Shown piece by piece: positions 1 to 64,000 of a stretch of DNA of 64,000 nt. The stretch comes from Candidatus Poribacteria bacterium. Lineage in GTDB: Bacteria > Poribacteria > WGA-4E > PCPOR2b. The notes below the pieces were generated by a model. It made no database searches, was not told where the DNA came from, and saw only the letters and a program-made list of their open reading frames with translations. Numbering within the stretch: position 1 is the stretch's first letter; every line of letters begins with the position of its first letter. Location of the stretch: assembly GCA_965116925.1 (NCBI GenBank), contig OZ220744.1, positions 3,168,001-3,232,000 on the forward strand, in the 5' to 3' direction. The position numbers and the translations under genes are program-made.

Positions 1-1
1 C

Positions 2-418
2 GGTATTGCTGCGATGCCGTACCGAGTGGGACGCGGCACCGCTTTTGGGGACTACGACAACGATGGCGATGTCGATATCTTTATCGTCAACAACCACGGT
101 CCCGCAGTTTTACTCCGAAACGAAGGGGGCAATCGCAACAACTATCTGCACATCAAACTCATTGGCACGAAAGGCAACCGTGACGCCGTCGGGGCAAGGA
201 TTCGACTCAAGGCGGGAGATCACATACAGCTGCGCGAAATCAACGCCGGCGCAAGCTATCTCTCCTTCAACAGCTTAACCGCTGAGTTCGGACTCGCACA
301 AGAAACTACAGTCGATTGGATTGAAGTAATCTGGTTGGGCGGGGATACCGAACGCTTCACCGGTATGGGTGTAAATCAGCGGGTGGTCCTAACGGAGGGA
401 AGCGGAACTCCAAAATAA
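2..418 (+). CDS. C-terminal part of a CRTAC1-like FG-GAP + ASPIC/UnbV protein (5'-truncated by window edge)
   Basis: GDYDNDGDVD FG-GAP motif followed by GNRDAVGARI..GASYLS..FGL..IEVIW, typical of ASPIC/UnbV; frame open from base 2. Confidence 0.85.
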   Translation, partial: GIAAMPYRVGRGTAFGDYDNDGDVDIFIVNNHGPAVLLRNEGGNRNNYLHIKLIGTKGNRDAVGARIRLKAGDHIQLREINAGASYLSFNSLTAEFGLAQETTVDWIEVIWLGGDTERFTGMGVNQRVVLTEGSGTPK

Positions 419-584
419 TGCTAGATAGCGATAATTCTGCTACTCCTATCTCACTCCAGAGGAGTCCGTAGGTTGGGTTGAACGGAATTAATGAAAAATG
501 CCACACATGACAATTGAGGTTAGAGGAGCTGTTCCGGTTGAAAGTTCATAAGTGGAGTAAAACCCAACATTTGATCTACTAGTC

Positions 585-2801
585 CTACCTCCCGCGCTCC
601 CGCCGCCAGATCGTCACCACAGCTGGAATCGTTCCAACAATCAGAAACCCGATAACACCCCAAACGGGCCAAAGGACCGGCTCATTCCACGCTTCCTGCC
701 GCCGAGCGCGCAATGTACTGTCAATCCGTTTATATTTGAGAGTATTATAGCCGGTGGTATTGGGTTTCCCATTTTTCAACCATTCGTGATAAAGGCTAAA
801 ATTGACACGGTGATAAGCAAATACCCAAGGCGCGTCGCGTTGCAGGATTGATTTCATCTTTCGGATAATCTGGAGCCGTTCAGGCGAGTTGTCCATGTTT
901 TGCACCTGATCAAACAGCCGATTGAATTCCGGATTATCGTAATTGGCGACATTCTCCCCATCAAATTTGAGTTTACTATTCGGTCCGTAGAGCAGAAAGA
1001 GGAAGTTCTCTGGATCTGGATAGTCCGCATGCCAACCCCACATCAGGATCTGAGAGCTGCCATTTCGCACCTTGTCTCGAAAACGGTTATAGTCCGTTGT
1101 TCGGACTTCCAACGTAATACCGATCAGCTCAAACCGCTTACGCACCCAATTCAGGAAAGAGGTCGCTTGCGGTCCCGTTCGGTAGTTGTCAAAATAAAGA
1201 ACGAGCGGATTGCCATCTCTGTCCTGACCGCCGGGGAATCCCGCTTCAGCGAGGAGTTGACGCGCCTCCTCCAACGATTTGCGAGTTGCCCCCTGTTCCG
1301 CATCCCAGCTATAGACATACGGGTTGATGCCGATCTCGCCCTCCTCATATCCGAAGATACCGGGCGGAATCGGGTTATGTGAAGGGATACCGCGTCCGTT
1401 GAGAAAAATTTCGATATATTCCTCATAGTCCAGCGCAATCGAGATTGCCTGACGGAGTTTCCGACGATCTTCGGTGTAGCCACCAACCACATCGTCAAGC
1501 ATATTGAAAGCGAGATATATTGTGGTCACATCCACATTTGTTTGTAGTAGGATGTTGCGCGCTTTCAACAGTTCGCTCGTCCGTGGGTCACCCGTATCGG
1601 AGAACGTGATCGCCTGATCAAAGGTATCCGAGGAGATGCCGGATACATCGTAATACCCTTGCAGAAATTTAGCCCAGCGGGGGATATACTCCTTTTCCAG
1701 CTTGTAGACCGCTCTGGGAATCAGCGGCAATTTTGCACCTGCATCGACGAGTAATCCCGCTTCCCTATCACCGACTTCGCCTTCTGTGGGGTATAATTCA
1801 GTGTGAAAATTCTCATTACGGACGAGAACAATCTCCTTGTGTGGCTTAAAGGTATCAAGGCGATAGGGACCCGTCCCGATCGGAAATCGATCTATTGTGA
1901 TGTTCCGATCCTTCAGCGCGGTCTGCCCATAAAAGTCGATGACCTCCTTGGGCATCGGTGCAAAGAAAGGCATCGCCAGCCAGTAAATAAATTGTGGATA
2001 TTTGGTTTTGAGAATGATTTGGTAGGTGTAACGGTCAATGACCTTGACTCCCGGAAATGGGAAGGCATCTATATCTAAGGCGATAGGATTCTCGCGCTCA
2101 TCGACAGCCTGATTATAGGTAGCACCCGCCGCAGCCCGGCGTTTCTCGCGCGCTGCCGCTAGCGTGTCTCGTAATGCTTGTGCGTATTCTCCCATGCCCA
2201 AAATATAATTATCGAGTAGACTCAAGAGAGGGCAAGCGACCCTCGGATCTGCCAACCGCTTAATCTGGTGGACGTAATCAGCGGCGATTAGCTCCCGTGA
2301 GCCCGTTTCAGGAAAATCGCTCACCTCATAGATTCCTTGTACATCGTCGGCTGTCAACGTATGATAGCGGAAATTGCCCTTTGCGTCCTTCGCAAAGCAC
2401 GGATGGCGTTGATACTCGATTCCGGGACGGATACGAATTTCATATACCGCTTTTGCAACCTGTTCAGGGTGGACGTCACCCGGCAAAGGATTTCCTTCGG
2501 GGTCAAAATAACGCGGTTTCGGCACAGATTCAGCTGTCAATGGGATTAGCTGATATGGCCGCTTGAGGTAATGGTACTGAAGCGGAGGCTCGTAGATCTG
2601 TTGGATAAAGCGGTACTCACCTGAACTGTACGAAACCGCCGGGTCCAGATGTTTCGGCTCCTCCGAAAAAGTGCCATAGTAGATCTCCTGCGTATGCTCT
2701 GATACCGGATAGGGATGATTGGGAATACACCCCGCTCCCCAAAGGACAAGGGCGATGAACCACAGTCGGTTCACGGTGCATGTCAGCTCATATCGCTTCA
2801 T
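585..2801 (-). CDS. ABC transporter family-5 (peptide/nickel) substrate-binding lipoprotein with C-terminal TM helix
   Basis: GAGC lipobox; HLDPA, PIGTGPY, WHADYPDPENF motifs; hydrophobic C-terminus. Confidence 0.85.
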   Translation of the reverse strand: MKRYELTCTVNRLWFIALVLWGAGCIPNHPYPVSEHTQEIYYGTFSEEPKHLDPAVSYSSGEYRFIQQIYEPPLQYHYLKRPYQLIPLTAESVPKPRYFDPEGNPLPGDVHPEQVAKAVYEIRIRPGIEYQRHPCFAKDAKGNFRYHTLTADDVQGIYEVSDFPETGSRELIAADYVHQIKRLADPRVACPLLSLLDNYILGMGEYAQALRDTLAAAREKRRAAAGATYNQAVDERENPIALDIDAFPFPGVKVIDRYTYQIILKTKYPQFIYWLAMPFFAPMPKEVIDFYGQTALKDRNITIDRFPIGTGPYRLDTFKPHKEIVLVRNENFHTELYPTEGEVGDREAGLLVDAGAKLPLIPRAVYKLEKEYIPRWAKFLQGYYDVSGISSDTFDQAITFSDTGDPRTSELLKARNILLQTNVDVTTIYLAFNMLDDVVGGYTEDRRKLRQAISIALDYEEYIEIFLNGRGIPSHNPIPPGIFGYEEGEIGINPYVYSWDAEQGATRKSLEEARQLLAEAGFPGGQDRDGNPLVLYFDNYRTGPQATSFLNWVRKRFELIGITLEVRTTDYNRFRDKVRNGSSQILMWGWHADYPDPENFLFLLYGPNSKLKFDGENVANYDNPEFNRLFDQVQNMDNSPERLQIIRKMKSILQRDAPWVFAYHRVNFSLYHEWLKNGKPNTTGYNTLKYKRIDSTLRARRQEAWNEPVLWPVWGVIGFLIVGTIPAVVTIWRRERGR

Positions 2802-2859
2802 GAAGTTTCTCCATATTGAGTAGGTTCAATGATTTCAGAGGCGGAGGTATTTATTAAAA

Positions 2860-3110
2860 TAACCTAAGTTGCTAGTCGTTGAAAGTCTACCGTTTTTTGC
2901 CGGGGCGGGTCACCCCGACCATCTGGTCGGTCCTTTGTCTTTCGCTCCAGAGGAGCGATATGTCTATAGAACCGCAATAGGGTGGATACCCGCGCTCCAG
3001 AGGAGCGCAATGTGTATAGCCAGGGCCAAGCACTGCCGATAAATTCAGGTCCTAGGAACGGATTGGCGAAGTCGGAACCGAGCGGGTCTTATAACTAGCA
3101 ACTTGCGTTA
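2860..3110. mobile_element. MITE family C (TIR TAACCTAAGTTGCTAG...CTAGCAACTTGCGTTA)
   Basis: Imperfect 16-bp TIRs; other copies 3259-3419, 47370-47586, 61948-62247; 3-4 bp flanking direct repeats. Confidence 0.7.
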
Positions 3111-3113
3111 AAA

Positions 3114-3254
3114 TAGGAGTTACGCACTTCAGATTGTAGTTGCCCGATTCATCGGGCGTATTGTAGTTGCCTGATTTATCAGGCGTATTGTGGTTGCCGG
3201 CGGCGATAAATCGCCGAACTACAAGGCGTTGAGCGTTCAACTGCGTAAGTCCTA
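3114..3254. mobile_element. MITE family B (TIR TAGGA[C/G]TTACGCA...TGCGTAAGTCCTA) carrying inverted GTAG hairpins
   Basis: 13-bp TIRs; copies 3998-4363, 6879-7041, 39956-40093, 55438-55703, 61956-62094. Confidence 0.8.
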
Positions 3255-3258
3255 AAAG

Positions 3259-3419
3259 TAACGCAAGTTGCTAGTAGCCAGCATATTCCAACCAATAACC
3301 CCTAATCCCTGTGCAAATTGTATCATTTATGTAGGTCAATTTTCCAAAATCGACGATTGGGTGTCGAGATGTGAATCTCGACCTACTGATAGGTTTCCAA
3401 TAACTAGCAATTTAGGTTA
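3259..3419. mobile_element. MITE family C copy
   Basis: TAACGCAAGTTGCTAG...CTAGCAATTTAGGTTA; AAAG on both flanks; GTAGGTC hairpins inside. Confidence 0.7.
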
Positions 3420-3541
3420 AAAGTATTAGGCACACTCCGTGTGCCGTAACCCATAGTCAGTTGACAGAATATCCGTGGTTGTCGATTGTGTCAATAAAAA
3501 AATAAAACGTTGTTAGTGGCATAGTCGGTAGAGCAAAATCC

Positions 3542-3900
3542 TAGGGGCATTTATAGTGAATTCAAAAGATAAAGAAACACTTGCGCTCCCCCGGTAGGTG
3601 CGGTTTGTAACCGCACCGGTTTGGCGTGTTTCATTAATTCTAAAATCTACTATAGTTTTAGGTTTTTTAACCGATCTCGGAATGGCCCAAAGTTGTAGGC
3701 GGGGCATCTAGTCTCCCCGCCGTAGTCCCGACCGGGAGATCGAGCTACGGGAGAATTAAATGACCCTAATAAACCTATAGGGTCATTTAGTTTTAGGTTT
3801 TTTGAATGATTTTGAAATGACCCGAACCCGTAGGCGGGGCATCTTGCCCCGCCGTAACTTCGACCGGGAGATTGAACTACGGGAGAATTAAATGACCCTA
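3542..3900. mobile_element. Two adjacent MITE family D copies (TIR TAGGG[G/T]CATTTA...TAAATGACCCTA); the first contains a family A element at 3552-3654
   Basis: Copies 3542-3768 and 3778-3900; shared GTAGGCGGGGCATC hairpin. Confidence 0.75.
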
Positions 3901-3997
3901 ATGACCCTATGAAAATGCTTGAATCAATTGATGAATTGTGATATACTGCTATAGTAACTTCAGGATATATGCTTTGACAAGCCGTAAGATACAATAT

Positions 3998-4363
3998 TAG
4001 GACTTATGCACTTCAGCGTTTTGACCTGTCAGGGACCTGCCAAATCCCTGACATTTGGCAAAGTTATGGTGCCATTTCAGTGAAAAACGGTTCATAAATA
4101 GGGCGTATTTGGCAGGGCAAAAAGCCATCTGGGCACACTTTCTGTTGGGTGCTAAAAATCTACAAACGCTCTGAAGCTAGGCCCCATCAGGGTTCAAAGA
4201 GACATCGGCTAATAATGAGCTCCCGATATGAGGTTAAATTTTTTTTTGGACCTGCCAGTGCCCTGCCAAATTACCGAATCGTGTCGGTAGGCCATTGAAA
4301 CGACGGTGTAATCTCCGTTACGCCGAAGGGGTTAGCTTTTACCATTCAACGGCGTAAGTCCTA
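3998..4363. mobile_element. Long family B element with a different interior
   Basis: TAGGACTTATGCA...GGCGTAAGTCCTA; internal CCTGCCAAAT/ATTTGGCAGG repeats. Confidence 0.6.
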
Positions 4364-4477
4364 AAAATATAACAACCTTGATCAAAAAGTAATCAAATCC
4401 TACGTAGGAATCGCTAGAACATTATAGTAGAAGATAAATGATGAGGGGCTGGCATGTACTGTCAATCAGGAGGTAAC

Positions 4478-4803
4478 TAGGGTCATTTATGGTGAATTCA
4501 AAAAATAAAGAAACACTTGCGCTCCCCGCGTTTGGTAGGCACTGTTTTCAACTGCGCCGATTTGCAGTGTTTCATTAATTCTGAGATCTACTATAGTTTT
4601 CGATTTTAGGTCATGTCCCGTTGTTCGTAGTCGCACATTCTATCCACACCCGGTAGGCGGGGCATCTTGCCCCGCCGTTGGGCGTCGTGCGTTCATTGTA
4701 CATTGTTAAGGTAGGTATGGCTGTCGTCTTTAATCCGTGTAATCCGTTAATCCGTGTTAATCCGCGATTCAGACAATAATATCCAGAGGATTAAATGCTC
4801 CTA
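4478..4803. mobile_element. Composite MITE (family D shell + family A at 4488-4595) inserted at the BMC-H RBS
   Basis: 9-bp direct repeat GGAGGTAAC at 4469-4477 and 4804-4812. Confidence 0.8.
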
Positions 4804-4822
4804 GGAGGTAACAATATCGATT

Positions 4823-5155
4823 ATGGCTGGAGAAGCTTTAGGGTTGGTTGAAACGAGAGGATTGGTTGGAAGCATCGAAGCGGCTGACGCAATGGTCAAA
4901 GCGGCAAATGTCCAACTTATCGGCTATGAAAAGATCGGCGGCGGGTATGTTACCGTCATGGTCCGTGGCGATGTCGGTGCTGTCAAAGCAGCCACAGATG
5001 CCGGGGCAGAAGCAGCTGCACGCGTCGGAGAAGTTGTATCGATCCACGTCATCCCACGACCACATGCAGATGTTGAATCGGTTTTACCCGTCCAAGAACA
5101 ATCCGATGACGACGCGTTGACGATTGATATTGCCAACGATGAAGCAGCAAATTGA
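4823..5155 (+). CDS. Bacterial microcompartment hexameric shell protein (BMC-H, PduA/EutM-like) with acidic tail
   Basis: [42 protein letters not shown]. Confidence 0.95.
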
Positions 5156-5176
5156 TAGAGTTAGGAAAGATCGCGG

Positions 5177-5887
5177 ATGAATGACAAGGCACTCATTGAA
5201 TTGGTCACTCATAAAGTGCTTGAACAACTGAAGCAAGATGAAGCACCTTGTGGTGGCTGTGCCTTGCGAACCTGCGGGGCTGGACAGCGTGCCTGTGACG
5301 CTGTCGTTCAGCAGCAGCAAATTCCGGTCGGTGTTTCTGCGCGACATGCACATGTCACTCAAGAACACTTAGAGATTTTGTACGGCGAGGGGCATCAATT
5401 AACAATTCACGCCCCTTTATACCAACCCGGTGCATTCGCAGCGAAGGAGACATTAACCGTCGTTGGACGACGTATGCAAGCAGTTGAGGGGCTTCGGATT
5501 CTCGGTCCCGTGAGAGATTATTCTCAGGTTGAACTTGCACAGACCGATGCGATTCGCTTGGGACTGAATCCACCGATTCGCGATTCGGGTGATCTCGCCG
5601 GTTCCGAGTCGATTGTATTAATCGGTCCCAAAGGATCTATTCACTTGGAAGAAGGTGCAATCTGTGCAACGCGGCATATTCACATGACTCCCCAAGATGC
5701 AGAAAATTGGGGGATACGCGAAGGAGATCTGTTAACAGTTCGCATTCCCGGCGAGCGAGCGTTGACCTTTGAGAACATTCATCCGAAAATATCACCAAGC
5801 TATGTGCCGCAGATGCATCTAGATACAGATGACGCTAACGCTGCCGGTTTGCGAGGGGGAGAAGGCGTCGAGTTGCTGAGAGATTAG
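5177..5887 (+). CDS. pduL: Phosphate propanoyltransferase (BMC phosphotransacylase) with N-terminal encapsulation peptide
   Basis: IPVGVSARHAH, QPGAFAAKE, RILGPVR, RHIHM, MHLDTDDANA; amphipathic N-terminal helix. Confidence 0.92.
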   Translation: MNDKALIELVTHKVLEQLKQDEAPCGGCALRTCGAGQRACDAVVQQQQIPVGVSARHAHVTQEHLEILYGEGHQLTIHAPLYQPGAFAAKETLTVVGRRMQAVEGLRILGPVRDYSQVELAQTDAIRLGLNPPIRDSGDLAGSESIVLIGPKGSIHLEEGAICATRHIHMTPQDAENWGIREGDLLTVRIPGERALTFENIHPKISPSYVPQMHLDTDDANAAGLRGGEGVELLRD

Positions 5888-5897
5888 GGGTAACTAA

Positions 5898-6659
5898 GTG
5901 GAGTTCAGTCCAGAAATCATTCGGCGGATTGAAGCAGAAGTAGCGAAAGCTCTTAAACAACAAGGAGTCGCTTTGACACCTGCCCAATCCGATAAACGGA
6001 TTCTGGCGATATTTGATGCCGCTGAAGTAGATCTCGCACCTGCTCTCGAACAGCTTGATAACTGTATTCAGGGTGGCTATGCCATTACAGCCATTTTGTC
6101 AGATATAGCGGCGAAGATCTTGGATATTTCCCGTATCCGATCCACATGCGGACAAGAACAGGTTTTCATAGCCAGTGAAATTACAAACCTTCAGCCTTTC
6201 GCTGAAGATTTCTCCGCAGTCATTATTCCAACGCTATCGTGCGCGATGGCGGCGAAACTGAGTTTAGGCATGGGGGATACGCCATGCGCTTACCTTGTGT
6301 TCCGAGCAATGCTTCGGGGGAGCAGGGTAATAGTAATGTCTGAGGGCTTTGAAGTCTCAGAGGAGCCTGAAATCCCACCTGAAATTTCAAAGTTAGGGAA
6401 AAATTACATCAAAACTTTGTCAGACTTTGGGGTTCAATTTGTTACCGCCGATCAGCTCGCTGAGACAATTCTAAGCAATGGTACGCAGCGTTTTAACCCA
6501 GCGAACGCAATAGGTGGGCAAAACATTATCACCGCCTCGGTGATTGCTGGGCTTCCACCAAATGTGCGTGAATTTCGTTACACCAATCCAGCGATCATTA
6601 CACCGCTTGCGCGGGATTTAGCAGCCCGAAAGGGCATTCGGCTCGTGGCAATAGATTAA
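5898..6659 (+). CDS. BMC-associated flavoprotein-like/PduM-like protein
   Basis: Encapsulation-peptide-like N-terminus; PTLS..AAKLSLGMGD; C-terminal IITPLARDLA motif; operonic with pduL. Confidence 0.65.
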   Translation: MEFSPEIIRRIEAEVAKALKQQGVALTPAQSDKRILAIFDAAEVDLAPALEQLDNCIQGGYAITAILSDIAAKILDISRIRSTCGQEQVFIASEITNLQPFAEDFSAVIIPTLSCAMAAKLSLGMGDTPCAYLVFRAMLRGSRVIVMSEGFEVSEEPEIPPEISKLGKNYIKTLSDFGVQFVTADQLAETILSNGTQRFNPANAIGGQNIITASVIAGLPPNVREFRYTNPAIITPLARDLAARKGIRLVAID

Positions 6660-6878
6660 AACCTGCAGGTTCATGTTAAAAAATCACGCAACAAGAACCG
6701 ATTTATAGTAAGTTCTAAGAATAAATAGACATTAAAAGTAGATAGTCTTTTGTACCACAATCTGTTAGATTGTGATCCCCTTTCGCCAACTAACAGTTCG
6801 TGCTACATTTGACGGATTGCCCCCTTGTGCTTTACACTTTCTTTTCACCTGAGCTAATCTGCAAAACCAATACTTGGT

Positions 6879-7041
6879 TAGGAGTTACGCAGTTGAATGC
6901 TCAACGTTTTGTAGTTCGGCGATTTATCGCCTCTGTACACTCGTCCCAACGCCCGATGAATCGGGCAACTACAACAGAGATTCCATAAGGGATTCGTAGG
7001 GAACGCAGATCTGCGTTCCCTACTGAAGTGCGTAAGTCCTA
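6879..7041. mobile_element. MITE family B copy
   Basis: TIRs with TTGGT direct repeat on both flanks. Confidence 0.8.
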
Positions 7042-7234
7042 TTGGTATCGTTTTTGCCACAGTTGTGTATCTCTATTGCTACGATTTGAACGCAACGGAC
7101 ACCAGATCGTCCTACCACTGTAGGGCAAACAGACCTTAAATCAATTGATAATGAACAAAACGCTTTCACGTTTCACGCATTACGTTTCACGCTTTTACAC
7201 CTTGCACTTTCTTTTGAGATAAGCCAATCAACTA

Positions 7235-7250
7235 TGGCATCTAAATTGCT
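7235..7250 (+). promoter_or_regulatory. Sigma-54 (-24/-12) promoter
   Basis: TGGCAT-CTAAA-TTGCT, GG-N10-GC spacing, about 140 bp upstream of ATG 7391. Confidence 0.65.
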
Positions 7251-7390
7251 ACTGATACAGATTACGACGTTCTATTGGTGGATAACGTCAAGTTCGCTCA
7301 TGGACTGTAGTTTCATGGGCGAACTCCTTGCATTGCGCAAGGGAGTCACGAAAATCCGCTTTGCTAGATGCACCTAAAAGGAGAGTTTCC

Positions 7391-9130
7391 ATGAAATTTC
7401 GCATCCCGACTGCCGTATGCCCGATGCTAATAATCGTCTTATTGACGCTCATGCCCCATGCTGCGCTAGCAGACTACGGCTACTTTTCGGACCGAATCAG
7501 TCGTGAACACCGAGACGCAGGTGATGTTGAAGACTGGGTTGAGCGCGGCAATGCGACTGTCACAGCAAGTCCTCGCTTTGAAAGCGGGATCCGCCTGACA
7601 GCTTGGGCAAATGAATTTGATAGAGAGGAAGACTACGAATTTGCTATAGCCAGTGCAGTCTATCTTTTTGAGATACCTCGACGAGCTCAGTATGTCGAGA
7701 TTTTGGTGCGCTACCGAGGGGAACCCCATCGGGCGGACTTTGATTACGAGGAGATTGCAGGGCGTGTTTGGATTCGCAATACCAAGCGTGAATATGCCCG
7801 CAGGAACTATAATGATAACGGTGAGGAGGAAACCCTCTACGGCGATACCTTCTTTTTACGCGCAAAACGTCGCTCAGAGACAATAAAGATTGCAACAGCA
7901 GGACATGTGGATAACGGTATCCTTGAAATGCACATAGTCGCTGAAAATGGCGAGCAACTTGATATCGAATATGTTGATGTTGTTACCTATCAACGACAAC
8001 CCGATGTTCGTGTTATACACCGTTACGCGCGAGATTACCACTGGCAACCTTGGCACAGATATACCTATCTCTATTTTTACGATGGCCCATTCTATTACTG
8101 CACGGATCTAGGGTATTACATCCGATGGAATTACCCAGTCTATGACCATCACTACCTTGCCATTCGTCGCACCTATGGCGGTTACCTCCACAACTACTAT
8201 CGCCGTTACCCGCGTCGCTACCACCGCGACTCCTACTACCATGTGAATGTCCATGTTGATAAATCGCCTAAGACGCGACGGCTGAATCGATGGACCCCAA
8301 CGCATGAAACGACCCGCCGCGAATATTCACGAAGCCGATTGTCAGTCACCAGATCGAAAGTGACCAGAACCGATGTACAAACCCGTGTCCGCACGCTAAT
8401 CACAGAGCATCGTCAGACACCAACGCTTTCGGATCGAGTCATCCAACGGTCAACGCTTTCTCAAAAGCGGAGACTTCCTAGTACAAGGAATAAGTCGAAT
8501 ACCACAATGCAACGACAGCGGGGTAATCAGCGTTCTGCCAGAGACACATCCACCCGATCGTATCCCTCAACTCAACGGAAACTTCCGAATACAAGGAATG
8601 AGTCGAACACGACAATACAACGACAGCGCAATAACCAGCGTCCCGCTAGTGACATCTCAACCCGATCTTACCGCTCAACTCAGCAGATCCTAAAACGTAA
8701 ACGTTTAAATTCAGTTGAGAGGGAACCTCGATCTAGCCTACAACCGCGCAACCGGCAACCTCGCACCTACCAGTATGATCGCTTCCGGTTTGCTCCACAG
8801 GACAAGCGTTCATCGGATAGTGAAGTCTCGACCCGATCCAACGCGGAACGACGGGCGCGCCTTTATAACCGAACGCAGTCTTCTTCGAGAAGTCGGTTGA
8901 GTACACCACCCTCTTCACGTAGCCGATCTTCAACCGTCAAACAAAGGACAGAAACGCGTAGTCGATCCACACAACCAAGATCTCGTTCATCTACCTCTGC
9001 TGCTCCGCGTGTCCAGAGACCAACAACTAAACAGACAACTTCAAGTTCAAGCAGCAAAGATGACGACGATGAAAAACGAGAACGGAGCCGCAGTACCACA
9101 AGAACCCAAACACGCAGTCGAAGAAAATAG
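7391..9130 (+). CDS. Exported hypothetical protein with Tyr/His-rich centre and long Arg/Ser/Thr-rich tail
   Basis: AGGAG RBS before ATG 7391; signal peptide ending ALA; low-complexity C-terminal half. Confidence 0.75.
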   Translation: MKFRIPTAVCPMLIIVLLTLMPHAALADYGYFSDRISREHRDAGDVEDWVERGNATVTASPRFESGIRLTAWANEFDREEDYEFAIASAVYLFEIPRRAQYVEILVRYRGEPHRADFDYEEIAGRVWIRNTKREYARRNYNDNGEEETLYGDTFFLRAKRRSETIKIATAGHVDNGILEMHIVAENGEQLDIEYVDVVTYQRQPDVRVIHRYARDYHWQPWHRYTYLYFYDGPFYYCTDLGYYIRWNYPVYDHHYLAIRRTYGGYLHNYYRRYPRRYHRDSYYHVNVHVDKSPKTRRLNRWTPTHETTRREYSRSRLSVTRSKVTRTDVQTRVRTLITEHRQTPTLSDRVIQRSTLSQKRRLPSTRNKSNTTMQRQRGNQRSARDTSTRSYPSTQRKLPNTRNESNTTIQRQRNNQRPASDISTRSYRSTQQILKRKRLNSVEREPRSSLQPRNRQPRTYQYDRFRFAPQDKRSSDSEVSTRSNAERRARLYNRTQSSSRSRLSTPPSSRSRSSTVKQRTETRSRSTQPRSRSSTSAAPRVQRPTTKQTTSSSSSKDDDDEKRERSRSTTRTQTRSRRK

Positions 9131-9190
9131 GGCTAACTTGCAACTAAAATAAAAAATAAAACGGTTAAGGCGGAATTTCTGCCGTAACTG

Positions 9191-9313
9191 TAAGGGCATT
9201 TAGTTTTTGGTTTTTTGACCGGTTTTGGAACGGCCCGAACCCGTAGGCGGGGCATCTTGCCCCGCCGTTGCGTTAACCAAGACATCGAGCTACGGAAGAA
9301 TTAAATGACCCTA
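9191..9313. mobile_element. MITE family D copy (no family A insert)
   Basis: Perfect 10-bp direct repeat GCCGTAACTG at 9181-9190 and 9314-9323. Confidence 0.85.
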
Positions 9314-9332
9314 GCCGTAACTGTTTTTTTTA

Positions 9333-9361
9333 TTGACAACGCTTTCAAGTTTTGCTATTAT
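9333..9361 (+). promoter_or_regulatory. Sigma-70 promoter
   Basis: TTGACA-17 bp-TATTAT with TG extension. Confidence 0.65.
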
Positions 9362-9387
9362 ACCCTTTTAGGGAGAGGTATAAGAAT

Positions 9388-9939
9388 TTGACCGGATCTC
9401 TAGTCAAGTTATTGAGTCTTACACTTTTGATTCCCATTTTATGCTTATCTTCACGGGTTCAAATCAGTGCCGCGCAGCCAAACGAAGACCTGCGCCTTGT
9501 GTCACCAATAGGGGCTATAGGGCGTTCTGCCGTTCTGCCCGGCTGGGGCCAGTTTTACGCACATAAGCGTATTTTGGGTGCCACATCTTTTGTGGGAACA
9601 AGTGGACTCCTTATTGGTGCGTTAATTACCCACCAATCCTTCCGAAATGTTTACAACAATGAGTATGTTCCAGTTGCGTTAATTGATGAGAAGTCTCCAG
9701 AAGCACTTTTTCAATACAATCGAGCGAATCAACGCTATAAGTTACGACAGTTTTTCCTCTTCGCTGCAGCGGGGATATGGGCGTATAGCTTGATTGATGC
9801 CTATGTTGGAGCGAATTTGTACAATGCGGAGGCAAAAGCGAACCAACTCATTGATGATATGAAGCAGCTTGAAGAATTGGGCGTACAACTTGAAGTGACT
9901 CCAACACAACTTCAACTGGGTATTGTCAAATTCTTTTGA
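9388..9939 (+). CDS. DUF5683-like membrane protein
   Basis: SAVLPGWGQFY and WAYSLIDAY motifs; TTG start at 9388 chosen from RBS and promoter position. Confidence 0.65.
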   Translation: MTGSLVKLLSLTLLIPILCLSSRVQISAAQPNEDLRLVSPIGAIGRSAVLPGWGQFYAHKRILGATSFVGTSGLLIGALITHQSFRNVYNNEYVPVALIDEKSPEALFQYNRANQRYKLRQFFLFAAAGIWAYSLIDAYVGANLYNAEAKANQLIDDMKQLEELGVQLEVTPTQLQLGIVKFF

Positions 9940-9983
9940 AAGGTCGAGCGAACACATCTGGCCCTTATGGAGGAAGTCTAGCC

Positions 9984-10565
9984 ATGTTAAAAGTATTTGC
10001 TAAAATCATTGGGCTATTGCTCGTTTTTAGTTTGCTTACAAGTTGTGGAGATGTAAGTAGTGTTACCAAAGTTCAGTCAAAAGAGCTGGTCTTAATTAAC
10101 CAAGTTCTGAAAAACTGGCGCGAAGGCTATCAGAGTGAAGACCTTGATATGTATATGAGCGCGTTCTGGGAAGACGGATTCCTTTACGTCTCAGATATGG
10201 GCACCATGGATGATAAAACAGATGATGTCATATTTGATGACATCCGCGACGAAAGAGATTCCGCAAAGCGCGTGTTTGACAGGTTCCAAGATATTGAGAT
10301 TGAGTTGTCTGAACCACCTGAGATACAACTGAATACAGACCGGACACGAGCTGAAGTCAGAAATCATTATCGGATTCAAGGGTTTGTCGCTGATGGCGAC
10401 TCACTCGAAGGAGGATATACGGGATGGTTCGCTGAAGGGAATAATATTTTCACCTTTGAGTTAAGAAAAAGTCAGGGAGCCGATAATCAAGAGTGGCGCA
10501 TCACCGAATGGAAGGATGAGGCGTATAGCGAGGAACAGATTAGAGCCGCCAACAACCTCCAATAA
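9984..10565 (+). CDS. Acidic lipoprotein, probable NTF2/SnoaL-like fold
   Basis: GGAGG RBS; LTSC lipobox; helix..YMSAF..strands..WRI pattern. Confidence 0.7.
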   Translation: MLKVFAKIIGLLLVFSLLTSCGDVSSVTKVQSKELVLINQVLKNWREGYQSEDLDMYMSAFWEDGFLYVSDMGTMDDKTDDVIFDDIRDERDSAKRVFDRFQDIEIELSEPPEIQLNTDRTRAEVRNHYRIQGFVADGDSLEGGYTGWFAEGNNIFTFELRKSQGADNQEWRITEWKDEAYSEEQIRAANNLQ

Positions 10566-10730
10566 TTTTTCGATGTACCGCCTAAAAGTGTTCTAGCAAA
10601 GATTTTCCCCTCGACAAATTTTTGCTAGCGTTTTATGATGTCCACCTAGTTCTACCTACACGGTGTAGATTCTACCCCTCTTGTAAGGTTTATTAGGTGC
10701 GACTTTTTAACGAAAAACCGTTTAGGTCTA

Positions 10731-10763
10731 AATCCCAATGCTTTAGCTTTGGGAGTACGTCAA
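10731..10763 (+). mobile_element. Probable relic IS200/IS605-family terminal hairpin
   Basis: AATCCC-N4-CTTTAG-N4-GGGAGTACGTCAA; no tnpA/tnpB ORF nearby. Confidence 0.5.
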
Positions 10764-11098
10764 CTGCCTGAGTTTTTACTAATCCGAGACTCTGCAATTT
10801 ACGGCTACCAGAATTTATGTAGTTTCGACCTCAATGCTTATCCAACCGGTATTTAACCTACCCCTATTTTTTACCAACCTATTTCGATATTTCCGTCCGG
10901 TAATGTTGGTCGCAACCCTAGAGAACAGTCGGCCAACATTTTTGCTCAACATCTGGAAATGATTCAGCCTGATAACTGAATTCCAGCTGCGCTGCCTAAA
11001 AAATGTCCAAAAATAAGGAAGATTCGTTCCAATGTGAAGGGTTCAGTCCATTTTTGACCCATCTACTGATACATCATAATTAATTTAAGAAAAAACAC

Positions 11099-11127
11099 TT
11101 GACAGAAAATTGCAGAAGTGTTATCTT
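11099..11127 (+). promoter_or_regulatory. Sigma-70 promoter
   Basis: TTGACA-17 bp-TATCTT with TG extension. Confidence 0.55.
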
Positions 11128-11686
11128 AGGAATTACTTTTTTTCAAAGCAGAGTTTTATTGGCAAAAAAAGTATAAATTGAATAAAGATTAGACCTGAAT
11201 TTTCGTGCTTTTGTGGTGGCAGGAAGGATGCGAAACGGAAGTGGCTTCTAAGCCAAGTATGTGGATCATCCGGATCACTGAATGAGTAATAGCTCAACCT
11301 CAATCAGTATCTAACTTTGAATGTTAATTATTTATATGCCAACCGTTTTCAGATGCTTGTATCCCGATAGATCGGGCTGCAAGGCTTAACCTGATGCCGC
11401 TGGAGACCAACTCCAGCAGAGAAAATGTAAAAATTGCTTTTGCACCACATCTGGGTAACTAAATAGTTTTGTATTGCTAATAAGTCCGGCTAAAGGAGGT
11501 TGCGATATGTTCCACCACTGACGCAAGTTAAAATGGGAAAACGGGTGATAAACGGTCGCAAACTCCAAAACCGTGATTGATTCGATTTCCTTAATTTTAA
11601 CTTGGTGTTTGGATGAACGTGATTACGGAGGTTTATATCCTCACTTTTACGTCAAATGTAATTTATGATTTCCTCAAAGGAGGCAA

Positions 11687-14600
11687 ATGAAAGTAATGAA
11701 GTTTTTCAAACGATCACCTGATGTTCTTTTGATAATAGCAGGGCTAATCGGTTGTTTCGTACTCTATGGGTGCGGTGCAGCTAGCCTGGGCCCACAGGAA
11801 CCGCTTTTACCAACGGTCGAAGGACAGGCAAACTTTTCTGACCGCTTCCAATTGGAAGAAGAACCCCAGTTCTTCTATGACCTGTTTGGTAGAGAACTCC
11901 TCGAAGGTAACGAGGTTTATAATTACCGTGAGGAGAAACAATTTGATCAAAACGGAGAACTAATTGTAGGTTGGACCGGTCAGCTCGATAGCGAACGATT
12001 TTCCGCCCAGTTGGACCGCCAGGTTTTAACCGAAGATAATTTCCGTGGAAGATTTACGCAATTCGTCATTGGCGACAATATGCGTATTAAGCCTCAAACC
12101 CTATTCCCGAACCGGTATGTCATCTACAAAACGGAATTTGATGGTTTCCGATGGGATATCTCGTTCTCTCAAGAACGTCACCTTTTCACATTGTTGAATT
12201 CTCGTATCTCTAACCCGGTGAAGCTGTCTGACGCAGCGGCGAACCTCGCACCAACACTGGGACGGCGTAATGGCCTGAGCGATGATGTCGGTCTCCGCCA
12301 TATTGAGAACGCGCGTTTAATCGGGTTTCGTGCACAAGGGTTGCTAGGTGATGTATTCCGGGTAGGACTCACCTATGTCAATCTCCACAAAGAACACCCA
12401 GAACGGGTTGAGAATCCGCTGTTTGGTGGAACGGTTGCCAATACACCGCCAGAGCGTCTCATCGTTGTCTTCCGAGATGATTCTCCAGAAGATAACCATT
12501 ATGGCGCATTGGCACATGACCTCGAAAGACCAGAGCATGTTAGCAGGATTCAGGGTGGAGTCGGTGCTGCCGTTAAGGGGATGAAGGTACACGTTATCAC
12601 GCAAGCACTGTCCGGCTCCCCCGAAGACGGTCCAGACCGTCCGTTGGGGCCCGAGAGAAGCCAGACGATCACCGTTTTTATTGATGACATCGTTGCTGTA
12701 GAGGGCAGTGCTGATCCGATTGAATCCTCTGATGGACAATGGAAAATTGCCGAAGGATTCAATAAGATGCAGTACACCTTAGACCTTACTTCTGAAGAAC
12801 TTCCCAACGGTCCCATCGATCCGCGTACAGTCAAGTCCATTGAATTTGAAATGACGGTCGCTGGAGATTATAATATCGTTGTCATCGGATTTAGTGAGGC
12901 AAACAGATCAGACGATCCACTCGCGGCAGAATGGATTAAGACCGAAGATGGTCATATCGAATCGCCGTATCGTGATGTGCTGCAAGCCCCCGGCAATTAT
13001 GGCAGATCAGATCATTATACGACAAACAGGCGTAACCTGCTACATAACCCAAGCGACTGGGAAAATGAAGGTGCAGCGCGTACGATTCGGTATCGCTACG
13101 GTGCAGCACGTGCTGGTGTCCTGTACGGTATCGACTTAGAGGGAACTCTCTTTAATACCTTTATCCGTGCGCACTATTCAATCAACGGAAAATTTAAGCA
13201 GTATCCAACCATTCCGAGAGACCAGATCGGGTTCAGTCGCCTGAATCCTGAAATTGAAGGCTCTAACGTCACTATAGACGAAACAGAGACGACGGAGGAT
13301 GGATTGCCTAACCCAACCTTCGGAGTGCCTCTTGATGCTAACGGCATCCCCACATACTCTGAAGCGGAAGGTGAAAGATTTGAAGCGAAGTTGAATGGTG
13401 ATCCGAATGATGACGGAGAGATGGGGCGTGAAACTGCTTGGTTTATCAACCTTAAGCAGCGTTACGGCAAACTCTTCCTTGAGCTAACGCGTTATCATAT
13501 TGATCCAGGATACACAACAACCTACTATAATTTCGGTGCGAACGATGCAAGAGATGCGACCTACTCTCTTGACCGAACACCCGAATCTGGTGCAGAAGTC
13601 CTTCCCTTCGATGAGATTAACTATGCACTAATTGAAGACGATGATGACGACGACGACTGGCCAGATAGCATCGACTTTGACGGTGTTCTACCGCAAGCCG
13701 ATGACCGTGACCAGAACGGCATCCTCGATTTCCAGGAAGACTTCCTCATCTTTGAGGCAGATCCCCCGGTCTTTGAAGATCTCGTTGATGAGAATAACAA
13801 TGGCGTTGTTGATTCGTTGGAAGATGATTTTGAGCCGCAGTATGAATACGGTATTAACCGTGATGGCTATCATATCAGTGCCAGTTACGACCTGCTCGAT
13901 AACATGACCCTCAAATTGGGTTGGTTAAATGAGAGCGAAGTTTCCAGCCAGCGGAAAAACGATTCAAAATACGCCCATCTGCGCTACCAACGTGACGTTC
14001 CAGATTTTGGAACAATCCTGTTCCAGAACCGCTTTGTCCGCGTTGATGATGATATTCCAGATTACTCGATTACCTTGCGTCCGGGCGAGTTAGATGCCAC
14101 ACAGGAATCTGATTTTCTCGATTTCTTTAAAACACGGGTCAATGTGACAAGCCTTCAGTTCCTCTACAGTGCGATTCCCAATTTAACGCTTGAAACTAAA
14201 TTCTTGGTTGACTGGCGGAAGCAGTTAGCACTTGATGAAGAAGATGCCGTTGCATTGGATTTTATCCAAGACGATATAGCGGAAGAAAAGGATGATCACG
14301 TTGATTTCATGGTGCTGGATGAGCAGGTCCGCGCGGATGGAGACCGGAAGTCATTCCCGTTCTATCCAGACCACGGGCTGAACCCGCTCAATCCAGAGGA
14401 TCTTGGGTTGATCTACGATCCAGAAAACTGGATACCACGCCGATTCCAAGAAAAAACCGTTCGGAATCAGATCACCATTATCAGAGCCAAATATGAAATC
14501 CCATTGGGCGATTTGCCAGGGGTGGACAGAATTGGTGAGGATTTAACCCTGACACCGATGGCAAAGTATATTTGGACGCGAGCGTTTGATCATACGCAGG

Positions 14601-15022
14601 CTGACGTTCAAAGCGGTGTGTATATCAACCCGCTGGATCCAACAAGATTTGTGCCAGATGATCCCGAGGTCATTGAGTATCTGCGATTTAACAAACGTAG
14701 CCGTGAAGATGTTCTCGGTGTGCGTTTGGATTATCAGTTTACTCAAAGAATGAATATCCTCGGCGGTTTTCAGTATCGCAAATTCACCAACCGCGATCAA
14801 GGGATCAAAGACTATTTAGCGACGCCAGCGTTTGCGGAGGCTGATATTCCGATTCTCTTCCGACCGGACATCCGTACACGTATCTTTGAAGTTCAGTCAA
14901 TCAGTCGAGGTGAGTGGCAAGGTTTCAACATCGTCATTCTCGCCGGTTTCAGAAGGACCACCATCCTGCTCGACCATACGACGAGTAATACAACCTTCGT
15001 ACGAGCGATGATGGGATTCTAA
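11687..15022 (+). CDS. Large acidic lipoprotein, putative outer-membrane beta-barrel with Ca-binding-like Asp motifs
   Basis: AGGAGG RBS; LYGC lipobox; alternating beta-strand segments; terminal Phe; DRDQNGILD and DENNNGVVD motifs. Confidence 0.7.
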   Translation: MKVMKFFKRSPDVLLIIAGLIGCFVLYGCGAASLGPQEPLLPTVEGQANFSDRFQLEEEPQFFYDLFGRELLEGNEVYNYREEKQFDQNGELIVGWTGQLDSERFSAQLDRQVLTEDNFRGRFTQFVIGDNMRIKPQTLFPNRYVIYKTEFDGFRWDISFSQERHLFTLLNSRISNPVKLSDAAANLAPTLGRRNGLSDDVGLRHIENARLIGFRAQGLLGDVFRVGLTYVNLHKEHPERVENPLFGGTVANTPPERLIVVFRDDSPEDNHYGALAHDLERPEHVSRIQGGVGAAVKGMKVHVITQALSGSPEDGPDRPLGPERSQTITVFIDDIVAVEGSADPIESSDGQWKIAEGFNKMQYTLDLTSEELPNGPIDPRTVKSIEFEMTVAGDYNIVVIGFSEANRSDDPLAAEWIKTEDGHIESPYRDVLQAPGNYGRSDHYTTNRRNLLHNPSDWENEGAARTIRYRYGAARAGVLYGIDLEGTLFNTFIRAHYSINGKFKQYPTIPRDQIGFSRLNPEIEGSNVTIDETETTEDGLPNPTFGVPLDANGIPTYSEAEGERFEAKLNGDPNDDGEMGRETAWFINLKQRYGKLFLELTRYHIDPGYTTTYYNFGANDARDATYSLDRTPESGAEVLPFDEINYALIEDDDDDDDWPDSIDFDGVLPQADDRDQNGILDFQEDFLIFEADPPVFEDLVDENNNGVVDSLEDDFEPQYEYGINRDGYHISASYDLLDNMTLKLGWLNESEVSSQRKNDSKYAHLRYQRDVPDFGTILFQNRFVRVDDDIPDYSITLRPGELDATQESDFLDFFKTRVNVTSLQFLYSAIPNLTLETKFLVDWRKQLALDEEDAVALDFIQDDIAEEKDDHVDFMVLDEQVRADGDRKSFPFYPDHGLNPLNPEDLGLIYDPENWIPRRFQEKTVRNQITIIRAKYEIPLGDLPGVDRIGEDLTLTPMAKYIWTRAFDHTQADVQSGVYINPLDPTRFVPDDPEVIEYLRFNKRSREDVLGVRLDYQFTQRMNILGGFQYRKFTNRDQGIKDYLATPAFAEADIPILFRPDIRTRIFEVQSISRGEWQGFNIVILAGFRRTTILLDHTTSNTTFVRAMMGF

Positions 15023-15031
15023 CAATCTCCG

Positions 15032-15065
15032 AAAGTGCCAAGCATTTTTGTGCTTGGCACTTTTT
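15032..15065 (+). terminator. Rho-independent terminator
   Basis: AAAGTGCCAAGCA/TGCTTGGCACTTT stem plus T-run just after the stop. Confidence 0.8.
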
Positions 15066-15229
15066 CAATCTTACCGCAACTTTCAAAAAACAGAAGTGTT
15101 TATATAGCCAAGACTTCGTATTGTATAAAAACTTAGTCGTCCGATATGAGGTGATTGAGACGACTTGAAATTGAGGGTAATATGCCCTCTAAATTTTACT
15201 CCACCTTCAAACTCCAATAGGGGGAATAC

Positions 15230-16222
15230 ATGAAACACCTGAGTTTAACCTTAATGCTAGCTAGCATGTTGATTATGTGCAGTGCGGTCGCGCTCGCTCA
15301 AGATGCGACAACCGGCACAGTCCGTGGTAACGTTGTGGATACCACAACGGCACAAACGCCGATTAGTGGCGTTAGAGTTGTTGTTGTTGGCACCGATGGC
15401 ACGGAACATGAAACCACAACCGATGATGTCGGTGAATATAGCAAATCAGGCTTACCGCCGGGACGTTATCTGCTTAGTATTTACAAAGATGGATATGGCG
15501 ACCGAACCGGTAAACCGGTCACCGTCGTTGCTGGAGGCGACCACTATGTGCCGCTGAAAATGACCAAAAAGGATACAATTGTCACTTTCTTCGCTAAATT
15601 TGGTATTGTCTTCTGGCCACTTCTGCTCTGTTCTGTCGCTGCGTTGACATTTATTATTGAACGTCTCTTTACTTTCCTAAGAAGCCGTTCCAAGCTCGGT
15701 ACAGAGGTGTTCATGGCAAGCATTACCGATTCTTTGCGTAATGACAATATCATGGAAGCGGTTTCAACCTGTGAAGAGGCAGGTGGTCCACTTGCAAACG
15801 TTCTGAAAGCAGGGCTGTTAAGATACAGTCAAGCCCAAATCGAAGAGCAGGAGATTACAAAAGAAGAGGTACAGGAATCCATTCAAGAAGCAGGACTCCT
15901 TGAAATTCCAGAACTTGAGCGGAACATTCCTGTTATTAGTACAGTCGCAGTTATCTCACCGTTGTTCGGTCTGCTCGGGACGGTTATGGGTATGATTAAC
16001 GCATTTACCACGATTGCATTGGAAGGTACTGGTGACCCGCAGGCACTCGCCGGTGGTATCTCCCAGGCGTTGCTGACCACCGCTGGTGGTTTAACCATTG
16101 CTATTCCGTGTCTTATTTTCTCCCAGGTCTTTGAGAGTTGGGTCAATAAATTCGTGCTTGAGATTGAGCAGGTTTCGACAGAAATCGTGAACCAACTGAT
16201 TCTTGGTCAATCTGGTGCGTAA
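15230..16222 (+). CDS. exbB: MotA/TolQ/ExbB proton-channel protein with N-terminal carboxypeptidase-regulatory-like domain
   Basis: Signal peptide; TGTVRGNVVD..GLPPGRY domain; PLFGLLGTVMGMI and GISQALLTTAGGL. Confidence 0.85.
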   Translation: MKHLSLTLMLASMLIMCSAVALAQDATTGTVRGNVVDTTTAQTPISGVRVVVVGTDGTEHETTTDDVGEYSKSGLPPGRYLLSIYKDGYGDRTGKPVTVVAGGDHYVPLKMTKKDTIVTFFAKFGIVFWPLLLCSVAALTFIIERLFTFLRSRSKLGTEVFMASITDSLRNDNIMEAVSTCEEAGGPLANVLKAGLLRYSQAQIEEQEITKEEVQESIQEAGLLEIPELERNIPVISTVAVISPLFGLLGTVMGMINAFTTIALEGTGDPQALAGGISQALLTTAGGLTIAIPCLIFSQVFESWVNKFVLEIEQVSTEIVNQLILGQSGA

Positions 16223-16306
16223 ATTTCAATGTTCTCCTGTCACCCTATGCACAACCCCTTTAGGGTGGCAGGAAGACTTACCTTTTAGATCAGGAGGTAA
16301 TCGAAA

Positions 16307-16753
16307 ATGGCAAGTACGCAAGCACCTAGCGGTATGACCAAAATGGCGGCTAGGGAACGGAAATCGGCTAAGCTCGATATGGCGCCGATGATTGACTGTG
16401 TGTTCCTGCTTCTGATTTTCTTTATGGTTTCGACCAGCTTTGCACCGATGCCCGGCATTCGCGTTCAATTACCGCCTCCGGGTAAACCGAATCCCAATAA
16501 ACCCAAGGGGCTCATTGTAAGGATTGCGAACCCGGAAGGTGCTCAGAAGTATGGCACAATGATCTTGAATGACGAGATTGTTAACATCAATCAGATGTTT
16601 ACCGAGTTTATTCATGCTCCCGAAGAAATTAAGAATATGCTAATTATTCAGTCGGAACGGGATGTCATACATGAGCAGATTATTAACGTGATGGATATTG
16701 CCAAGCAAGCAGGTATAGACAAAATCGGCTTCGCAGTGGTGGCAAGGGAATAA
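16307..16753 (+). CDS. exbD: ExbD/TolR family protein
   Basis: PMIDCVFLLLIFFMV with conserved Asp. Confidence 0.9.
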   Translation: MASTQAPSGMTKMAARERKSAKLDMAPMIDCVFLLLIFFMVSTSFAPMPGIRVQLPPPGKPNPNKPKGLIVRIANPEGAQKYGTMILNDEIVNINQMFTEFIHAPEEIKNMLIIQSERDVIHEQIINVMDIAKQAGIDKIGFAVVARE

Positions 16754-16767
16754 CAAAGGAGGATACT

Positions 16768-17199
16768 ATGGCTATTCAAATGAGAACAGGAAAGTCTAAG
16801 GAACGCGGTCAAGCCTTGATGATGGAACCAATGATTGATTGCGTGTTCCTACTGCTGATCTTCTTTATGGTTTCAGCAATTATGCGTGTGCCTCCGCCTT
16901 TTACTGTAACGCTACCGGAGTCAGCGACGAAGCACGACTTTCCGCGTAAGAAATTCAATCTCTTTATCAGTGCAGATGGCAGGATCTCATTTGATGATCT
17001 GGAAATGCTTACGCTAGATCATATGGAAATGTATCTGTCATCAAAAGAGTCTCAAATTACTACACTCATCATCAAAGCCGACAGACTTGCCAAACATGGC
17101 AGAGTTATTGATGTCATGGAGCGTGCGAAACGTCGATTTAGTAAAACCGAGGGGCAAGAAATTGCTTTGATGGTCGCAGAGGAAAATTACGGGAATTAA
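16768..17199 (+). CDS. exbD: Second ExbD/TolR family protein
   Basis: PMIDCVFLLLIFFMV; IIKAD..HGRVIDVM. Confidence 0.9.
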   Translation: MAIQMRTGKSKERGQALMMEPMIDCVFLLLIFFMVSAIMRVPPPFTVTLPESATKHDFPRKKFNLFISADGRISFDDLEMLTLDHMEMYLSSKESQITTLIIKADRLAKHGRVIDVMERAKRRFSKTEGQEIALMVAEENYGN

Positions 17200-17213
17200 C
17201 TGCACATTAACCT

Positions 17214-17297
17214 AAAGGCAGTTTGCTGCCTTTTCTACAATTGATTTAGAAGTTTCGATACATTCTTAAAGGCAGCCAATGTGCTGCCTTTTTTTTT
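17214..17297 (+). terminator. Tandem Rho-independent terminators
   Basis: AAAGGCAG..CTGCCTTTT twice (17214-17234, 17268-17297). Confidence 0.7.
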
Positions 17298-17386
17298 ACA
17301 TTGAAGGCGGATGGGTTATATTACTGATCCAATCGCCACGCAACTCCGATGAAAATACTATTTTCCCGGCACCGTATGACATTCAA

Positions 17387-18733
17387 ATGAACGAGCAAGA
17401 AAAAATCCTTATCGTCGATGATGAACCCGACACCATCCTAATCTTACAGGATCGGCTCGAAATGGAGGGTTATGAGGTTGTAACTGCTACCGATGGGTGT
17501 GATGCCATTGAGTTAATCGATCAAGATCTGCCGGATCTAGTACTCTTAGATATCCAAATGCCTCGCCTGGATGGAATCGAAACGCTTACACACCTCCACG
17601 AAAAGTACCCCGGTATACTTGTGCTCATGTTGACGGCACACGGCACAATCCAACGGGCTGTCGAAGCGACAAAGCAAGGCGCATACGATTTCTTGGAAAA
17701 ACCCTTTCAACCAGAACATATTACACAAAAGGTGGATCAGGCATTAGAGCACCAACGCACCATCGAGCAAAGCACTAGGGCGGAACTCATCCACAACTAC
17801 GAGGAAATTGTGGGGGAAAGTCCGCCCATCCTCGAAGTCTTAAAGCTCGTCGAAAAGGTTGCGGATACGGACTCAACGGTGTTGATCCAAGGGGAGAGCG
17901 GTACAGGAAAGGAGTTAGTTGCCCGTGCACTACACCAAAATAGTTCGCGCAGAGAAAAAGAGATGGTAGTCGTCAATTGCGCCGCCATTCCAGATCATCT
18001 GCTAGAGAGCGAACTATTCGGGCATGAACGGGGTGCGTTTACTGGCGCAACTTACCAAAAGATTGGGAAATTTGAACGCGCTCACGGCAGTACGCTATTT
18101 TTGGATGAGATTGCAGATATGTCGATCGAATTGCAATCCAAACTGTTGCGTACCCTACAAGAAGGAGAAATTGAACGGTTGGGCGGAACAAAAGTAATCC
18201 GTATTGATGTACGAATCACCGCGGCGACCAATCAAGACCTGCGACAGGCAATCGAAGCCGGAACATTTCGTCAGGACCTCTACTACCGCTTGAATATGAT
18301 CCCAATCCACCTGCCACCATTACGAGCCCGTCAGGAGGACATCTTGATATTGGCGGAGTACTTCCTACAAAAACACAGTAAAGCCCACAATCAACCTGTA
18401 CGGTTAATCAGTCAAAAGGCAAGAGAACTGTTCATGCAATACGATTGGCCCGGCAACGTGCGAGAATTGGAATACTCCATTCTACGAGCGGTCCTCTTCG
18501 CAGAAGGAGATGTAATTCTTCCAAAACACCTCCCGGAAGAGATTCAATTCACCAGCCAACGTGAAGCCGAAAACGTCCCCGTCGGTTTGACAATGAAGGA
18601 GATGGAAAAGGAATTAATCCTCAAAACCCTCCAAAGAATGGAGGGCAATCGCACCCGCACAGCAGAGATTTTAGGAATTAGCCTGCGTTCCTTACAGTAT
18701 AAACTGAAGGATTACGAAACAGTTGCTACATAA
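17387..18733 (+). CDS. Sigma-54-dependent response regulator (NtrC/AtoC family)
   Basis: Receiver ILIVDD..LLD; GESGTGKE; GAFTGA; C-terminal Fis HTH; start moved to 17387, downstream of the terminators. Confidence 0.93.
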   Translation: MNEQEKILIVDDEPDTILILQDRLEMEGYEVVTATDGCDAIELIDQDLPDLVLLDIQMPRLDGIETLTHLHEKYPGILVLMLTAHGTIQRAVEATKQGAYDFLEKPFQPEHITQKVDQALEHQRTIEQSTRAELIHNYEEIVGESPPILEVLKLVEKVADTDSTVLIQGESGTGKELVARALHQNSSRREKEMVVVNCAAIPDHLLESELFGHERGAFTGATYQKIGKFERAHGSTLFLDEIADMSIELQSKLLRTLQEGEIERLGGTKVIRIDVRITAATNQDLRQAIEAGTFRQDLYYRLNMIPIHLPPLRARQEDILILAEYFLQKHSKAHNQPVRLISQKARELFMQYDWPGNVRELEYSILRAVLFAEGDVILPKHLPEEIQFTSQREAENVPVGLTMKEMEKELILKTLQRMEGNRTRTAEILGISLRSLQYKLKDYETVAT

Positions 18734-18811
18734 CCCGTAGGTCAATTTTCCAAAATCGACAGTTTTGTTCGACCTACTATCAAAAGGTCGAAATGCTTCT
18801 GCTGTGAAGTA

Positions 18812-20668
18812 CTATCCTCCGTGAAACCCTCGCTGAAAGAGATTAAAAATAGCATCAAGCTTCGCCCGATTCGCGGAATTCTCTGGGAATAGGCGAGACA
18901 ACCGTTCATAAAATTTCAAGAATGCCGGCGTAAAGTTTCGGTACGTTTGAGGGGATTTCTCGGCTTGAACTAGCTCCGTAATACCTTTCCACCCACTTTC
19001 TTGAGCCTTCAACTCCTCCTCAGTTTCTATAGGGCTGGCGACAACTTGCTCAAATGCGCGAAGTGCTTTTCGATACTGCTTATCCCGCAGATATGCCCAT
19101 CCAAGAGTATCAAGGAAATTTTTTTCTGTTGGTGCTTGTCTTACTGCGTTCAGCGCAAGTTCAACTGTCTTTTGGGGGTTGGTTCGCTGCTCAACGTAAA
19201 GCCATGCCAAATTGTTACTCCATTTTCCAGCTTCGGGGTCTTTTTTGACAGCACTCTGATAAAAGACTTCCAACTTGCGATTCCAAAACCTCCCCTCTTG
19301 AGGGTCAAGCTCCTTGGCGCGCATGTAAAAATGTTCCAAGTTTCGATAAAGTATCCGATTGTACCCCCGTTTATCTACAACCGCTTCACACAGTTCTATA
19401 TAGTCTATAAGTTCCGTTTTCTCATCTGGACGCTCGAAAGCTGTTGCTTGGTAAACCCGAAGCAGATTATCATTCCAAGCGGGGTTGTCTGGATCCGCTT
19501 GGAGTGCCTTTTCGTAGAACTGTTTCAGTTTGTGTGTCCAAGAAGCCTCATCCGGAAAAATCTTTAATGCTTCGATATAAAGGTTTTCAAGAATCGCGTA
19601 GGCGTTGGGGTCATAAGGACGTTCTAAGATTTGTTCCTCATAACTTTTGATATAATCGGGAAGGTCAGCGGGGGCTATCCTATCAACCTGCCGTTCAGCC
19701 ATCTCTCTTGAATCGGTGACGGCATGTAGGACCGGCATAACACCGCTTGCGATTGCCAAAACAACAAGTGCTGCGGCCAACCCCGCCACAATCCTTTTTT
19801 CACGTTCACGATAGCTAAAAATTTCTGGCGTAAGGACTATCCCGCCGATAAACCCTGTCAACAGTCCACTGAGGTGAGCAGCGTTGTTGACGTTGTAGTT
19901 GAAATGCGGGAGGACGAAGAATCCAAGAAGAAGGTCAATCGCAATAAATGGGAGCAGCCGTAACCCAAGGATCCGTCCCAGCCTTCTTGGAAGCCGATCC
20001 TTGTAGCGGATGCCCAAAGCGACGGCAACACCGATCAAACCGAATACAGCACCCGATGCCCCAACTCCAAGGGCATTTTGGACAAAAAACAGACTCGCGA
20101 CGCTACTGACGATAGCTGAAATCAAGTAAAAAAACAGAAAACGACTTCTGCCGTACAACCCTTCCAACAAGCTGCCAAGCAGAAACAGTATGCCCATATT
20201 CAGGAGCAGGTGCAGAGCGTGGGCGTGCAAAAAGGTGCTTGTTAGCAGACGCCAATATTCCCCCTCTTCTATAATTAGATGATAAGAATAAGCCCCAAAC
20301 TGAATCAGGGGACCCAAATCTTGGGAAGAAGCGATCAACCGAAGTTCGAGTGGATGAAAAACAGCAACATTCAGCACAACTAAAATGAACGTCACCACAG
20401 GTAATCTTCTTGGGTACTTGAGAAACCCTCGCCCGGTTTTTAACTCGCTTCTGCCGTTCTCTGATGGACCAACGTCTGTACCTTCCGAATCGCTATCAAG
20501 TCCCCACAGCTTCCGAACCGGCGGAAGTTCGCTGACAGGCTGCCATTGACCATCGGTCAGCGTTTCGGACAATACCAAGGCATCACGCGGGACTCGCCCC
20601 AGCTTTATCCATTCGTATAGCGTTGTCTCATCAATTTCAAAGATTTGATCTGTGATTTGAATTTTCAT
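18812..20668 (-). CDS. Rhomboid intramembrane protease with N-terminal GYF-like and C-terminal TPR regions
   Basis: WRL..FLH..HLLLN; GASG catalytic Ser; AHLSG catalytic His; NNLAW..DTLGWAY TPR. Confidence 0.88.
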   Translation of the reverse strand: MKIQITDQIFEIDETTLYEWIKLGRVPRDALVLSETLTDGQWQPVSELPPVRKLWGLDSDSEGTDVGPSENGRSELKTGRGFLKYPRRLPVVTFILVVLNVAVFHPLELRLIASSQDLGPLIQFGAYSYHLIIEEGEYWRLLTSTFLHAHALHLLLNMGILFLLGSLLEGLYGRSRFLFFYLISAIVSSVASLFFVQNALGVGASGAVFGLIGVAVALGIRYKDRLPRRLGRILGLRLLPFIAIDLLLGFFVLPHFNYNVNNAAHLSGLLTGFIGGIVLTPEIFSYREREKRIVAGLAAALVVLAIASGVMPVLHAVTDSREMAERQVDRIAPADLPDYIKSYEEQILERPYDPNAYAILENLYIEALKIFPDEASWTHKLKQFYEKALQADPDNPAWNDNLLRVYQATAFERPDEKTELIDYIELCEAVVDKRGYNRILYRNLEHFYMRAKELDPQEGRFWNRKLEVFYQSAVKKDPEAGKWSNNLAWLYVEQRTNPQKTVELALNAVRQAPTEKNFLDTLGWAYLRDKQYRKALRAFEQVVASPIETEEELKAQESGWKGITELVQAEKSPQTYRNFTPAFLKFYERLSRLFPENSANRAKLDAIFNLFQRGFHGG

Positions 20669-20698
20669 CGTCTCAGAAATTATTGTGATAGATGAGGA

Positions 20699-22444
20699 TT
20701 ATTCGCTACCCCTCACTCGTCCAGCCATCATCTCTTTCACCGCTGCCAGCGAATAGGTGTTAAGTACATCAGCCTTCTCCAGCCAACCGCGCCGGGCAAC
20801 GTTGATCCCGAATAGCGCACGCTCTAAGTCAGGGATTGAATGTGCATCGGTGTTGACCGACAGTAAGACCCCGCGATCACGTGCCTGCCGTACAGGGCCC
20901 GGTTCTAGGTCCAATCGGCTGGGAGCAGCATTAATCTCTAATGCGACACCGTGCGCTGCTGCCGCATCAATCACCGCTCCAAGATTAACTGCGTATCCCG
21001 GCCGGCGCCCTAACAGACGCCCTGTCGGGTGGCCAATGATAGTGACATACGGATTTTCGATTGCGCGAATAATGCGGTCGGTCATCTCCGATTCACTCAT
21101 TGACAAACCCCCATGGACGCTTGCTACAACTATATCGAGCTGCGCCAGCAGTTCGTCCGGAAAGTCAAGACTGCCGTCCTTAAGGATATCGACCTCTGAA
21201 CCAGTAAGCACTTCCATCCCATCAATTTCTGTGTCGATTTCACGAACCTGTTGGATTTGTGACGCCAACCGTTCAGACGTTAATCCGTTGGCAATCCGTG
21301 AGGATTTGGAGTGATCGGTAATAGCGATGTATTCATGCCCAAGTGACGCCGCAGCCTCTACCATCTGTCGTATTGTACCCCGTCCATCGCTCCAATTGGT
21401 GTGCATATGCAGGTCACACCGGAGATCGCTTTGCTCAATAAGGGTTGGTAGTCCCCCTCTTCTCCCCTCCGCCAGCGGGCGGGAAGGGAGGGTTGCTGCC
21501 TCAATCGAATCAGCACCACCCCGTAATTCAGGGACGATGAACGCCAATCCAAGCTGACCGTAAATGTCGGATTCCGTCCTGTTTTTTGACCAATCCGGCA
21601 ACCGTTCCCCTACGGTTTCAATACCTTGAGAGATCGCAATCTGATTGAGTTGAGCCAAGTGCGCGTCGGCACCCGTCGTTACGACTAAAGTCGCTTCATA
21701 TTCCGCCTCATTGGTGCAATAAACCCGCAACGGAAATCCCCTATCCACTGAAGCAACGACGACATCATCTTGTATCGCTGGAGATACCACACCTTTCACC
21801 CCGGACAATACTTCGACAATTCCCTGTGCACCACTACATTCCGCGACTAGCTCAAGGCTTCGCAACATCTCCTCGTGCCTGCGAAAATCTCCGGTGAAGC
21901 CTAGTCGTTTAATATCTGGACAATTTTTAAGTGCGTCAAAAACAGCATCTGCAATCGGTAAAATCTGCCGGAGTGGGCGCATCTTCCTTTGTGCTTCGAG
22001 AAACCGTAACCCCTCATCAATTGATGCAATTGTCTTGGAGCCCATCCGTTTCATCTGCTTGAGCCGGCCAGCATCAATCGCTGCGCGGAGGTCGCTGAGA
22101 CCTTTTACGCCCAACTCATGATAAAACCGTCCCGCTGTTTTCACCCCAACCCCCCGAATAGCGATGAGATCTAGCACATCGGAGCCCATCTCCTGAATCA
22201 GGTTATCATAGAAACGGCACTGCCCAGTCTCTAACATTTCAATAATTTTCTGTTCAATTGCTTTACCAATACCCGGAATTGAGCGAAGCGTTCCCTCCTC
22301 TGCCAATCCATACAGATCTGCCGAGAGTTCATCAATTGTGTCCGCCGCCCGATCGTAAATTCTGGCACGAAAGCTATCATCACCTTTGATCTGAAGCAGA
22401 TTGCCGATATTTCTAAACACTTCACCGATTTCGTCGTTTGTCAT
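20699..22444 (-). CDS. polX: PolX-PHP (family X polymerase/3'-5' exonuclease), polymerase site degenerate
   Basis: HhH GIGK/GVGVK; PHP motifs DLHMH, TDH, EVD, GHP, TDAH. Confidence 0.9.
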   Translation of the reverse strand: MTNDEIGEVFRNIGNLLQIKGDDSFRARIYDRAADTIDELSADLYGLAEEGTLRSIPGIGKAIEQKIIEMLETGQCRFYDNLIQEMGSDVLDLIAIRGVGVKTAGRFYHELGVKGLSDLRAAIDAGRLKQMKRMGSKTIASIDEGLRFLEAQRKMRPLRQILPIADAVFDALKNCPDIKRLGFTGDFRRHEEMLRSLELVAECSGAQGIVEVLSGVKGVVSPAIQDDVVVASVDRGFPLRVYCTNEAEYEATLVVTTGADAHLAQLNQIAISQGIETVGERLPDWSKNRTESDIYGQLGLAFIVPELRGGADSIEAATLPSRPLAEGRRGGLPTLIEQSDLRCDLHMHTNWSDGRGTIRQMVEAAASLGHEYIAITDHSKSSRIANGLTSERLASQIQQVREIDTEIDGMEVLTGSEVDILKDGSLDFPDELLAQLDIVVASVHGGLSMSESEMTDRIIRAIENPYVTIIGHPTGRLLGRRPGYAVNLGAVIDAAAAHGVALEINAAPSRLDLEPGPVRQARDRGVLLSVNTDAHSIPDLERALFGINVARRGWLEKADVLNTYSLAAVKEMMAGRVRGSE

Positions 22445-22580
22445 TTTGTATGCTCTTTTTGCTGGTGTGTTTGTATGATGTGTGGGAATATTCTACCACA
22501 CGAGGAAGGAAGGTGCAAAGGGTTTGATTCCTCTAGCACCAGCGGGTTATGAGAAGTGGCTATCGGAGGCGGATTGCTGA

Positions 22581-24236
22581 TTAGTGTTGTTGCTGCAATC
22601 GGTAAACTCGTATCTCCGGATGCGTCAATGCCCGTATCGGAAAAGGTGCGCCTTGGTCCGAGATTGGTATACCGAGAAAATGCGGCTGACGCTGAAAACG
22701 TTGTGCGAGGACATATCGACCTGCCCCCCCAAAAACCCGCTCGTAGAATTCCACCGCCGCCTCTGTATCAACCGATTCCAACGGATACCAATCAATTGCG
22801 GAATAGTATGTTGGCTTCGCAGCGTAGTTCAGAAAAACCTCCGCATTCGGCATTGAGATAAGGACCCACTCCGTTCCCTCTCCCCCCTCCGCTCTATCCA
22901 ATTTCGGCAGAACCCAATCAAATAAGATCTCTGGTTCATGTTCAATCGCTTTATCCGGTGGAACGTTTGATTCTATCCATTCAGCAGCCTCAATGGTTGT
23001 TGGCACCGATCTCATAACGTTGGCAAAGGCAGCGGTGTAAATTAGTGAATATACGCCTATCCCGCCCAAAATGACAGCGGATAGGGTGGGCTTTGTCCAC
23101 TGTTTTGGAATCAAATTTCGGTGTGTCCAATCCCATCGAGAGAGTATGGTGCTCACCCTATCTATAAACCCTGCCGCGAATAGGATCAACACCGGATAAA
23201 TTAGCAGCAGATGACGGACAAATTTCAATTTGTGTGCACCGATGAATAGCAGATACGGTATCACAAAAGCGAGGAGAATTTTATCTCCATCTTTCCGTTG
23301 AATTATCGCCAGCAAGGTTCCGACAATTGCAAGCAACGCCAACGGCGGCCCCAGACCCCACCGCAGGAGCGTCCACAGATAGGTAAATCGATTGAACCAG
23401 TTAATTTCACCGGTCGCAAACAGCCCAAAGTGCCCTTTTTGGTAATGCGAGGATTCGTAAGCCAGTCCATCAAAGAATAGGTTCCACTCTGAGGAAAAAA
23501 GGTCAATCAGCCAGTACGGGCAGACTATCGTGAACGCTGCCCCTGCAACCCCAATAACGGTTGCTAATTTCAAGAGAAAATCCAACGGTTGAAAACGTTC
23601 GGATCGCAAGAACAGAAGGGCAGCAACGGATAAGCCTGCGAAAATCGTTGTGAACTTGACAGCGAAACCAATTCCCGCAATAACACCCAACCAAACGCAC
23701 CCGCCTTTTCCCCTCGCTAGCGGGAGGACAAAGGGGGGGAAGGAGACGGATTGTGTCCTGGCACAGAACCAGAGTAGCAGGGTTACGCAGAAGGTGGCGG
23801 GGATATCGACGAGCGCGAAGCGAGACTCATTCGTTGCATGCAGCATGGCTACGGCAAGTAATCCACCACCAATCAGTCCAATGGTGCGGCTGTAAAATCG
23901 GCGACCAACCTGATACGTCAGCCAAATCGTCGCTACCGACAGCAAAACGTTTGTAAAACGCCCCAACCAAATGACCTGAGCAACTGTGAGATCTAATCCA
24001 AACGTCTCTAAAACCACACAGATCAACGCAACTAGGTAAAACCAAGCAGTTCCGGGCCAATTATAGATCTGAGGCGGAGATTCAAGATGGATAAGGTTGA
24101 GGATGTCCTGTGCAATCAGCGGTTCACGCGGATCAGGATGGTTGGGCAAGCCGACATCAAGCCCAACGATTCGGAGAGCGAACCCGACCATCAGGATAGG
24201 GAGGAGTACCGGATCAATTCGAGAGAAGCGCATCAT
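22581..24236 (-). CDS. GT-C membrane glycosyltransferase (ArnT/PMT-like)
   Basis: Many TM segments; LRI..HPD, SRFALVD, AVKFT, RHLL motifs. Confidence 0.75.
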   Translation of the reverse strand: MMRFSRIDPVLLPILMVGFALRIVGLDVGLPNHPDPREPLIAQDILNLIHLESPPQIYNWPGTAWFYLVALICVVLETFGLDLTVAQVIWLGRFTNVLLSVATIWLTYQVGRRFYSRTIGLIGGGLLAVAMLHATNESRFALVDIPATFCVTLLLWFCARTQSVSFPPFVLPLARGKGGCVWLGVIAGIGFAVKFTTIFAGLSVAALLFLRSERFQPLDFLLKLATVIGVAGAAFTIVCPYWLIDLFSSEWNLFFDGLAYESSHYQKGHFGLFATGEINWFNRFTYLWTLLRWGLGPPLALLAIVGTLLAIIQRKDGDKILLAFVIPYLLFIGAHKLKFVRHLLLIYPVLILFAAGFIDRVSTILSRWDWTHRNLIPKQWTKPTLSAVILGGIGVYSLIYTAAFANVMRSVPTTIEAAEWIESNVPPDKAIEHEPEILFDWVLPKLDRAEGGEGTEWVLISMPNAEVFLNYAAKPTYYSAIDWYPLESVDTEAAVEFYERVFGGAGRYVLAQRFQRQPHFLGIPISDQGAPFPIRALTHPEIRVYRLQQQH

Positions 24237-24281
24237 TCTTCAAGGCGTACACAGGCATCTCAACTTCCAATTATCAGCAGC

Positions 24282-24899
24282 TTATTGGGTAACCTTCGCC
24301 CACATGTCATCAGAAATTGCGGATTTAATCTTCTCCGATTGATCCGACATCGCTGGCAGTTCCAGTTTCTTGAAAATCTGCCGCCACCGCTCTGGTTGAG
24401 TAACATCGACATAGACCGGCAAGAAGCCAAGGTTTAGATAGGTCTTGATCGCCGGCAGCCGAAAGTCATCGGTGCCGAGTTTAGCGCACTTGAAGCTGTG
24501 TTCTCGAAGGTACAACAGCACGCTGAGCGTTACACATCTACCCAGCTTATGTCCGGTGTGAGCAGAGTGGACGCCAACCATGTGGACAATGCCAACATCT
24601 GTCTCATCGGGCGTATCTTTCCACGCACATGTCGTACCGACCGGCGTGCCTTGATAGGTCGCAAAATAGAGCCCCTCTGGATCAAACACATCGCGATCCA
24701 TAATATCCCGGCGGGCGTCTGCAGCCGTGCGTTCACCACCAAACGAGTCGCTGATCACGTTCGCCCAGTGTACATCATCCCCCTCTTGGTAGGTGCGGAT
24801 TTCATACCCCGCTGGAATCTCCACTGGGGGTAATCCATCCAAATTGGGTCGAACCATTCTCAATTGCCTTGCCATCGAGTTCTCCTGTGTATATGGCAT
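24282..24899 (-). CDS. GNAT N-acetyltransferase
   Basis: VGVHSAHTGHKLG; AIKTYLNLGF. Confidence 0.85.
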   Translation of the reverse strand: MPYTQENSMARQLRMVRPNLDGLPPVEIPAGYEIRTYQEGDDVHWANVISDSFGGERTAADARRDIMDRDVFDPEGLYFATYQGTPVGTTCAWKDTPDETDVGIVHMVGVHSAHTGHKLGRCVTLSVLLYLREHSFKCAKLGTDDFRLPAIKTYLNLGFLPVYVDVTQPERWRQIFKKLELPAMSDQSEKIKSAISDDMWAKVTQ

Positions 24900-24917
24900 T
24901 TTGAAGCCAGTGATAAA

Positions 24918-25826
24918 CTAACTCAACTCGGTACTCGACATCTGCTCCAGAGCGAGCATAAGGGCTTGAGTCCCCAGACGCCCATGACCTTGGGCTTGGA
25001 CAGCGAGATATAGTTGATGCACAAGGGCGAGTCCGGGCAAGCTAAGGTCCATCTTCTTGGCTTCATCAAGTGCGATACCCATGTCCTTGATGAAGTGCTC
25101 CACGAAGAAGCCGGGGTCGAAATTACGTTGGAGAATGCGAGGGGCAAGGTTATCAAGCGACCAACAGGCAGCTGCGCCGCCGCTAATCGACGAGAGCATC
25201 GTCTCCAAGTCTAATCCCGCTTTGTAGCCGTAGAGCAGCGCTTCACAAACACCAGCCATCGTTCCAGCAATCGTGATTTGGTTACACATCTTCGTGTGCT
25301 GCCCGGCACCCGCGCCACCCTGATGCACGATATTTTGACCCATCGCTTCAAAGAGCGGCATGACAGCTTCAACGGCATCGGCATCGCCGCCCACCATAAT
25401 AGAAAGTCGTGCTTCCCGCGCACCAACATCACCGCCGGAAACGGGCGCATCAATAGAAGATACGCCTTGCGGTTTCGCTGCTTCATAAATCTCTTGTGCT
25501 AACGAAGGCTCCGTGGTTGTCATGTCAACAACCATACTGCCAGACTTCGCGCCTTTCAAAATGCCATTGTCGCCGAGATAGACTTCGCGCACATCGGGTG
25601 GGAACCCGACGATGCTGAAGATAACATCTGACGCTGCAGCAACCTCGCTCGGCGAATCCGCCCATGAGGCACCGTCATCAAGCAACGGTTGCGCTTTTGA
25701 TTTGGTTCGATTGTAGACCGTCGCCGAATACCCGAGATCCATGATGTGTTGGCACATCCAGCGTCCCATCACGCCTGTACCAACCCAGCCAATTTTCGTA
25801 CTCTGTGGATCGATTGTTGTTGCCAT
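24918..25826 (-). CDS. NAD(P)-dependent beta-hydroxyacid dehydrogenase (3-hydroxyisobutyrate/tartronate semialdehyde reductase family)
   Basis: [27 protein letters not shown]. Confidence 0.92.
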
Positions 25827-25845
25827 AATTTTGTCTCCTTAGAAT

Positions 25846-26065
25846 TATAGTGAATTCAAAAAATAAAGAAACACTTGCGCCACCCCGGTAGGTGCGGTTT
25901 GATGAAGTTTAAGTATTTAAATCGGTAATCCCGCTTTTCCTCGAAACATACGGTAGGCGCGGTTTTCAACCGCGCTGGTGTCGCTAGCAAATTACCGAAT
26001 TATTTTTTTAATTTTCATTAACCGCACCGGTTTGGCGTGTCCCATTAATTCTACAATCTACTATA
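25846..26065. mobile_element. MITE family A (ends TATAGTGAATT...AATCTACTATA) interrupted by 117-bp family F element at 25902-26018
   Basis: Uninterrupted 102-108-bp copies at 3552, 4488, 31179, 35876, 55566, 61119. Confidence 0.85.
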
Positions 26066-26218
26066 ACTATAGGTTACGGTTCATGTTAAAAAATCATACA
26101 GCAGAAACCGAGTTTTTTCTTCAAAGCTCGGTTTCTCTTAGAATTTTACACTTTCTTGTTATATAACCCTTGTAGGTAGGACACCAATGAACTACTGAAC
26201 TAATGAACCAATGCACAA

Positions 26219-27217
26219 TTAGAACCAGCCATTCGCCCGATACCAGTCTGCCGTTTCCTGAATCCCTTTCTCGAGGAAATAGATTGGACAATAGCCGAGT
26301 TCCTTTTGTGCCTTTGTACTGTCACAGATCCAAAATCGCTGCTTTAGATCTCGCACTTTTTGGCGGTTCAAGGTTGGAGTTTGGCGCGTAATCTTCGCTG
26401 CAGCCTCCGTAAAGATCGAAATACAATCCAGCAAGAAAAACGGCACTTTCACCTTGAGCGGACGCTTTTCCAGCGCATCAGCAATGACGCGCTCAATCCC
26501 CAGCCATGTATGAATATCCCCATCCGTCAGAAAATAGGTCTCACCGACCGCACACTCGGATACAGCAGCGGTATAAATTCCTGCCACCAAATCCTTCACA
26601 TGCACCAAGCTCAACAACTTATCTGCATCACCAAGGATCGGTATCATCCCACGATTAATCATCTGAAAAAAGAGGAAAATGTCCGAATCCCTCGGTCCAT
26701 ACACTGCTGGTGGACGAATAATCGTTATCGGTAGCCGATCTGCATACTCACGAACAACCATCTCACCTTTGAGTTTGCTGCTACCGTAGTCCGTCAGCGG
26801 TTGTGGCGTAACATCTTCCGTGTTCGGTGTTGCATTGCAACTGGGACCGACTGCAGCGAGGCTGCTGCAATAGACAAACCGACCTAAATTTGTCTGTGCA
26901 CTTAAACACGCTTCAACGAGATGCTTTGTGCCTTCAGCGTTAACCCGGTCATAAATTGCAGCGTCCGGCGCTTTGGTCAAGCCGGCGAGATGAAAAACCA
27001 AATCAACATCTCGGACATGCTGTGCCAGAATATCAGTATCGTGCAGGTCACCCGTAACTATGTGGACTTGCGGCGATTTGGTGTCAAGGAGTTGGCTAAG
27101 CCAACGTAGATTACTCGTTTTGCGGATTAAGCAGGTGACCTGATAGCCTTGATCGACAAGTCGCTCGACCAGATGGCTGCCGATGAAACCTGTTCCGCCG
27201 GTGACATAAGCCTTCAT
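26219..27217 (-). CDS. NAD-dependent epimerase/dehydratase (extended SDR)
   Basis: TGGTGFIG; YGSSK; RPPAVYGP. Confidence 0.9.
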   Translation of the reverse strand: MKAYVTGGTGFIGSHLVERLVDQGYQVTCLIRKTSNLRWLSQLLDTKSPQVHIVTGDLHDTDILAQHVRDVDLVFHLAGLTKAPDAAIYDRVNAEGTKHLVEACLSAQTNLGRFVYCSSLAAVGPSCNATPNTEDVTPQPLTDYGSSKLKGEMVVREYADRLPITIIRPPAVYGPRDSDIFLFFQMINRGMIPILGDADKLLSLVHVKDLVAGIYTAAVSECAVGETYFLTDGDIHTWLGIERVIADALEKRPLKVKVPFFLLDCISIFTEAAAKITRQTPTLNRQKVRDLKQRFWICDSTKAQKELGYCPIYFLEKGIQETADWYRANGWF

Positions 27218-27255
27218 AGGCGATACCTGTACGAACTTATGAACTCCACGCGAGT

Positions 27256-28335
27256 CTACTCCTCGATCTCCTCATCTTCTTTCATTTCTCGATGTCGGAG
27301 GTCTTTCGTCAATTGTGACATCAAGACAATTCCACCAACCGCGACGCCGCAGTAGGTCGTAAAGAACCGCGTGATGAGAGCATATAGACCAATTGCCCCG
27401 GAAATTGCCCCAGAGGCAAGGAGTGGCTTCATCAGAATTGCAATTAAAAATTCTGAAATCCCGCTCGCGCCTGGGCTAGGTGCAAATAAGGTCACGAAAC
27501 CGATTATGACCTGAACAGCAATGACATGCCAAAAAGGAGCATCTCCGCCCAAGGCGCGAACAATAACATAGCCACCGACGAACCGGCTCATATAGATACC
27601 TATCGTAAAAACGAAACTCAGAGCGCAGACCAGTTTATGTTCGGTGACAAACATACGGGTGAATGCTTTGTGCTCCATTATCACGTTGTCGAGGGCGCGG
27701 ATCAGACGGTCTAGAATGTTTGCAGCAAGTCGAAATCCACGTCGTCTCGGCAGTTGGATACGGGTTAGAGGAAGCAATACTGTTTCTGGTTTGACGAGCA
27801 AAAGGAGAAAGACAAAAAGGGTAAACGCAAACATCAACAGACTATATTGACTGACAAGCGTAATCGCTTTGGGCAGAAAGGCGGGGGCGCGCTGCACAAC
27901 ATACCCTGTCGAAAGGATGAGAAACGTCAGCGTGCCAATGAAGCTGATGACACCGGTGGTCACAGTTCCTGAGAACGGCACACCCGCCCGATTAAAAATA
28001 TAGAGATGCCCTAGCCCGCCAGTTTGAAATGGTGTGATTCCTCCAATACACAGGGTTGCCAAATTGGCGCGTAGACCATGAAGGAATGTCACGTGCTCTG
28101 ACATCTTCCGAACAAAAATATAGAGACGCGCACCACCTGATAACCAATCGCAGAACATGCACAATACCGCGAGAAGTAAGAACCGCCCGTCCATTGAGCG
28201 TAAGACAACCTCAATATTCGCAGTATCGCTCCGTAAAAAGCTGAGATATAATCCAATAACTGTACATAGAATAAAGAAAAGTATGCCACGAGCAAAATTT
28301 TTCGGATTTAGCGATCTGCTAAAGAACTCTTTCAT
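27256..28335 (-). CDS. Lysylphosphatidylglycerol-synthase TM (flippase-like, UPF0104) protein
   Basis: Multi-TM; ITPFQTGG; PSPGASGISE. Confidence 0.8.
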   Translation of the reverse strand: MKEFFSRSLNPKNFARGILFFILCTVIGLYLSFLRSDTANIEVVLRSMDGRFLLLAVLCMFCDWLSGGARLYIFVRKMSEHVTFLHGLRANLATLCIGGITPFQTGGLGHLYIFNRAGVPFSGTVTTGVISFIGTLTFLILSTGYVVQRAPAFLPKAITLVSQYSLLMFAFTLFVFLLLLVKPETVLLPLTRIQLPRRRGFRLAANILDRLIRALDNVIMEHKAFTRMFVTEHKLVCALSFVFTIGIYMSRFVGGYVIVRALGGDAPFWHVIAVQVIIGFVTLFAPSPGASGISEFLIAILMKPLLASGAISGAIGLYALITRFFTTYCGVAVGGIVLMSQLTKDLRHREMKEDEEIEE

Positions 28336-28453
28336 CCACTGTTTCCTTGGTACATACGGATTTCAAAACAGATTGGGGTGCCAACTTTGAATTGATGGAT
28401 TGGAGTATTATAGGGGGCAGGTTTGATAGCAAACTTCAGAGCAATGAAGGCTT

Positions 28454-29020
28454 TTACAAATCAATCCAATACCGAGAAATCAGTTTTCCTGTACTGTTTG
28501 AAATCCCTTGGCTCACCAACTTCCCACCATTTTTCTCAATGACACGTGCAGAACCAATATTATCGGTATCGCAAGTCAGCAACACGCGATTTAGTCTTAA
28601 ATCTCTGGCTTTTTCCAGTGTCAGCGCAAGTATGCGTGTCCCGTAGCCCTTCCGTCGCGCCGAAGGACGAATCACATATCCAATGTGACCACCCTCATGT
28701 TCCAAGGACGTTGTCAACCAATGACGGAGCCGACTTTCACCGATAATCTGATTGTCATTTGCCATAAGCCAGAATGTAGTACTTGGGACGTAACCGGGCT
28801 TGATTCCAATGCTTTGATTTTCTTCATCAAGGCGGCGAATATAGGCAGAAAAGTTATTTTCAATAAGATCGCGATCGTTTTGGAATCGATTTTCACCTGC
28901 TACCCAAGATTCTTTTGCCCAAAATTCTTCTGCCATTGATAGGTACTCAGATTCAAATGCAATAGAGGACTGGATCAATGTTGCTCCCTTGCAATTCATC
29001 ATACCCTTCCTTAGGCACAC
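28454..29020 (-). CDS. GNAT N-acetyltransferase (RimJ-like)
   Basis: GHIGYVIRPSARRKGYG; NIGSARVIEKNGG. Confidence 0.88.
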   Translation of the reverse strand: MCLRKGMMNCKGATLIQSSIAFESEYLSMAEEFWAKESWVAGENRFQNDRDLIENNFSAYIRRLDEENQSIGIKPGYVPSTTFWLMANDNQIIGESRLRHWLTTSLEHEGGHIGYVIRPSARRKGYGTRILALTLEKARDLRLNRVLLTCDTDNIGSARVIEKNGGKLVSQGISNSTGKLISRYWIDL

Positions 29021-29881
29021 CTACCTGATCTCCAAGTCCAAACGAATATTTAACGGCATTGCTGAATGCGTCAACGCACCAACGGAGATAAGGTTTACAC
29101 CCGTCGCCGCAACGGCTTCAACCTGATCTAATGTAATCCCACCTGATGCCTCAGTGAGAACCTCCTCACCAATCTCTCCAACAGCAGCCTTCATAAAATT
29201 GACCGGCATATTGTCGAGCAATATAATATCCGCTCCTGCCGCCTGTGCTTCTTCAACTTGGTCGAGTGTTTCAACTTCAACTTCAATTTGCATTGTGTGA
29301 GGTACAGCCGCCCGCGCTCGTTCGATTGCCTTTGCAACGCCCCCAGCAGCGACGATGTGATTGTCCTTAATCAGGACACCGTCGTAAAGTCCAAAGCGGT
29401 GGTTATGTCCGCCGCCGAGGCGAACCGCGTACTTTTGCAGAACCCGCCAACCAGCCGTTGTCTTTCGCGTATCGATGATTTTAACATCATACTTGGCTGT
29501 AGCAGCGACAAACTGTGCGGTCAATGTGGCAGTTCCCGAAAGACGTTGCAGAAAGTTGAGCGCAATACGTTCACCGGTGAGGATAGATTTCGCGCTCCCT
29601 TCCACTGTCGCTATTGATGTCATGCTTTCAACGCGATCGCCGTCAGTAACAAGCGTCCGAAAATCAAGGTCCGGATCAATCTTTTCAAAAACACGCTGCA
29701 CAATCGGCAGCCCTGCAATCACACCTTCAGTCTCAGTGAGAATTGTGCCTAACCCTCGCTGCAACGGGGAAACTGTGGCTTCGGTCGTAATATCACCAAT
29801 CCCGATATCCTCTGCAAAGGCTAATTCTATGAGCGGATCGATTAAGCGGAAGTTTAGCATTTCAGGCATTCGATTACGCAT
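29021..29881 (-). CDS. nadC: Quinolinate phosphoribosyltransferase
   Basis: EDIGIGDIT; ERIALN; DTRKT; NHRFGL; KDNH; EASGG. Confidence 0.96.
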   Translation of the reverse strand: MRNRMPEMLNFRLIDPLIELAFAEDIGIGDITTEATVSPLQRGLGTILTETEGVIAGLPIVQRVFEKIDPDLDFRTLVTDGDRVESMTSIATVEGSAKSILTGERIALNFLQRLSGTATLTAQFVAATAKYDVKIIDTRKTTAGWRVLQKYAVRLGGGHNHRFGLYDGVLIKDNHIVAAGGVAKAIERARAAVPHTMQIEVEVETLDQVEEAQAAGADIILLDNMPVNFMKAAVGEIGEEVLTEASGGITLDQVEAVAATGVNLISVGALTHSAMPLNIRLDLEIR

Positions 29882-29891
29882 TTGCTTCGTT

Positions 29892-30473
29892 TTAACTCCA
29901 TAATTCTTCGAGCCGAATCACCAATTCCGGGAACAACGATGGATGAAATTCATCGGTGCTAGCATGAGATGTGCAACGACAGTATCCGTCGGATTGCCAA
30001 ATATACGCCTCTAGTGTTTGAGCAGTCGGGTCAATAATCCAATAATGTGAAACTTTGGCTTCTTGATAGATCTTAAATTTCTGATCTCGATCCGTATTGG
30101 CGGTTGATGGAGAAAGGATTTCAACAATTAAATCTGGCGAACCTTGTACGTTTTCCGCTGTGATAATCTGTAGGCGGTCTTTTGAAACAAACAGCAGATC
30201 CGGCTTCACCAAAATTTCGGGATCAGCATTTTCTGGATCAAGAATAACATCAAAAGGTGCGGCGTAGACTTCCCCAAGTTCGTGTTGGGTCACATGGACC
30301 GATAAAATAACGGATAGCCGGATTGAACACCGTTGATGAACCCGATTCGGGGAAGTACGCACAACTAGCTCTCCTTTCAAAATCTCGTACAAATTATCAT
30401 CATCGGGCAATTTCAGGTAGTCGCTGTATCGAAAAGCCTTTGGCAGAGATTGTATAGCTTGGGGCGTACCCAT
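29892..30473 (-). CDS. Uma2-family putative endonuclease (PD-(D/E)XK)
   Basis: KPDLLFV; PDLIVEILSPST; YWIIDP. Confidence 0.9.
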   Translation of the reverse strand: MGTPQAIQSLPKAFRYSDYLKLPDDDNLYEILKGELVVRTSPNRVHQRCSIRLSVILSVHVTQHELGEVYAAPFDVILDPENADPEILVKPDLLFVSKDRLQIITAENVQGSPDLIVEILSPSTANTDRDQKFKIYQEAKVSHYWIIDPTAQTLEAYIWQSDGYCRCTSHASTDEFHPSLFPELVIRLEELWS

Positions 30474-30520
30474 GACAAGCCCCTCCTTCCTCGGTGAATT
30501 GCCTCATCGGTTCGAGCTCT

Positions 30521-30877
30521 TCAAATATACATACCCTGGCGAGGAATCGATTTTTCTTCCGGTTTGCGAATATAGCAGAGGGCATGCTTGAAGATTAAAA
30601 CTTCTGACGCAGGTGCTTCTCCGGAGGTTGTAATACTGATGAGATAAGGGTTCGTCCAGTTAATTTTTCCCTTGACCACACCGTCACCAAGTGTCCCAAA
30701 TTCGAGAACTTCTTCTTTGCTTAACTGGGCTTCAAACTCATCGGTCTCTGATGAAAGCCCCAGTTCTGTATGTAACCGTTGAATCTCTTGTTTGAGTAGA
30801 TTAATATCTTCTCGATTTTGACGAATCTGCGTCTCTAAAACCTCGACATCTGCAAAGCTGATTGCTTCTTTAGGCAT
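30521..30877 (-). CDS. Hfq/Sm-like protein with N-terminal coiled coil
   Basis: GVVKGKINWTNPYLISI (Sm1-like) and VLIFKHAL (Sm2 [YF]KHA). Confidence 0.65.
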   Translation of the reverse strand: MPKEAISFADVEVLETQIRQNREDINLLKQEIQRLHTELGLSSETDEFEAQLSKEEVLEFGTLGDGVVKGKINWTNPYLISITTSGEAPASEVLIFKHALCYIRKPEEKSIPRQGMYI

Positions 30878-30989
30878 TGCGCGTCAGTGCCCTCCAGCGG
30901 TTAATTGATGCTTGTTGATTATCGAACCAAGCCGTGATATAGATCTGACAGTGCCATACCACAATGGTTTGTCGCGGAAGCAGAAACAA

Positions 30990-31018
30990 AGAATAGCATC
31001 TCAAGAGATCCTTGTCAA
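30990..31018 (-). promoter_or_regulatory. Sigma-70 promoter for the Hfq-like/Uma2/nadC run
   Basis: Minus strand TTGACA-17 bp-TATTCT with TG extension. Confidence 0.6.
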
Positions 31019-31168
31019 GGGTTTTTAATCTATCTCCGTAGACAGGGCATCTGGTCTCCCCGCCATAGCCCTGACTGGGAGATCGGGTTACGGGGTGTTA
31101 GATGACCCTAATCAAGAGACGTGAGCGGTGCTATTTGAAACCTGTCGTCAAATACTGGATTTTTTTCT

Positions 31169-31477
31169 CAGGGGCATTTATAGTGAATTCAAAAAATAAA
31201 GAAACACTTGTGCCCCCCATGTTTGGTAGGCGCTGTTTCCAACTGCGCCGGTTCGGAGTGTCCCATTAATTCTAAAATCTACTATAGTTTTCGCTTTTTG
31301 ACCGTTCGGGCTGACTCGAACCCGTAAGCGAGGCATCTGGTTTCCTCACCGTTTGTAGTAGCGCAATTCATTGCGCGTTCTTATGCCAACTGTCGATAGC
31401 ATCTTTTATCCGTGTAATCGGTTAATCCGCGTCTATCCGTGATTCAGACAATAATAGGGGAGAATTAAATGACCCTA
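31169..31477. mobile_element. Composite MITE (family D shell + family A at 31179-31286)
   Basis: Same architecture as 4478-4803; T-rich 9-bp near-duplication on the flanks. Confidence 0.75.
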
Positions 31478-31485
31478 TTTTTTCC

Positions 31486-31514
31486 TTGATAAGCGTTGCC
31501 GATCTTGTTACAAT
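31486..31514 (+). promoter_or_regulatory. Sigma-70 promoter
   Basis: TTGATA-17 bp-TACAAT with TG extension. Confidence 0.6.
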
Positions 31515-31557
31515 GAAAGACATTTCAAAGTGGCAATTCAACTAGGAGGAAAATAAC

Positions 31558-31830
31558 ATGGGCGAAGCATTAGGATTGATTGAAACAAGAGGTTTAGTTG
31601 GTGCAATCGAAGCAGCAGATGCGATGGTCAAAGCTGCCAACGTAACGCTCGTTAGCAAAGAAGAGATTGGCGGTGGTTTGGTTACCGTCATGGTTCGTGG
31701 TGATGTTGGGGCGGTTCAAGCCGCCGTGGAAGCCGGTGCTGAAGCCGCAAAGGTTGTCGGTGAATTAATCTCTGTGCACGTCATTCCGCGTCCCCACGCA
31801 GAAGTTGAAAATATGTTGACTCGTGGATAA
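31558..31830 (+). CDS. BMC-H shell protein (PduA/EutM-like)
   Basis: [33 protein letters not shown]. Confidence 0.95.
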
Positions 31831-31952
31831 CTGTCATCCCGAACCCTTCGGCTAGTTCAGGACAGGTGCCCAGTCGATCTGTGCCACAAAGATTGAGAAT
31901 TCGTAGCAGCAGCCTGAGTTTCCTAGCCGCACTATAGATCAAGGAGGTCCGC

Positions 31953-33383
31953 ATGGCAGAAATCAACGAAGCACAGATTGAGGAGATTGTTGCACAAGTT
32001 ATCAGGAATCTTCAGAATGATGGGCAACGCTTATCGACAACGACGCCTCAACCCGCAGCTCCCAGTGCGTCCGATACGGGGATCTTTTCCACCGTAGACG
32101 AAGCAATTGCCGCTGCCAAAGCCGCACAGGTGGAATTCGTGAAACTCGGCTTTGCCAAACGTCGGGAAATCATTGCAGCGATTAGGGAAACCTCGCTTGA
32201 GCATTCGCGATCTCTCGCGGAACTCGCTGTCGAAGACACCCAAATGGGAGTTGTCGAGCATAAGGTGATGAAAAATGATGGTGGGGCAAACCTTTCGCCC
32301 GGCGTAGAGGATTTGAGTTCGGAGGCAACAACTGGGGACACCGGGCTGCTGCTTGTAGAATACCTTCCCTTTGGGGTGATTAATTCAATCACGCCGACCA
32401 CGAATCCGACATCAACCGTCATCAACCACGCAATCATTATGCTCTCAGCTGGAAATTCGGTTGTATTCAGTCCACACCCAAATGCGCAGAGATGCACACA
32501 GGAGACGATGAAGGCCATCAACGCGGCGGTTGTCAAAGCGGGAGGACCTCCCAATATGCTCACTGCCGTTGCAGAGGCGACACTGCGACGGGCAAAGGAG
32601 ATTATGGATCACGCGGATATCGCGATGGTCGTTGCCACAGGCGGCGGCAGCGTCGTGAGAGCCGCGCTTACCAGCGGCAAGAAGGCGATCGCAGCGGGGC
32701 CCGGCAATCCACCGGCGATCATCGACGAAACCGCAAACTTGGCGAAAGCAGCGAAAAATGTTATCATCGGAAACAGTTTTGACAACAACCTACTCTGCAT
32801 CGGCGAAAAAGCCCTCTTTGTCGTTGAATCTGTCGCTGAGGAAGTTATCCGTGAGCTGCAAAACAGCGGCGGTTACTTGACCGATCCACGTGAACGGCAA
32901 GCTGTCGAAAATGTCGTCAGCCAAGATGGCGATCCCAACATTGACTATATCGGTAAAGATGCGAGCGTTATTCTTGATGCAGCAGGCATACGAGCGCAAA
33001 CAGGGACGGTTTCCGTCGTTGTTGAAGTCCCCGGCGACCATACCTTCGTAATTGACGAATACCTGATGCCGGTGCTTCCAGTGGTTCGGGTGCGCGACTT
33101 TGATGAAGCGTTGAAAGGTGCCTTGGCAGCAGATGGAGGACGTGGACATACTGCAATGCTCCACACCAATAACAGTGCACGAATCACACAATTTACACAG
33201 GCGATGAACTGCAATGTTACCGTTGTGAACGCACCATCCTACGCTTGCGCTGGAATTGATGGTGAGGGATTCCTCGCGATGACGATTGCGGGGCCCACCG
33301 GCGAAGGATTTACGCGTCCACGCACTTTCACCCGTCAGCAGCGATTAACCGTTGCAGGAGAGTTGTCCGCTCATACTTTATGA
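31953..33383 (+). CDS. CoA-acylating aldehyde dehydrogenase (EutE/PduP family) with encapsulation peptide
   Basis: QIEEIVAQVIRNL plus Pro/Ser linker; PTTNP; ATGG; AGPGNPP; FDNNLLCIGEK; PTGEG. Confidence 0.92.
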   Translation: MAEINEAQIEEIVAQVIRNLQNDGQRLSTTTPQPAAPSASDTGIFSTVDEAIAAAKAAQVEFVKLGFAKRREIIAAIRETSLEHSRSLAELAVEDTQMGVVEHKVMKNDGGANLSPGVEDLSSEATTGDTGLLLVEYLPFGVINSITPTTNPTSTVINHAIIMLSAGNSVVFSPHPNAQRCTQETMKAINAAVVKAGGPPNMLTAVAEATLRRAKEIMDHADIAMVVATGGGSVVRAALTSGKKAIAAGPGNPPAIIDETANLAKAAKNVIIGNSFDNNLLCIGEKALFVVESVAEEVIRELQNSGGYLTDPRERQAVENVVSQDGDPNIDYIGKDASVILDAAGIRAQTGTVSVVVEVPGDHTFVIDEYLMPVLPVVRVRDFDEALKGALAADGGRGHTAMLHTNNSARITQFTQAMNCNVTVVNAPSYACAGIDGEGFLAMTIAGPTGEGFTRPRTFTRQQRLTVAGELSAHTL

Positions 33384-33612
33384 GGGGTATAGATGATGCA
33401 AATCTTCACTATTTTCCTCCTAATTGGACTGGCAATATGCCAATCGGGACGTGTCGAAACCGTGTCCTTACTCTCCGACGCGAAGGGCGGCCCCGCATCC
33501 GCTGAAGCGACTGATAATTTTGTTCCAGACCCATCCAAGAAATAGAAGAACTCTTCCACCAGAAACAGTACCACAGCCTCATCGAAGATTATGACGATCT
33601 GCATAAGGGCTC

Positions 33613-34273
33613 CTGTAGGTCGATTTTCCAAAATCGACACTCTTTCATAGGCACAGGTTTCCAACCTGTACTTGCCCACAGGTAGGCGCGGTTCCCTAAC
33701 CGCACCGCATTCACTCAAACCCGGTAGGTGCGGTTTCCAACCGCACGGTTCTTCGTAGGGGTTGGGTTTCCCAACCCTTTGTTCACACACCAGAGACGAC
33801 TTCGGACTTCTGTAGGTCGATTTTCCAAAATCGACACTCTTTCGTAGGCACAGGTTTCCAACCTGTACTTGCCCACAGGTAGGCGCGGTTCCCTAACCGC
33901 ACCGCATTCACTCAAACCCGGTAGGTGCGGTTTCCAACCGCACGGTTCTTCGTAGGGGTTGGGTTTCCCAACCCTTTGTTCACACACCAGAGACGACTTC
34001 GGACTTCTGTAGGTCGATTTTCCAAAATCGACACTCTTTCGTAGGCACAGGTTTCCAACCTGTACTTGCCCACAGGTAGGCGCGGTTCCCTAACCGCACC
34101 GCATTCACTCAAACCCGGTAGGTGCGGTTTCCAACCGCACGGTTCTTCGTAGGGGTTGGGTTTCCCAACCCTTTGTTCACACACCAGAGACGACTTCGGA
34201 CTTCTGTAGGTCGATTTTCCAAAATCGACACTCTTTCGTAGGCACAGGTTTCCAACCTGTACTTGCCCACAGG
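33613..34273 (+). repeat. Tandem array of about 3.3 x 197 bp, five different GTAG hairpins per unit
   Basis: Units start at 33614, 33811, 34008, 34205; one difference noticed (33647). Confidence 0.95.
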
Positions 34274-34365
34274 ACAGGCTTTGCGCCACTCCGAGTGTTC
34301 AACTGCCTAACCTCTATAACAGATGCAATTGCCCTAAACCCCAATATGAAATTAAGGAGACATAA

Positions 34366-35595
34366 ATGGAAAAACTCGCCATCCACGGTGGACCCAAGGT
34401 AAGAACCGAACCCTTCCCAGAACGCACCCCGTTCGGTGAACGTGAGGAAGAACTCCTACTTCAGGCGGTGCGGAGTCAAACCCTCTTTGTCAAAAGTGGA
34501 ACTTTCGTCAAAGAACTGGAAAAGGAATTCGCCGCGTTTTACGGCACACAACACGCACAAGCATCAACGAGCGGAACCGCCGCCATCCACACCGCGGTCG
34601 GCGTCGTCAATCCGAACCCCGGCGACGAAATCATCACCGCGCCAATCACCGATCCCGGCAGCGTTATGCCAATCCTCATGCAGAACGCCGTACCCATCTT
34701 CGCCGATGTGGATCCCAAGACGCTGAACATGACCCCTGAATCCATCGAGGCGAACATCACCGACCGCACCCGCGCCATTATTCTAGTACATCTTTTCGGT
34801 CACCCCTGCGACATTGACGAAGTAATGAAAATCGCCGAAAAGCATAACCTCATCCTAATCGAAGACTGCTGCCAGACCCATGCAACGAAATACAAGGGAC
34901 GCTATGCCGGGACATTTGGTCACATGGGCTGCTTCAGCTTTCAGCAATCGAAACACATGACCACAGGCGATGGCGGGATGATCCTGACCAACGATGAGGA
35001 AACCTATATCCGTCTGAAACTCTTTTCGGACAAAGGCTGGGACTATCAATACATGGGAGAGCGCGACCACGCCTTCCTCGCACCCAACTACCGCATGACA
35101 GAGATGCAGGGGGCTGTTGGATTGGCGCAACTTGAGAAGCTACGGGAAGTTGTCGAACGGCGAATCGTGCTCGGCAGGTTACTCTCCGAACTGATTGCCG
35201 ACGCACCCGGCGTTGAGGCTGTTCCACTGCCAACCGACCGCGAGGTCTCTTGGTGGAACTACATCTTCCACGTCACCGGACACGCCCCCGACGAATTCTG
35301 TAAAGCCGTCTCCGCTGAAGGTGTCTCAATGGCCGCCCATTACATCCAGGACCCAATCTATATGCGCGGCGACTTCCTGACAAAAGGACGCACCTACGGC
35401 GACAGTCAATTCCCGTTTAACAGTCCCTACATCAGCCGAGAATACCATTACGGGCCCGAACTCGTCCCCGGCGCAGTCGAAGGTTTGGGATCGGTCGTCG
35501 TCCGCGGCATCCACGAACACATGAGCGAAGACGACATTCGGGACATCGCTAAGGCAATCAACAAAGCGGCACACGGTCTAACCGAATCGGCGTAA
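34366..35595 (+). CDS. DegT/DnrJ/EryC1/StrS PLP-dependent aminotransferase
   Basis: SGTAAIH; VHLFG; IEDCCQ; FSFQQSKHMTTGDGG; NYRM. Confidence 0.93.
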   Translation: MEKLAIHGGPKVRTEPFPERTPFGEREEELLLQAVRSQTLFVKSGTFVKELEKEFAAFYGTQHAQASTSGTAAIHTAVGVVNPNPGDEIITAPITDPGSVMPILMQNAVPIFADVDPKTLNMTPESIEANITDRTRAIILVHLFGHPCDIDEVMKIAEKHNLILIEDCCQTHATKYKGRYAGTFGHMGCFSFQQSKHMTTGDGGMILTNDEETYIRLKLFSDKGWDYQYMGERDHAFLAPNYRMTEMQGAVGLAQLEKLREVVERRIVLGRLLSELIADAPGVEAVPLPTDREVSWWNYIFHVTGHAPDEFCKAVSAEGVSMAAHYIQDPIYMRGDFLTKGRTYGDSQFPFNSPYISREYHYGPELVPGAVEGLGSVVVRGIHEHMSEDDIRDIAKAINKAAHGLTESA

Positions 35596-35857
35596 TTCGT
35601 AGGGAACGGAGATCTCCGTTCCCTCCATTTTGTAGGTCGAGATTCATATCTCGACACCGATCGAAATGTTAGTTTTTGAAAATCTGAATTTGCTGTAAAG
35701 CCCCAGCGGGGCGACATGTATATAGAAACGCCGAAGTCCCACACCCCTAAGCCCCAGCGGGGCGACATGTGTATAGAATGAAACTACGTCCGTTTTCTGT
35801 AGGAGGGAATTCTAATTCCCGACTATTGCATTGATTCATGATGCCTGATCTATCAGC

Positions 35858-36001
35858 TATGGTGGATTCTTAAAATATGGTGGATTCTTAAAATAAATAG
35901 ACGCTTTCGCCCCCCATGTTTGGTAGGCACTGTTTCCAACTGCGCCGGTTTTGAGTGTCTCATTAATTCTAAGGTCCACTATAATTCTAAAATCTACTAT
36001 A
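35858..36001. mobile_element. Family A MITE with both 18-bp ends doubled
   Basis: TATGGTGGATTCTTAAAA at 35858 and 35876; right ends at 35983 and 36001. Confidence 0.75.
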
Positions 36002-36032
36002 ACAACTTGCGTTATATTGATAAGGAAACACA

Positions 36033-39000
36033 ATGCGTACTTTGATCATAGTAATATTGATCGGGGTTTTCGGCCTGTGTTATTTTGAAATGACTTTTGC
36101 TGATATCACCATTGACGGTGAAACCGTCCACGTCGAAACCGATGCTTACACTGTCCAATTTGACCGCGGTGTGATTACCCATCTCCATAACAAACTTACC
36201 GCCGAGACCTACACCCTACCTGAGATAGAATTCAGAGCGCAGACCGGTATCTTGAGGAGACAACACGGACACATCTGGACAAGAGACATGACCGCAACAG
36301 AGGCCAGAAAAACAGGACAGGACAGTGCCACACTCCTATTCCGTCGGGGTGGAAACGAAATTACCCTCACCATTGAAGTAGAAGCACACACCGGCGACCT
36401 ACTCATCGGAGGGAACGCAGTATCCGATATCCCTGGCGTCTACGGCTTTCAGTGGGGTTGCGGCGATCTAGATATCCAAAACCTAGAACTCATTCTTCCC
36501 GCCCGCGGTGGACAAGTCATTAACGATTCCTCCCCAATCACCAACAAAGGATTCAATTATCCCGGACGTTGGGAAGCACAACTCGCCATTATCCAAGGTG
36601 AACGCGGCGGATTTTATATCCGCGGAACAGATGAAACCTTCCAGTTCAAAAGGCTGGATTGCCAAAAAGATAGCGAGAACCTCGCGCTCGGTTTCCAGAC
36701 CCACAACCAAGCCCCCTGGGACACGCTCACCACTGCACAGTCTGTGATATGGCGATTGAACACCTACGTCGGGGACTGGCGTGTTCCTGCACAAATTTAC
36801 CGCGACTGGATGGAACGAACCTTCAACCCGTGGCGGTTATCAGACATGCCCACGTGGGTTCAGGACATCGGCTTGGTTGTTAATGGTTCTTTGGACACCG
36901 AATCCTTAGATCGACTTACAGAACTGATTGATCCAACCAAAACGTTGCTCTATCTGGTCGGTTGGCGCAAAAATGGATACGATCAGAATTATCCCGATTA
37001 TACCGCAGAAGAAGGGTTTGGCGACTTTGTTGAATACGCGCATCAACATGGGTTTCGGGTCATGCTGCATGTCAACCTTGTCGGGATATCCCCCTATCAT
37101 CCCCTCTACCCCGAATTTCAGCCTTTTCAATTCCGAGATCCTTGGAGTGAAGAACCCATCGGGTGGAAGTGGGATGAAATAGGCAATCCGAAACGTCATG
37201 CCTGGATAAATAACGCCAGTTCTAAATTCAGGAATCTCCTCGTCCAACGACTTAAAGAAGTATGGGAGAAATACAGGGTAGATGCCTTCCACCTCGACAT
37301 CAGCCATGTCGTCGAGAATGACGCAAGCGGCTTAATCGACGGATTAAATTCAGCGCAAGGCAATGTGCAGATGCACTTGGAATTGGCAGAGGCTATGCCC
37401 GGCGTTGTTTTCAGTGGCGAACATCTTCACGAAGCCACCTTCTTCCGTGAGAACTTCGCCCAACGTTGGAAACTGTCCCCCGAATCAACACCCCATCCTA
37501 TAAGCGCATTCCTATTTTCTCCTTACACCCGTCCCTACGGCTATCTCGGACTCCCTTCTCCGGAGAATAATCCACTGGGTTATCAAGATTATCTTAATTC
37601 CTATGAGGTTTGGGGCGTATTGCCAACTGTTCAGGCGGGATTGAGCGTGCTGAATGGACGGCTTACTCAGCAGATACTCGCTGTTGCCCATCAGTGGCAG
37701 GAACTTGGCTTAAGACCTGACTTTGCATCCGATTGGGATCCCAACACCCTGTTCCAATACACGACCCGAGATGGTGAAACCGTAACCTATCAACGCACAC
37801 CTACAGGTTCCACTCTCATCTTGCCCCAAGACGGTGGATATGAGCGCGTCTACGGTGTTACAGAGGTGCAAACACATCGAAGCCTTCCCCACTGGCGTGC
37901 CTACAACGAGACAACTATCCTCGGCTTAGATCCAAGCAAATACTATTTCCTTGACAACACGCACCGTGACTTTTCCCAGCCGCATCTTAACGCCCTGCCA
38001 CCGGGGGTTACCGTAACTGAAACCCGCGTCACCGAAAACGCTGCCCTCTTTGGACTTGAAAAAACCAATGTTTCACTCGAAATCGATCTATTGTCAAAAC
38101 TCCATCTAGCAAGAACCGGAATTGTTATCAATGGTGCAGAATTGCCCCTACAACGAGGAGCAACCTTCAGACACTCACAAAGCACGCTCTCTGGTGTCAC
38201 CAAACCTGCGGTTCATGCACATCCCTTTTACCAAGATGGTAGCGGGGACACATTCGGAGAATTTACACTCCCGCTGCCAGATAGCCCCGATATTCGTCTC
38301 AATTTTTATATCGGTTTGTGGGAAGGTTCCGAAAGATCTGATGGAGTTACCTTCATTGTCTCCGTCCAAGACGAAGAGATTTTTCGTCAACACTACAACC
38401 AACAAAGCTGGCAGCTCGTAACCCTTAATTTGTCTCCTTATCAAGGCAAACTTGTCAAACTCCGCTTTACTACCACCCCAGGACCAAATGGCAATGCCAG
38501 TTGGGATTGGGCGGTGTGGGGCGAACCCAAAATCATCTCTAAACCTGATAACTCACCCATAAAAGTCGGCTTTTTCTCTCCGATTGAACCCATATCGAGC
38601 GTCCCTGATACACTGAGCTATATCGGTAGTGGACACTATACCCTCGAAGCCGTACTCCCCGCACAGCTCCTCTTTTTTCTCGACCCCGGTCAACTAGTCG
38701 TGCCACCTTACAATCTCAGAGATGCTCAATTCACCGCCGGACTCCAATTTGATAGCATCTTTCGACTCGGAAGTGTATACAGGTCAGGCAACCGCACAAC
38801 TGTTGAAAATCTTAACGGAGAACGCAAGCCGAGCATCTTTGCACATCCTCCTACAAATGGGCAGACTATTCTCCAGTTTCCACTCCACCTCCCTCAATCC
38901 CCAAGACTAATCTTCTCCTTCTCAATGGTACTACAGGACAACCCTTGTAGCAATGGGGTTCTCTTTCGGGTCCTCCTCAACGGGCAAAACCGATTTGAAC

Positions 39001-39794
39001 ACCTCATTGAAACCCCGGACTGGGTAGATGCGGACCTCTCCCTCTCTGAGTTCGCCGGTCAAACCGTCCTGTTGGAATTGGCAACCGATCCTAATGGAAG
39101 CAATAGTTGCGATTGGGCACACTGGGCAGATCTGCTGATCGCCGTTGAGGAATCCGCACTTGCCGGCGATGTCAACAGTGATGGACAGGTCAATGTCCTT
39201 GACCTCATCCTCGTCGCAAGCAATTTCGGTGAACAACCACCCAGCAACCCATTGGCAGACACCAACAAAGATGGAGCGGTGAATATCTTGGATCTTGTGT
39301 TTGTCGCAGAGCATCTCAGTCAAAACGCCGCCGCACCTTCCCAGCTAGCTCTCGTCAAATCTATCCCGTCCACTGCCAAAGAGGTTATCGCCGCACAGCG
39401 TGCCTTGACCGAGTTAGAGGCTATTCCCAATAAATCACACGGCGTTCAAATCGCCATCGAACTGCTCCGACACTACCTGTCACTCGCGGACCAGAACGTC
39501 CAAGAGACCAAACTGCTCCCCAACTATCCCAACCCCTTCAACCCAGACACATGGATACCGTATCAGCTATCAGAAGGGTCAACGGTCACTGTCAAAATCT
39601 ACGATGTGACCGGCAGCTTGCTCAGAACAATCCAAGTCGGACACAAGCCGGTCGGATACTACCTCACCCGCGGGCGTGCCATCTACTGGGACGGTCGAAA
39701 CCAAAACCGAGAGCCGGTCAGCAGCGGTGTCTACTTCTACACCCTCAGTACCGATACCTACACCCAAACCCGTCGCATGGTTATCGTCAAGTAG
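36033..39794 (+). CDS. Large exported protein: GH-like barrel, two CBM-like modules, dockerin-like repeats, FlgD-Ig/T9SS-like tail
   Basis: Signal peptide; GDVNSDGQVNVLDL and ADTNKDGAVNILDL; LLPNYPNPFNP..WDGRN..SSGVYFY. Confidence 0.8.
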   Translation: MRTLIIVILIGVFGLCYFEMTFADITIDGETVHVETDAYTVQFDRGVITHLHNKLTAETYTLPEIEFRAQTGILRRQHGHIWTRDMTATEARKTGQDSATLLFRRGGNEITLTIEVEAHTGDLLIGGNAVSDIPGVYGFQWGCGDLDIQNLELILPARGGQVINDSSPITNKGFNYPGRWEAQLAIIQGERGGFYIRGTDETFQFKRLDCQKDSENLALGFQTHNQAPWDTLTTAQSVIWRLNTYVGDWRVPAQIYRDWMERTFNPWRLSDMPTWVQDIGLVVNGSLDTESLDRLTELIDPTKTLLYLVGWRKNGYDQNYPDYTAEEGFGDFVEYAHQHGFRVMLHVNLVGISPYHPLYPEFQPFQFRDPWSEEPIGWKWDEIGNPKRHAWINNASSKFRNLLVQRLKEVWEKYRVDAFHLDISHVVENDASGLIDGLNSAQGNVQMHLELAEAMPGVVFSGEHLHEATFFRENFAQRWKLSPESTPHPISAFLFSPYTRPYGYLGLPSPENNPLGYQDYLNSYEVWGVLPTVQAGLSVLNGRLTQQILAVAHQWQELGLRPDFASDWDPNTLFQYTTRDGETVTYQRTPTGSTLILPQDGGYERVYGVTEVQTHRSLPHWRAYNETTILGLDPSKYYFLDNTHRDFSQPHLNALPPGVTVTETRVTENAALFGLEKTNVSLEIDLLSKLHLARTGIVINGAELPLQRGATFRHSQSTLSGVTKPAVHAHPFYQDGSGDTFGEFTLPLPDSPDIRLNFYIGLWEGSERSDGVTFIVSVQDEEIFRQHYNQQSWQLVTLNLSPYQGKLVKLRFTTTPGPNGNASWDWAVWGEPKIISKPDNSPIKVGFFSPIEPISSVPDTLSYIGSGHYTLEAVLPAQLLFFLDPGQLVVPPYNLRDAQFTAGLQFDSIFRLGSVYRSGNRTTVENLNGERKPSIFAHPPTNGQTILQFPLHLPQSPRLIFSFSMVLQDNPCSNGVLFRVLLNGQNRFEHLIETPDWVDADLSLSEFAGQTVLLELATDPNGSNSCDWAHWADLLIAVEESALAGDVNSDGQVNVLDLILVASNFGEQPPSNPLADTNKDGAVNILDLVFVAEHLSQNAAAPSQLALVKSIPSTAKEVIAAQRALTELEAIPNKSHGVQIAIELLRHYLSLADQNVQETKLLPNYPNPFNPDTWIPYQLSEGSTVTVKIYDVTGSLLRTIQVGHKPVGYYLTRGRAIYWDGRNQNREPVSSGVYFYTLSTDTYTQTRRMVIVK

Positions 39795-39955
39795 GAAGCA
39801 AAAGAGGAGAAAACGGGAAAACGAGAGAACGGGAAAACGAGAAGACAGGAAAGATGATGCGTAAGCAGAAACCGAGTTTTTTCTTCAAAACTTGGTTTCT
39901 CTAAAAGAAAAAATCTTGAGATCATTGCGTCTTAGCGACTTTGCGTTAATTTTAG

Positions 39956-40093
39956 TAGGAGTTACGCACTTCAGTTTGTAGTAGCGCAATTCATTGCGCG
40001 TTCTTCCCTCCCACTGCTTGCGAGGGAATAGAGGGGGACGGGCGATGAATCGCCGAACTACAAGGCTTTGACCATTCAACTGCGTAAGTCCTA
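39956..40093. mobile_element. MITE family B copy
   Basis: TIRs with TTTTAG direct repeats. Confidence 0.8.
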
Positions 40094-40206
40094 TTTTAGT
40101 TCAGTAGGTCGAAATCCATATCTTGACAAAACACTTCACAAAATCTTAATCTATATTTAATATTTATGTGTTATAATTTCCACATATCAACAAGGGAGAA
40201 AAACAG

Positions 40207-41151
40207 ATGCTACTCAAATTTCAACGCATTTTTTGGTTCATCGCCCTAAGTTTTGTTTGGGTTGCCATCAGCCATGGGGAAGAAACCCTCCAAATTCTGG
40301 AGAACGAGCAGAAACTTGTCCTAACCGGAGAAATCTCCAAAGCCCTCGGCACCTATGACGAGCATCTCAAGGGAGCTGTGGAATACCTGCTCTGCGGACC
40401 GGGAGGCAAAGAATACGAAAGTATTATCGTCGTCAATAGCTCCGCGCAGGAAATCCACGACGCAATGCTCAAACTCGGCGTCGAGAGGGGCACCCCACCG
40501 ATGTACGATGAAGACAAGGATGAGATGATTGGCGCGACAGGGACCGGCGTCCTAGTGTTCGTCGAATGGGAGACAAACGGTAAGATCAAAAGGGTGCGTG
40601 CCGAAGACCTCCTCCAAGACACCCGAACCCAAAAACCGATGAAAAATGTAGAGTGGATCTTTTCCGGCTCTCGTGAGATCCCCGATCTCGACAGTGAAGA
40701 CGAGGACGCGATGATACCCCAAGCATTTGTCGGAAACGACATTATTGCCCTTAACTATATCGACGGCAGCGCACTGTTTCAAAGTCCGATCCCTTCCGAA
40801 GAAAGCCCCTACAAAAAGAACGCAGAGACACTCCCACCACTCGGCACATCGGTGAAAGTCACGATCGAGGTAAGCTCAAAAATGCAACGCTATATTCTAA
40901 TCAGCGGCAAGGTCCAAGGGGTTGGATTTCGCCATTTCACCAGACAAAACGCTATGAAACTTGGTGTGCACGGCTATGCGAAGAACCTGCCCAACGGTAA
41001 GGTGGAGGTCGTCGCCGAGGGGGATAAAGCGACCCTAGATGAATTTGTGAAAGTCCTTTGGAAAGGACCGCCTGCCTCTATAGTTAAAGATGTTAAAGTC
41101 GAAGCGCGTCCGCATAGCGGGGAGTACACCTCTTTTGGTATTAAGTATTGA
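40207..41151 (+). CDS. Exported YdjY-like domain fused to acylphosphatase
   Basis: Signal peptide; VEYLLC..GKEYES; C-terminal GKVQGVGFR..GYAKNLPNGKVE..GPP. Confidence 0.8.
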   Translation: MLLKFQRIFWFIALSFVWVAISHGEETLQILENEQKLVLTGEISKALGTYDEHLKGAVEYLLCGPGGKEYESIIVVNSSAQEIHDAMLKLGVERGTPPMYDEDKDEMIGATGTGVLVFVEWETNGKIKRVRAEDLLQDTRTQKPMKNVEWIFSGSREIPDLDSEDEDAMIPQAFVGNDIIALNYIDGSALFQSPIPSEESPYKKNAETLPPLGTSVKVTIEVSSKMQRYILISGKVQGVGFRHFTRQNAMKLGVHGYAKNLPNGKVEVVAEGDKATLDEFVKVLWKGPPASIVKDVKVEARPHSGEYTSFGIKY

Positions 41152-41181
41152 GAGATAATTCATTAACGGAAAGGAACAATA

Positions 41182-41946
41182 GTGCGGAAAGAATTCATCA
41201 AGTTTGTTCATAAACTTGCGGCGGAAAGTGCCGAAGTCATAAAGCCGTATTTCGCCGCTTTCGACCTTGAAGTTGAGATGAAAGAGGACGAAACGCCTGT
41301 CACCGCTGCGGATCGAGGGGCAGAGGAGATCATGCGCGATCTGATCCGCAAAGCGTTCCCCGACCACGGGGTCATCGGCGAGGAGTTCGGAAACGAAAAT
41401 GAAACCGCCGAGTTTGTCTGGGTGCTGGATCCGATAGACGGCACAAAATCATTTACAAGTGGATGCCCACTTTTTGGAACACTAATCTGTCTCCTGCACG
41501 GGGGACAACCCGTCTTGGGGGCAATCAATCAGCCCATCTTAGAGCGGTTGTGCATCGGCGATAACAATCAAACAACCGTCAACGGACATCCGGTGCATGT
41601 CCCAGAGACCGACACACTTTCTGAAGCAATCCTGCTGACAACGGATATTCTGAGTATTGGTAAATATCAGAATCGGGCGGGATTTGAGGTTCTACTTCAT
41701 CAAGCGAAAATGTTCCGTACATGGGGCGACTGCTACGGCTATCTATTGCTCGCATCGGGAGGTGCCGACATCATGCTCGACCCCATCGTGAATCCGTGGG
41801 ATGTGCTTCCGGTGGTTCCAGTAGTTCGTGGTGCGGGTGGAATTGTTACCGCGTGGGACGGCAGCGATGTCGTTCAAGGGGATTCGTGTGTGGCTGCAAC
41901 CCCGAATCTACACCCCCATGTCTTGGAAATCCTAAACGCCAACTGA
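41182..41946 (+). CDS. Inositol-monophosphatase family, HisN-like histidinol-phosphatase
   Basis: PVTAAD; GEE; WVLDPIDGT; WGDCYGY; PWD. Confidence 0.88.
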   Translation: MRKEFIKFVHKLAAESAEVIKPYFAAFDLEVEMKEDETPVTAADRGAEEIMRDLIRKAFPDHGVIGEEFGNENETAEFVWVLDPIDGTKSFTSGCPLFGTLICLLHGGQPVLGAINQPILERLCIGDNNQTTVNGHPVHVPETDTLSEAILLTTDILSIGKYQNRAGFEVLLHQAKMFRTWGDCYGYLLLASGGADIMLDPIVNPWDVLPVVPVVRGAGGIVTAWDGSDVVQGDSCVAATPNLHPHVLEILNAN

Positions 41947-42066
41947 TAGCTTGATTCATGTTAAGAAATCCCGAATCGTAGGGGCGGGGTTTCCCCGCCC
42001 GAAAAGGAACCAGTTGTTTTCACGTTTTACGCATCACGTTTCACGTCCTTAAGGAGTTTATCGGCC

Positions 42067-43260
42067 ATGAAAATAAGGCGACTACTGCTCTCTTTTATGC
42101 TGTTGCTATGTTTGCAATTCCCGTTCACCGTCTCTGAAACCCAAGCCTTTATCGCGAGACATTATACCCTTCAAGAGGTTCTGGCTGAATGCAGCAACAT
42201 CGTTTTCGGGACTGTCACCTCAGTCAATCAGAAACGCATGACCGCTAAGGTGAAAGTCGAAGAAAACCTCAAGGGAAAAAGCGACTTCCAAGAGATTAAA
42301 ATTAACCTATCCACCGGTCAAGGCAACTTTCCGGAAAAGATGATCCAAAAATTTGAAGCAGGAAAGCCGATTATTATCTTCTATAAGAGGGAAGGACGGC
42401 GAATCCCCAGCCTCGGACATGTTGACGGCACCTGGTTCCAAACCTTTGCCCAAGACCGATCAGATAAAAGCCGTGTTTGGTGGAATTTCACCCATATCGA
42501 AATCTATATGCACCGGACCTACAAAGGTTCAACGCCCGACTTTCAGCGGGTTGTGCGGGATACGCTAGCTGGGAGAATCAAGCCTTCCAATAAAAGGTCC
42601 TCAAAGGTGGAGTCCCTCGCCGAAGCATCTACCGGTGCGGTGCGTGTACTGGTCCTCTCCGGCAATCGTTCTGATGTCGAATTTCCCACCATTTCTGCCT
42701 TCGATTCGATTGAGGAACATCAAGTCGTTTACCAAAGAACGAAAGATCGCAACCTACCAACTCTCAACTACGCAGACATTCTCTGGTTGGGGCAAGGGGA
42801 AATCTGCGAAGATAAATATCGCTTGAACAAGGAACGGGAGAACAAGATCAAGGCGTTTGTGAAGGATGGCGGTGTGGTTATCGTTTCAGGCCAAGACAGC
42901 GATGATGATCGACCATGTCCGACAGGCTGGACCCCCGAACCGATGAAGGGAGTGGAACGGCAGGGGCGTAGCGACTTTGAGCCAACACGAGCCGCAGGCA
43001 CATTGTTTAGCGAACCGAATGAAATCCAGTTCGGCGATGTATTCCTTGACGACGCATGGACGAAATGGAGCGATAAATATACGATCCTTGCCACCACAAA
43101 TGATGGGAAAGAAATTGCCTTTGCGACCTTGGAATACGGCGAAGGACTGTACCTCATCACAAGTCTCCAAAACGAAACCAGTGCCAACGTTTTTATCAAT
43201 CATCAGATAATAGAGAACCTAATTTATTATGCTGTCAAATGGCTAGATGATCAATCGTAG
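42067..43260 (+). CDS. Exported two-domain hypothetical protein (C-terminal GATase-like fold possible)
   Basis: Signal peptide; ADILWLG..IKAFVKDGGVVIV. Confidence 0.65.
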   Translation: MKIRRLLLSFMLLLCLQFPFTVSETQAFIARHYTLQEVLAECSNIVFGTVTSVNQKRMTAKVKVEENLKGKSDFQEIKINLSTGQGNFPEKMIQKFEAGKPIIIFYKREGRRIPSLGHVDGTWFQTFAQDRSDKSRVWWNFTHIEIYMHRTYKGSTPDFQRVVRDTLAGRIKPSNKRSSKVESLAEASTGAVRVLVLSGNRSDVEFPTISAFDSIEEHQVVYQRTKDRNLPTLNYADILWLGQGEICEDKYRLNKERENKIKAFVKDGGVVIVSGQDSDDDRPCPTGWTPEPMKGVERQGRSDFEPTRAAGTLFSEPNEIQFGDVFLDDAWTKWSDKYTILATTNDGKEIAFATLEYGEGLYLITSLQNETSANVFINHQIIENLIYYAVKWLDDQS

Positions 43261-43303
43261 CGTCGACTTTGTTTCAGAAACTCATTTCGTAAAAGTGCTC
43301 TTT

Positions 43304-43541
43304 TGTACCACAATCTGTTAGATTGTGATCCCAGTCCGCAAACTAACAGTTCGCGCTACATCTGTCAGATTGCCGATGATTACAGCATTTACCTGTACCA
43401 CAATCTGTTAGATTGTGATCCTAGCACGCCAACTAACAGTTTGCGCTACATCTGTCAGATTGCCGATGATTACAGCATTTACCTGTACCACAATCTGTTA
43501 GATTGTGATCCTAGCACGCCAACTAACAGTTTGTGCTACAT
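43304..43541 (+). repeat. Tandem 2.6 x 90-bp array of an inverted REP doublet
   Basis: Units at 43304, 43394, 43484; single copies near 6750, 45204, 54067, 58863. Confidence 0.92.
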
Positions 43542-43571
43542 TTTAATGAACTAATGAACTAATGAACCAAC

Positions 43572-45104
43572 ATGATTAAATCAAAAGCAAAGCCCTCAAT
43601 TTTGGCGTTGGTATTTTTGTGTCTCACCTTCAATTCAGCGGGGACAGCCCATGCGGTTATCCCGCAACTCTTGGGGCCCCTTTCAGCCCTGCTCAGTATT
43701 ATCCCTCAGCTCCTCGCGATAATCGGCGTTGCCTTTTTAACTGCATTTGTGTTCGCCCGCGATTGGCTAAAAGGATTGTTTTACCGTATCCGCGAATCTG
43801 CCCTGCTCACGACAATTACCCTGATACTTCTCCTCGCGATCATTGGGGCAGGCGTCTGGGTGATTTATGGAACTCTTCAATCCGGTCAACCGTTCGCCAC
43901 AACAATGGGGGAGGTTCGGCTTGAGAAACCGCTCGTAAAACAGTCTTGGCCTGCGTTTCGAGGAGGTGTTACGCGTACCGGACAGCTCGACAACTTGCCC
44001 GGGCCAACGCATCCCACAATCTCATGGTTGTTCAAAGGGAAAGGCAATGTTATCGTAGATTTTCCTTCCTCGCCGGCGGTGGTTGGGTCTCAAGTCTATA
44101 TCGCTGCCGCACAAGGATCGTTCTTTTCCAGCGGAGGCGCGGTCTACTGCCTTGATGCAGATAGCGGGGTTGACCTCTGGCGATATGATACGTCGGTTCA
44201 GATTTTTTCTTCACCAACAGTTGTTGGGGGACGTGTTTATGTCGGCGAAGGGTTTCACCAAGACGCAGATTGCCATCTCCATTGCCTCAATGCCGATAAT
44301 GGGCGTATGATTTGGACATTCAAAACGGCGAGCCATGTGGAATCAACCCCCTTCGTCAGTCAAGGAAAGGTCTACTTCGGTGCGGGGAACGATGGTGTCT
44401 ACTGCCTTGACGCGCGTAAAGGAAAAATAATCTGGCACTATCCATCTATCCATGTAGACATGTCGCCAGCGGTATGGAGGGGGAAAGTCTACTTCGGGAC
44501 CGGCTACGGCGAATATCGGATCTACGCTGTTGATGCGAATAGCGGTGCAGAGGTTTGGTCAGAACGCGTGGATTACCCCGCTTGGGGGAGTCCAAGTGCC
44601 GATGGCGATGTGGTCTTTTTCGGACTCGGCAACGGTAACTTTATTGAGAGTGCCGCAGTGCCAAAAGGACGAATTACCGCCCGTAACGCCGAAACAGGAG
44701 CGCAGATCTGGGGGTATGAAGTGGAAGATTCCGTCCTTACAGCGGTCGCCTATCGTAACGGATTTGTCTATTTTGGCTCACGAGATGGGGGTGTCTACGC
44801 ACTCAACGCCGCTGACGGTGCACTAAGTTGGAGAGCCGATATTGGATATTCGGTCGTGTCCTCACCGGCGGTCACAGAAAGTTCGGTATACGTCGGCGCA
44901 GATAACGGCGTAATCTACAAAATCGACATCAACAGCGGTCGCGTAGTGTGGCAGTTTGATACAAACAAAATTACCGGCGGCAGCCCAATCTACTCCTCAC
45001 CGGCTATCGCCAATGGCAAGCTCTATATTGGATTGAAGGATTACCTCTTATGCCTTGGCGGAGCAGAGACGATCGAGGAAACGCCAAAACTTGATGATCA
45101 GTAG
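43572..45104 (+). CDS. Membrane-anchored PQQ-like/BamB-like beta-propeller protein
   Basis: N-terminal TMs; WPAFRG; repeated SSP.V..G.VY.G..YCLDA..G..W. Confidence 0.88.
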   Translation: MIKSKAKPSILALVFLCLTFNSAGTAHAVIPQLLGPLSALLSIIPQLLAIIGVAFLTAFVFARDWLKGLFYRIRESALLTTITLILLLAIIGAGVWVIYGTLQSGQPFATTMGEVRLEKPLVKQSWPAFRGGVTRTGQLDNLPGPTHPTISWLFKGKGNVIVDFPSSPAVVGSQVYIAAAQGSFFSSGGAVYCLDADSGVDLWRYDTSVQIFSSPTVVGGRVYVGEGFHQDADCHLHCLNADNGRMIWTFKTASHVESTPFVSQGKVYFGAGNDGVYCLDARKGKIIWHYPSIHVDMSPAVWRGKVYFGTGYGEYRIYAVDANSGAEVWSERVDYPAWGSPSADGDVVFFGLGNGNFIESAAVPKGRITARNAETGAQIWGYEVEDSVLTAVAYRNGFVYFGSRDGGVYALNAADGALSWRADIGYSVVSSPAVTESSVYVGADNGVIYKIDINSGRVVWQFDTNKITGGSPIYSSPAIANGKLYIGLKDYLLCLGGAETIEETPKLDDQ

Positions 45105-45246
45105 CGTAGTATAATGCTAGGGTCTGTTGACATTTGCAAACCCAACTTTATTTTTCATCGGAAAGCCTCTCCAGCAGAAGGTTATGTCGTAAAGGCAATC
45201 TTTTGTACCACAATCTGTTAGATTGTGATCTTCAGTCCGCAAACTA

Positions 45247-46152
45247 TGGTAGATGATAGAATTACTGATACATTTGAATAATATCCTCAATAGACATTTC
45301 TGTTTGATATTGTTGGATTCGCTTTATATTAGCAAAATCGTGTTCAATCGGATTGTAATCCGGGGAATAAGGGGGTAAAAACATCAGACTCGCCCCTGAA
45401 GCCTCTATTAACTGTCGGGTCTTTGGCGTTTTGTGAAGTCGTGCATTATCAAGGATTACGACGTGTTTTGAAGTCAAGCGTGGACATAACTGCCCGGCTA
45501 ACCAATCATTGAAATCGTTGGCTTTGCAACTGCCTTCAAATAACCGTGCCGCAGTGAAGGTATCTTCAAAACGTGCGGCAATAAGTGTGGTGGTCCGAGT
45601 GCGTTGACTGGATATAAGGTCAAACACGGGTGTGCCTAAAGGCGCATAGCCATACCGTCTATAACCGTCGTCTCGAAAGCCACTCTCATCGGCATAAACT
45701 ACGGATTTACCAACGATTTTGACTTGTTCGAGTTGTTGACGATAGGCGTGTCGTTTTTCATCGCACCGCTCCTTATAACCGAGGGTCTTTTTTTTTCGCG
45801 TGTACCCTAGCCGTTTGAGGCTATACCCTATACAGAAGGTCGACACTCCAAAATGAACGGCGCGTTCTTTGAGGGTCTGGTCTGGAAAATCAGCAACATG
45901 TTGTTTCAGCGCATCATAATCAATAGACCGGGGCCCTCGGGGACCGGGGCGTTGATAAGCGAATGGATCCGGGGCGTTTAGCCACTTATAGATAGTGGTC
46001 CGTCCGACGTTAAACCGTTTAGCGGCTTCTGTTTTGCTGCCGCCGGCTTGTATGAAATCAAGGACGCGTTTGCGTAAATCGGGTGAATATCTCATAATAC
46101 TTATATCGTAACACATTTCTAAATAATGTTCACTTATTTATATTATCTACCA
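45247..46152 (-). mobile_element. IS630-family insertion sequence (906 bp)
   Basis: TIR TGGTAGATGATA/TATTATCTACCA (11/12 match); TA on both flanks. Confidence 0.92.
45262..46095 (-). CDS. IS630 DDE transposase, single reading frame
   Basis: YSPDLRKR HTH; DESG; LDNARLH; LPPYSPDYNPIE. Confidence 0.93.
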   Translation of the reverse strand: MRYSPDLRKRVLDFIQAGGSKTEAAKRFNVGRTTIYKWLNAPDPFAYQRPGPRGPRSIDYDALKQHVADFPDQTLKERAVHFGVSTFCIGYSLKRLGYTRKKKTLGYKERCDEKRHAYRQQLEQVKIVGKSVVYADESGFRDDGYRRYGYAPLGTPVFDLISSQRTRTTTLIAARFEDTFTAARLFEGSCKANDFNDWLAGQLCPRLTSKHVVILDNARLHKTPKTRQLIEASGASLMFLPPYSPDYNPIEHDFANIKRIQQYQTEMSIEDIIQMYQ

Positions 46153-46415
46153 TAAATGAGTTTTAAGAAATTAAACGGGTAATTCTATATTGCTCCCAGA
46201 CCCGGTAGGTGCGGTTGGAAACCGCACCGGACATCGCTCGGAAATTACCCAATTAATAAATTAATCTTCATACAGTTTGCGCTACATTTGTCAGATTGCC
46301 CGATGACTACAGCGTTTGCCGAATTAGCTATATCAAAATGTCAACACGCCCTAGGTGCTCGCTGATAAACCAAGCGTTGGCAACCGGCGCAAGAGTCGGG
46401 AGTTGGAATTCCCTC

Positions 46416-47144
46416 CTACACTTCATGTTGGGGAGGAATGCTACGATCAAGCGATTCAATCTCAGTCGGTGTTAAGAAACGATATTTCCCAATCGCAAGC
46501 CCTCCCAACGTAAGCGATCCAATCCCTACCCGTTTGAGATGTGCGACCTCATGACCTACGGCGTGGAACATACGCCGAATCTGTCGCTTCTTTCCTTCAT
46601 GGATAACTACCTTGAATTGTGTTTGCCTTTCTCTTCTCCCAATTTGGTTGACTTTCGCCGAAGTGATTGCCCCCCCCTCAATTTCAATTCCCTCCCGCAA
46701 TCTTTGAATCTTTCCTCGATTTGGCTGCCCCTCTACCCATGCAATGTACGTTTTCTGGATCTCATGGCTCGGATGGAGGATTCTATGTGCGAAATCCCCA
46801 TCGTTTGTCATTAGCAGCAGTCCCTCCGTATCAAGATCCAACCGTCCAACTGGATAGATCCGCTCGGATATATCACGCACCAACGCCATGACCGTCGGAC
46901 GGCCGCGCTCATCGCGCACCGTTGTTACGTAGCCTGCCGGTTTGTTCAGCATCAGGTAGATCCGCTTCGGCTTCCCACGTACCGGTTCACCATCAAATGT
47001 AATCTCAGCCCCTTGTGGATCGATGTGGGCACCGGGAATCAACACCTTCTCACCGTTGACAGAGACCCGTCCTGCGGAGATATGTTTCTTCGCATCCCGT
47101 CGAGAAGCGATGCCGGATTCTGAAAGGAATTTTTCGAGGCGCAT
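46416..47144 (-). CDS. RsuA/RluB-family rRNA pseudouridine synthase
   Basis: S4 domain; NKPAG; GRLDLDTEGLLL; EGKKRQIRRM. Confidence 0.93.
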   Translation of the reverse strand: MRLEKFLSESGIASRRDAKKHISAGRVSVNGEKVLIPGAHIDPQGAEITFDGEPVRGKPKRIYLMLNKPAGYVTTVRDERGRPTVMALVRDISERIYPVGRLDLDTEGLLLMTNDGDFAHRILHPSHEIQKTYIAWVEGQPNRGKIQRLREGIEIEGGAITSAKVNQIGRRERQTQFKVVIHEGKKRQIRRMFHAVGHEVAHLKRVGIGSLTLGGLAIGKYRFLTPTEIESLDRSIPPQHEV

Positions 47145-47369
47145 TTTTTCGTGCACTATCCCTAAAATAGGTAGACATGAGGAAGGAAAAGCAGTAGAAT
47201 AACCCAAGTTACCATCTTAATTGGGAAGAAATTTTCGTAAGGAACGCAGATCTGCGTTCCCTACACAGGTTGGTATCTACTTTCGCTCCAGAGAAGCGAT
47301 ATGTCTATAGAATCACAATCACCCAATCCCTGCGCTCCAGAGGAGCACCATGTATAGAGTTCATTAGTT

Positions 47370-47586
47370 TAACCCAAGTTGCTAGGTTCTGTTGACATTT
47401 AACGGTCCGTAGGTTGGGTTGAACGGGAACCGTGAAACCCAACAATGTCCCCCTCCGTAGGTCGGGCATCTTGCCCGACTCATAGCCCCAGCGGGGCGAC
47501 ATGTGTATAGAAAAAAGGATAAAACCAGCCAGCCCCAGCGGAGCGACATGTATGTGGCATCGTAACGCAACTAGCAACTTAGGTTA
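47370..47586. mobile_element. MITE family C copy with several hairpin cargos
   Basis: TAACCCAAGTTGCTAG...CTAGCAACTTAGGTTA; GTT direct repeat. Confidence 0.75.
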
Positions 47587-47720
47587 GTTTAATGAATCCG
47601 AGGCTTGCGTTAGAGTAAACGGTATGTTCAGAAATTTTATTGTGATGGAAAACTACAAGATATGTCAAGTGGAAAATAGATGGATTAGAGATGTTTAACT
47701 GAAGCTGTAAGGAGGGAAAA

Positions 47721-48557
47721 ATGCGACTTGGCGGACCAGTATTTGGTGAAATTTCCAATCCTGACGATTGGGCAAAAGCAGTCAAGAATCACGAATACAG
47801 TGCTGCCTACTGCCCTGTCAACTCAGACAGCGATGAGTCAACCATTGACGCATACATCGAAGCCGCGAAAAAAGCGGATATCGTCATTGCGGAAGTCGGC
47901 GCATGGAGCAACCCAATCAGCATTGATGATACAGAACGCGAGGCTGCGCTAGAAAAATGTCGGACGCAACTCGCGCTTGCCGATCGGGTCGGTGCAAACT
48001 GCTGCGTCAACATCTCCGGCTCACGAGGACCCAAGTGGGACGGTCCTCATCCCGATAATCTAACAGATGATACCTTTGATCTGATCGTCGAGAGCGTCCG
48101 CTCAATTATCGATCACGTGAAACCCACGCGGACGTTCTACGCGCTCGAAACGATGCCGTGGGCTTACCCCGAAGGACCCGATAGCTACCTGCGTTTACTC
48201 AAAGCCATCGATCGGGGGCAGTGTGCCGTCCACCTTGACCCGGTGAATATCATCAACGGTCTGGAACGCTACTACCACAGCGGAGATCTCATCCGCGACT
48301 GTTTCGCGAAACTCGGCGCGCATATTAAAAGCTGTCACGCAAAGGACATCGCTCTTGCCGATACCTTAACCCTTCACCTCGATGAGACCCGTCCCGGTCT
48401 CGGTGGGCTTGACTATGCGACATATCTGCGTGAACTGGATCGACTCGATCCGGATGTACCGTTGATGCTTGAACATCTCCCATCTGCCGAAGAATACGCG
48501 CTCGGTGCTGAACATATTCGGTCGGTCGCTGATGAAGTCGGTGTCACGATTCGATGA
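47721..48557 (+). CDS. Sugar phosphate isomerase/epimerase (AP-endonuclease-2 TIM barrel)
   Basis: LETM; HLDPVN; CHAKD; MLEH. Confidence 0.85.
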   Translation: MRLGGPVFGEISNPDDWAKAVKNHEYSAAYCPVNSDSDESTIDAYIEAAKKADIVIAEVGAWSNPISIDDTEREAALEKCRTQLALADRVGANCCVNISGSRGPKWDGPHPDNLTDDTFDLIVESVRSIIDHVKPTRTFYALETMPWAYPEGPDSYLRLLKAIDRGQCAVHLDPVNIINGLERYYHSGDLIRDCFAKLGAHIKSCHAKDIALADTLTLHLDETRPGLGGLDYATYLRELDRLDPDVPLMLEHLPSAEEYALGAEHIRSVADEVGVTIR

Positions 48558-48589
48558 ACTTTGTGATAAATCCTTGGTATTTTACGATT

Positions 48590-48700
48590 GGCTCATATTA
48601 AAAAAGCACAAAATACTGAAAAAACCGTAGGCGGGGCATCTTGCCCCGCCCGTCCGTGCCAAAAACTCGGTTTCTGTTGCACGCTTTCTTAACATGAACC
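48590..48700. mobile_element. MITE family G (GGCTCAT[AG]TTAA...TTAACATGAACC)
   Basis: Perfect 8-bp direct repeat TTACGATT; relatives at 26078, 60980-61228, 6668, 41955. Confidence 0.8.
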
Positions 48701-48721
48701 TTACGATTTAAGGAGGATAAA

Positions 48722-49726
48722 ATGACCTCAATAGGATCTGGATTCAAAGCGGCTGTTATTGGCTGCGGCGGTATGGGACGAGGCCATATAGCAAAAGCGA
48801 AAAGTCTGGGAATTGAACTGGTCGGCTATTGCGATGAGATTGGAGAAAAAGCCGAGGAAGCGTTGGCGGAATTTGGCGGTGCCTATGCCACAACCGACGC
48901 CGACCGCATCATGCGCGACGATTCCATTGATCTGATAGTAATCGCCACCCACCACGATGCACACCATCCGCTCGCGCTTGCTGGAGCGCAAGCCGGTAAG
49001 CACATTCTCTTGGAGAAACCGATGTGTGTCACCCGCGCTCAAGCCATCGAAGTGGCTGAGATGGTGGAGCGGACCGGGGTCAAACTTGTGATCAATTGCA
49101 AGTTCCGAATCGCACCCACAGCGCAAAAGGCACGCGAACTGCTAGCCCAACCGCGCATGAGCCACGGTCAGCTAGCGATGAACGATTCCGGTGCGAGCGG
49201 TAGTACATGGGTCTGGCATGCGGACGATGGTGGTGGTCTGTTGATTAGCACCGCCGTCCATACCATCGATCTGCTCACATACCTGATGGATAGCGAGCCG
49301 GATCGGATCTATGCCGAAGGGCGAATCTTTGGGCAAAACAAAGGCACCGCCGGCTACCCTGACGGGCTGGTGGGGACAATTCTCTGGAAGAGCGGCGGAC
49401 TTTCCACAGTAATTAGCACCGATCAGGGCATGAACCCATTTGTGTCCAAGTGGTTCCATCAGATGTGGGATGGCGAGCGTAGCGCAGTCTTTTCCTCTCA
49501 CATGACGCGCGTCGACTTTGGTGGATGCGAAATGGACTATCTGGACGCACGGAAATTACCAGAGGCGGAGATAGCCAAAGCGTCAATGATGGTCAACCTA
49601 TTGGCGGCGATTCGGACGGACGGAGATACCCTGTGCAACGCCCGCGACGGTGTGCGCGCCGTGTCTATATGCAACGCCTTAGATGAAGCCGCTCGCACCG
49701 GCACCCCCCAAACTGTACCGAACTAG
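48722..49726 (+). CDS. Gfo/Idh/MocA oxidoreductase
   Basis: IGCGGMG; GKHILLEKP; GGLL..HTID. Confidence 0.9.
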   Translation: MTSIGSGFKAAVIGCGGMGRGHIAKAKSLGIELVGYCDEIGEKAEEALAEFGGAYATTDADRIMRDDSIDLIVIATHHDAHHPLALAGAQAGKHILLEKPMCVTRAQAIEVAEMVERTGVKLVINCKFRIAPTAQKARELLAQPRMSHGQLAMNDSGASGSTWVWHADDGGGLLISTAVHTIDLLTYLMDSEPDRIYAEGRIFGQNKGTAGYPDGLVGTILWKSGGLSTVISTDQGMNPFVSKWFHQMWDGERSAVFSSHMTRVDFGGCEMDYLDARKLPEAEIAKASMMVNLLAAIRTDGDTLCNARDGVRAVSICNALDEAARTGTPQTVPN

Positions 49727-49904
49727 AACACGATCTCACCGCTTGTGAGAACTGGGGTGCGAGGGGATAAAGCTGTTTTTCCGTTCGTTCATGTATTAAC
49801 TTACTGGTTCATTTAGCCCCAGCGGGGCGACATGTCTATAGTACACGGATAAACAAATATCCTAAAGCCCCAGCGGGGCGACATGTGTATCCGAAGGGTG
49901 GAAA

Positions 49905-51374
49905 TTAATTTGCATTGCCAGATTCATAAATTCGCCAAGCCCCATCCTCTTTCCGCATCTTAATGAGTATATCTGATGGTGCCGGTCTGTTCTCCATTTC
50001 CACTGCTATCCTCTCCATTTCCGCTTCTGCCCCCGGAATTTCCGCTTCTGCCGCCGCTTGGTGGTCTTCCGGTAAATTCTGCATCACCATTCCTATCAGT
50101 TCTCCGATCTGTAGTTTCGGCTCTCTCAACCGGAAATAGAATTCACCGCCTACATATTCTCTGCTCACAATTTCTGCCCTACCAAGCATCTGGCTAAGCA
50201 TCCCCTCGGTGAACTGCTGCGCCTCCGACCCTGCCTCAGCGATTTCTGCTTTCGTGTCTTCTACGGCTGGGATACTACTTTCTATATCTTCCCTGACAGC
50301 TCCTGTCACGAGTGGGAGCATTGCCTTAACGTCGAGATTCTTATACGCCTCCAGATAGGCGTTCATCACATCTTCGGCAGACCGACCCTCATCGTCTAAT
50401 GACGTGGAGGTATCGGTGGAGAGGCTCTGGTCCGCCTCTGGCTCAAATTCTGCCTCCAACATGAGTTGTACTATATCTGCTTCTTCAAATTGATCCAAGG
50501 AATTGTCAACCGGCTCCGTTCCTTCTGCGGACGCTGCAGGGGCAATTTGTGACGGATTGTCCCTGTTTTCTGTATTTTGAGCGGAATCAGTTTGTGCTAC
50601 TAATCCTTCAGAGCTGTTTCGTGGACGTGGCGTGCCATCCTCCCACGGCGATAAATACACCCGCTCCTCGACTATGGGCGCATTCATCTGGCGGACACCA
50701 ACAAAACCGATAAAAATCAGCACAATCAGTGCTGCTACACCAACCGTTATCTTAGGCACCGTTCCAACTTTCATGACAGTCAGACCTCCCGAATATATTT
50801 TTTTTAGTGTCATTGTGGGAGAAACGAATATGCCGGTGAGAAGATATTGCAACCGTTTGGAGAGTTGCCGCTTCGCACGCGACAGCCGAGACGCAACTGC
50901 GTCATACGACAGCCTATGCGTGTTTGTCAGCTCGTCGTAGCTTGCACCCTCCAGATAGAAGGCACGGGCAATTTCCCTGTCTTTCTGCGGAAGCGTCTCT
51001 ATTGTCCGACGAATCAACTCTCTCTGTTCCTGTTGTATCAATTGCTCATCAGGTGAATCCTGCGTTTGAAGTATCTGTTCGTTTACTTCATCAAGGGATA
51101 CAGTCTCGCCCCTCTGTTTGCGGAGCCACTGCCGTGCACAATTCCGTGTAATCTCAGCTAACCAACTCTTGAATTTAGTCGCATCCTCAAGCTGCCCTAA
51201 TCCTTGATAGGCGTTGAAGAAGGCGTCTTGCACCACCTCTTCGGCATCATGGGCATTATCCACGATTCCGACTACGATTGCATAAACATAGGCGTAATAC
51301 TCCCGCATCAGATCCGCAAATGCCCCTTCATCCCCAGTTTGGGCGCGATAGATGAGCACATTCTCTTTAGCCAT
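49905..51374 (-). CDS. ECF sigma factor fused to TM helix and acidic extracytoplasmic domain
   Basis: AEEVVQDAF..FKSWL (region 2); SRLSRAK (region 4); TM VGVAALIVLIFIGFVGV. Confidence 0.88.
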   Translation of the reverse strand: MAKENVLIYRAQTGDEGAFADLMREYYAYVYAIVVGIVDNAHDAEEVVQDAFFNAYQGLGQLEDATKFKSWLAEITRNCARQWLRKQRGETVSLDEVNEQILQTQDSPDEQLIQQEQRELIRRTIETLPQKDREIARAFYLEGASYDELTNTHRLSYDAVASRLSRAKRQLSKRLQYLLTGIFVSPTMTLKKIYSGGLTVMKVGTVPKITVGVAALIVLIFIGFVGVRQMNAPIVEERVYLSPWEDGTPRPRNSSEGLVAQTDSAQNTENRDNPSQIAPAASAEGTEPVDNSLDQFEEADIVQLMLEAEFEPEADQSLSTDTSTSLDDEGRSAEDVMNAYLEAYKNLDVKAMLPLVTGAVREDIESSIPAVEDTKAEIAEAGSEAQQFTEGMLSQMLGRAEIVSREYVGGEFYFRLREPKLQIGELIGMVMQNLPEDHQAAAEAEIPGAEAEMERIAVEMENRPAPSDILIKMRKEDGAWRIYESGNAN

Positions 51375-51495
51375 GGCGCTTCATTCCTCCCTTACACCCT
51401 ATCAAGATGCAGCTCTAAGATTTTTTTGGCACTTTTTTCACTCTGAAATGTCATTCTAGGAGATTTTTTGCCCATTTTTTCACGAAGCCAAAAAT

Positions 51496-51526
51496 AAAAA
51501 GGCGAATGGACGGAACCATTCGCCTT
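51496..51526 (-). terminator. Rho-independent terminator
   Basis: GGCGAATGG/CCATTCGCC stem; T-run on the minus strand. Confidence 0.7.
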
Positions 51527-51567
51527 CTTGTAACATGAGCCTTAAGGTGAATACTTTCAAAAACGAC

Positions 51568-52449
51568 TTAACCCATCTCAGATAACCGCTTCTCCAGCGC
51601 AACCGCCTCCTCTAACTGTTTCATATAACCGATAGAATGCGTTAAATAGGTGTTAGGGTCCGGCCTTGCGGGCAGGCAATCCAAGGAGAGATAGCCCTCA
51701 AATCCGATTGCATCAAGTTCCCTGATCACACCCGTGAAATCAATATGCCCCATCCCCGGCATTTGACGGTTGCTGTCCGCTAGATGAATCAGCATCAGTC
51801 GGCGTTCCGCCCGTCGGATCGCATCGGGGACGGAGACATCCTCAATGTTCGCATGGAAAAAGTCCACCATCACGCCCAAGTTCTCCTGCCCAACTTCATC
51901 AGCGACACCAACGGCGTCAACCACACTGTTCATAAACCCTGCATAGCCTTCAAACCGATTCACCGGCTCCATCGCCACCCGTACACCACGGTCAGCAGCG
52001 TAACGGCTGATTTCGCGTGCGGACTGAACAAAGTTTTGTCTCACCGTTAGGAGCGGAACGTCAGAAACCGGGTACTTCGGTTCAGCCGGGCAGCAGCAGA
52101 TTTCATAGACGGACACATTCAGATCCACCGCTAAGTCTGTACATTTTTGGGCGTAACCTATCGCATAACGCCGAACCACCTCGTCGGTGGAAGCCAAATC
52201 GCGCACCTCGCCGGCGTGCCACGTCGCCCACGCCCCAAGCAGCGCCGCAATCTCCAACCCCATCGACCGCGCTATCTCAGCAATTTCCCGATACCGTTCT
52301 ATCTCGATTCGATCCGGTTCTGCGGTGAGATCTATGCCATCATAGCCAGCGTTCTTGACCAATTCAAGCACCGCACGCGGTTGCTCCCAAATGTCTAACC
52401 CGAAGGTTGCTAGTGTGTCAACGATTACCGAGTATTTCAATTGAGCCAT
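51568..52449 (-). CDS. Sugar isomerase/epimerase (ketose 3-epimerase-like TIM barrel)
   Basis: EPVNRFE; DFFHANIE; HLADSNR..PG.GH. Confidence 0.85.
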   Translation of the reverse strand: MAQLKYSVIVDTLATFGLDIWEQPRAVLELVKNAGYDGIDLTAEPDRIEIERYREIAEIARSMGLEIAALLGAWATWHAGEVRDLASTDEVVRRYAIGYAQKCTDLAVDLNVSVYEICCCPAEPKYPVSDVPLLTVRQNFVQSAREISRYAADRGVRVAMEPVNRFEGYAGFMNSVVDAVGVADEVGQENLGVMVDFFHANIEDVSVPDAIRRAERRLMLIHLADSNRQMPGMGHIDFTGVIRELDAIGFEGYLSLDCLPARPDPNTYLTHSIGYMKQLEEAVALEKRLSEMG

Positions 52450-52569
52450 CGTAATCTCCTTCTATTTTTCCATTGACTTGCTAACCGATTGCTTGTATCA
52501 TCACTCCAAATACAAGCATTCAATCACTTTCCACCTTTTTATATCCATTCCTATGAAATGAGTCCAGAC

Positions 52570-53979
52570 ATGACAAAAACCGATCTCTGCTACTTGTCAG
52601 CCCTGCAACTGCGGGAACTATACCAAAAAGGCGAGGTGTCACCGGTTGAGGTAACTGAAGCGGTACTCCGCCGCATAGATCAACTCAACCCCAGCCTCAA
52701 CGCCTTCATCACGACAACGCCAGAACTCGCGCTTGAGGGAGCGCGCCGTGCCGAACAAGCCTACCAAACTGATGAATCTCCGCCCTTGTTGGCTGGCATC
52801 CCGACCTCAATAAAAGACCTTGTGGCAATGACAGGGATTCGGAATACCCGCGGTTCCTTGCGTTACAAAGATTCCGTATCAGACTTTGATGCACCGATCA
52901 TCGAGCGGTTTCACGAAGCCGGTGCCGTACTACTAGGTAAGACCAATCTGCCTGAATTTGGGTGGAAGGGGGACTCAACGAACCGTATCATCGGTTCTAC
53001 TCATAATCCGTGGAAACACGGTCGTACCGCTGGCGGTTCTAGCGGTGGTGGGACGGCAGCACTTGCCGCAGGGTTAGGACCCCTTGCCCAAGGCAGCGAC
53101 GGCGCAGGCTCGATTCGTATTCCGGCGAGTTTCTGCGGTATTTACGGACTCAAACCCTCGTGGGGAATCATCCCGCAGTATCCTCCCAGTGCCGTCGAAC
53201 TGCTCTCCCACATCGGTCCGATGACACGGACAGTCGCCGATGCAGCACTCATGTTGAACGTCATGGCTGGAGCCGATCCACGTGACCGTCTCTCGATTCC
53301 TACGGAGACCGATTATTTAGCCGCTCTGGAGGGAGATATTGCAGGGCTGCGCGTTGCGTGGTCGCCCGATCTGGGTTACGCACTCGTCGATCCGGAGGTC
53401 CGTGAAATCGTTACGAAAGCCGCACTGCGTTTTGAGGAACTCGGCTGCCACGTTGAGGAAGCCCACCCCGGTCTCGAAGATCCGTGGGAGGACATCGTTC
53501 ATATCATCTGGGGATCCACATTCGCCGGCTTACATCTCGATAACCTAGATGCGGTTCGCGATCAGATCGATCCGGGCTTAGTGAGAGTGATAGAACAGGG
53601 ACTCCAACTTTCGGGGCCTGAAGTTGCCATAGCCTACGCAAAGCGTAATGACTACTACGACGCTTGGCGGCAATTCATGGAGCAATATGACCTCCTGCTA
53701 ACCCCTGCGCTGCCTGTGACAGCGTTTCCAGCTGGCGATGATCATCCGGGACAAATCGACGGCCAACCGACGACCTATCTGAGCTGGACAGCGTTCACCT
53801 ATCCGTTCAACATCACCGGTCAACCGGCGGCGTCCGTTCCATGCGGTTTTGCCAGCGATGGGCTGCCGGTTGGCCTGCAAATCGTCGGACGATGGCGTGA
53901 CGATGTAACCGTACTCCGCGCCTCCGCTGCCTTTGAGAAACTCGCGCCCTGGGCAGATAAACGACCCCCACTCGACTAG
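52570..53979 (+). CDS. Amidase-signature family amidase
   Basis: IKD; GKTN; GGSSGG; GSDGAGSIR; start placed downstream of TTGACT-17-TATCAT at 52473-52501. Confidence 0.92.
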   Translation: MTKTDLCYLSALQLRELYQKGEVSPVEVTEAVLRRIDQLNPSLNAFITTTPELALEGARRAEQAYQTDESPPLLAGIPTSIKDLVAMTGIRNTRGSLRYKDSVSDFDAPIIERFHEAGAVLLGKTNLPEFGWKGDSTNRIIGSTHNPWKHGRTAGGSSGGGTAALAAGLGPLAQGSDGAGSIRIPASFCGIYGLKPSWGIIPQYPPSAVELLSHIGPMTRTVADAALMLNVMAGADPRDRLSIPTETDYLAALEGDIAGLRVAWSPDLGYALVDPEVREIVTKAALRFEELGCHVEEAHPGLEDPWEDIVHIIWGSTFAGLHLDNLDAVRDQIDPGLVRVIEQGLQLSGPEVAIAYAKRNDYYDAWRQFMEQYDLLLTPALPVTAFPAGDDHPGQIDGQPTTYLSWTAFTYPFNITGQPAASVPCGFASDGLPVGLQIVGRWRDDVTVLRASAAFEKLAPWADKRPPLD

Positions 53980-54081
53980 AGGTTGGGACAATTATGTATA
54001 AGGTCCACCAGCTCAATGAACTAATGAACCTATCTTCTATAGCCCGTAGATTGGGTTCCGGTCTTTTGTACCACAATCTGT

Positions 54082-54198
54082 ATGAAGTTTAAGTATTTAA
54101 ATCGGTAATCCCGATTTGCCTCCAAACACACGGTAGGCGCGGTTTTCAACCGCGCCGGTGTCGCTAGCAAATTACCGAACTGTTTTTTTAATTTTCAT
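54082..54198. mobile_element. MITE family F (ATGAA...TTCAT, 117 bp) inside a REP hairpin loop
   Basis: Close copy of 25902-26018; splits CACAATCTGT/TAGATTGTG. Confidence 0.85.
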
Positions 54199-54352
54199 TT
54201 AGATTGTGATTCCAATCCGCAACCTAACAGTTCGCGCTACATTTGTCAGACTGCCCGATGATTATAGTAGAGCCCGTAGGTTGGGTTGAACGACAGTGAA
54301 ACCCAACATTCCAATGAACCGATGAACTAATGAACCAATTTCTTGGAATTGA

Positions 54353-55414
54353 TTAACCCGCAGCAGCTTCGCTATCTACCTTCGACTCAACGCCCTGCAA
54401 CGCTTCCCTAGCCTGCTCTGCTGCCTCCGATGTTGGATCGTTGTTAATAATACGATTGAGATGTAGAATCGCGTGTGCATCGCCCTCCCTCGCAAGATCC
54501 AACGCCTCTGCAAACACCTTTTCGCCGAAGCTAAGATCCCTTGGGACTATCGGATGTTCCAAATCCTCCCAGTAGTACTTCAGGTCGTCCGACTCCCAAT
54601 CCCGGTACACATCCTCCCACTGGAGTTCATCAAACCTGTTGAGGTGCGGCTGCAGCATATGCTCCGCTATCGGATCGCCGAGCGCGTGATACCGGTTATC
54701 CAGTGAGACACGGAGTTTATCCTCTGTGTAATTGGGCAGCGCCTGATGTATCGTCAACGCCAAAAAAATTAAGGAGTCCCCGATCTCATAGTTCGTGGTG
54801 TGCCATTCGCCCTCTATCTCGTCAGCGTAGATCTTTTGAGCACCAGCACCGAGCGAGAAGTGATGATCAAGAACCTTGCCGACCTTGTGCGATCCCGGTA
54901 TCAACGCCAGTCCACCCAGTTCTATTGGACAATCACCGACAGGTGCCCAGCAGGTGTAGGTCTGAAAGTTTCCTTGGAAATGCACAAAATCTTGATGTAT
55001 CGGCGTGGTATGTTCCGTATACTTTGGAAACCATAGACGCGCAATTTTCTGCGGATGGGGCAGCACCGGCTTGCCGATCACCTTCTCCAGCGTGTCGATC
55101 ACCTCGGGCCAATGGCCGGAGCGATGAAACGATTCTAACTTATAAACTTCGTGATAGACATCGGTATACTCGGAATTCCCTTCCGTACATTGGCGCGAAA
55201 TATCGGCGATACCATCCATCGGATCGGTGCCAGCGACGAGCCAACCGCCCTCTTGGATGACCGTCAGCATCTCTCGCCGCAGCGCTAATAGTTTATCCGG
55301 ATCTTGCAGTTTCTTGAAGAAGAGGTAGCCCTCATCCTGAATCCGGCGCTGAAGTTCTTCAGGGTCGTCCATTGCATCGTTGGACACTCGAAACTCTTTG
55401 TATTGATTCGCCAT
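54353..55414 (-). CDS. Phytanoyl-CoA dioxygenase (PhyH) family Fe/2OG enzyme
   Basis: TPIHQD; IPGSH; IHQALPN..RVSLD. Confidence 0.9.
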   Translation of the reverse strand: MANQYKEFRVSNDAMDDPEELQRRIQDEGYLFFKKLQDPDKLLALRREMLTVIQEGGWLVAGTDPMDGIADISRQCTEGNSEYTDVYHEVYKLESFHRSGHWPEVIDTLEKVIGKPVLPHPQKIARLWFPKYTEHTTPIHQDFVHFQGNFQTYTCWAPVGDCPIELGGLALIPGSHKVGKVLDHHFSLGAGAQKIYADEIEGEWHTTNYEIGDSLIFLALTIHQALPNYTEDKLRVSLDNRYHALGDPIAEHMLQPHLNRFDELQWEDVYRDWESDDLKYYWEDLEHPIVPRDLSFGEKVFAEALDLAREGDAHAILHLNRIINNDPTSEAAEQAREALQGVESKVDSEAAAG

Positions 55415-55437
55415 TTTTTCTCCTTTCTTATACTATG

Positions 55438-55703
55438 TAGAACTTACGCAGCTGAACATTCAAAGCCTCGTAGGGGCTACTCTAGTGGTTACCTTCAAAC
55501 ATTACCAAACTGTGAATCCACAATTTCGTAGGGAACGCAGATCTGCGTTCCCTACAACCGCTCACTATAGTGAATTCAAAAAATAAAGAAACACTTGCGC
55601 CCCCCGGTAGGTGCGGTTTGTAACCGCACCGGTTTGGCGTGTCCCATTAATTCTAAAATCTACTATAAATTGCGCTACTGCAAGCTGAAGCGCGTAAGTC
55701 CTA
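55438..55703. mobile_element. Family B shell containing family A (55566-55667)
   Basis: TAGAACTTACGCA...CGCGTAAGTCCTA. Confidence 0.75.
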
Positions 55704-55704
55704 A

Positions 55705-56760
55705 CTATATTGCAACGTTCCGTATATTAGATAAATTCTGATGCACCGTCTCCCATACCTCATCAACGGTGATTAGCTTCATACAGATATTGTTTTTACA
55801 CCTGTTCGTAAACTGTTTGCACGGATTACACGGCACATGATGGCGGATGGTCGTATGGATCGGATCGAGCGGCTGAAAACGGATATGATCGCCCGGTCCA
55901 AACAACGCCACCGTCGGCGTGTGCATCGCTGCAGCGACGTGCATCGGTCCCGTATCGTTTGTGACAAATAGATCACACTGCTCAATCAACGCCGCCAGCT
56001 GGCGGATACGAAGGTTACCGGCGAGCGAAATCGCCTCTGTCCGCATGAGATCTCCCACCTGCTGGACAAGCTCGCTTTCGTGAGGTCCCCCAAAAAGTAG
56101 CACCTGCGCGTCAAACTGATTCGTTATGCGATCGCCGATCGCCGCAAATCGGTCAGGCATCCACTCTCGCAATTTCCACCCCGCGCCCGGAAACAGCCCA
56201 ACCTTCGGCAGATCTGCCTCAACGCTCTTGGTGGCAATCATTTCATCGGCAAAAGCGCGGTCTGCCTCCGAAATAAACAGCTCGAGTGTCCGATCCGTTG
56301 CCTCTATCCCGATTGGACGCAGCAGGTCAAAGTAGCGATCGATAGCGTGCGCTGAGGAAATCCGACCGGCACGGATAGCCTTGGTGTTGAGGTCTGGCAC
56401 ACGGACGGTACACAACACTCCATTCGGTTGATGATACCCAACACGACACTTCGCACCGCTCAGATACGCGAGCAGACTCGTCCGAAATTTGCGCTGGAAA
56501 TCGATCGCCAGATCAAAGTGCCGTTCTCGCAGGAGGCGGATAATCCGTCGCATTTCGCCGGTGTCCTTATTCCCCGCTTTTCGGTCAAACGGAATCACTT
56601 CGTCTATATGCGGACTTTCCGTGAGTAGGTCAGCAGACTGCTTCGCCACTAACATTGAGATACGCGCCTGCGGAAAGTGCTGCCGCACCGCACGGATGGC
56701 TGGCGAAGTCAGGACAATATCGCCAAGTGAACTGAGACGAATGAGAAGGATATTTTTCAT
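55705..56760 (-). CDS. GT9 LPS heptosyltransferase (WaaF-like)
   Basis: RLSSLGD; PGA..REW; NDTGPMHVAAA; ALFGP. Confidence 0.9.
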   Translation of the reverse strand: MKNILLIRLSSLGDIVLTSPAIRAVRQHFPQARISMLVAKQSADLLTESPHIDEVIPFDRKAGNKDTGEMRRIIRLLRERHFDLAIDFQRKFRTSLLAYLSGAKCRVGYHQPNGVLCTVRVPDLNTKAIRAGRISSAHAIDRYFDLLRPIGIEATDRTLELFISEADRAFADEMIATKSVEADLPKVGLFPGAGWKLREWMPDRFAAIGDRITNQFDAQVLLFGGPHESELVQQVGDLMRTEAISLAGNLRIRQLAALIEQCDLFVTNDTGPMHVAAAMHTPTVALFGPGDHIRFQPLDPIHTTIRHHVPCNPCKQFTNRCKNNICMKLITVDEVWETVHQNLSNIRNVAI

Positions 56761-57133
56761 GATTCTGTCCACTTTTAGGTCACGCTAAAAACATCACAAA
56801 TGAGCGAATTTGCTGCCGAGCCGTCGGGAATTTCCTGTCTCGATTTAGAATTTTCTACAATTGAGCTCTGATAACTTCTGGAGTTATTCCTATTAATTTG
56901 ACCATTTATTGTATCACGTTCTTACGTTCAGAGCAACAGTCATTTTTTAATACACAGGACTTACGTGCCTTCAGATTGTAGTTGCCTGATTTATCAGGCG
57001 TATTGTAGTTGATCGGTTCATCAGGCATCAGGTTGCGCTAACATATTCCGCAAAAAGGTGATATAATTTCATTGGGCTTCTACAACAGTCGATTCCCCCC
57101 GTAAATCTCTAAACAGGAGGCATAAACCAACCC

Positions 57134-58705
57134 ATGCCAAAACCACGCATCATGTTCTACCACGACGGACGCCATCCACACATCTACCGCTACGAACCAC
57201 CCATGCAGAAGGAGGAGTATCAAGCCTGCATTGACGAGTTAGTCGGTACGCCTATCGAGGCAGTAATGTTCTGCTTGGGAGAGGGACGCACCGTCCTGCA
57301 CGATACCAAAGTGGGTGAACTGCTGGGGCACAACGTAGACAAATGGGACCACCTCGTCTTCCACCGCGCCCACCAAAACGCCAAGAGCCTCATCAAGGCG
57401 GGGCATGATCCGCTGCGAATCGTCTGCGAGCGGGCACACGAGAAAGGGCTGCTACTCTACCCCACCTTGCTCGTCCAAAATTTCGGTCCGGAGACGGCGT
57501 CGGTACGCTGTTCAGATTTCCGCTGGGAGAACCGACATCTCGAAATCGGGGCCCGTGGCGACCTGAACCCCGATATGCCTTGGATCGACGGACTCGACTT
57601 CAAGCACCGAGAAGTCCAAGACGAACGTTTTGCCCTAATCGAGGAGACCTTGAATGAGTATCCGGTCGACGGATTTGAACTACAACTGAACAACTATCCG
57701 CGCTACTTTCACCCGGACGAAGTGAATGCAGGAATTGGGGTCATGACCGACTGGATCGGACGGGTGCACGAAGCGGTCAAAAAGAGCGGGACAGATCGAG
57801 AATTGGTCATCCGTGTTCCGTCCAATATAGAGGACGCTCTATCCATTGGACTGGACTTGGAGACGTGGGTGAAGCGGGGAATTGTGGATGCTTTGGTCGG
57901 TGAGCCCTTCTCCGCGCCACATCGGATAGATCCGAATACCGATTTCCGTCCACTGGCAGCAATGGTGAAAGACTCCGCCTGCCGCTGCATCGCAGCCATC
58001 CACAGCCATGTGGACTCGGACCGACTCGCTGAAGCACCCATCTCCATGGTCCGTGCCACAGCCTGTAACTACTGGGAGCAGGGGATCGACGGGCTTTACT
58101 TGGCACAGTGGTTTCCGCACTGGCCCTATCAGGCGGATTTCTACGAAAGGCTGCGCGAGATACCGCACCCCGACATCATGGAGGCAAAGGACAAATACTA
58201 CTATATCCCAACCGAGAACGCTCGCCCCCACGAACCTTGGGTGTCCACACAGCTACCGATTAAGATGGAAGTGAATAAACCAGCTACAGCGAAGTTCACT
58301 ATCAGTGACAATCTTCCGCGTTGGGACAAAATAGGACGGGTGCATGAGGTGCTATTAAGGGTAGGAATCGCCGGCACGACGGAGTTAGATCGGATTCGCT
58401 TCAGTCTTAACGGGAAAGCGTTACCGGAAAGGATAATGCGTAAGATCAATCAGATGTATCGTATGAGTGGACCGCGCAACCGATCCGGTCCTACATACTG
58501 GTTTATCTTCCCGCTAGATCGGGCGCATTTCCCCCAGCGCGGAGAAAATACGTTGGAGGTCACACTGCTTGAACGCGATCCTGATGTTCTCGGTGCAGTT
58601 TCTCTACGCGATGTTGAACTGGAGATTAAGTATTTAATGGGTAGGAGCTTTCATCGCGGTGATGTGGATCCTGACCTCGGACCTCACGGGTATGGGGTAT
58701 CATAG
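57134..58705 (+). CDS. Hypothetical protein, probable glycoside-hydrolase-like TIM barrel plus beta-sandwich
   Basis: AGGAGG RBS; LDF...YPVDGFEL; GIDGLYL. Confidence 0.65.
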   Translation: MPKPRIMFYHDGRHPHIYRYEPPMQKEEYQACIDELVGTPIEAVMFCLGEGRTVLHDTKVGELLGHNVDKWDHLVFHRAHQNAKSLIKAGHDPLRIVCERAHEKGLLLYPTLLVQNFGPETASVRCSDFRWENRHLEIGARGDLNPDMPWIDGLDFKHREVQDERFALIEETLNEYPVDGFELQLNNYPRYFHPDEVNAGIGVMTDWIGRVHEAVKKSGTDRELVIRVPSNIEDALSIGLDLETWVKRGIVDALVGEPFSAPHRIDPNTDFRPLAAMVKDSACRCIAAIHSHVDSDRLAEAPISMVRATACNYWEQGIDGLYLAQWFPHWPYQADFYERLREIPHPDIMEAKDKYYYIPTENARPHEPWVSTQLPIKMEVNKPATAKFTISDNLPRWDKIGRVHEVLLRVGIAGTTELDRIRFSLNGKALPERIMRKINQMYRMSGPRNRSGPTYWFIFPLDRAHFPQRGENTLEVTLLERDPDVLGAVSLRDVELEIKYLMGRSFHRGDVDPDLGPHGYGVS

Positions 58706-58953
58706 TAGGTTGGGTTGAACGGTTAAACGGCAACCCCTATCAACTACAAGAGAGGTTGCATCATTCAACAACATCTGCTTATAGACCGATAGAGTAAAAC
58801 CCAACTCCGTTTGTCATCGGGACGGCTCCTTTTGAAAACATTATTCCCTAAAAGTGGGCTTTTGTACCACGAACTGTTAGATTGCGATCTCCGTCCGCAA
58901 ACTAAAATTCGTTACGTTTCACTAATTTCTTGAATTTTCACTCAAGACAAGCG

Positions 58954-58982
58954 TTGACATAAAAAAGAGACCATGCTATAAT
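58954..58982 (+). promoter_or_regulatory. Consensus sigma-70 promoter
   Basis: TTGACA-17 bp-TATAAT with TG extension. Confidence 0.8.
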
Positions 58983-59174
58983 CAGTACATCCGAAACTGA
59001 AAATTTCATCAGTTCAGGCGACTATAAGAGTCGAGAACCCTATCCGAAAATTTCAATGAAATCGGGGCTGGGAGGTTTTGTCAATTAAACAAGCAGTCCT
59101 TTTTTCCCGGGTAAGCCCCAAATGAATCGTATGAACATTTTACCTGTTTTTCAGGAAGGAGCGTTAAATATAAA

Positions 59175-59942
59175 ATGAAGAAATGGATGAAACTGTCTGT
59201 TTGTGCCACGCTTTTAATATCTGTTGCGCTGCTAAGTGGTTGTACTAAAACAGTTGAGCCGCTTGATATCAGTAATTTTGAACGGATTGCCATCGCCCCG
59301 TTTTCGACGGAAAAAGAGTCCGCTGGAATGGAGCGCAGGTTTCCTTTGGATCTGTCTACGCAACTTAGCCTCGTAGAAAAGGACAAAGAGTGGATCTATG
59401 ATCAATCCGATACGCTCAATCCAATTGGTAGTGCGCTAGCAGCCCAGAACTTGACGCCGCAGGATATTTTCCTCGATCCTGCTCTCGCGGCAAAGGTAGG
59501 TCAGGCGGCAAATGCCGACATAATTATCGTGGGGCATATCAAAAATCCGAATCTTGATGAAAAATACGATAGCAACCCACTCTACGATATGAGTGCTCAG
59601 GCAGGGATATCCGGGACTACGAAATTTGTTATAGTCTATCAATGGGCAACACTTAAGATACAGGTGAAAGCCGTTGATACAAAATCCGGAAGCGTTATCT
59701 GGGACAATGGTGAGTTTACAGGCTATACAAGATATATCCGTGAATTTAACACCCAAGATCCAGCGAGACACACCAGCCGTATTGCGCCGGACCAATTAAA
59801 AGCTGATATTAGAAAACATATGCTCAACCAAATCGGTCATCAGCTCGTACCGGATAAAATCACCGCGCGTCCCGTGCCAGAAATTCTCATGAGACCCGAC
59901 CGCAAGCTGGTCAGATCAGGTGGGCAACCAGTTCTATGGTAA
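59175..59942 (+). CDS. Lipoprotein, possible CsgG/TolB-N-like fold
   Basis: LSGC lipobox; RIAIAPF..ADIIIVG..VDTKSGSVIW. Confidence 0.7.
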   Translation: MKKWMKLSVCATLLISVALLSGCTKTVEPLDISNFERIAIAPFSTEKESAGMERRFPLDLSTQLSLVEKDKEWIYDQSDTLNPIGSALAAQNLTPQDIFLDPALAAKVGQAANADIIIVGHIKNPNLDEKYDSNPLYDMSAQAGISGTTKFVIVYQWATLKIQVKAVDTKSGSVIWDNGEFTGYTRYIREFNTQDPARHTSRIAPDQLKADIRKHMLNQIGHQLVPDKITARPVPEILMRPDRKLVRSGGQPVLW

Positions 59943-60114
59943 GTGGCAGTTCTTGGAGGCAAATACATCTGATAGGGTGGGCACCGCCCACCCTATAGGC
60001 TACCAAGGTGGGTACTAGCCTGTAGGAGTAGTGGGTAAGTCAAGTGCTTAGAGTTCATAGGTTCAGAACTTCATTAATGGACCTATGAACTTTTTTTTAC
60101 GCTTCACGTTTCAC

Positions 60115-60903
60115 TTATGGTGTCCCCCGTCTCCCGCCGCCGTCCATGTATATAGAACTACCGAATATATATGAGCACGGCTCCGATGCCAAAAATGTCA
60201 CCACATTGGCAATCTCCTCCGGTTCAGCGATACGCCCCGCGGGGAGTTCCTTGCCGAGCTCTTCAAGGAGCTCTTCGACATCTATTCCCGCTTGATCCGC
60301 ACTAACTTGCTGCACATCGCGTGCCCGTTGGGTGTTAGTGAGTCCCGGACAGATTGTGTTCACCAAAATCCCATCTTTGGAGACCGCATCCGAAAGGGCG
60401 CGGGTCATATTCAAGATGGCGATATTGGCAAGGCTTACAGGGATGTTTCCACTAGTAGGGCTTGTTCCCGCACCACCGGCGACGTTGATAATACGACCCC
60501 AACCGTTCTCCCTCATGTGCGGAATCACAAGTTGGGACATCCGCAGATAACTGTAACTCTTCAAACTGAGTGCGTCATCAATCAACTCGGTGGGCAGGTC
60601 TAAAATATCGCTTCCCCTCGCTGCGCCTGCACAGTTGACCAAAATATCAACCCCGCCCAAGTGATCTACAGTCTCGCTCACAACTTTTTGGCAGCTTTCC
60701 AGAGATGTCAAGTCAACTGCAACAGCGTATCCCTCACCGCCGACACTGTTGATTTCGCCAATAACCTCATCTAAACGCCCTTGGTTCCGGGCGGTGATAC
60801 AAACACGCACCCCTTCACGTGCGAGTGCCAACGCACAGCACCGACCGATACCGCGACTCCCACCTGTTACAATTGCCCGCTTTCCCTTCAATCCTAAATC
60901 CAT
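60115..60903 (-). CDS. Short-chain dehydrogenase/reductase
   Basis: TGGSRGIG; DILVNCAG; VNTICPG; AGGAG RBS before ATG 60903. Confidence 0.9.
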   Translation of the reverse strand: MDLGLKGKRAIVTGGSRGIGRCCALALAREGVRVCITARNQGRLDEVIGEINSVGGEGYAVAVDLTSLESCQKVVSETVDHLGGVDILVNCAGAARGSDILDLPTELIDDALSLKSYSYLRMSQLVIPHMRENGWGRIINVAGGAGTSPTSGNIPVSLANIAILNMTRALSDAVSKDGILVNTICPGLTNTQRARDVQQVSADQAGIDVEELLEELGKELPAGRIAEPEEIANVVTFLASEPCSYIFGSSIYMDGGGRRGTP

Positions 60904-60979
60904 AGGTTTTCTCCTCTTTACAGTGTGGTGATAATCACGGTTTATCATAACACAAGCGACTAGGTTCTGTTAACAATTT

Positions 60980-61228
60980 CGCTCATGTTAAGATTTAGTG
61001 CAAAAAAAACCGAGTTTTTTTCAAAACTCGGTTTCTCTTCGTGTTCCGCAAGTCCCGATTCTCGGGCTGCTCGGAACGACAGCGGAATCCCGATGTGTCG
61101 GGACTTGCACTTTCTTTTTATAGTGAATTCAAAAAATAAAGAAACACTTGCACCCCCCGGTAGGTGCGGTTTGTAACCGCACCGGTTTGGCGTGTCCCAT
61201 TAATTCTAAAATCTACTATATATGAGCC
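60980..61228. mobile_element. Family G shell containing family A (61119-61220)
   Basis: GCTCATGTTAA...TATGAGCC; AAACCGAG hairpin. Confidence 0.65.
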
Positions 61229-61324
61229 AACATTTCACCGTAATCAGACAATCAAGCGAGGTGCACAGACACATAGTCCTTCGTAGGGGTTGGGTCTCCC
61301 AACCCTTTGTTCACACATTACTCA

Positions 61325-61930
61325 TCAGAACCGAACCGATAATGTCGCGAGCCAACCGTGCGGTGTCCTGTTGATGCCAATAGACGGTCGTTTTTTGGCG
61401 TCCTGTTCGTTAAAATAGTTAATCATCTTTGACCAGACCACTGCGTCAGTGATTCCGCCGGTGTAGATTATCGCTGTCATCAAGCCCGCACCTATCAACT
61501 GCACTCTCTTCCCTTTAACCACCCGCAGCCCGTCTGTTTTATGCCAATATACAGCGTTTAGCGTCGTGCCACCGCCGATGATAGTTGCCAAAAAGAAGCC
61601 GCTCCCCTTGAGGTACTGGTTATTATAGATTTGCCCAGAGCCGGGGATAAGCGCGGACAACAGACCGCTGAGCGTCGGGTCTTTCTGTATCGTCGGCAAA
61701 GGGGCAACCCTCGGCGCAGGGCGCGATGGACGCCGGTCTATCTTAACAACATCTTGCATACTATACGTAAACACCTTGCCCTTTGCCGTCTCTATCGCCA
61801 CAGACACATTGGGGATCTCCCTGATAACTGTGCCTTCGATAACAGTGCCATTTTTCAGGTGTATGGTATCTGCGATGGACGCCGTGACAACAGACATTCC
61901 GATAACTAGCAAACAGACACAAAGCCGCAT
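61325..61930 (-). CDS. Exported/membrane protein with DUF5683-like C-terminal half
   Basis: Signal peptide; DTIHLKNGTVIEG; SALIPGSGQIY. Confidence 0.7.
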   Translation of the reverse strand: MRLCVCLLVIGMSVVTASIADTIHLKNGTVIEGTVIREIPNVSVAIETAKGKVFTYSMQDVVKIDRRPSRPAPRVAPLPTIQKDPTLSGLLSALIPGSGQIYNNQYLKGSGFFLATIIGGGTTLNAVYWHKTDGLRVVKGKRVQLIGAGLMTAIIYTGGITDAVVWSKMINYFNEQDAKKRPSIGINRTPHGWLATLSVRF

Positions 61931-61947
61931 TTATTAACCTCCTATAT

Positions 61948-62247
61948 TAACCTAATAGGAGTTACGCAGTTCAGTTTGTAGTAGCGCAATTCATTGCGCG
62001 TCCCGACAGGCTCGCCCGACTATAAACCGAAAATCTGACTGTAGGGGCAACCCTTGTGGTTGCCCGCTTTGAGCGTTCAAGTGCGTAAGTCCTACCTAAG
62101 TTACTAATTATTAAAAATCCATCAGAACCTGTAGGTCGAGATTCACATCTCGACACAAAACCGTCGATTTTGGAAAATCGACCTACAGATTGTACGGGGA
62201 TTAGGGGATCCTGGTTTGAATATGCCGACAACTAGCAACCTGCGTTA
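61948..62247. mobile_element. Family C shell whose left TIR is interrupted by a family B element (61956-62094)
   Basis: TAACCTAA[B]CCTAAGTTACTA; CCTAA duplicated. Confidence 0.75.
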
Positions 62248-62259
62248 TATTCCGTTTGT

Positions 62260-62757
62260 TCAGTCCGGCACCACGACAAACGCCTGCGCCATCCGATAGC
62301 ACGCAAAATCAGAATCCCGTAGCGCGTAGAGTTTGAGTTCCCGTTGCTCTTTGGTGACATACTTCCATTCATGTGAGTAGGGGCGTATCTCCTCGTTGGT
62401 CAGCTCCCACCGCGTAAAGCCCAACACCTCCAAAGACTTCATCGGTGTGTGGAAAGGGATACGGTGGTAGATGGTGAACCCAATCGCTAGCCCGTCACGG
62501 AAACTTATCTTGAGCCTCGACCCGTCGAGCAGCCGATAGTTGGTAGTCTGAAGATGTTCCGCGTCGATAGTCGTCTCTGAATCGAGGTGAGACAGCCGCC
62601 TGTCGATGTAGTCGGGACTCCGCATCAAAAGCGGCACAATATCTATCGTCGTCCGATCGCCGTAATCCGAGCACAAACGAGGACCCCCCCGCCCTGGAAA
62701 CGCACAGCCTGCCAATAACATCATCATCAACAGATACCACACCATTTTTTGCGTCAA
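62260..62757 (-). CDS. Hypothetical lipoprotein
   Basis: LAGC lipobox; overlaps the upstream stop. Confidence 0.6.
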   Translation of the reverse strand: MTQKMVWYLLMMMLLAGCAFPGRGGPRLCSDYGDRTTIDIVPLLMRSPDYIDRRLSHLDSETTIDAEHLQTTNYRLLDGSRLKISFRDGLAIGFTIYHRIPFHTPMKSLEVLGFTRWELTNEEIRPYSHEWKYVTKEQRELKLYALRDSDFACYRMAQAFVVVPD

Positions 62758-63191
62758 TGTTTTCTCCTTCGTGATTTAAGCACATTCGACTCGAAGCGAA
62801 CTACAATCTCACGGCACATCGCTTGCAAGTTATCATATTTACTAGTCACAACCGCGAGCTGAACGTTCTCATACAACCCACCGGTCCGGGAGCGGACCAA
62901 TTCATCGGCTATCTTTGAATTGTCGAATATCCGCAACGCAGCGACCCCCAACGCTACGTTGTCCGATTCTTTCAACCCGACAATCTGCAACTCGTAGTGG
63001 TAGGGGAACCGGTCGACAACGGTCACATTCGGCAACCGTTCCAACATCTCGACCGTGTGCTGTGCAATCGCCGCATCCAAGCCGTTTTTGCCGGTTGCAT
63101 TCACCCACACCCGAACCTGAAGGGCAGACGGATCGGCTTGTGGGAACGCAAAGATTACCAACCACGCAGTGAAGATGGATCGTAAAAACAT
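62754..63191 (-). CDS. Hypothetical exported protein
   Basis: Hydrophobic N-terminus; operonic spacing. Confidence 0.55.
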   Translation of the reverse strand: MFLRSIFTAWLVIFAFPQADPSALQVRVWVNATGKNGLDAAIAQHTVEMLERLPNVTVVDRFPYHYELQIVGLKESDNVALGVAALRIFDNSKIADELVRSRTGGLYENVQLAVVTSKYDNLQAMCREIVVRFESNVLKSRRRKH

Positions 63192-63201
63192 CGTTTAAGA
63201 A

Positions 63202-63789
63202 TCACCCCTTGATCACGGTGACAAATTGCAGGATCTGCCGAGTCGCATTCCCAGCTGCATCTGCGACAGCAATTTCAATGATGTAGGTTTGTCCGTGAAT
63301 CAATTGTTGTCCTGCAAATACAGTCAGTGTCCCAGTCTGTCCCACCACATTGGAAAGCCAGTTGAGGTTGACCCCAGCCGGATCTGTCAACTTAATAATG
63401 CCTGTCACCGGCTCATTAAAATGGAACTGTAGACCAGTCGCATTGATTGGACCCGGATTCACATTATCTGACCCATGAGTCACCGTTCCGCTAAGCATCA
63501 CCGGCGGTGTCGAATCTACGGCCGGCGGCAGAACATTCACTGTTGGTGGTTGAACCGTTACTGCTGGTGGATGCACGTTCACCGTGGGCGGTTGAACCGT
63601 CACCTCTGTTGGCTGAATGGTTATATCCGGCGGTTGAACCGTTACCTCTGTCGGCTGAATAGTTACATCTGGTGGCTCAACATTTACCACGGGTGCCGGA
63701 GCGATGGGCGTATCTTCTTCAACGCCACAACCAAACAATCCTATCGCCACCAATACTATATACAGAAATCGCATTTTTTTCCTTTGCAC
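63202..63789 (-). CDS. Lipoprotein with 7-residue Pro/Val repeats and an Ig-like domain
   Basis: LFGC lipobox; about 8 VTVQPP[T/D]-type repeats; DSTPP..FNEPV..ADAAGN. Confidence 0.75.
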   Translation of the reverse strand: MQRKKMRFLYIVLVAIGLFGCGVEEDTPIAPAPVVNVEPPDVTIQPTEVTVQPPDITIQPTEVTVQPPTVNVHPPAVTVQPPTVNVLPPAVDSTPPVMLSGTVTHGSDNVNPGPINATGLQFHFNEPVTGIIKLTDPAGVNLNWLSNVVGQTGTLTVFAGQQLIHGQTYIIEIAVADAAGNATRQILQFVTVIKG

Positions 63790-63911
63790 AGTTTAAGGCT
63801 TGATGTAAGTTTACATCTTTACAAAAAACCCGATAAGAAAGCGTATAGGATATTTTCATCAAAAAAACTTGGAAAGAACGAAAAACAGTATTATGAAAAT
63901 TATTACCAATT

Positions 63912-64000
63912 TATAGTGGATCTTAGAATTAATGAGACACGCCAAACCGGTGCGGTGACAAACCGCACCTACCGGGGGCGAAAGTATCTATTTATTTTTT
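63912..64000 (-). mobile_element. Family A MITE, reverse orientation, cut by window edge
   Basis: TATAGTGGATCTTAGAATTAATG..GGTGCGGT..ACCGCACCTACC. Confidence 0.8.

Follow-up and report, generated by a model that had tools for sequence, protein, structure and literature searches.

Few non-coding repeats of bacteria are as common as REPs and REPINs, and how they are recognised, copied and maintained are still open questions. In the survey by Di Nocera, De Gregorio and Rocco (2013; PMC3733652), GTAG-tagged REPs have a size of 20-40 bp, a stem of 5-13 bp and loops of 2-20 nt (27 at most, unusual loops having been discarded from that survey), and head-to-head (HH) dimers with spacers of 20-100 bp are common among them. 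The REPINs of Pseudomonas fluorescens SBW25 are described by Bertels and Rainey (2011; PMC3116915) as two invariant inverted ends with a less conserved spacer of fixed length between them (71 bp between the 16-mers in the case of GI), the spacers pairing into one long hairpin with compensatory changes. For E. coli TnpA-REP, Corneloup et al. (2021; PMC8266576) state that GTAG and a bulge are required and that the loop is non-specific; in the E. coli REPtron two conserved mismatches form the bulge needed for cleavage and REPs flank the RAYT gene. We found no literature on Poribacteria repeats of the long-loop REP kind that is the subject here.

The stretch of DNA analysed (the window, 64,000 nucleotides) corresponds to G000:C1:3168001-3232000, G000 being a Candidatus Poribacteria genome of 6.47 Mb and 49% G+C in a single contig. 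Two elements of 101 bp, in which the arms GTAGGTTGGGTTGAACGG and GAGTAAAACCCAAC enclose 69 nt, are present on its plus strand at 468-568 and 58705-58805, as the original prediction had it. The former consists of a left arm at 468-485 (the GTAG head and then the stem), an insert at 486-554 and a right arm at 555-568, and the latter of a left arm at 58705-58722, an insert at 58723-58791 and a right arm at 58792-58805. Their inserts, noticed from the start as mostly dissimilar, are unrelated in sequence and belong to two different families, B for the element at 468 (HMM match with E = 5.4e-12) and A, subfamily A1, for the one at 58705 (E = 1.7e-13). The two compact forms that had been pointed out were also found, again on the plus strand, at 47409-47443 (35 bp) and at 54276-54307 (32 bp), and both belong to the family of the 101-bp elements. 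With up to 3 mismatches the 17-nt left arm has four matches in the window for 0.20 expected, and none of 100 shuffles reached four; in all four copies the left arm begins with GTAG and the right arm pairs with it. Both long forms lie just 3' of genes, again as predicted. The element at 468 starts 50 nt past the stop of ORF 2..418(+) and ends 17 nt short of the stop of the convergent ORF 585..2801(-), and ORF 57134..58705(+) overlaps the one at 58705 by one base of its stop codon. A module (AAGTTGCTAGGTTCTGTTGACATTTAACGGTCC, 47377-47408, plus strand) precedes the compact form at 47409; it is often found 5' of REPs of the long-loop family and is an inverted end of a MITE-like composite. At 47457-47479, 13 nt 3' of the same compact copy, there is a REP of another family (GTAG + GTCGGGCA..TGCCCGAC).

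Folded as single strands, the compact copies leave the four bases GTAG unpaired ahead of a stem of 8 bp; an internal 2 × 2 mismatch, with GA on either side, separates this stem from an upper one of 2-4 bp that carries a small loop. In the copy at 47409 the tandem G·A is followed by 4 bp and the loop GAA. Their fold z-scores were -4.3 as DNA and -4.0 as RNA for 47409-47443, and -3.6 and -3.7, respectively, for 54276-54307. In the long forms an arm stem of the compact type closes a loop of about 69 nt, and in the copy at 468 this stem is the sole pairing of the DNA centroid. The foot of the long forms is made of GTAG, one G, an 8-bp stem (GTTGGGTT/AACCCAAC), a tandem G·A/A·G mismatch and an upper stem of 2-4 bp. 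GTAG stands ahead of the stem in nearly all the copies listed. The upper stem covaries: 209 copies have GAAC/GTGA, 24 have GAGC/GCGA and a single one is a G-T intermediate. The two G·A positions are complementary in no copy. We also considered integron attC sites, in which the folded strand begins with the inverse core RYYYAAC (5' side) and finishes with the core GTTRRRY (3' side). GTTGGGT and ACCCAAC, two words of the Poribacteria elements, fit these cores, but their order is reversed on both strands and the copies are dispersed without forming arrays, so that this identity was discarded.

With the GTAG-tagged REPs of the survey (PMC3733652), the Poribacteria family shares the terminal GTAG, the stem of 5-13 bp, the non-complementary residues near the loop, the high copy number, the extragenic location, the presence of several families per genome and the HH dimers with GTAG outside. 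The compact forms of 32-35 bp fit the size range of these REPs, whereas the long forms exceed the ranges of both size and loop. The likeness to E. coli TnpA-REP (a group 2 RAYT) resides in the GTAG placed before an imperfect palindrome with conserved mismatches, a feature known on the Poribacteria side from sequence; the mismatch, however, is a tandem G·A in Poribacteria and AA/GC in E. coli.

A first census of G000, with 221 left-arm matches and the right arm sought within 600 nt, gave 69 pairs at 30-36 bp, 89 at 99-104 bp (53 of them of exactly 101), 24 of other lengths and 39 matches without right arm, the total element length being bimodal across the genome. The second census (a 14-nt left arm with at most 2 mismatches plus a 10-nt right arm) gave 247 left-arm matches, 93 of which had a length of 95-110 nt, distributed as 2 at 99, 14 at 100, 58 at 101, 11 at 102, 5 at 103, 2 at 104 and 1 at 107. 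One of the 93 was a neighbour read on the opposite strand, which leaves 92 elements, and three further long copies bring the number to about 95. Compact copies are about 72, with peaks at 32 bp (35 copies) and 35 bp (26 copies), so that the family totals around 167 copies in G000 and the long form makes up about 57% of it (95/167). There were 67 matches without right arm in the second census, about 10 of which are truncated copies and most others chance matches in genes; none of the 67 bounds a longer element. Crude ORFs (at least 150 aa, chosen greedily with no gene finder) contain only 5 of the 173 parsed copies, 2 of the 97 long ones and 3 of the 76 compact ones, and the upstream stop codon lies at a median distance of 53 nt. 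Compact copies change strand near 3.0 Mb (1 plus and 17 minus between 2.5 and 3.0 Mb, 23 plus and 1 minus between 3.0 and 4.0 Mb), which may reflect replication or the orientation of genes; the cumulative GC skew of G000 gave no usable origin or terminus against which to read a replication-strand bias.

At least 14 GTAG-headed hairpin families are found in G000, and the long-loop class occurs in one only, that of the window elements, where the exact 8-nt arms are 80-81 nt apart in 86 of 137 copies. A second REP family of the same genome (GTAG + GTGCGGTT) has 36 copies with the 8-nt arms 120-121 nt apart, another instance of arms enclosing an insert of constant length, possibly due to a TA-inserting MITE within the loop. 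When the different sources were pooled, 350 long copies of many species (a few possibly counted twice, as the collections overlap) measured 101.3 ± 1.5 bp, with 89% of them at 100-103 bp. The insert length of the genomic arm pairs, a histogram of which had been proposed from the outset, is therefore narrowly and not broadly distributed. ERIC and Correia elements are other dispersed intergenic palindromic repeats with discrete short and long size classes. However, their classes differ by a conserved internal segment, while in Poribacteria the segment varies by family and its length is kept.

Clustering of the inserts of the 93 G000 matches gave 65 sequences in family A (including 58705), 24 in family B (including 468), 3 in family D and one artefact. 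On average, two inserts of A differ by 0.35 and two of B by 0.43, and the inserts of A and B do not align to each other. Insert-only HMMs retrieved 76 A and 26 B matches in G000, with both arms intact in 68 and 23 of them, respectively, and the rest truncated on one side; copies with a good insert and decayed arms are thus essentially missing. In other genera, sequences homologous to A and to B can still be recognised, together with arms of the alternative type. The original prediction had left two readings of the insert, a length-constrained capture of DNA or an old subfamily kept on arms and length only. We have abandoned capture, and with it the idea of spacer-like inserts, since the inserts fall in a few families and evolve by ordinary point changes (45/582 sites between orthologues, to be compared with 114/1102 in the flanks). 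Nor do all inserts align to one decayed consensus; they align to several.

The strand that carries GTAG is rich in A and C and poor in G over the insert (A.34, C.24, G.16-.18, T.24-.27), alike in A, in B and in other genomes. As DNA, the inserts fold less stably than random intergenic 69-mers of G000, which were the comparison set for all folding energies (-4.2 versus -5.8 kcal/mol, p = 3.5e-6). RNAalifold found only the arm stem in both A and B, with no interior consensus helix, and the insert-only fold z-scores ranged from +0.13 to -0.78. When the fold of the window A copy was read across the other 64 A copies, 60% of the cells were paired versus 30-40% in slid controls, indicating a weak imperfect hairpin character for family A; family B has none. 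Most of this pairing comes from the conserved words TATC..GATA, with hardly any double changes. Inspected by eye for a small ORF, the inserts of family A have stop codons in every frame, and only some copies elsewhere are open.

The rates of change of arms and inserts were compared in 8 clean orthologous pairs, 7 with G005 and 1 with G018, after excluding as false the automatic pairs L224, L254 and L261 (repeated flanks or a different occupant). The arms had changed at 4/224 sites (1.8%), the inserts at 45/582 (7.7%) and the alignable flanks at 114/1102 (10.3%). Arms and inserts differ significantly (p = 8e-4), and inserts and flanks do not (p = 0.096), indicating that the arms are held in place and that the inserts drift, at about the neutral rate. 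Hypermutation of the inserts was discarded by the same numbers (7.7% versus 10.3% in the flanks), and the deep divergence among paralogs reflects age. Regarding length, the gap events per pair in family A (1.06) equal the prediction from the flanks, which are mostly coding (0.033 gap openings per mismatch × 32 substitutions). One subfamily shows compensating one-base indels in the alignment, and the length is kept at 101.3 ± 1.5 bp although most inserts cannot be aligned between families. The narrow spread and the compensating indels, set against gaps in family A that are not below the prediction, make a constraint on insert length likely and moderately shown, short of proof. Of the two original readings, the old subfamily kept on arms and length is therefore the one that agrees with the data, the arms clearly and the length with the strength just given.

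The long forms also occur as doublets. In G000 there are 13 head-to-head pairs with GTAG outermost, always in the order B (or B-like), spacer, A or D, the spacer being of 24-39 bp, or of 130 bp when a TA-ended MITE of 106 bp is nested in it. In other genomes both partners are present at 43 of 116 loci (within 200-nt flanks). The inserts of partners are not complementary, their identity of 0.487 being no higher than that of non-partners (0.498; 0.476 after shuffling the partners), so that a doublet amounts to two hairpins, or to a stem with a huge internal loop, and not to a single long hairpin. The inverted ends of the doublets extend about 5 nt past GTAG, and none of the 13 in G000 has a target-site duplication. 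Doublets are copied as units. The one at 1879310 of G000 is 93-94% identical over about 236 nt to other loci in G000, G010 and G018, and is absent from its own orthologous site in G005, G008, G007, G001 and G014. In G018 the orthologous site (L285, G018:C1:5110340-5110900) holds a decayed doublet: both inner arms and the spacer are gone from the stretch between two TTCAC words, and the outer left arm carries 2 changes. Furthermore, G007 contains several doublets, at two loci of which the 80 nt shown of each half are identical.

Compared with the SBW25 REPINs (PMC3116915), the Poribacteria elements share the inverted ends with a fixed spacer length, the doublet as copying unit, the persistence and vertical inheritance, and singlets as remnants. 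They are unlike them in that pairing is seen neither within the 69-nt insert nor between the two halves of a doublet, in that a single long form is bounded by the halves of one REP stem and not by two full REPs, and in that no cognate flanked RAYT was present among the Poribacteria loci read. The long loop is a new trait on REP/REPIN and no new kind of system.

The family is widespread. The exact 16-nt arm was found in 23 of 31 related genomes (no match for the reversed-pattern control), namely in all 18 others of the genus, in 3 of 3 of a genus from another family and in 1 of 4 of a third genus, with no match in four further genera. A scan for long forms with one genome per species gave at least 123 stretches; among those listed, 119 are titled Poribacteria and the other 4 come from two 'uncultured bacterium' bins, one Caldilineaceae bin and one Anabaena assembly contig. 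From the listed loci we could parse 168 long forms, only 22 of which score as A or B, and several of the other insert families are visibly related to A or B. The arm types in these loci were GAAC/GTGA in 129 cases and GAGC/GCGA in 22. This palindromic REP-type repeat is spread throughout sponge-symbiont genomes.

Individual copies come and go between relatives. Of 10 relatives read, 9 lack the element at 468 in the orthologous spacer; G007 has a B+A doublet at this place, and other relatives have different repeats. The element at 58705 has an orthologue in G005 with 5 of 69 insert positions different, and is absent in G008. For 30 of the 33 long forms found in G005, the G000 orthologue was full in 7 cases, truncated in 3, lacking in 8 and ambiguous in the other 12. 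A terminator-like hairpin repeat (AGAAACCGAGTTTTTG.CAAAAACTCGGTTTCT) fills sites of the relatives where G000 has a long REP, and the converse is found too; the sites concerned are those of L130, L140 and L131 (orthologs of window 420-585) and one near 1782944 of G000:C1. The intergenic spacers between gene ends are hot spots for several kinds of repeats. No clean filled and empty pair with exact junctions was present among the orthologous sites read, because these sites carry other repeats or rearrangements.

Some copies travel inside larger elements. Subfamily A1, to which 58705 belongs, has fixed flanks and is accompanied by an extra repeat of about 100 bp (TCCGTTT..TTTTGTACCAC..GATCTGTTAGATTG.., plus strand, 58806-58905 in the window) that is part of a larger MITE-like composite. 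The downstream flank of A1 type is common to more than 20 A copies, and the module region matches dozens of places in the relatives. At several loci A1 is enclosed in a composite that measures about 440 bp and has inverted ..CTAGGnnnTGTTGACATTT.. ends, so that part of the family has been spread by hitch-hiking. At one orthologous composite (L185 and G000:C1 6127885-6128408) G005 has an A1 long REP and G000 a REP of the GTAGGGGTTGGG type; the REPs seem to be exchanged within the carrier element.

With moderate confidence, we interpret the 101-bp elements as long-loop members of one GTAG-tagged REP family of Candidatus Poribacteria, moved by an inferred RAYT-type enzyme. The working part is the arm pair, and the insert of about 69 nt is a loop or spacer. 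The transposase that moves the long-loop REP/REPIN is probably of the RAYT type. By this mechanism the foot would be the single-stranded DNA target of a RAYT-type (HUH, Y1) transposase, an enzyme whose lack of specificity for the loop would make a long loop tolerable. Copies would spread without target duplication, either singly or as head-to-head doublets in the fashion of REPINs, and the A1 copies may do so as passengers of a larger MITE. G000 has five Y1_Tnp genes. The best-scoring one (L124, G000:C1:6294812-6298063) is split over the overlapping ORFs 1429..1764 and 1185..1475 on the minus strand, which could be a frameshift or an assembly error, and is flanked by REPs of another family (GTAGGGGTTGGG type). 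A second one (L126) is flanked by its own, different REPs. Actually, GTAGGTTGGGTT arms were found beside Y1_Tnp at none of the 5 loci of G000 and at none of 29 loci of the relatives, among about 119 matches listed, with one stray match in L164 among the 34 loci read. As no Y1_Tnp locus read is flanked by a REP of the long-loop family, the enzyme stays inferred; it could be a shared or trans-acting RAYT, a possibility given by the GTAGG head that all the REP families have.

The element could instead act as RNA, transcribed in 3' untranslated regions or alone. The G·A stem would then hold open an unstructured, A/C-rich loop of some 70 nt on which a protein or a second RNA could land, or else the hairpin would protect or terminate upstream transcripts. 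As RNA, the G-poor loop strand folds far less than intergenic 69-mers (-9.05 versus -12.7 kcal/mol, p = 1e-13) and its complement folds normally (-12.8 to -13.6 kcal/mol). Compact copies between tandem genes lie more often on the sense strand (41 v 17), and the short median distance to the upstream stop codon and the tolerance of G-T intermediates in the stem also agree with transcription. The sense bias and the G-poor loop keep a role at the RNA level alive, but we consider it rather improbable, as there is no Rfam match at gathering score in the window (none at E up to 10 for window 380-660), and across families the loop has neither covariation-supported structure nor conserved sequence. Moreover, single long forms have no significant strand bias (32 v 21), doublets, which show no preference of gene context, put one half antisense by construction, and the turnover of presence and absence between sister species is at odds with fixed gene-specific roles. 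Most copies are not followed by a T-run, and an intrinsic terminator was discarded for the lack of a general one. The Logan contigs (two metatranscriptome and two DNA runs, from a related strain) break at every repeat and are for this reason silent on transcription, ends and strand.

The doublets also invite the explanation of an ordinary MITE of a DDE transposase, with the outer arms of about 18-23 bp as terminal inverted repeats, the inner arms as subterminal binding sites and the doublet as the full element. Their perfect inverted outer ends reaching about 5 nt beyond GTAG, their movement as units and the A1 subfamily riding in a MITE-like composite are all what such an element would give. 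We find it very unlikely, given the 13 doublets devoid of target-site duplication and the 67 arm matches of G000 without right arm, none of which bounds a longer element; furthermore, the conserved non-complementary G·A next to a covarying pair is sensible solely for a folded single strand, and the compact copies, about 72 in number and plain hairpins, do not reach the size of this kind of element with their 32-35 bp. That same mismatch, together with the strand asymmetry of the insert, would be unexpected if a host protein, for instance gyrase or a nucleoid protein, bound the element as duplex DNA, in the way proposed for the BIMEs of E. coli, which bind IHF and gyrase. Half-sites needing a separation of about 90 bp would account for the fixed length, and the arms conserved in place at fixed spacing, the intergenic position of the copies and the presence of the family in at least 3 genera of three families in one order are in keeping with it. 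However, A content has no clear periodicity of 10-11 bp that would speak for DNA bending (in the periodogram the 101-nt class peaks at about 20 nt and the 102-nt class at about 9 nt) and the compact forms set the half-sites 12-15 bp apart, so that we give a duplex site little probability. Finally, the long form could be a distinct, phylum-wide single-strand element, whose foot is selected at each locus to present an open, G-depleted loop of about 70 nt in which length and unfoldedness matter and sequence does not. We consider this unlikely, but the long form would then be a REP class with a new function, such as offering a landing site to a protein, primer or RNA, or providing the substrate geometry that an undescribed HUH enzyme needs.

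Under the preferred reading, that of a long-loop REP family, these repeats separate a foot of 28 nt, conserved across several genera, from a middle of 69 nt that drifts, stays unfolded and keeps its length. They offer in this way a natural experiment on the needs of a REP-processing enzyme or other reader of hairpins, and they indicate that a family's major form can escape surveys in which 'unusual loops' are dropped. For annotation, the family accounts for about 170 intergenic repeats per Poribacteria genome and for the breaks of assemblies and read mapping at these places. Elsewhere in the window, the region 55373-55839 had a depth 30-100 times that of the neighbouring bins in all four runs, with a 100-nt skip joint at 55565-55666, and is a very high-copy repeat, probably a MITE.

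Follow-up and report, generated by a model that had tools for sequence, protein, structure and literature searches.

REP hairpins inside seven families of MITE shells in a sponge-symbiont Candidatus Poribacteria genome

Shells and repeats of the 64-kb window

The window, by which we mean the whole 64-kb stretch of DNA analysed, belongs to a sponge-symbiont Candidatus Poribacteria genome (G000) with seven families of gene-less MITE shells, A to G, in which nothing but the tips of the parent insertion sequences (IS) is left, with short palindromic REP repeats lying between. All seven end types are present in the window; 24 shells have paired ends there (A 7, B 6, D 5, C 3, F 2, and G 1), and reading beyond these pairs adds an E shell and a second F subfamily. 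From the left, a C shell with IS982 ends (2860..3110), the type of a 6-copy subfamily, has a 3-bp duplication and two untagged palindromes; a B shell with IS701 ends (3114..3254) contains three REPs, its flanks disturbed by the adjoining C insertions; and another C shell (3259..3419) has a 4-bp duplication and an inverted REP pair. Within the left end of a D shell with ISAs1 ends (3542..3768) sits an A shell (3554-3652), with one REP in each; the next D shell (3778..3900) has a duplication that is not intact; the B shell at 3998..4363 is of a REP-free 364-bp type with several similar copies in the genome; and the D shell at 4478..4803, with a 9-bp duplication and a nested A shell (4490-4593), corresponds to an empty site in the 4 relatives aligned there. 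The site of a B shell at 6879..7041 (5-bp duplication, three REPs) is empty in 5/5 relatives, and that of a D shell at 9191..9313 (10-bp duplication, one REP) is a single target copy in 4/5 (4 resolved).

Nesting continues to the right. The REP loop of an A shell with IS630 ends (25848..26063) holds an F shell (25902-26018) that itself contains another REP, and this A-with-F build is a subfamily of 18 copies; a D shell (31169..31477) likewise holds an A shell (31181-31284). A free tandem REP array without paired shell ends (33607..34273, plus strand) has a 197-bp unit comprising several hairpin classes, and a B shell at 39956..40093 has a 6-bp duplication and an inverted REP pair. The E shell (45120..46351, IS5-type ends) contains a REP pair, an F shell of the second subfamily at a REP loop (46156..46271), and a whole autonomous IS630 (45247..46152, minus strand), which sits at a TA site, encodes a 284-aa transposase (45262-46116), has 4 identical genome copies, and is a candidate mobiliser of family A. 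Beyond it lie a C shell (47370..47586) with a 3-bp duplication, four palindromes, and an E left end at 47385; the G shell (48590..48700), with IS1595 ends and an 8-bp duplication; an F shell (54082..54198) that splits a REP hairpin at its centre, with a 1-bp duplication and an empty site in the congener G005; a B shell (55438..55703) with a nested A shell (55568-55665); an A shell (61121..61218) inside a G-type remnant starting at 60980; a B shell (61956..62094) with a 5-bp duplication and two REPs; and an A shell (63914..64000) that extends 10 bases beyond the window end. Two hairpins which the sequence-only reading had singled out as recurring in different shells do so at the positions it named: the first at 3830, 4653, and 9243 in D and at 48627 in G, the second at 3594, 55607, and 61160 in A and at 46205 in F.

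Target duplications and autonomous partners

Genome-wide, end pairs no more than 1,200 bp apart number 244 for A, 153 for B, 50 for C, 33 for D, 34 for E, 72 for F, and 8 for G; 573 paired shells, none longer than 600 bp, are short, non-coding, and bounded by terminal inverted repeats. Duplications were scored as the longest exact flanking match, against a control that pairs flanks from different copies. All seven proposed families prove to be real MITEs, with duplications far above chance for B, C, D, and F. Specifically, i) the 5-7 bp duplication proposed for B stands for 5-6 bp (78/153; control about 1) but not for 7 bp, which is rare (2/153); ii) 3-4 bp for C (37/50; control 3.2) and 9-10 bp for D (15/33; control 0.0) agree with the signatures first read; iii) F duplicates 1 bp in 52/72 copies (control 19.1), a further count giving one variable base at 53/71 MITE sites (shuffled 19.0); and iv) the 8-bp duplication of G, found in 2/8 copies with a strict end pattern, is borne out by a pattern-free scan (22 copies with at least 8 bp). 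The G motif as originally written has no exact match in the window, where variants stand instead. Families A and E have fixed targets (225/244, control 220.0, and 27/34, control 26.8 and uninformative), so the mixed-flank control cannot test their duplications; for A, orthologous empty sites decide the matter, and orthologous E sites were resolved in 0/3 cases. No further family appeared among the 60 largest end clusters of the pattern-free scan (duplications of at least 4 bp).

Autonomous DDE elements with matching ends exist for every family, E being represented by one distant example: IS630 for A and F, IS701 for B, IS982 for C, ISAs1 for D, IS5 for E, and IS1595 for G. G000 itself contains two IS630 types for A (3 and 4 copies), a 943-bp IS982 for C (7 copies), a 1,322-bp ISAs1 for D (3 copies), and a 1,241-bp IS630 for F (2 copies). 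Partners of B and G occur in congeners only: IS701 matches were found in 11/19 genomes, 22/24 fetched loci being bounded by B ends, 16/22 with 5-6 bp duplications, and 2/30 fetched IS1595 loci have G ends with 8-9 bp duplications. The E partner is a single 857-bp IS5 element on an unrelated contig, 1/33 viral-contig loci. A strict search of G000 with the queries used found no autonomous B, E, or G element; the candidates it raised proved to be different IS lying inside shells (IS701-type in A ends, IS5-type in G, and IS630 in E). No G-ended IS was seen among 29 viral-contig loci, nor any F relative in viral contigs; all plasmid matches to the F transposase fell below 60% identity (26-28% in the best rows listed), and one B copy had no plasmid match. 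Duplication lengths vary by family and agree with those of the autonomous element with matching ends. In families A to F, IS-like sequence extends only 12-38 nt into the MITEs. The DDE parents lack the REP cassette, although 4/22 autonomous B elements gave one REP-pattern match each.

Very probably, these shells are type II MITEs derived from seven autonomous elements that belong to six DDE families, with a REP cargo that would be copied along in trans. They keep the tips of their parents and contain REPs, and ordinary transposases would thereby spread repeats usually credited to another enzyme.

REP cargo and whole-unit movement

The cargo fits the GTAG-tagged REP type (tag plus short hairpin, extragenic, high copy): genome-wide a hairpin follows GTAG at 1,868/32,991 sites (5.7%), compared with 1.0% for the median tetramer (500 sites sampled per tetramer). 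Hairpins were sorted into 12 classes, three of them without the tag. The sequence-only reading had interiors built of GTAG palindromes; the palindromes of C 2860-3110, however, are untagged, and B 3998-4363 has no REP. The shared hairpin pool it described likewise holds in part: 9/12 classes are found in at least two shell families, but 133/170 subfamily records fall in the main family of their class (chi-square 448; at most 129 in 5,000 permutations), so the pool is only partly shared and each shell has preferred hairpins. Counting against REP spread in shells, many tagged hairpins of non-coding DNA lie outside paired shells (994, with 484 inside), and even with relaxed ends 686/2,377 are more than 300 bp from any shell end.

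Whole units might move and yet capture any abundant intergenic repeat as neutral filler, REPs and RAYT playing no special part. Consistent with this, REP-free shells exist, one B type among them in multiple copies; most interiors also match DNA outside the paired shells of their own family; and in relatives, heptamer tandem repeats fill some G shells, and one F shell contains an unrelated repeat. Against it, hairpins are enriched inside shells: a REP-type hairpin is present in 522/573 paired shells, 126/139 subfamilies, and 34/35 multi-copy subfamilies, compared with 28% (813/2,865) of length-matched non-coding windows, and in family B the GTAG tag lies 3-14 nt from the shell end, after many different spacers, in 118/151 genomes of the phylum. 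We regard neutral filling as a serious contender, if somewhat short of an even chance.

A search for RAYT genes found three in G000 that pass the cut-off. They lie outside the window, flanked by some of the hairpins that make up the cargo: three tagged classes among the 12 flank RAYT genes (L002, L003, and L005), and cargo units of 28-33 bp match RAYT flanks at 91-97%. Two untagged classes flank the L004 and L001 genes, both below the cut-off, the L001 Y1 gene being interrupted by an A shell at a TA site. Long matches of F and A-with-F interiors to the L003 RAYT flank were discounted as circular, because that flank itself contains an F copy.

Shell and cargo move as one unit. Of the 439 duplication-bounded copies, 335 fall into 35 multi-copy subfamilies, within which, for families with variable targets, the duplication differs from site to site. 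Comparison with G005 (1.275 Mb, 628 intergenic pairs; all but the 22 long indels inspected) gave 141 clean indels, of which 37 are bounded by shell ends, 33 of these with a REP; the patterns that define the classes are loose, and ragged ends occur in a few of these shell-bounded indels. About three of the 141 are bare REP, and 13 indels contain REPs without shell ends. The units end at IS-type repeats with duplications, where a REPIN would end at REPs and have neither DDE ends nor a duplication. Among 101 orthologous sites compared, 24 were resolved and 19 of these are empty; the other 77 are outside the resolved set, and in-place rebuilding may hide there. None of the 15 joints listed (of 214, from contigs of four public runs, 2500-12000) ran cleanly across a shell, but repeats confound the comparison, which speaks neither for nor against the reading.

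Of the two routes the sequence-only reading had entertained, the spread of REP cassettes inside DDE-mobilised shells is supported by the duplications, multi-copy subfamilies, empty sites, and autonomous partners, while colonisation of shells locus by locus finds no support because most copies share their interiors with copies at other sites. RAYT inserting REPs into standing shells, as harmless targets, could explain the variety of family B, whose 78 copies show 38 different interiors, the occurrence of bare end pairs (22 bp in A; 26 bp in one B case, which has a 5-bp duplication), and the presence of RAYT-family genes in 27/27 genomes of the taxonomic family; but identical builds stand at many sites with different duplications, the resolved orthologous sites are mostly empty rather than occupied by bare shells, and at the single shared site that was remodelled, G000 has undergone a collapse rather than a gain, all of which makes insertion in place improbable. 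That the HUH enzyme (RAYT) moves whole units, the inverted ends being mere palindromic flanks, is barely credible even though nearly all shells contain a REP and the queries used found no DDE partner for three families in G000, since the family-specific duplication lengths match those of DDE elements with like ends, and HUH transposases are not known to duplicate their targets.

Founding of the shells, known systems, and family F

We infer that each MITE subfamily goes back to one founding event, in which REP-rich intergenic DNA took the place of the interior of an IS or an older MITE, leaving little of the IS beyond its terminal repeats; the cognate DDE transposase would then copy the shell along with its cargo in trans. 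At least some of the REP repertoire probably stems from RAYT genes, and much recent REP spread in this lineage would be hitch-hiking in MITEs. As to how founding happened, our best guess is single-strand recombination with a REP array, by RAYT strand transfer or template switching and possibly via a collapsed bare pair of ends, although plain capture of abundant filler DNA is about equally probable. A stronger proposal, which we consider unlikely, makes RAYT the builder of MITEs, its single-strand cutting and joining swapping the IS interior for a REP cassette; if so, REPs would time and again have captured DDE transposases unrelated to one another, their spread would have a second, general route with RAYT needed at founding only, and family F would be a transposon that finds hairpin tips by their shape and is adapted to the REP-rich DNA so produced.

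Small dispersed repeats of Nostoc (Elhai et al., 2008) are reportedly tiny repeats nested in themselves and in minitransposons. The parts of the present system are already known. Type II MITEs such as Correia/NEMIS, RUP, and Nezha, as described in PMC10969869 and PMC3184786, are likewise short and non-coding, with terminal inverted repeats, target duplications, parent-IS likeness confined to the ends, and empty sites in relatives; unlike those described there, a cassette from a different class of selfish repeat can be recognised in the present interiors, and seven families derive from six IS families in one genome. GTAG REPs, REPINs, and RAYT, as portrayed in PMC3733652, PMC6006769, PMC3116915, and PMC8266576, share the tag and hairpin, extragenic location, hundreds of copies, doublets, tandem arrays, and RAYT genes flanked by matching hairpins, but here the unit gained or lost between species mostly ends at DDE ends and a duplication rather than at REPs. 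In Anabaena variabilis, GTAG-15 dimers lie within long TA-ended palindromes, not called MITEs (Di Nocera et al. 2013, PMC3733652): a REP cassette in an inverted-repeat shell, noted in passing for one family and read as REP insertion into a palindrome, with no empty shells found and, in section 7 of that paper, no parent IS, duplication, or empty site given. The earlier suggestion that the combination was undescribed was therefore too strong, although a literature search covering few subscription journals and no supplements (e.g. of PMC3733652 and PMC11602168) found no paper on REP-filled MITE families or a 1-bp-duplicating IS630. REP spread is described as poorly understood in PMC8266576; here is a lineage in which ordinary DDE transposases would carry much of the REP gain and loss between species, so that REP copy number need not mirror RAYT activity, and this route is directly testable, its parents, passengers, and empty sites all being available.

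Canonical IS630 elements insert at TA and duplicate it. The family F transposase is an IS630 DDE enzyme (NF033545, 161 bits against a cut-off of 100; PF13358), but the insertions of family F lie at the centres of hairpins and duplicate 1 bp, and autonomous F elements duplicate one variable base, not TA, at 17/23 sites. The REP-targeting IS surveyed in PMC1525189 also insert at a fixed position in REP hairpins, ISRm22 being reported there at the palindrome axis; the survey names five IS families, its main text nowhere mentioning IS630, and F differs from the systems it describes in accepting many stem sequences and duplicating one base. RAG transposition into hairpin tips (PMC1618415) offers a comparison for the landing of F, whose DDE transposase seems to be guided to its target by the shape of the DNA.

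Shell families and their hairpin cargo

Across the genome under study, a single contig (C1) of 6.47 Mb (49% G+C) in which the window occupies positions 3,168,001-3,232,000, end motifs pair into 244 A, 153 B, 50 C, 33 D, 34 E, 72 F, and 8 G shells. The seven MITE families with differing target signatures proposed by the sequence-only reading are real, and flanking duplications in four of them exceed a control that pairs flanks taken from different copies: 5-6 bp in B (78/153, control about 1), 3-4 bp in C (37/50, control 3.2), 9-10 bp in D (15/33, control 0.0), and 1 bp in F (52/72, control 19.1); A and E have fixed targets, so this control cannot test them. G was under-counted by its end pattern, a pattern-free scan yielding 22 copies with a duplication of 8 bp or more, and no further family appeared among the 60 largest end clusters of that scan.

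A hairpin follows GTAG at 1,868 of 32,991 sites (median for other tetramers, 1.0%), as had been read from the sequence; the tag is absent from 3 of the 12 hairpin classes. Among the 573 paired shells no longer than 600 bp, 522 contain a hairpin of these classes or a generic tagged one, compared with 813/2,865 length-matched non-coding windows; the density is 5.5 per kb in shells versus 1.36 per kb in the remaining non-coding DNA. Because copies cannot be treated as independent, the tally was repeated by subfamily: 126/139 hold REPs, as do 34 of the 35 multi-copy subfamilies. Shells without a REP exist, including a 364-bp B type in several copies. The idea of a shared hairpin pool holds only in part: 9/12 classes occur in two or more shell families, and the two hairpins originally named do recur, the first in D and G and the second in A and F, but 133/170 records fall in the main family of their own class (chi-square 448; maximum 129 across 5,000 permutations). 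About two-thirds of tagged non-coding hairpins lie outside strict pairs (994 versus 484 inside); with relaxed ends, 2,377 hairpins divide into 890 between two ends, 801 beside one, and 686 near none, against 538, 1,130, and 3,332 for 5,000 random non-coding positions. Shells also nest, 54/573 lying inside another shell, 30 of these being F in A.

Joint movement of shell and cargo

Shell and cargo travel jointly, with orthologous sites resolved for 24/101 shells. Specifically, i) 335 of 439 duplication-bounded copies (at most 450 bp) belong to multi-copy subfamilies, the larger of which have a median pairwise similarity of 0.87-0.96, and in variable-target families each copy of a multi-copy subfamily has its own separate duplication; ii) within the window, the sites of the B shell at 6879-7041 and of the D shells at 9191-9313 and 4478-4803 are empty in those relatives that could be aligned there, which have the target just once; iii) in the congener G005 (1.275 Mb compared, 628 intergenic pairs, median gene identity 91%), the 24 resolved of 101 aligned shells (77 without a call) comprise 19 empty sites, the check proposed in the sequence-only reading, 4 shells shared unchanged, and one collapsed to a bare end pair in the genome under study; and iv) the same comparison gave 142 clean indels, of which 141 were classed (one, with a missing flank, was left out), shell ends bounding 37 (33 of which hold REPs), 9 holding REPs with one shell end, 13 holding REPs without any, and the remainder being 12 tiny palindromic inserts, 22 long, and 48 other indels. 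By reading, about 3 of the 13 end-less indels are single bare REPs, and the others are expanded arrays, incomplete shells, or elements of another kind.

The tiny palindromic inserts (18-123 bp, 11/12 in G005; sites include C1:2589151, 3368505, and 4623762) are a separate, very small mobile repeat which enters REP loops and heptamer repeats and nests within itself. Intergenic heptamer tandem repeats occur in the window at 7160-7200, 42020-42050, and 43545-43570, and also fill G shells in relatives. Geneless end-like remnants at 10715-10770 of the window, and in 270-400 bp indels relative to G005, resemble IS200/IS605-type ends. The window also carries microcompartment genes (4823-5887 and 31561-31830; PF00936 shell protein, PF06130), the short gene near 31561 being another that resembles a shell-protein gene, with 74% likeness across 188 nt.

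Autonomous parents, RAYT genes, and the origin of filled shells

The search for full insertion sequences with matching ends found a DDE parent for every one of the seven families. The genome itself holds those of C (IS982, 7 copies), D (ISAs1, 3 copies), A (two IS630 types, 3 and 4 copies, one of them in the window at 45247-46152), and F (a 1,241-bp IS630, 2 copies). The B parent is an IS701 element of 1,039-1,073 bp with B ends at 22/24 loci fetched from congeners, matched in 11/19 congeners and unmatched in this genome at E 1e-20; the G parent is IS1595, with G ends and 8-9 bp duplications at 2/30 fetched loci and no match in this genome. Least secure is the parentage of E, for which just 1/33 viral-contig loci holds an IS5 element (857 bp) bounded by E ends. 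No REP cassette was present in the parents inspected (for B, 18/22 elements lack a pattern match and 4 have a single match each), and in families A-F the IS-like sequence at each MITE end is 12-38 nt long, roughly as long as the terminal repeat. The shells are type II MITEs as defined in PMC10969869.

Other elements also sit in shell ends. In the two copies inspected (locus L096 and C1:1746010-1747492), a 425-aa IS701-family element (9 full-length matches in the genome) occupies the identical position of an A shell end, with an apparent 8-bp duplication. An IS5-family element, equally long at locus L100 and at C1:5899568-5900548, lies within the right end of a G shell.

B ends with the tag 3-14 nt further on are present in 118/151 genomes of the phylum (by family, 25/25, 86/100, 6/10, and 0/4; outside the order, 0/11), among which kin genomes are not independent; the reversed pattern gives 0-1 matches per strand, which places any genome with one match at background.

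The window contains no RAYT gene, all five Y1 matches of the genome (L001-L005) lying elsewhere. The search proposed for such genes placed three above the RAYT cut-off (L002, L003, and L005) and L004 below it; the last sits between cas1-like and cas2-like genes. L001 is an IS200-like Y1 gene (L001:1188-1839) into which an A shell has inserted at a TA, and it is flanked by the same untagged palindromes found in C shells. Together, the flanks of the five genes hold 5/12 cargo classes (28-33 bp matches at 91-100%); the other 7 have no RAYT neighbor in this genome. The RAYT family model matches 27/27 genomes of the taxonomic family, 23 above cut-off.

DDE ends with duplications, REP-free parents, whole-unit polymorphism, and nesting are all observed. 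A cognate DDE transposase would mobilize the shells in trans, and in a rare founding event the shell interior may have been replaced by REP-array DNA. Bare end pairs are present and one formed by collapse in place, so a collapse-and-refill route is possible. The founding swap may have occurred by RAYT strand transfer, by REP-REP template switching, or by plain capture of abundant filler, each of which fits the observations.

MITEs, REPs, RAYTs, and REP-targeting insertion sequences have each been described, and Elhai et al. in 2008 reportedly found small repeats in minitransposons. In Anabaena, REP dimers lie within long TA-ended palindromes, not named MITEs in section 7 of PMC3733652. Our literature search found no paper devoted to REP-in-MITE nesting. 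REP-filled shells are a real phenomenon, to which we add parents for all seven families, subfamily-level statistics, and an indel count of shells versus bare REPs.

Target choice of family F

F MITEs and their parents insert at the centers of short palindromes, with pairing at 5 or more of 6 positions at 66/71 MITE and 21/23 autonomous sites, compared with 0.65% of random non-coding sites; the targets include 16 different stem hexamers, and the central base is duplicated at 53/71 MITE sites (shuffled, 19.0). Of the 17 targets that do not belong to the main REP class, all have the duplication and 16 are palindromic. F targets include none of four abundant palindrome types, which have 107, 88, 73, and 71 intact copies, so sequence beside the loop also matters. 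Distant F relatives from metagenomes (80 loci, 35 of which could not be delimited) are more mixed, with 18/45 delimited sites palindromic (shuffled, 2.5) and a 1-bp duplication at only 14/45.

About 60 residues separate the second Asp from the Glu in the F transposase; the usual IS630 spacing is shorter. By analogy with RAG, for which hairpin-tip attack has been demonstrated (PMC1618415), the F transposase may attack hairpin tips. At L112, L113, L114, L115, and several F sites of the genome, mirror-image flanks replace the duplicated base, and at L109 and L280 the flanks are drawn from two different hairpins, a pattern that points to correction of the palindrome or to F copies having recombined.

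Follow-up and report, generated by a model that had tools for sequence, protein, structure and literature searches.

Strict TA integration is classically exemplified by the IS630/Tc1/mariner superfamily, whose members are widely used genetic tools. Among the insertion sequences (IS) that occupy REPs, IS1397 lands in the REP loop with a 3-4 bp duplication, and elements of the IS110 type reportedly choose their sites through a guide RNA. For canonical IS630/Tc1/mariner elements, the accounts drawn on here describe insertion almost only at TA, with the TA duplicated and a 2-bp stagger (PMC2170065; PMC5481204). The families that the survey of Tobes and Pareja 2006 (PMC1525189) names for REP-occupying IS, as far as its account is drawn on here, are IS3, IS110, IS4, IS256 and IS5, not IS630; its examples of insertion specific to REPs or palindromic units are IS1397 and ISKpn1 (IS3), IS621, ISPpu9, ISPpu10 and ISPa11 (IS110), and ISRm22 (IS4). 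A further strategy is that of IS1272 (IS1182 family) of Staphylococcus, characterised in the relevant part of PMC5678879 as 'stem-loop replacing', with inverted-repeat targets of unrelated sequence for which its authors propose structure recognition and a cruciform model. Literature searches, which did not cover ISfinder and TnPedia, gave no published account of an IS630 element that targets hairpin centres. Here we argue, with a confidence of roughly 85% in the explanation as a whole, that a short element of a poribacterial genome, family F, is a non-autonomous MITE of an IS630-family element, IS-F, and that it integrates at hairpin centres with a 1-bp TSD, most probably through recognition of structure.

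The window, the whole 64,000-nucleotide stretch analysed here, belongs to the 6.47-Mb genome of a Candidatus Poribacteria sponge symbiont and matches no Rfam family. It holds three copies of the 116-117 bp family F, all of them intergenic and all where the earlier note had placed them (25902-26018, 54082-54198 and 46156-46271). The 28-nt left end, ATGAAGTTTAAGTATTTAAATCGGTAAT, has exact matches in the window at 25902 and 54082 only, and none in 100 shuffles of it. As first described, F has imperfect TIRs of about 28 bp (21 of 28 positions match between the ends) around a GTAG-headed hairpin, GGTAGGCGCGGTT-TTC-AACCGCGC. It is non-coding, is present in 97 full-length copies in the genome and shares its ends with an autonomous IS, and is in these respects a MITE.

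Copy 1 (117 bp, plus strand) splits a REP-A hairpin, both arms of which adjoin it. The left arm GGTGCGGTT with loop bases TG lies at 25891-25901 (plus strand, GTAG head just upstream) and the loop base T with the right arm AACCGCACC at 26019-26028 (plus strand), and the site reads GGTGCGGTT TG[F]T AACCGCACC, the loop TGT being split with 0 extra bases. This hairpin is part of a TA-flanked MITE, 'O', which spans 25849-26063 with approximate borders and no assigned strand. The central GTAG-headed, REP-like hairpin of copy 1 (GCGCGGTT TTC AACCGCGC, 25953-25975, plus strand) is itself a target of further F and IS insertions. Copy 2 (117 bp, plus strand), identical to the copy at genome position 3156734, is likewise adjoined by both arms of a REP-B hairpin: the left arm CACAATCT with loop bases GT at 54072-54081, and a duplicated T, the loop base T and the right arm AGATTGTG at 54199-54208, both on the plus strand. 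This site reads CACAATCT GT[F]TT AGATTGTG, that is, a loop GTT with 1 extra T; the earlier note had the split right and left one T out of the right flank.

Copy 3 (116 bp, plus strand) belongs to a divergent subfamily, 'el3', whose central hairpin is GGTGCGGTT GGA AACCGCACC. To its right, at 46272-46281 (plus strand), are loop bases AC and the right arm of a REP-D hairpin, AGTTTGCG, then the inverted head CTAC. The left arm CGCAAACT is not adjacent, at 46147-46155, but stands about 910 bp from copy 3, at 45238-45245 (45238-45246 with the A that follows it, plus strand). It was pushed away by a later arrival, a canonical IS630-family element of 906 bp (IS-B; 45247-46152, minus strand, ends TGGTAGAT, with a 284-aa transposase at 45262-46116) that landed on the TA of CGCAAAC-TA-A. 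Once this element and one TA are removed, the site reads CGCAAACT AA[F]AC AGTTTGCG, and in this restored form the reported split of a hairpin by copy 3 stands.

The same placement is found throughout the genome. Among the 97 full-length copies, 82 are directly flanked by a perfect inverted repeat of at least 6 bp, as compared with 128 of 20000 random positions (0.64%; binomial p ~1e-163), and in 71 of these 82 exactly 2 nt separate the stem from F on each side. At this 2+2 offset at least 6 of 8 pairs form in 91 of the 97 copies; the remaining six comprise three that are offset by one base, two in which a TA-type element has since come between arm and F, and one with a single arm only. When one-base offsets, mismatches and later TA-type insertions are allowed, both arms are present in 96 of the 97. 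The earlier note had proposed structure-directed targeting of REP loops, to be abandoned if most copies turned out to lie outside hairpins, and the census supports it. Seven groups of identical F copies, with 2 to 8 members each, point to recent activity. Unlike canonical IS630/Tc1/mariner elements, F and IS-F insert precisely midway between the arms of short inverted repeats whose spacer is 3 nt.

The junctions are equally regular. In 74 of 91 insertions the site has the form XY[F]YZ, in which only the central loop base is duplicated (p ~3e-29 against an expectation of 0.25), and the '0-1 extra base' noted at the window copies is real and becomes, over the whole family, a regular 1-bp TSD. 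The other 17 junctions (for example TT/CC, TG/TC and TG/CA) include those of both full IS-F copies in the Poribacteria genome (AA/AA and TG/TC), and such exceptions may reflect recombination among F copies or correction of the palindrome. The pre-insertion state is deduced from paralogous hairpins, not from an orthologous or allelic empty site. In their uninterrupted versions the target hairpins have 3-nt loops: REP-A, GTAGGTGCGGTT-NNN-AACCGCACC, occurs 127 times empty, with loop TGT in 49, TCC in 31 and others in the rest, and the loop is GTT in 34 of 35 empty REP-B and 17 of 18 empty REP-D hairpins. In 20 genomes of the genus, the genes that flank copies 1 and 2 align, the intergenic repeats, host REPs included, are not conserved, and no orthologous empty site was found in the 1.5-1.7 kb around the two copies. 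Contigs built from four read runs for window positions 40001-60000 break at repeats, and none spans an F copy. We also considered four-nucleotide XYYZ loops as footprints of excision. XYYZ accounts for 41 of 42 four-nucleotide loops in stems also seen at least 5 times with a 3-nt loop, versus 166 of 596 overall; we rejected the idea, as most of these loops fall in two REP families where they may be native, and TGGT, the footprint expected from the commonest target loop TGT, is absent.

An IS with ATGAA ends, which the earlier note had suggested looking for, is present in two copies (4122211-4123451 and 1430426-1431666). This element, IS-F, is 1241 bp long, has the same ATGAAG ends as F, and matches the right end of F with its own left end at 27 of 28 positions. 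It carries one 384-aa ORF, and its ends read ATGAAGATTAA...GGTAAT in inverted orientation. A single ORF within a TIR-bounded unit of ~1-1.3 kb is the layout of an IS630 element; the TA duplication typical of IS630 is seen in neither F nor IS-F. The transposase scores 161.1 bits on the IS630 profile NF033545 (cut-off 100) and matches PF13358 DDE_3 (E = 1.3e-19) together with HTH_32, HTH_29, HTH_28 and HTH_23. The only other IS-family profile match is a sub-threshold one to IS481 (29 bits, cut-off 224), and the protein is neither an IS3-type OrfAB nor an IS110-type DEDD enzyme. Its DDE motifs, YQD191EF, QD273N and NPIE334, are nearly invariant in 12 clade members. In IS630 transposases the second D and the E usually lie ~34-35 residues apart. 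Here 60 residues separate them, owing to a conserved ~26-aa insert that IS-B lacks, and this insert is a candidate for the re-aiming of target choice. An AlphaFold2 model from 12 sequences was too poor to use (mean pLDDT 53.9, below 50 in the insert region), and a PDB sequence search with the transposase returned only a spurious Sel1-repeat match.

Related elements elsewhere behave in a similar way. In the MAG OZ242381.1, all ten full IS copies (72% aa identity) sit in hairpins, of at least five stem types and all with XY/YZ junctions, and 16 of 20 F copies from four other genomes of the genus are flanked by a perfect stem of at least 6 bp. More distant relatives (39-48% identity) also have palindromic flanks, but with 1 nt on each side and no XY/YZ pattern, which means that the insertion rule may differ across the clade.

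What, then, does the transposase recognise? The stems of 99 target sites, ten of them from the second genome, fall into 18 unrelated clusters with no invariant position (examples are GGTGCGGTT, CACAATCT, GCGCTCC, CCCCCCTT, CATCGTT and GCCGAGTTT), which points to shape or symmetry, rather than sequence, as the feature recognised. Most targets are REPs by the usual marks of a GTAG-type head, a short palindrome, high copy number and a RAYT with neighbouring REPs; REP-A supplies 46 of the 99 sites, other GTAG/GTAC families are also present, and some targets are unique hairpins. Use is uneven, the GGCAYRC family having received only 3 insertions despite 115 empty copies. Because REP families dominate the supply of hairpins, a preference for REPs is not fully separable from a preference for any hairpin with a 3-nt loop. 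Since no sequence is common to the stems, what the transposase reads is most likely the shape of the DNA or its two-fold symmetry. The shape could be that of a hairpin or cruciform tip that has extruded, or of a palindrome centre that bends strongly. The junctions suggest that the two transposon ends would be joined to opposite strands, each 5' of the central loop base, and that repair would then duplicate that base only (XYZ -> XY[element]YZ). The stagger of DDE recombinases is quoted as 2-9 bp, and one of 1 nt would be shorter.

We give an appreciable minority weight to a variant of this reading in which site and 1-bp stagger are as described and the feature recognised is the two-fold symmetry or bendability of the duplex, not an extruded hairpin or cruciform or the single-stranded hairpins of a replication fork. 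A dimeric transpososome is itself two-fold symmetric, and genome data do not separate a duplex from an extruded state. In the part of PMC5481204 relevant here, Mos1 is said to bend its target by ~147 degrees and to favour bendable palindromic sites. Against this variant, a protein would have to read bases to sense the symmetry of unrelated B-form duplexes, hairpins with a 3-nt loop and a stem of 7-9 bp are of the kind that extrude or fold, and a 3-nt loop is implied at 71 of 82 sites, as compared with 715 of the 2221 perfect 8-bp hairpins that the genome contains.

It is improbable that the diversity of stems is only apparent, with targeting sequence-specific to a single REP family, as for IS1397 and ISKpn1, and the other hairpins its diverged members. 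About half of the sites are indeed REP-A, the core of F is itself REP-A-like, and the stem-loop junction is weakly biased towards YY-NNN-RR, the two adjoining positions of the 5' arm never being G. The 18 clusters without a common sequence or an invariant column speak against such a rule, and so does the use of single-copy hairpins without a GTAG head.

Slightly less probable still is the idea that the palindromic flanks are not targets at all and are either the outer portions of longer TIRs in several F subfamilies or REPs within which F is carried by a RAYT tyrosine transposase. In its favour, flanks and TIRs form one long inverted repeat, the composite of O and F (~225 bp) recurs at 17 other genome places with 91-96% identity, and the genome has two RAYT genes with REP-A adjoining (121.5 and 117.8 bits on NF047646, cut-off 80). 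Yet identical F sequences occupy different hairpins (copy 1 is 100% identical to the copy at 6197564-6197680, which sits in another hairpin), and intact versions of these hairpins number from tens to over 100. F also stands in both orientations within one REP type (41 versus 10 in REP-A, 4 versus 7 in the GCGCTCC type), the members of the GCGCTCC family and the unique hairpins serve without a GTAG head, and in the second genome a full IS with an IS630 transposase occupies the same kind of site in all ten cases. Scarcely credible, finally, is ordinary IS630 behaviour with misplaced borders or a degraded TA, for which the family's strict TA use in the literature cited (PMC2170065; PMC5481204) and the TA adjoining several REP loops might be adduced: the duplicated base may be C, T, G or A, IS-B is flanked by TA/TA in 4 of 4 identical copies in the same genome, the window copy included, so TA duplications are not being erased, and we reject a TA requirement, the 'near a TA' of the earlier note being incidental, since there is no TA in many of the targets (GCGCTCC AG[F]GA GGAGCGC, for example).

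The reading of F as a MITE that integrates at hairpin centres has a consequence for the landing sites themselves. Each insertion divides one of them and provides another, which then crowns a longer stem. When F and the arms it has split are folded as single-stranded DNA, the predicted energy is -29.5 kcal/mol (z = -5.6), and the REP hairpin forms the tip of the structure. That F carries its own central REP hairpin explains the nested 'Russian doll' structures, found in the order REP > F > F > IS. More tentatively, and with somewhat less than even confidence, we can picture an IS630 lineage that swapped TA recognition for shape, docks on the tips of extruded hairpins or cruciforms whatever their sequence, and joins its ends 1 nt apart, with the 26-aa insert as the re-aiming module. 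In this broader picture the spare REP of the MITE would rebuild the landing pad and couple a DDE transposon to the host's RAYT/REP system, and the trait would reach the relatives at 39-48% identity in other metagenomes.

If hairpin-centre targeting is true, a natural branch that ignores TA would show that target choice in the IS630/Tc1/mariner superfamily can be re-aimed, and IS-F would supply a compact transposase, made of a single protein, whose choice of site depends on DNA structure. F also links two kinds of selfish DNA, in that a DDE transposon uses, carries and regenerates REP hairpins, and its nesting illustrates how the intergenic regions of these sponge symbionts fill with nested repeats. 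Chimeric flanks suggest that its ~100 dispersed 117-bp homologies drive rearrangements.

Compared with canonical IS630/Tc1/mariner elements (IS630, ISY100 of Synechocystis, Mos1), IS-F scores above the IS630 cut-off and has DDE_3 with an N-terminal HTH, a single ORF in ~1.2 kb, TIRs of ~28 bp and abundant MITE derivatives; unlike them, IS-F and F use hairpin centres and duplicate 1 bp of any identity, and the D-E spacing is 60 rather than about 35 residues. The earlier note's likening of F to known REP-targeting IS holds as a functional one only: like IS1397, ISKpn1 and others, F inserts into REPs, but those elements belong to other families and each is, in the portion of PMC1525189 used here, bound to its host's REP type, whereas F uses many unrelated hairpins. 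With REP/REPIN-RAYT systems it shares GTAG-headed palindromes of the kind described by Nunvar 2010 (PMC2817692, in the part drawn on here), both as targets and as its own core. F differs from these systems in its DDE-type TIRs and IS630 parent, the REP being cargo and target, not the means of moving. As with IS1272, the targets of F are inverted repeats of unrelated sequence. The transposases are of different families (IS1182 for IS1272, IS630 for IS-F), and whereas IS1272, according to the sections of PMC5678879 cited, deletes the target stem-loop without a TSD, F spares both arms in 96 of 97 copies, and the central base is duplicated.

We find that the three F elements described in the earlier note are present in the window as named: two MITE copies of 117 bp each at 25902-26018 (copy 1) and 54082-54198 (copy 2), and a 116-bp member of a divergent subfamily at 46156-46271 (copy 3). 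The 28-nt left end of F occurs exactly twice in the window and not at all in 100 shuffles. The terminal inverted repeats are imperfect in each element (21 of 28 positions match in copy 1), and each has, as had been noticed, a central hairpin headed by GTAG, here GGTAGGCGCGGTT-TTC-AACCGCGC. All three copies are intergenic, and there is no Rfam match anywhere in the window. The genome is a single contig of 6.47 Mb with 49% G+C, in which the window occupies positions 3168001-3232000.

Next we consider where F lies in the genome as a whole. Searching it by blastn with the three window copies gives 260 non-overlapping places, of which 97 are full-length; the 163 partial matches are mostly the central hairpin standing alone. 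Directly around 82 of the 97 full-length copies we find a perfect inverted repeat of at least 6 bp, compared to 128 of 20000 random genome positions (0.64%; p ~1e-163), and in 71 of these 82 exactly 2 nt separate the stem from F on each side. When the test is loosened to at least 6 of 8 pairs at the 2-nt offset, 91 of the 97 copies pass. The six that fail comprise three, including window copy 1, in which the same hairpin is one base short on one side; two (window copy 3 and the one at genome 3121734) in which a later TA-type element separates the left arm from F; and one (genome 764933) that has a single arm and lies beside a rearranged partial copy. By the strict or the loose count, it is clearly not the case that most copies lie outside hairpins. 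F has also been active recently: seven groups of identical copies exist, and another hairpin holds a copy identical to copy 1.

Some copies are flanked by arms of two different hairpins (genome 3156669-3156869, 4640041-4640222 and 4018040, and locus L070), for example the left half of an outer F together with an unrelated REP arm (CCAACTGCGCC), or an arm of the REP-B hairpin family on the left and one of the REP-D family on the right. These look like the outcome of recombination between dispersed F copies.

Uninterrupted versions of the target hairpins are abundant in the genome and have loops of 3 nt. The hairpin GTAGGTGCGGTT-NNN-AACCGCACC stands empty in 127 copies (loops TGT 49, TCC 31, TGC 10, TTC 8, TCT 7, and others); the loop is TTC in 47 of 67 empty copies of GTAGGCGCGGTT-NNN-AACCGCGC, GTT in 34 of 35 of GTACCACAATCT-NNN-AGATTGTG and in 17 of 18 of GTAGCGCAAACT-NNN-AGTTTGCG, and TCC in 102 of 115 of GTAGGCAYRC-NNN-GYRTGCC. 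At occupied sites the junctions read TG[F]GT, TC[F]CC, GT[F]TT, AG[F]GA and similar, and the base just before F is the same as the base just after it in 74 of 91 sites (p ~3e-29 against 0.25). Therefore a loop XYZ becomes XY[F]YZ (XY/YZ for short): the insertion site is the centre of an inverted repeat spaced by 3 nt, and its central loop base, which can be C, T, G or A, is duplicated by 1 bp. The 17 exceptions have mixed forms such as TT/CC, TG/TC and TG/CA, and in several of them the left and right flanks clearly come from different hairpins; we read these 17 junctions as probable products of recombination between copies or of palindrome correction. For 71 of the 82 perfect-stem sites we infer a loop of 3 nt before insertion, and 3-nt loops make up 715 of 2221 perfect 8-bp hairpins in the whole genome (loop sizes 0 to 8), an enrichment that is no independent test because REP families dominate the supply of hairpins. 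No true empty allele was found for any F copy, the surroundings of window copies 1 and 2 having been compared with 20 genomes of the genus.

Four-nt loops are found too: in REP stems that also occur at least five times with 3-nt loops, 41 of 42 such loops have the form XYYZ (TCCT, GCCT, GGGA and others), the baseline among all 4-nt loops of the genome being 166 of 596. They could be native to two REP families, or they could have arisen by duplication of a single base.

Is it the sequence of the hairpin or its structure that F recognizes? Clustering the target stems from 89 sites of the window genome and 10 of another genome gives 18 clusters and no invariant position, the one bias being the absence of G from the two positions of the 5' arm that adjoin the loop. 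Multi-copy REPs make up most of the targets (at least five empty copies of the same stem pair exist for 71 of the 97 sites); a few targets are unique hairpins that lack a GTAG head, such as CATCGTT-TAT-AACGATG and GCCGAGTTT-TTT-AAACTCGGC. Both orientations of F are found within a single REP type: 41 to 10 in REP-A, another of the target families, 8 to 1 in REP-B, 1 to 4 in REP-D and 4 to 7 in the GCGCTCC type. The observation made in the window is confirmed, and the hairpin-flanked copies with their 18 unrelated stem clusters support, at the level of sequence comparison, the earlier note's proposal that F is directed to REP loops by structure.

The IS sharing the ends of F, which the earlier note had proposed to look for, is in the genome as the 1241-bp IS-F. 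At genome 4122104-4123578 a divergent F holds a second F in its central hairpin, and IS-F lies inside this second F; another copy of IS-F (1430426-1431666, 98.6% identical) lies inside the central hairpin of an F that itself occupies a REP-A. The IS encodes a 384-aa protein that reaches 161 bits against NCBIfam NF033545 (IS630 family transposase, cut-off 100) and has further matches to Pfam DDE_3 and to several HTH domains, with catalytic residues D191, D273 and E334 assigned from motifs. Sixty residues separate the second D from the E because of an insert of ~26 aa, TTTFAKPTPPNWTGKPSNKIGKLAKLP, which is kept in 12 clade members (61-100% identity) and absent from the window's other IS630 transposase, that of the element IS-B. 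The transposase has 665 homologues at E <= 1e-10, the best 120 of which are nearly all 384 aa and many on contigs of ~1241 bp; a PDB sequence search found no related solved structure. By its transposase the parent of F belongs to the IS630 family, yet it fails the TA rule that defines that family.

This rule, documented for ISY100 (PMC2170065) and for Mos1 (PMC5481204), is followed by IS-B (window 45247-46152; 906 bp, ends TGGTAGAT, 284-aa transposase on the minus strand), an IS630-family element flanked by TA/TA in 4 of its 4 identical (100%) genomic copies. The left arm of window copy 3 only appears to be missing, because IS-B landed on the TA of CGCAAAC-TA-A beside F. In the copy at genome 3121734 the very same position holds a TA-flanked MITE with ends related to IS-B (a copy of the element O, 3121632-3121733), so that O and IS-B each inserted at the same TA, the junction of REP-D and F. 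With IS-B at TA/TA and IS-F and F at hairpin centres, both behaviours are therefore found in one genome. O is also the host of F copy 1, as a TA-flanked MITE of ~100 bp (window ~25849-26063) that carries a REP-A hairpin and has ends (TAGTGAATTC... and ...ATCTACTA) resembling those of IS-B; the block of O plus F, ~225 bp, recurs at 17 other genome places with 91-96% identity. Near genome 5.14, 5.51 and 5.84 Mb there are three diverged relatives of IS-B (~65% identity), in which the match to the transposase is broken into two adjacent pieces.

All the related loci in public genomes belong to MAGs of Candidatus Poribacteria. In OZ242381.1, 10 of 10 full IS copies (72% aa identity) stand in hairpins, which are of five or more stem types, and all 10 have the XY/YZ pattern. 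Three further loci are less clean, one being truncated at the left end, one chimeric, and one having an imperfect stem with GC/GA. F itself has matches in 22 of 31 related genomes (window genome counted), with near-full-length copies in only some. Perfect stems of at least 6 bp flank 16 of the 20 full-length F copies in a replication sample drawn from four further genomes of the genus, and 11 of the copies have the 2+2 offset with the duplicated base as well. Among relatives of 39-48% identity on metagenome contigs, inverted-repeat flanks are found at L057, L060, L061, L062 and L065, weakly at L059, and not at L058 and L064; these relatives have only 1 nt on each side and lack the XY/YZ pattern, with borders that are less certain in single loci.

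Like the REPs tabulated by Nunvar 2010 (PMC2817692, Table 1), the target hairpins have the form of GTAG plus a palindrome. Five Y1-transposase matches occur in the genome, two of which are paralogous RAYT genes (701212-701685 and 328867-329388; NF047646 121.5 and 117.8 bits, cut-off 80), and REP-A hairpins adjoin both; an F copy (328680-328796) sits in the REP-A upstream of the second gene. The core of F is itself a GTAG-type REP. When copy 1 and its split arms are folded as single-stranded DNA, the result is a single long stem (-29.5 kcal/mol, z = -5.6) with the REP hairpin and its 3-nt loop at the apex. Thus each insertion swaps the used landing site for a new one, and this leads to nesting, seen in about ten cases of F in F and in both IS copies inside F.

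Other hairpin arrangements are seen as well. Three 90-bp units form a BIME-like array at window 43300-43540; in each unit, REP-B (GTACCACAATCT GTT AGATTGTG) faces an inverted REP-D (CGCAAACT AAC AGTTYGCGCTAC). The length of the array varies between strains, since a contig of sequencing run X1 skips 43355-43534 (two units). A tandem repeat at window 33650-34260 (period 197 bp, 3-4 units) holds three 3-nt-loop hairpins per unit: ACAGGTT TCC AACCTGT, GTGCGGTT TCC AACCGCAC and GGGTTGGG TTT CCCAACCC. Stand-alone REP-A is mostly on the + strand at ~0.15-3.35 Mb, mostly on the - strand at ~3.45-4.73 Mb, and on + again from ~5.17 Mb, a bias that may follow the replichores.

To produce such junctions, the two 3' ends would each attack, one per strand, the phosphate on the 5' side of the central loop base. 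The transposase probably reads shape or two-fold symmetry, in the form of the tip of an extruded hairpin or cruciform or of a very bendable palindrome centre, the latter in line with the 147 degree bend reported for the Mos1 target (PMC5481204). The 26-aa insert is a candidate part of this target choice; the AlphaFold model of the transposase is poor. In the papers that our literature search covered, no IS630-family element is described as targeting hairpins or as making a 1-bp duplication. Elements occupying REPs are known in the IS3, IS110, IS4, IS256 and IS5 families (PMC1525189), and for IS1272 it has been proposed that structure guides insertion into unrelated inverted repeats; this element differs from IS-F in that it is described as deleting the stem-loop and leaving no duplication (PMC5678879). 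Judged by their sequences, IS-F and F are an IS630-family IS and its MITE whose target choice is re-aimed and apparently reads structure.
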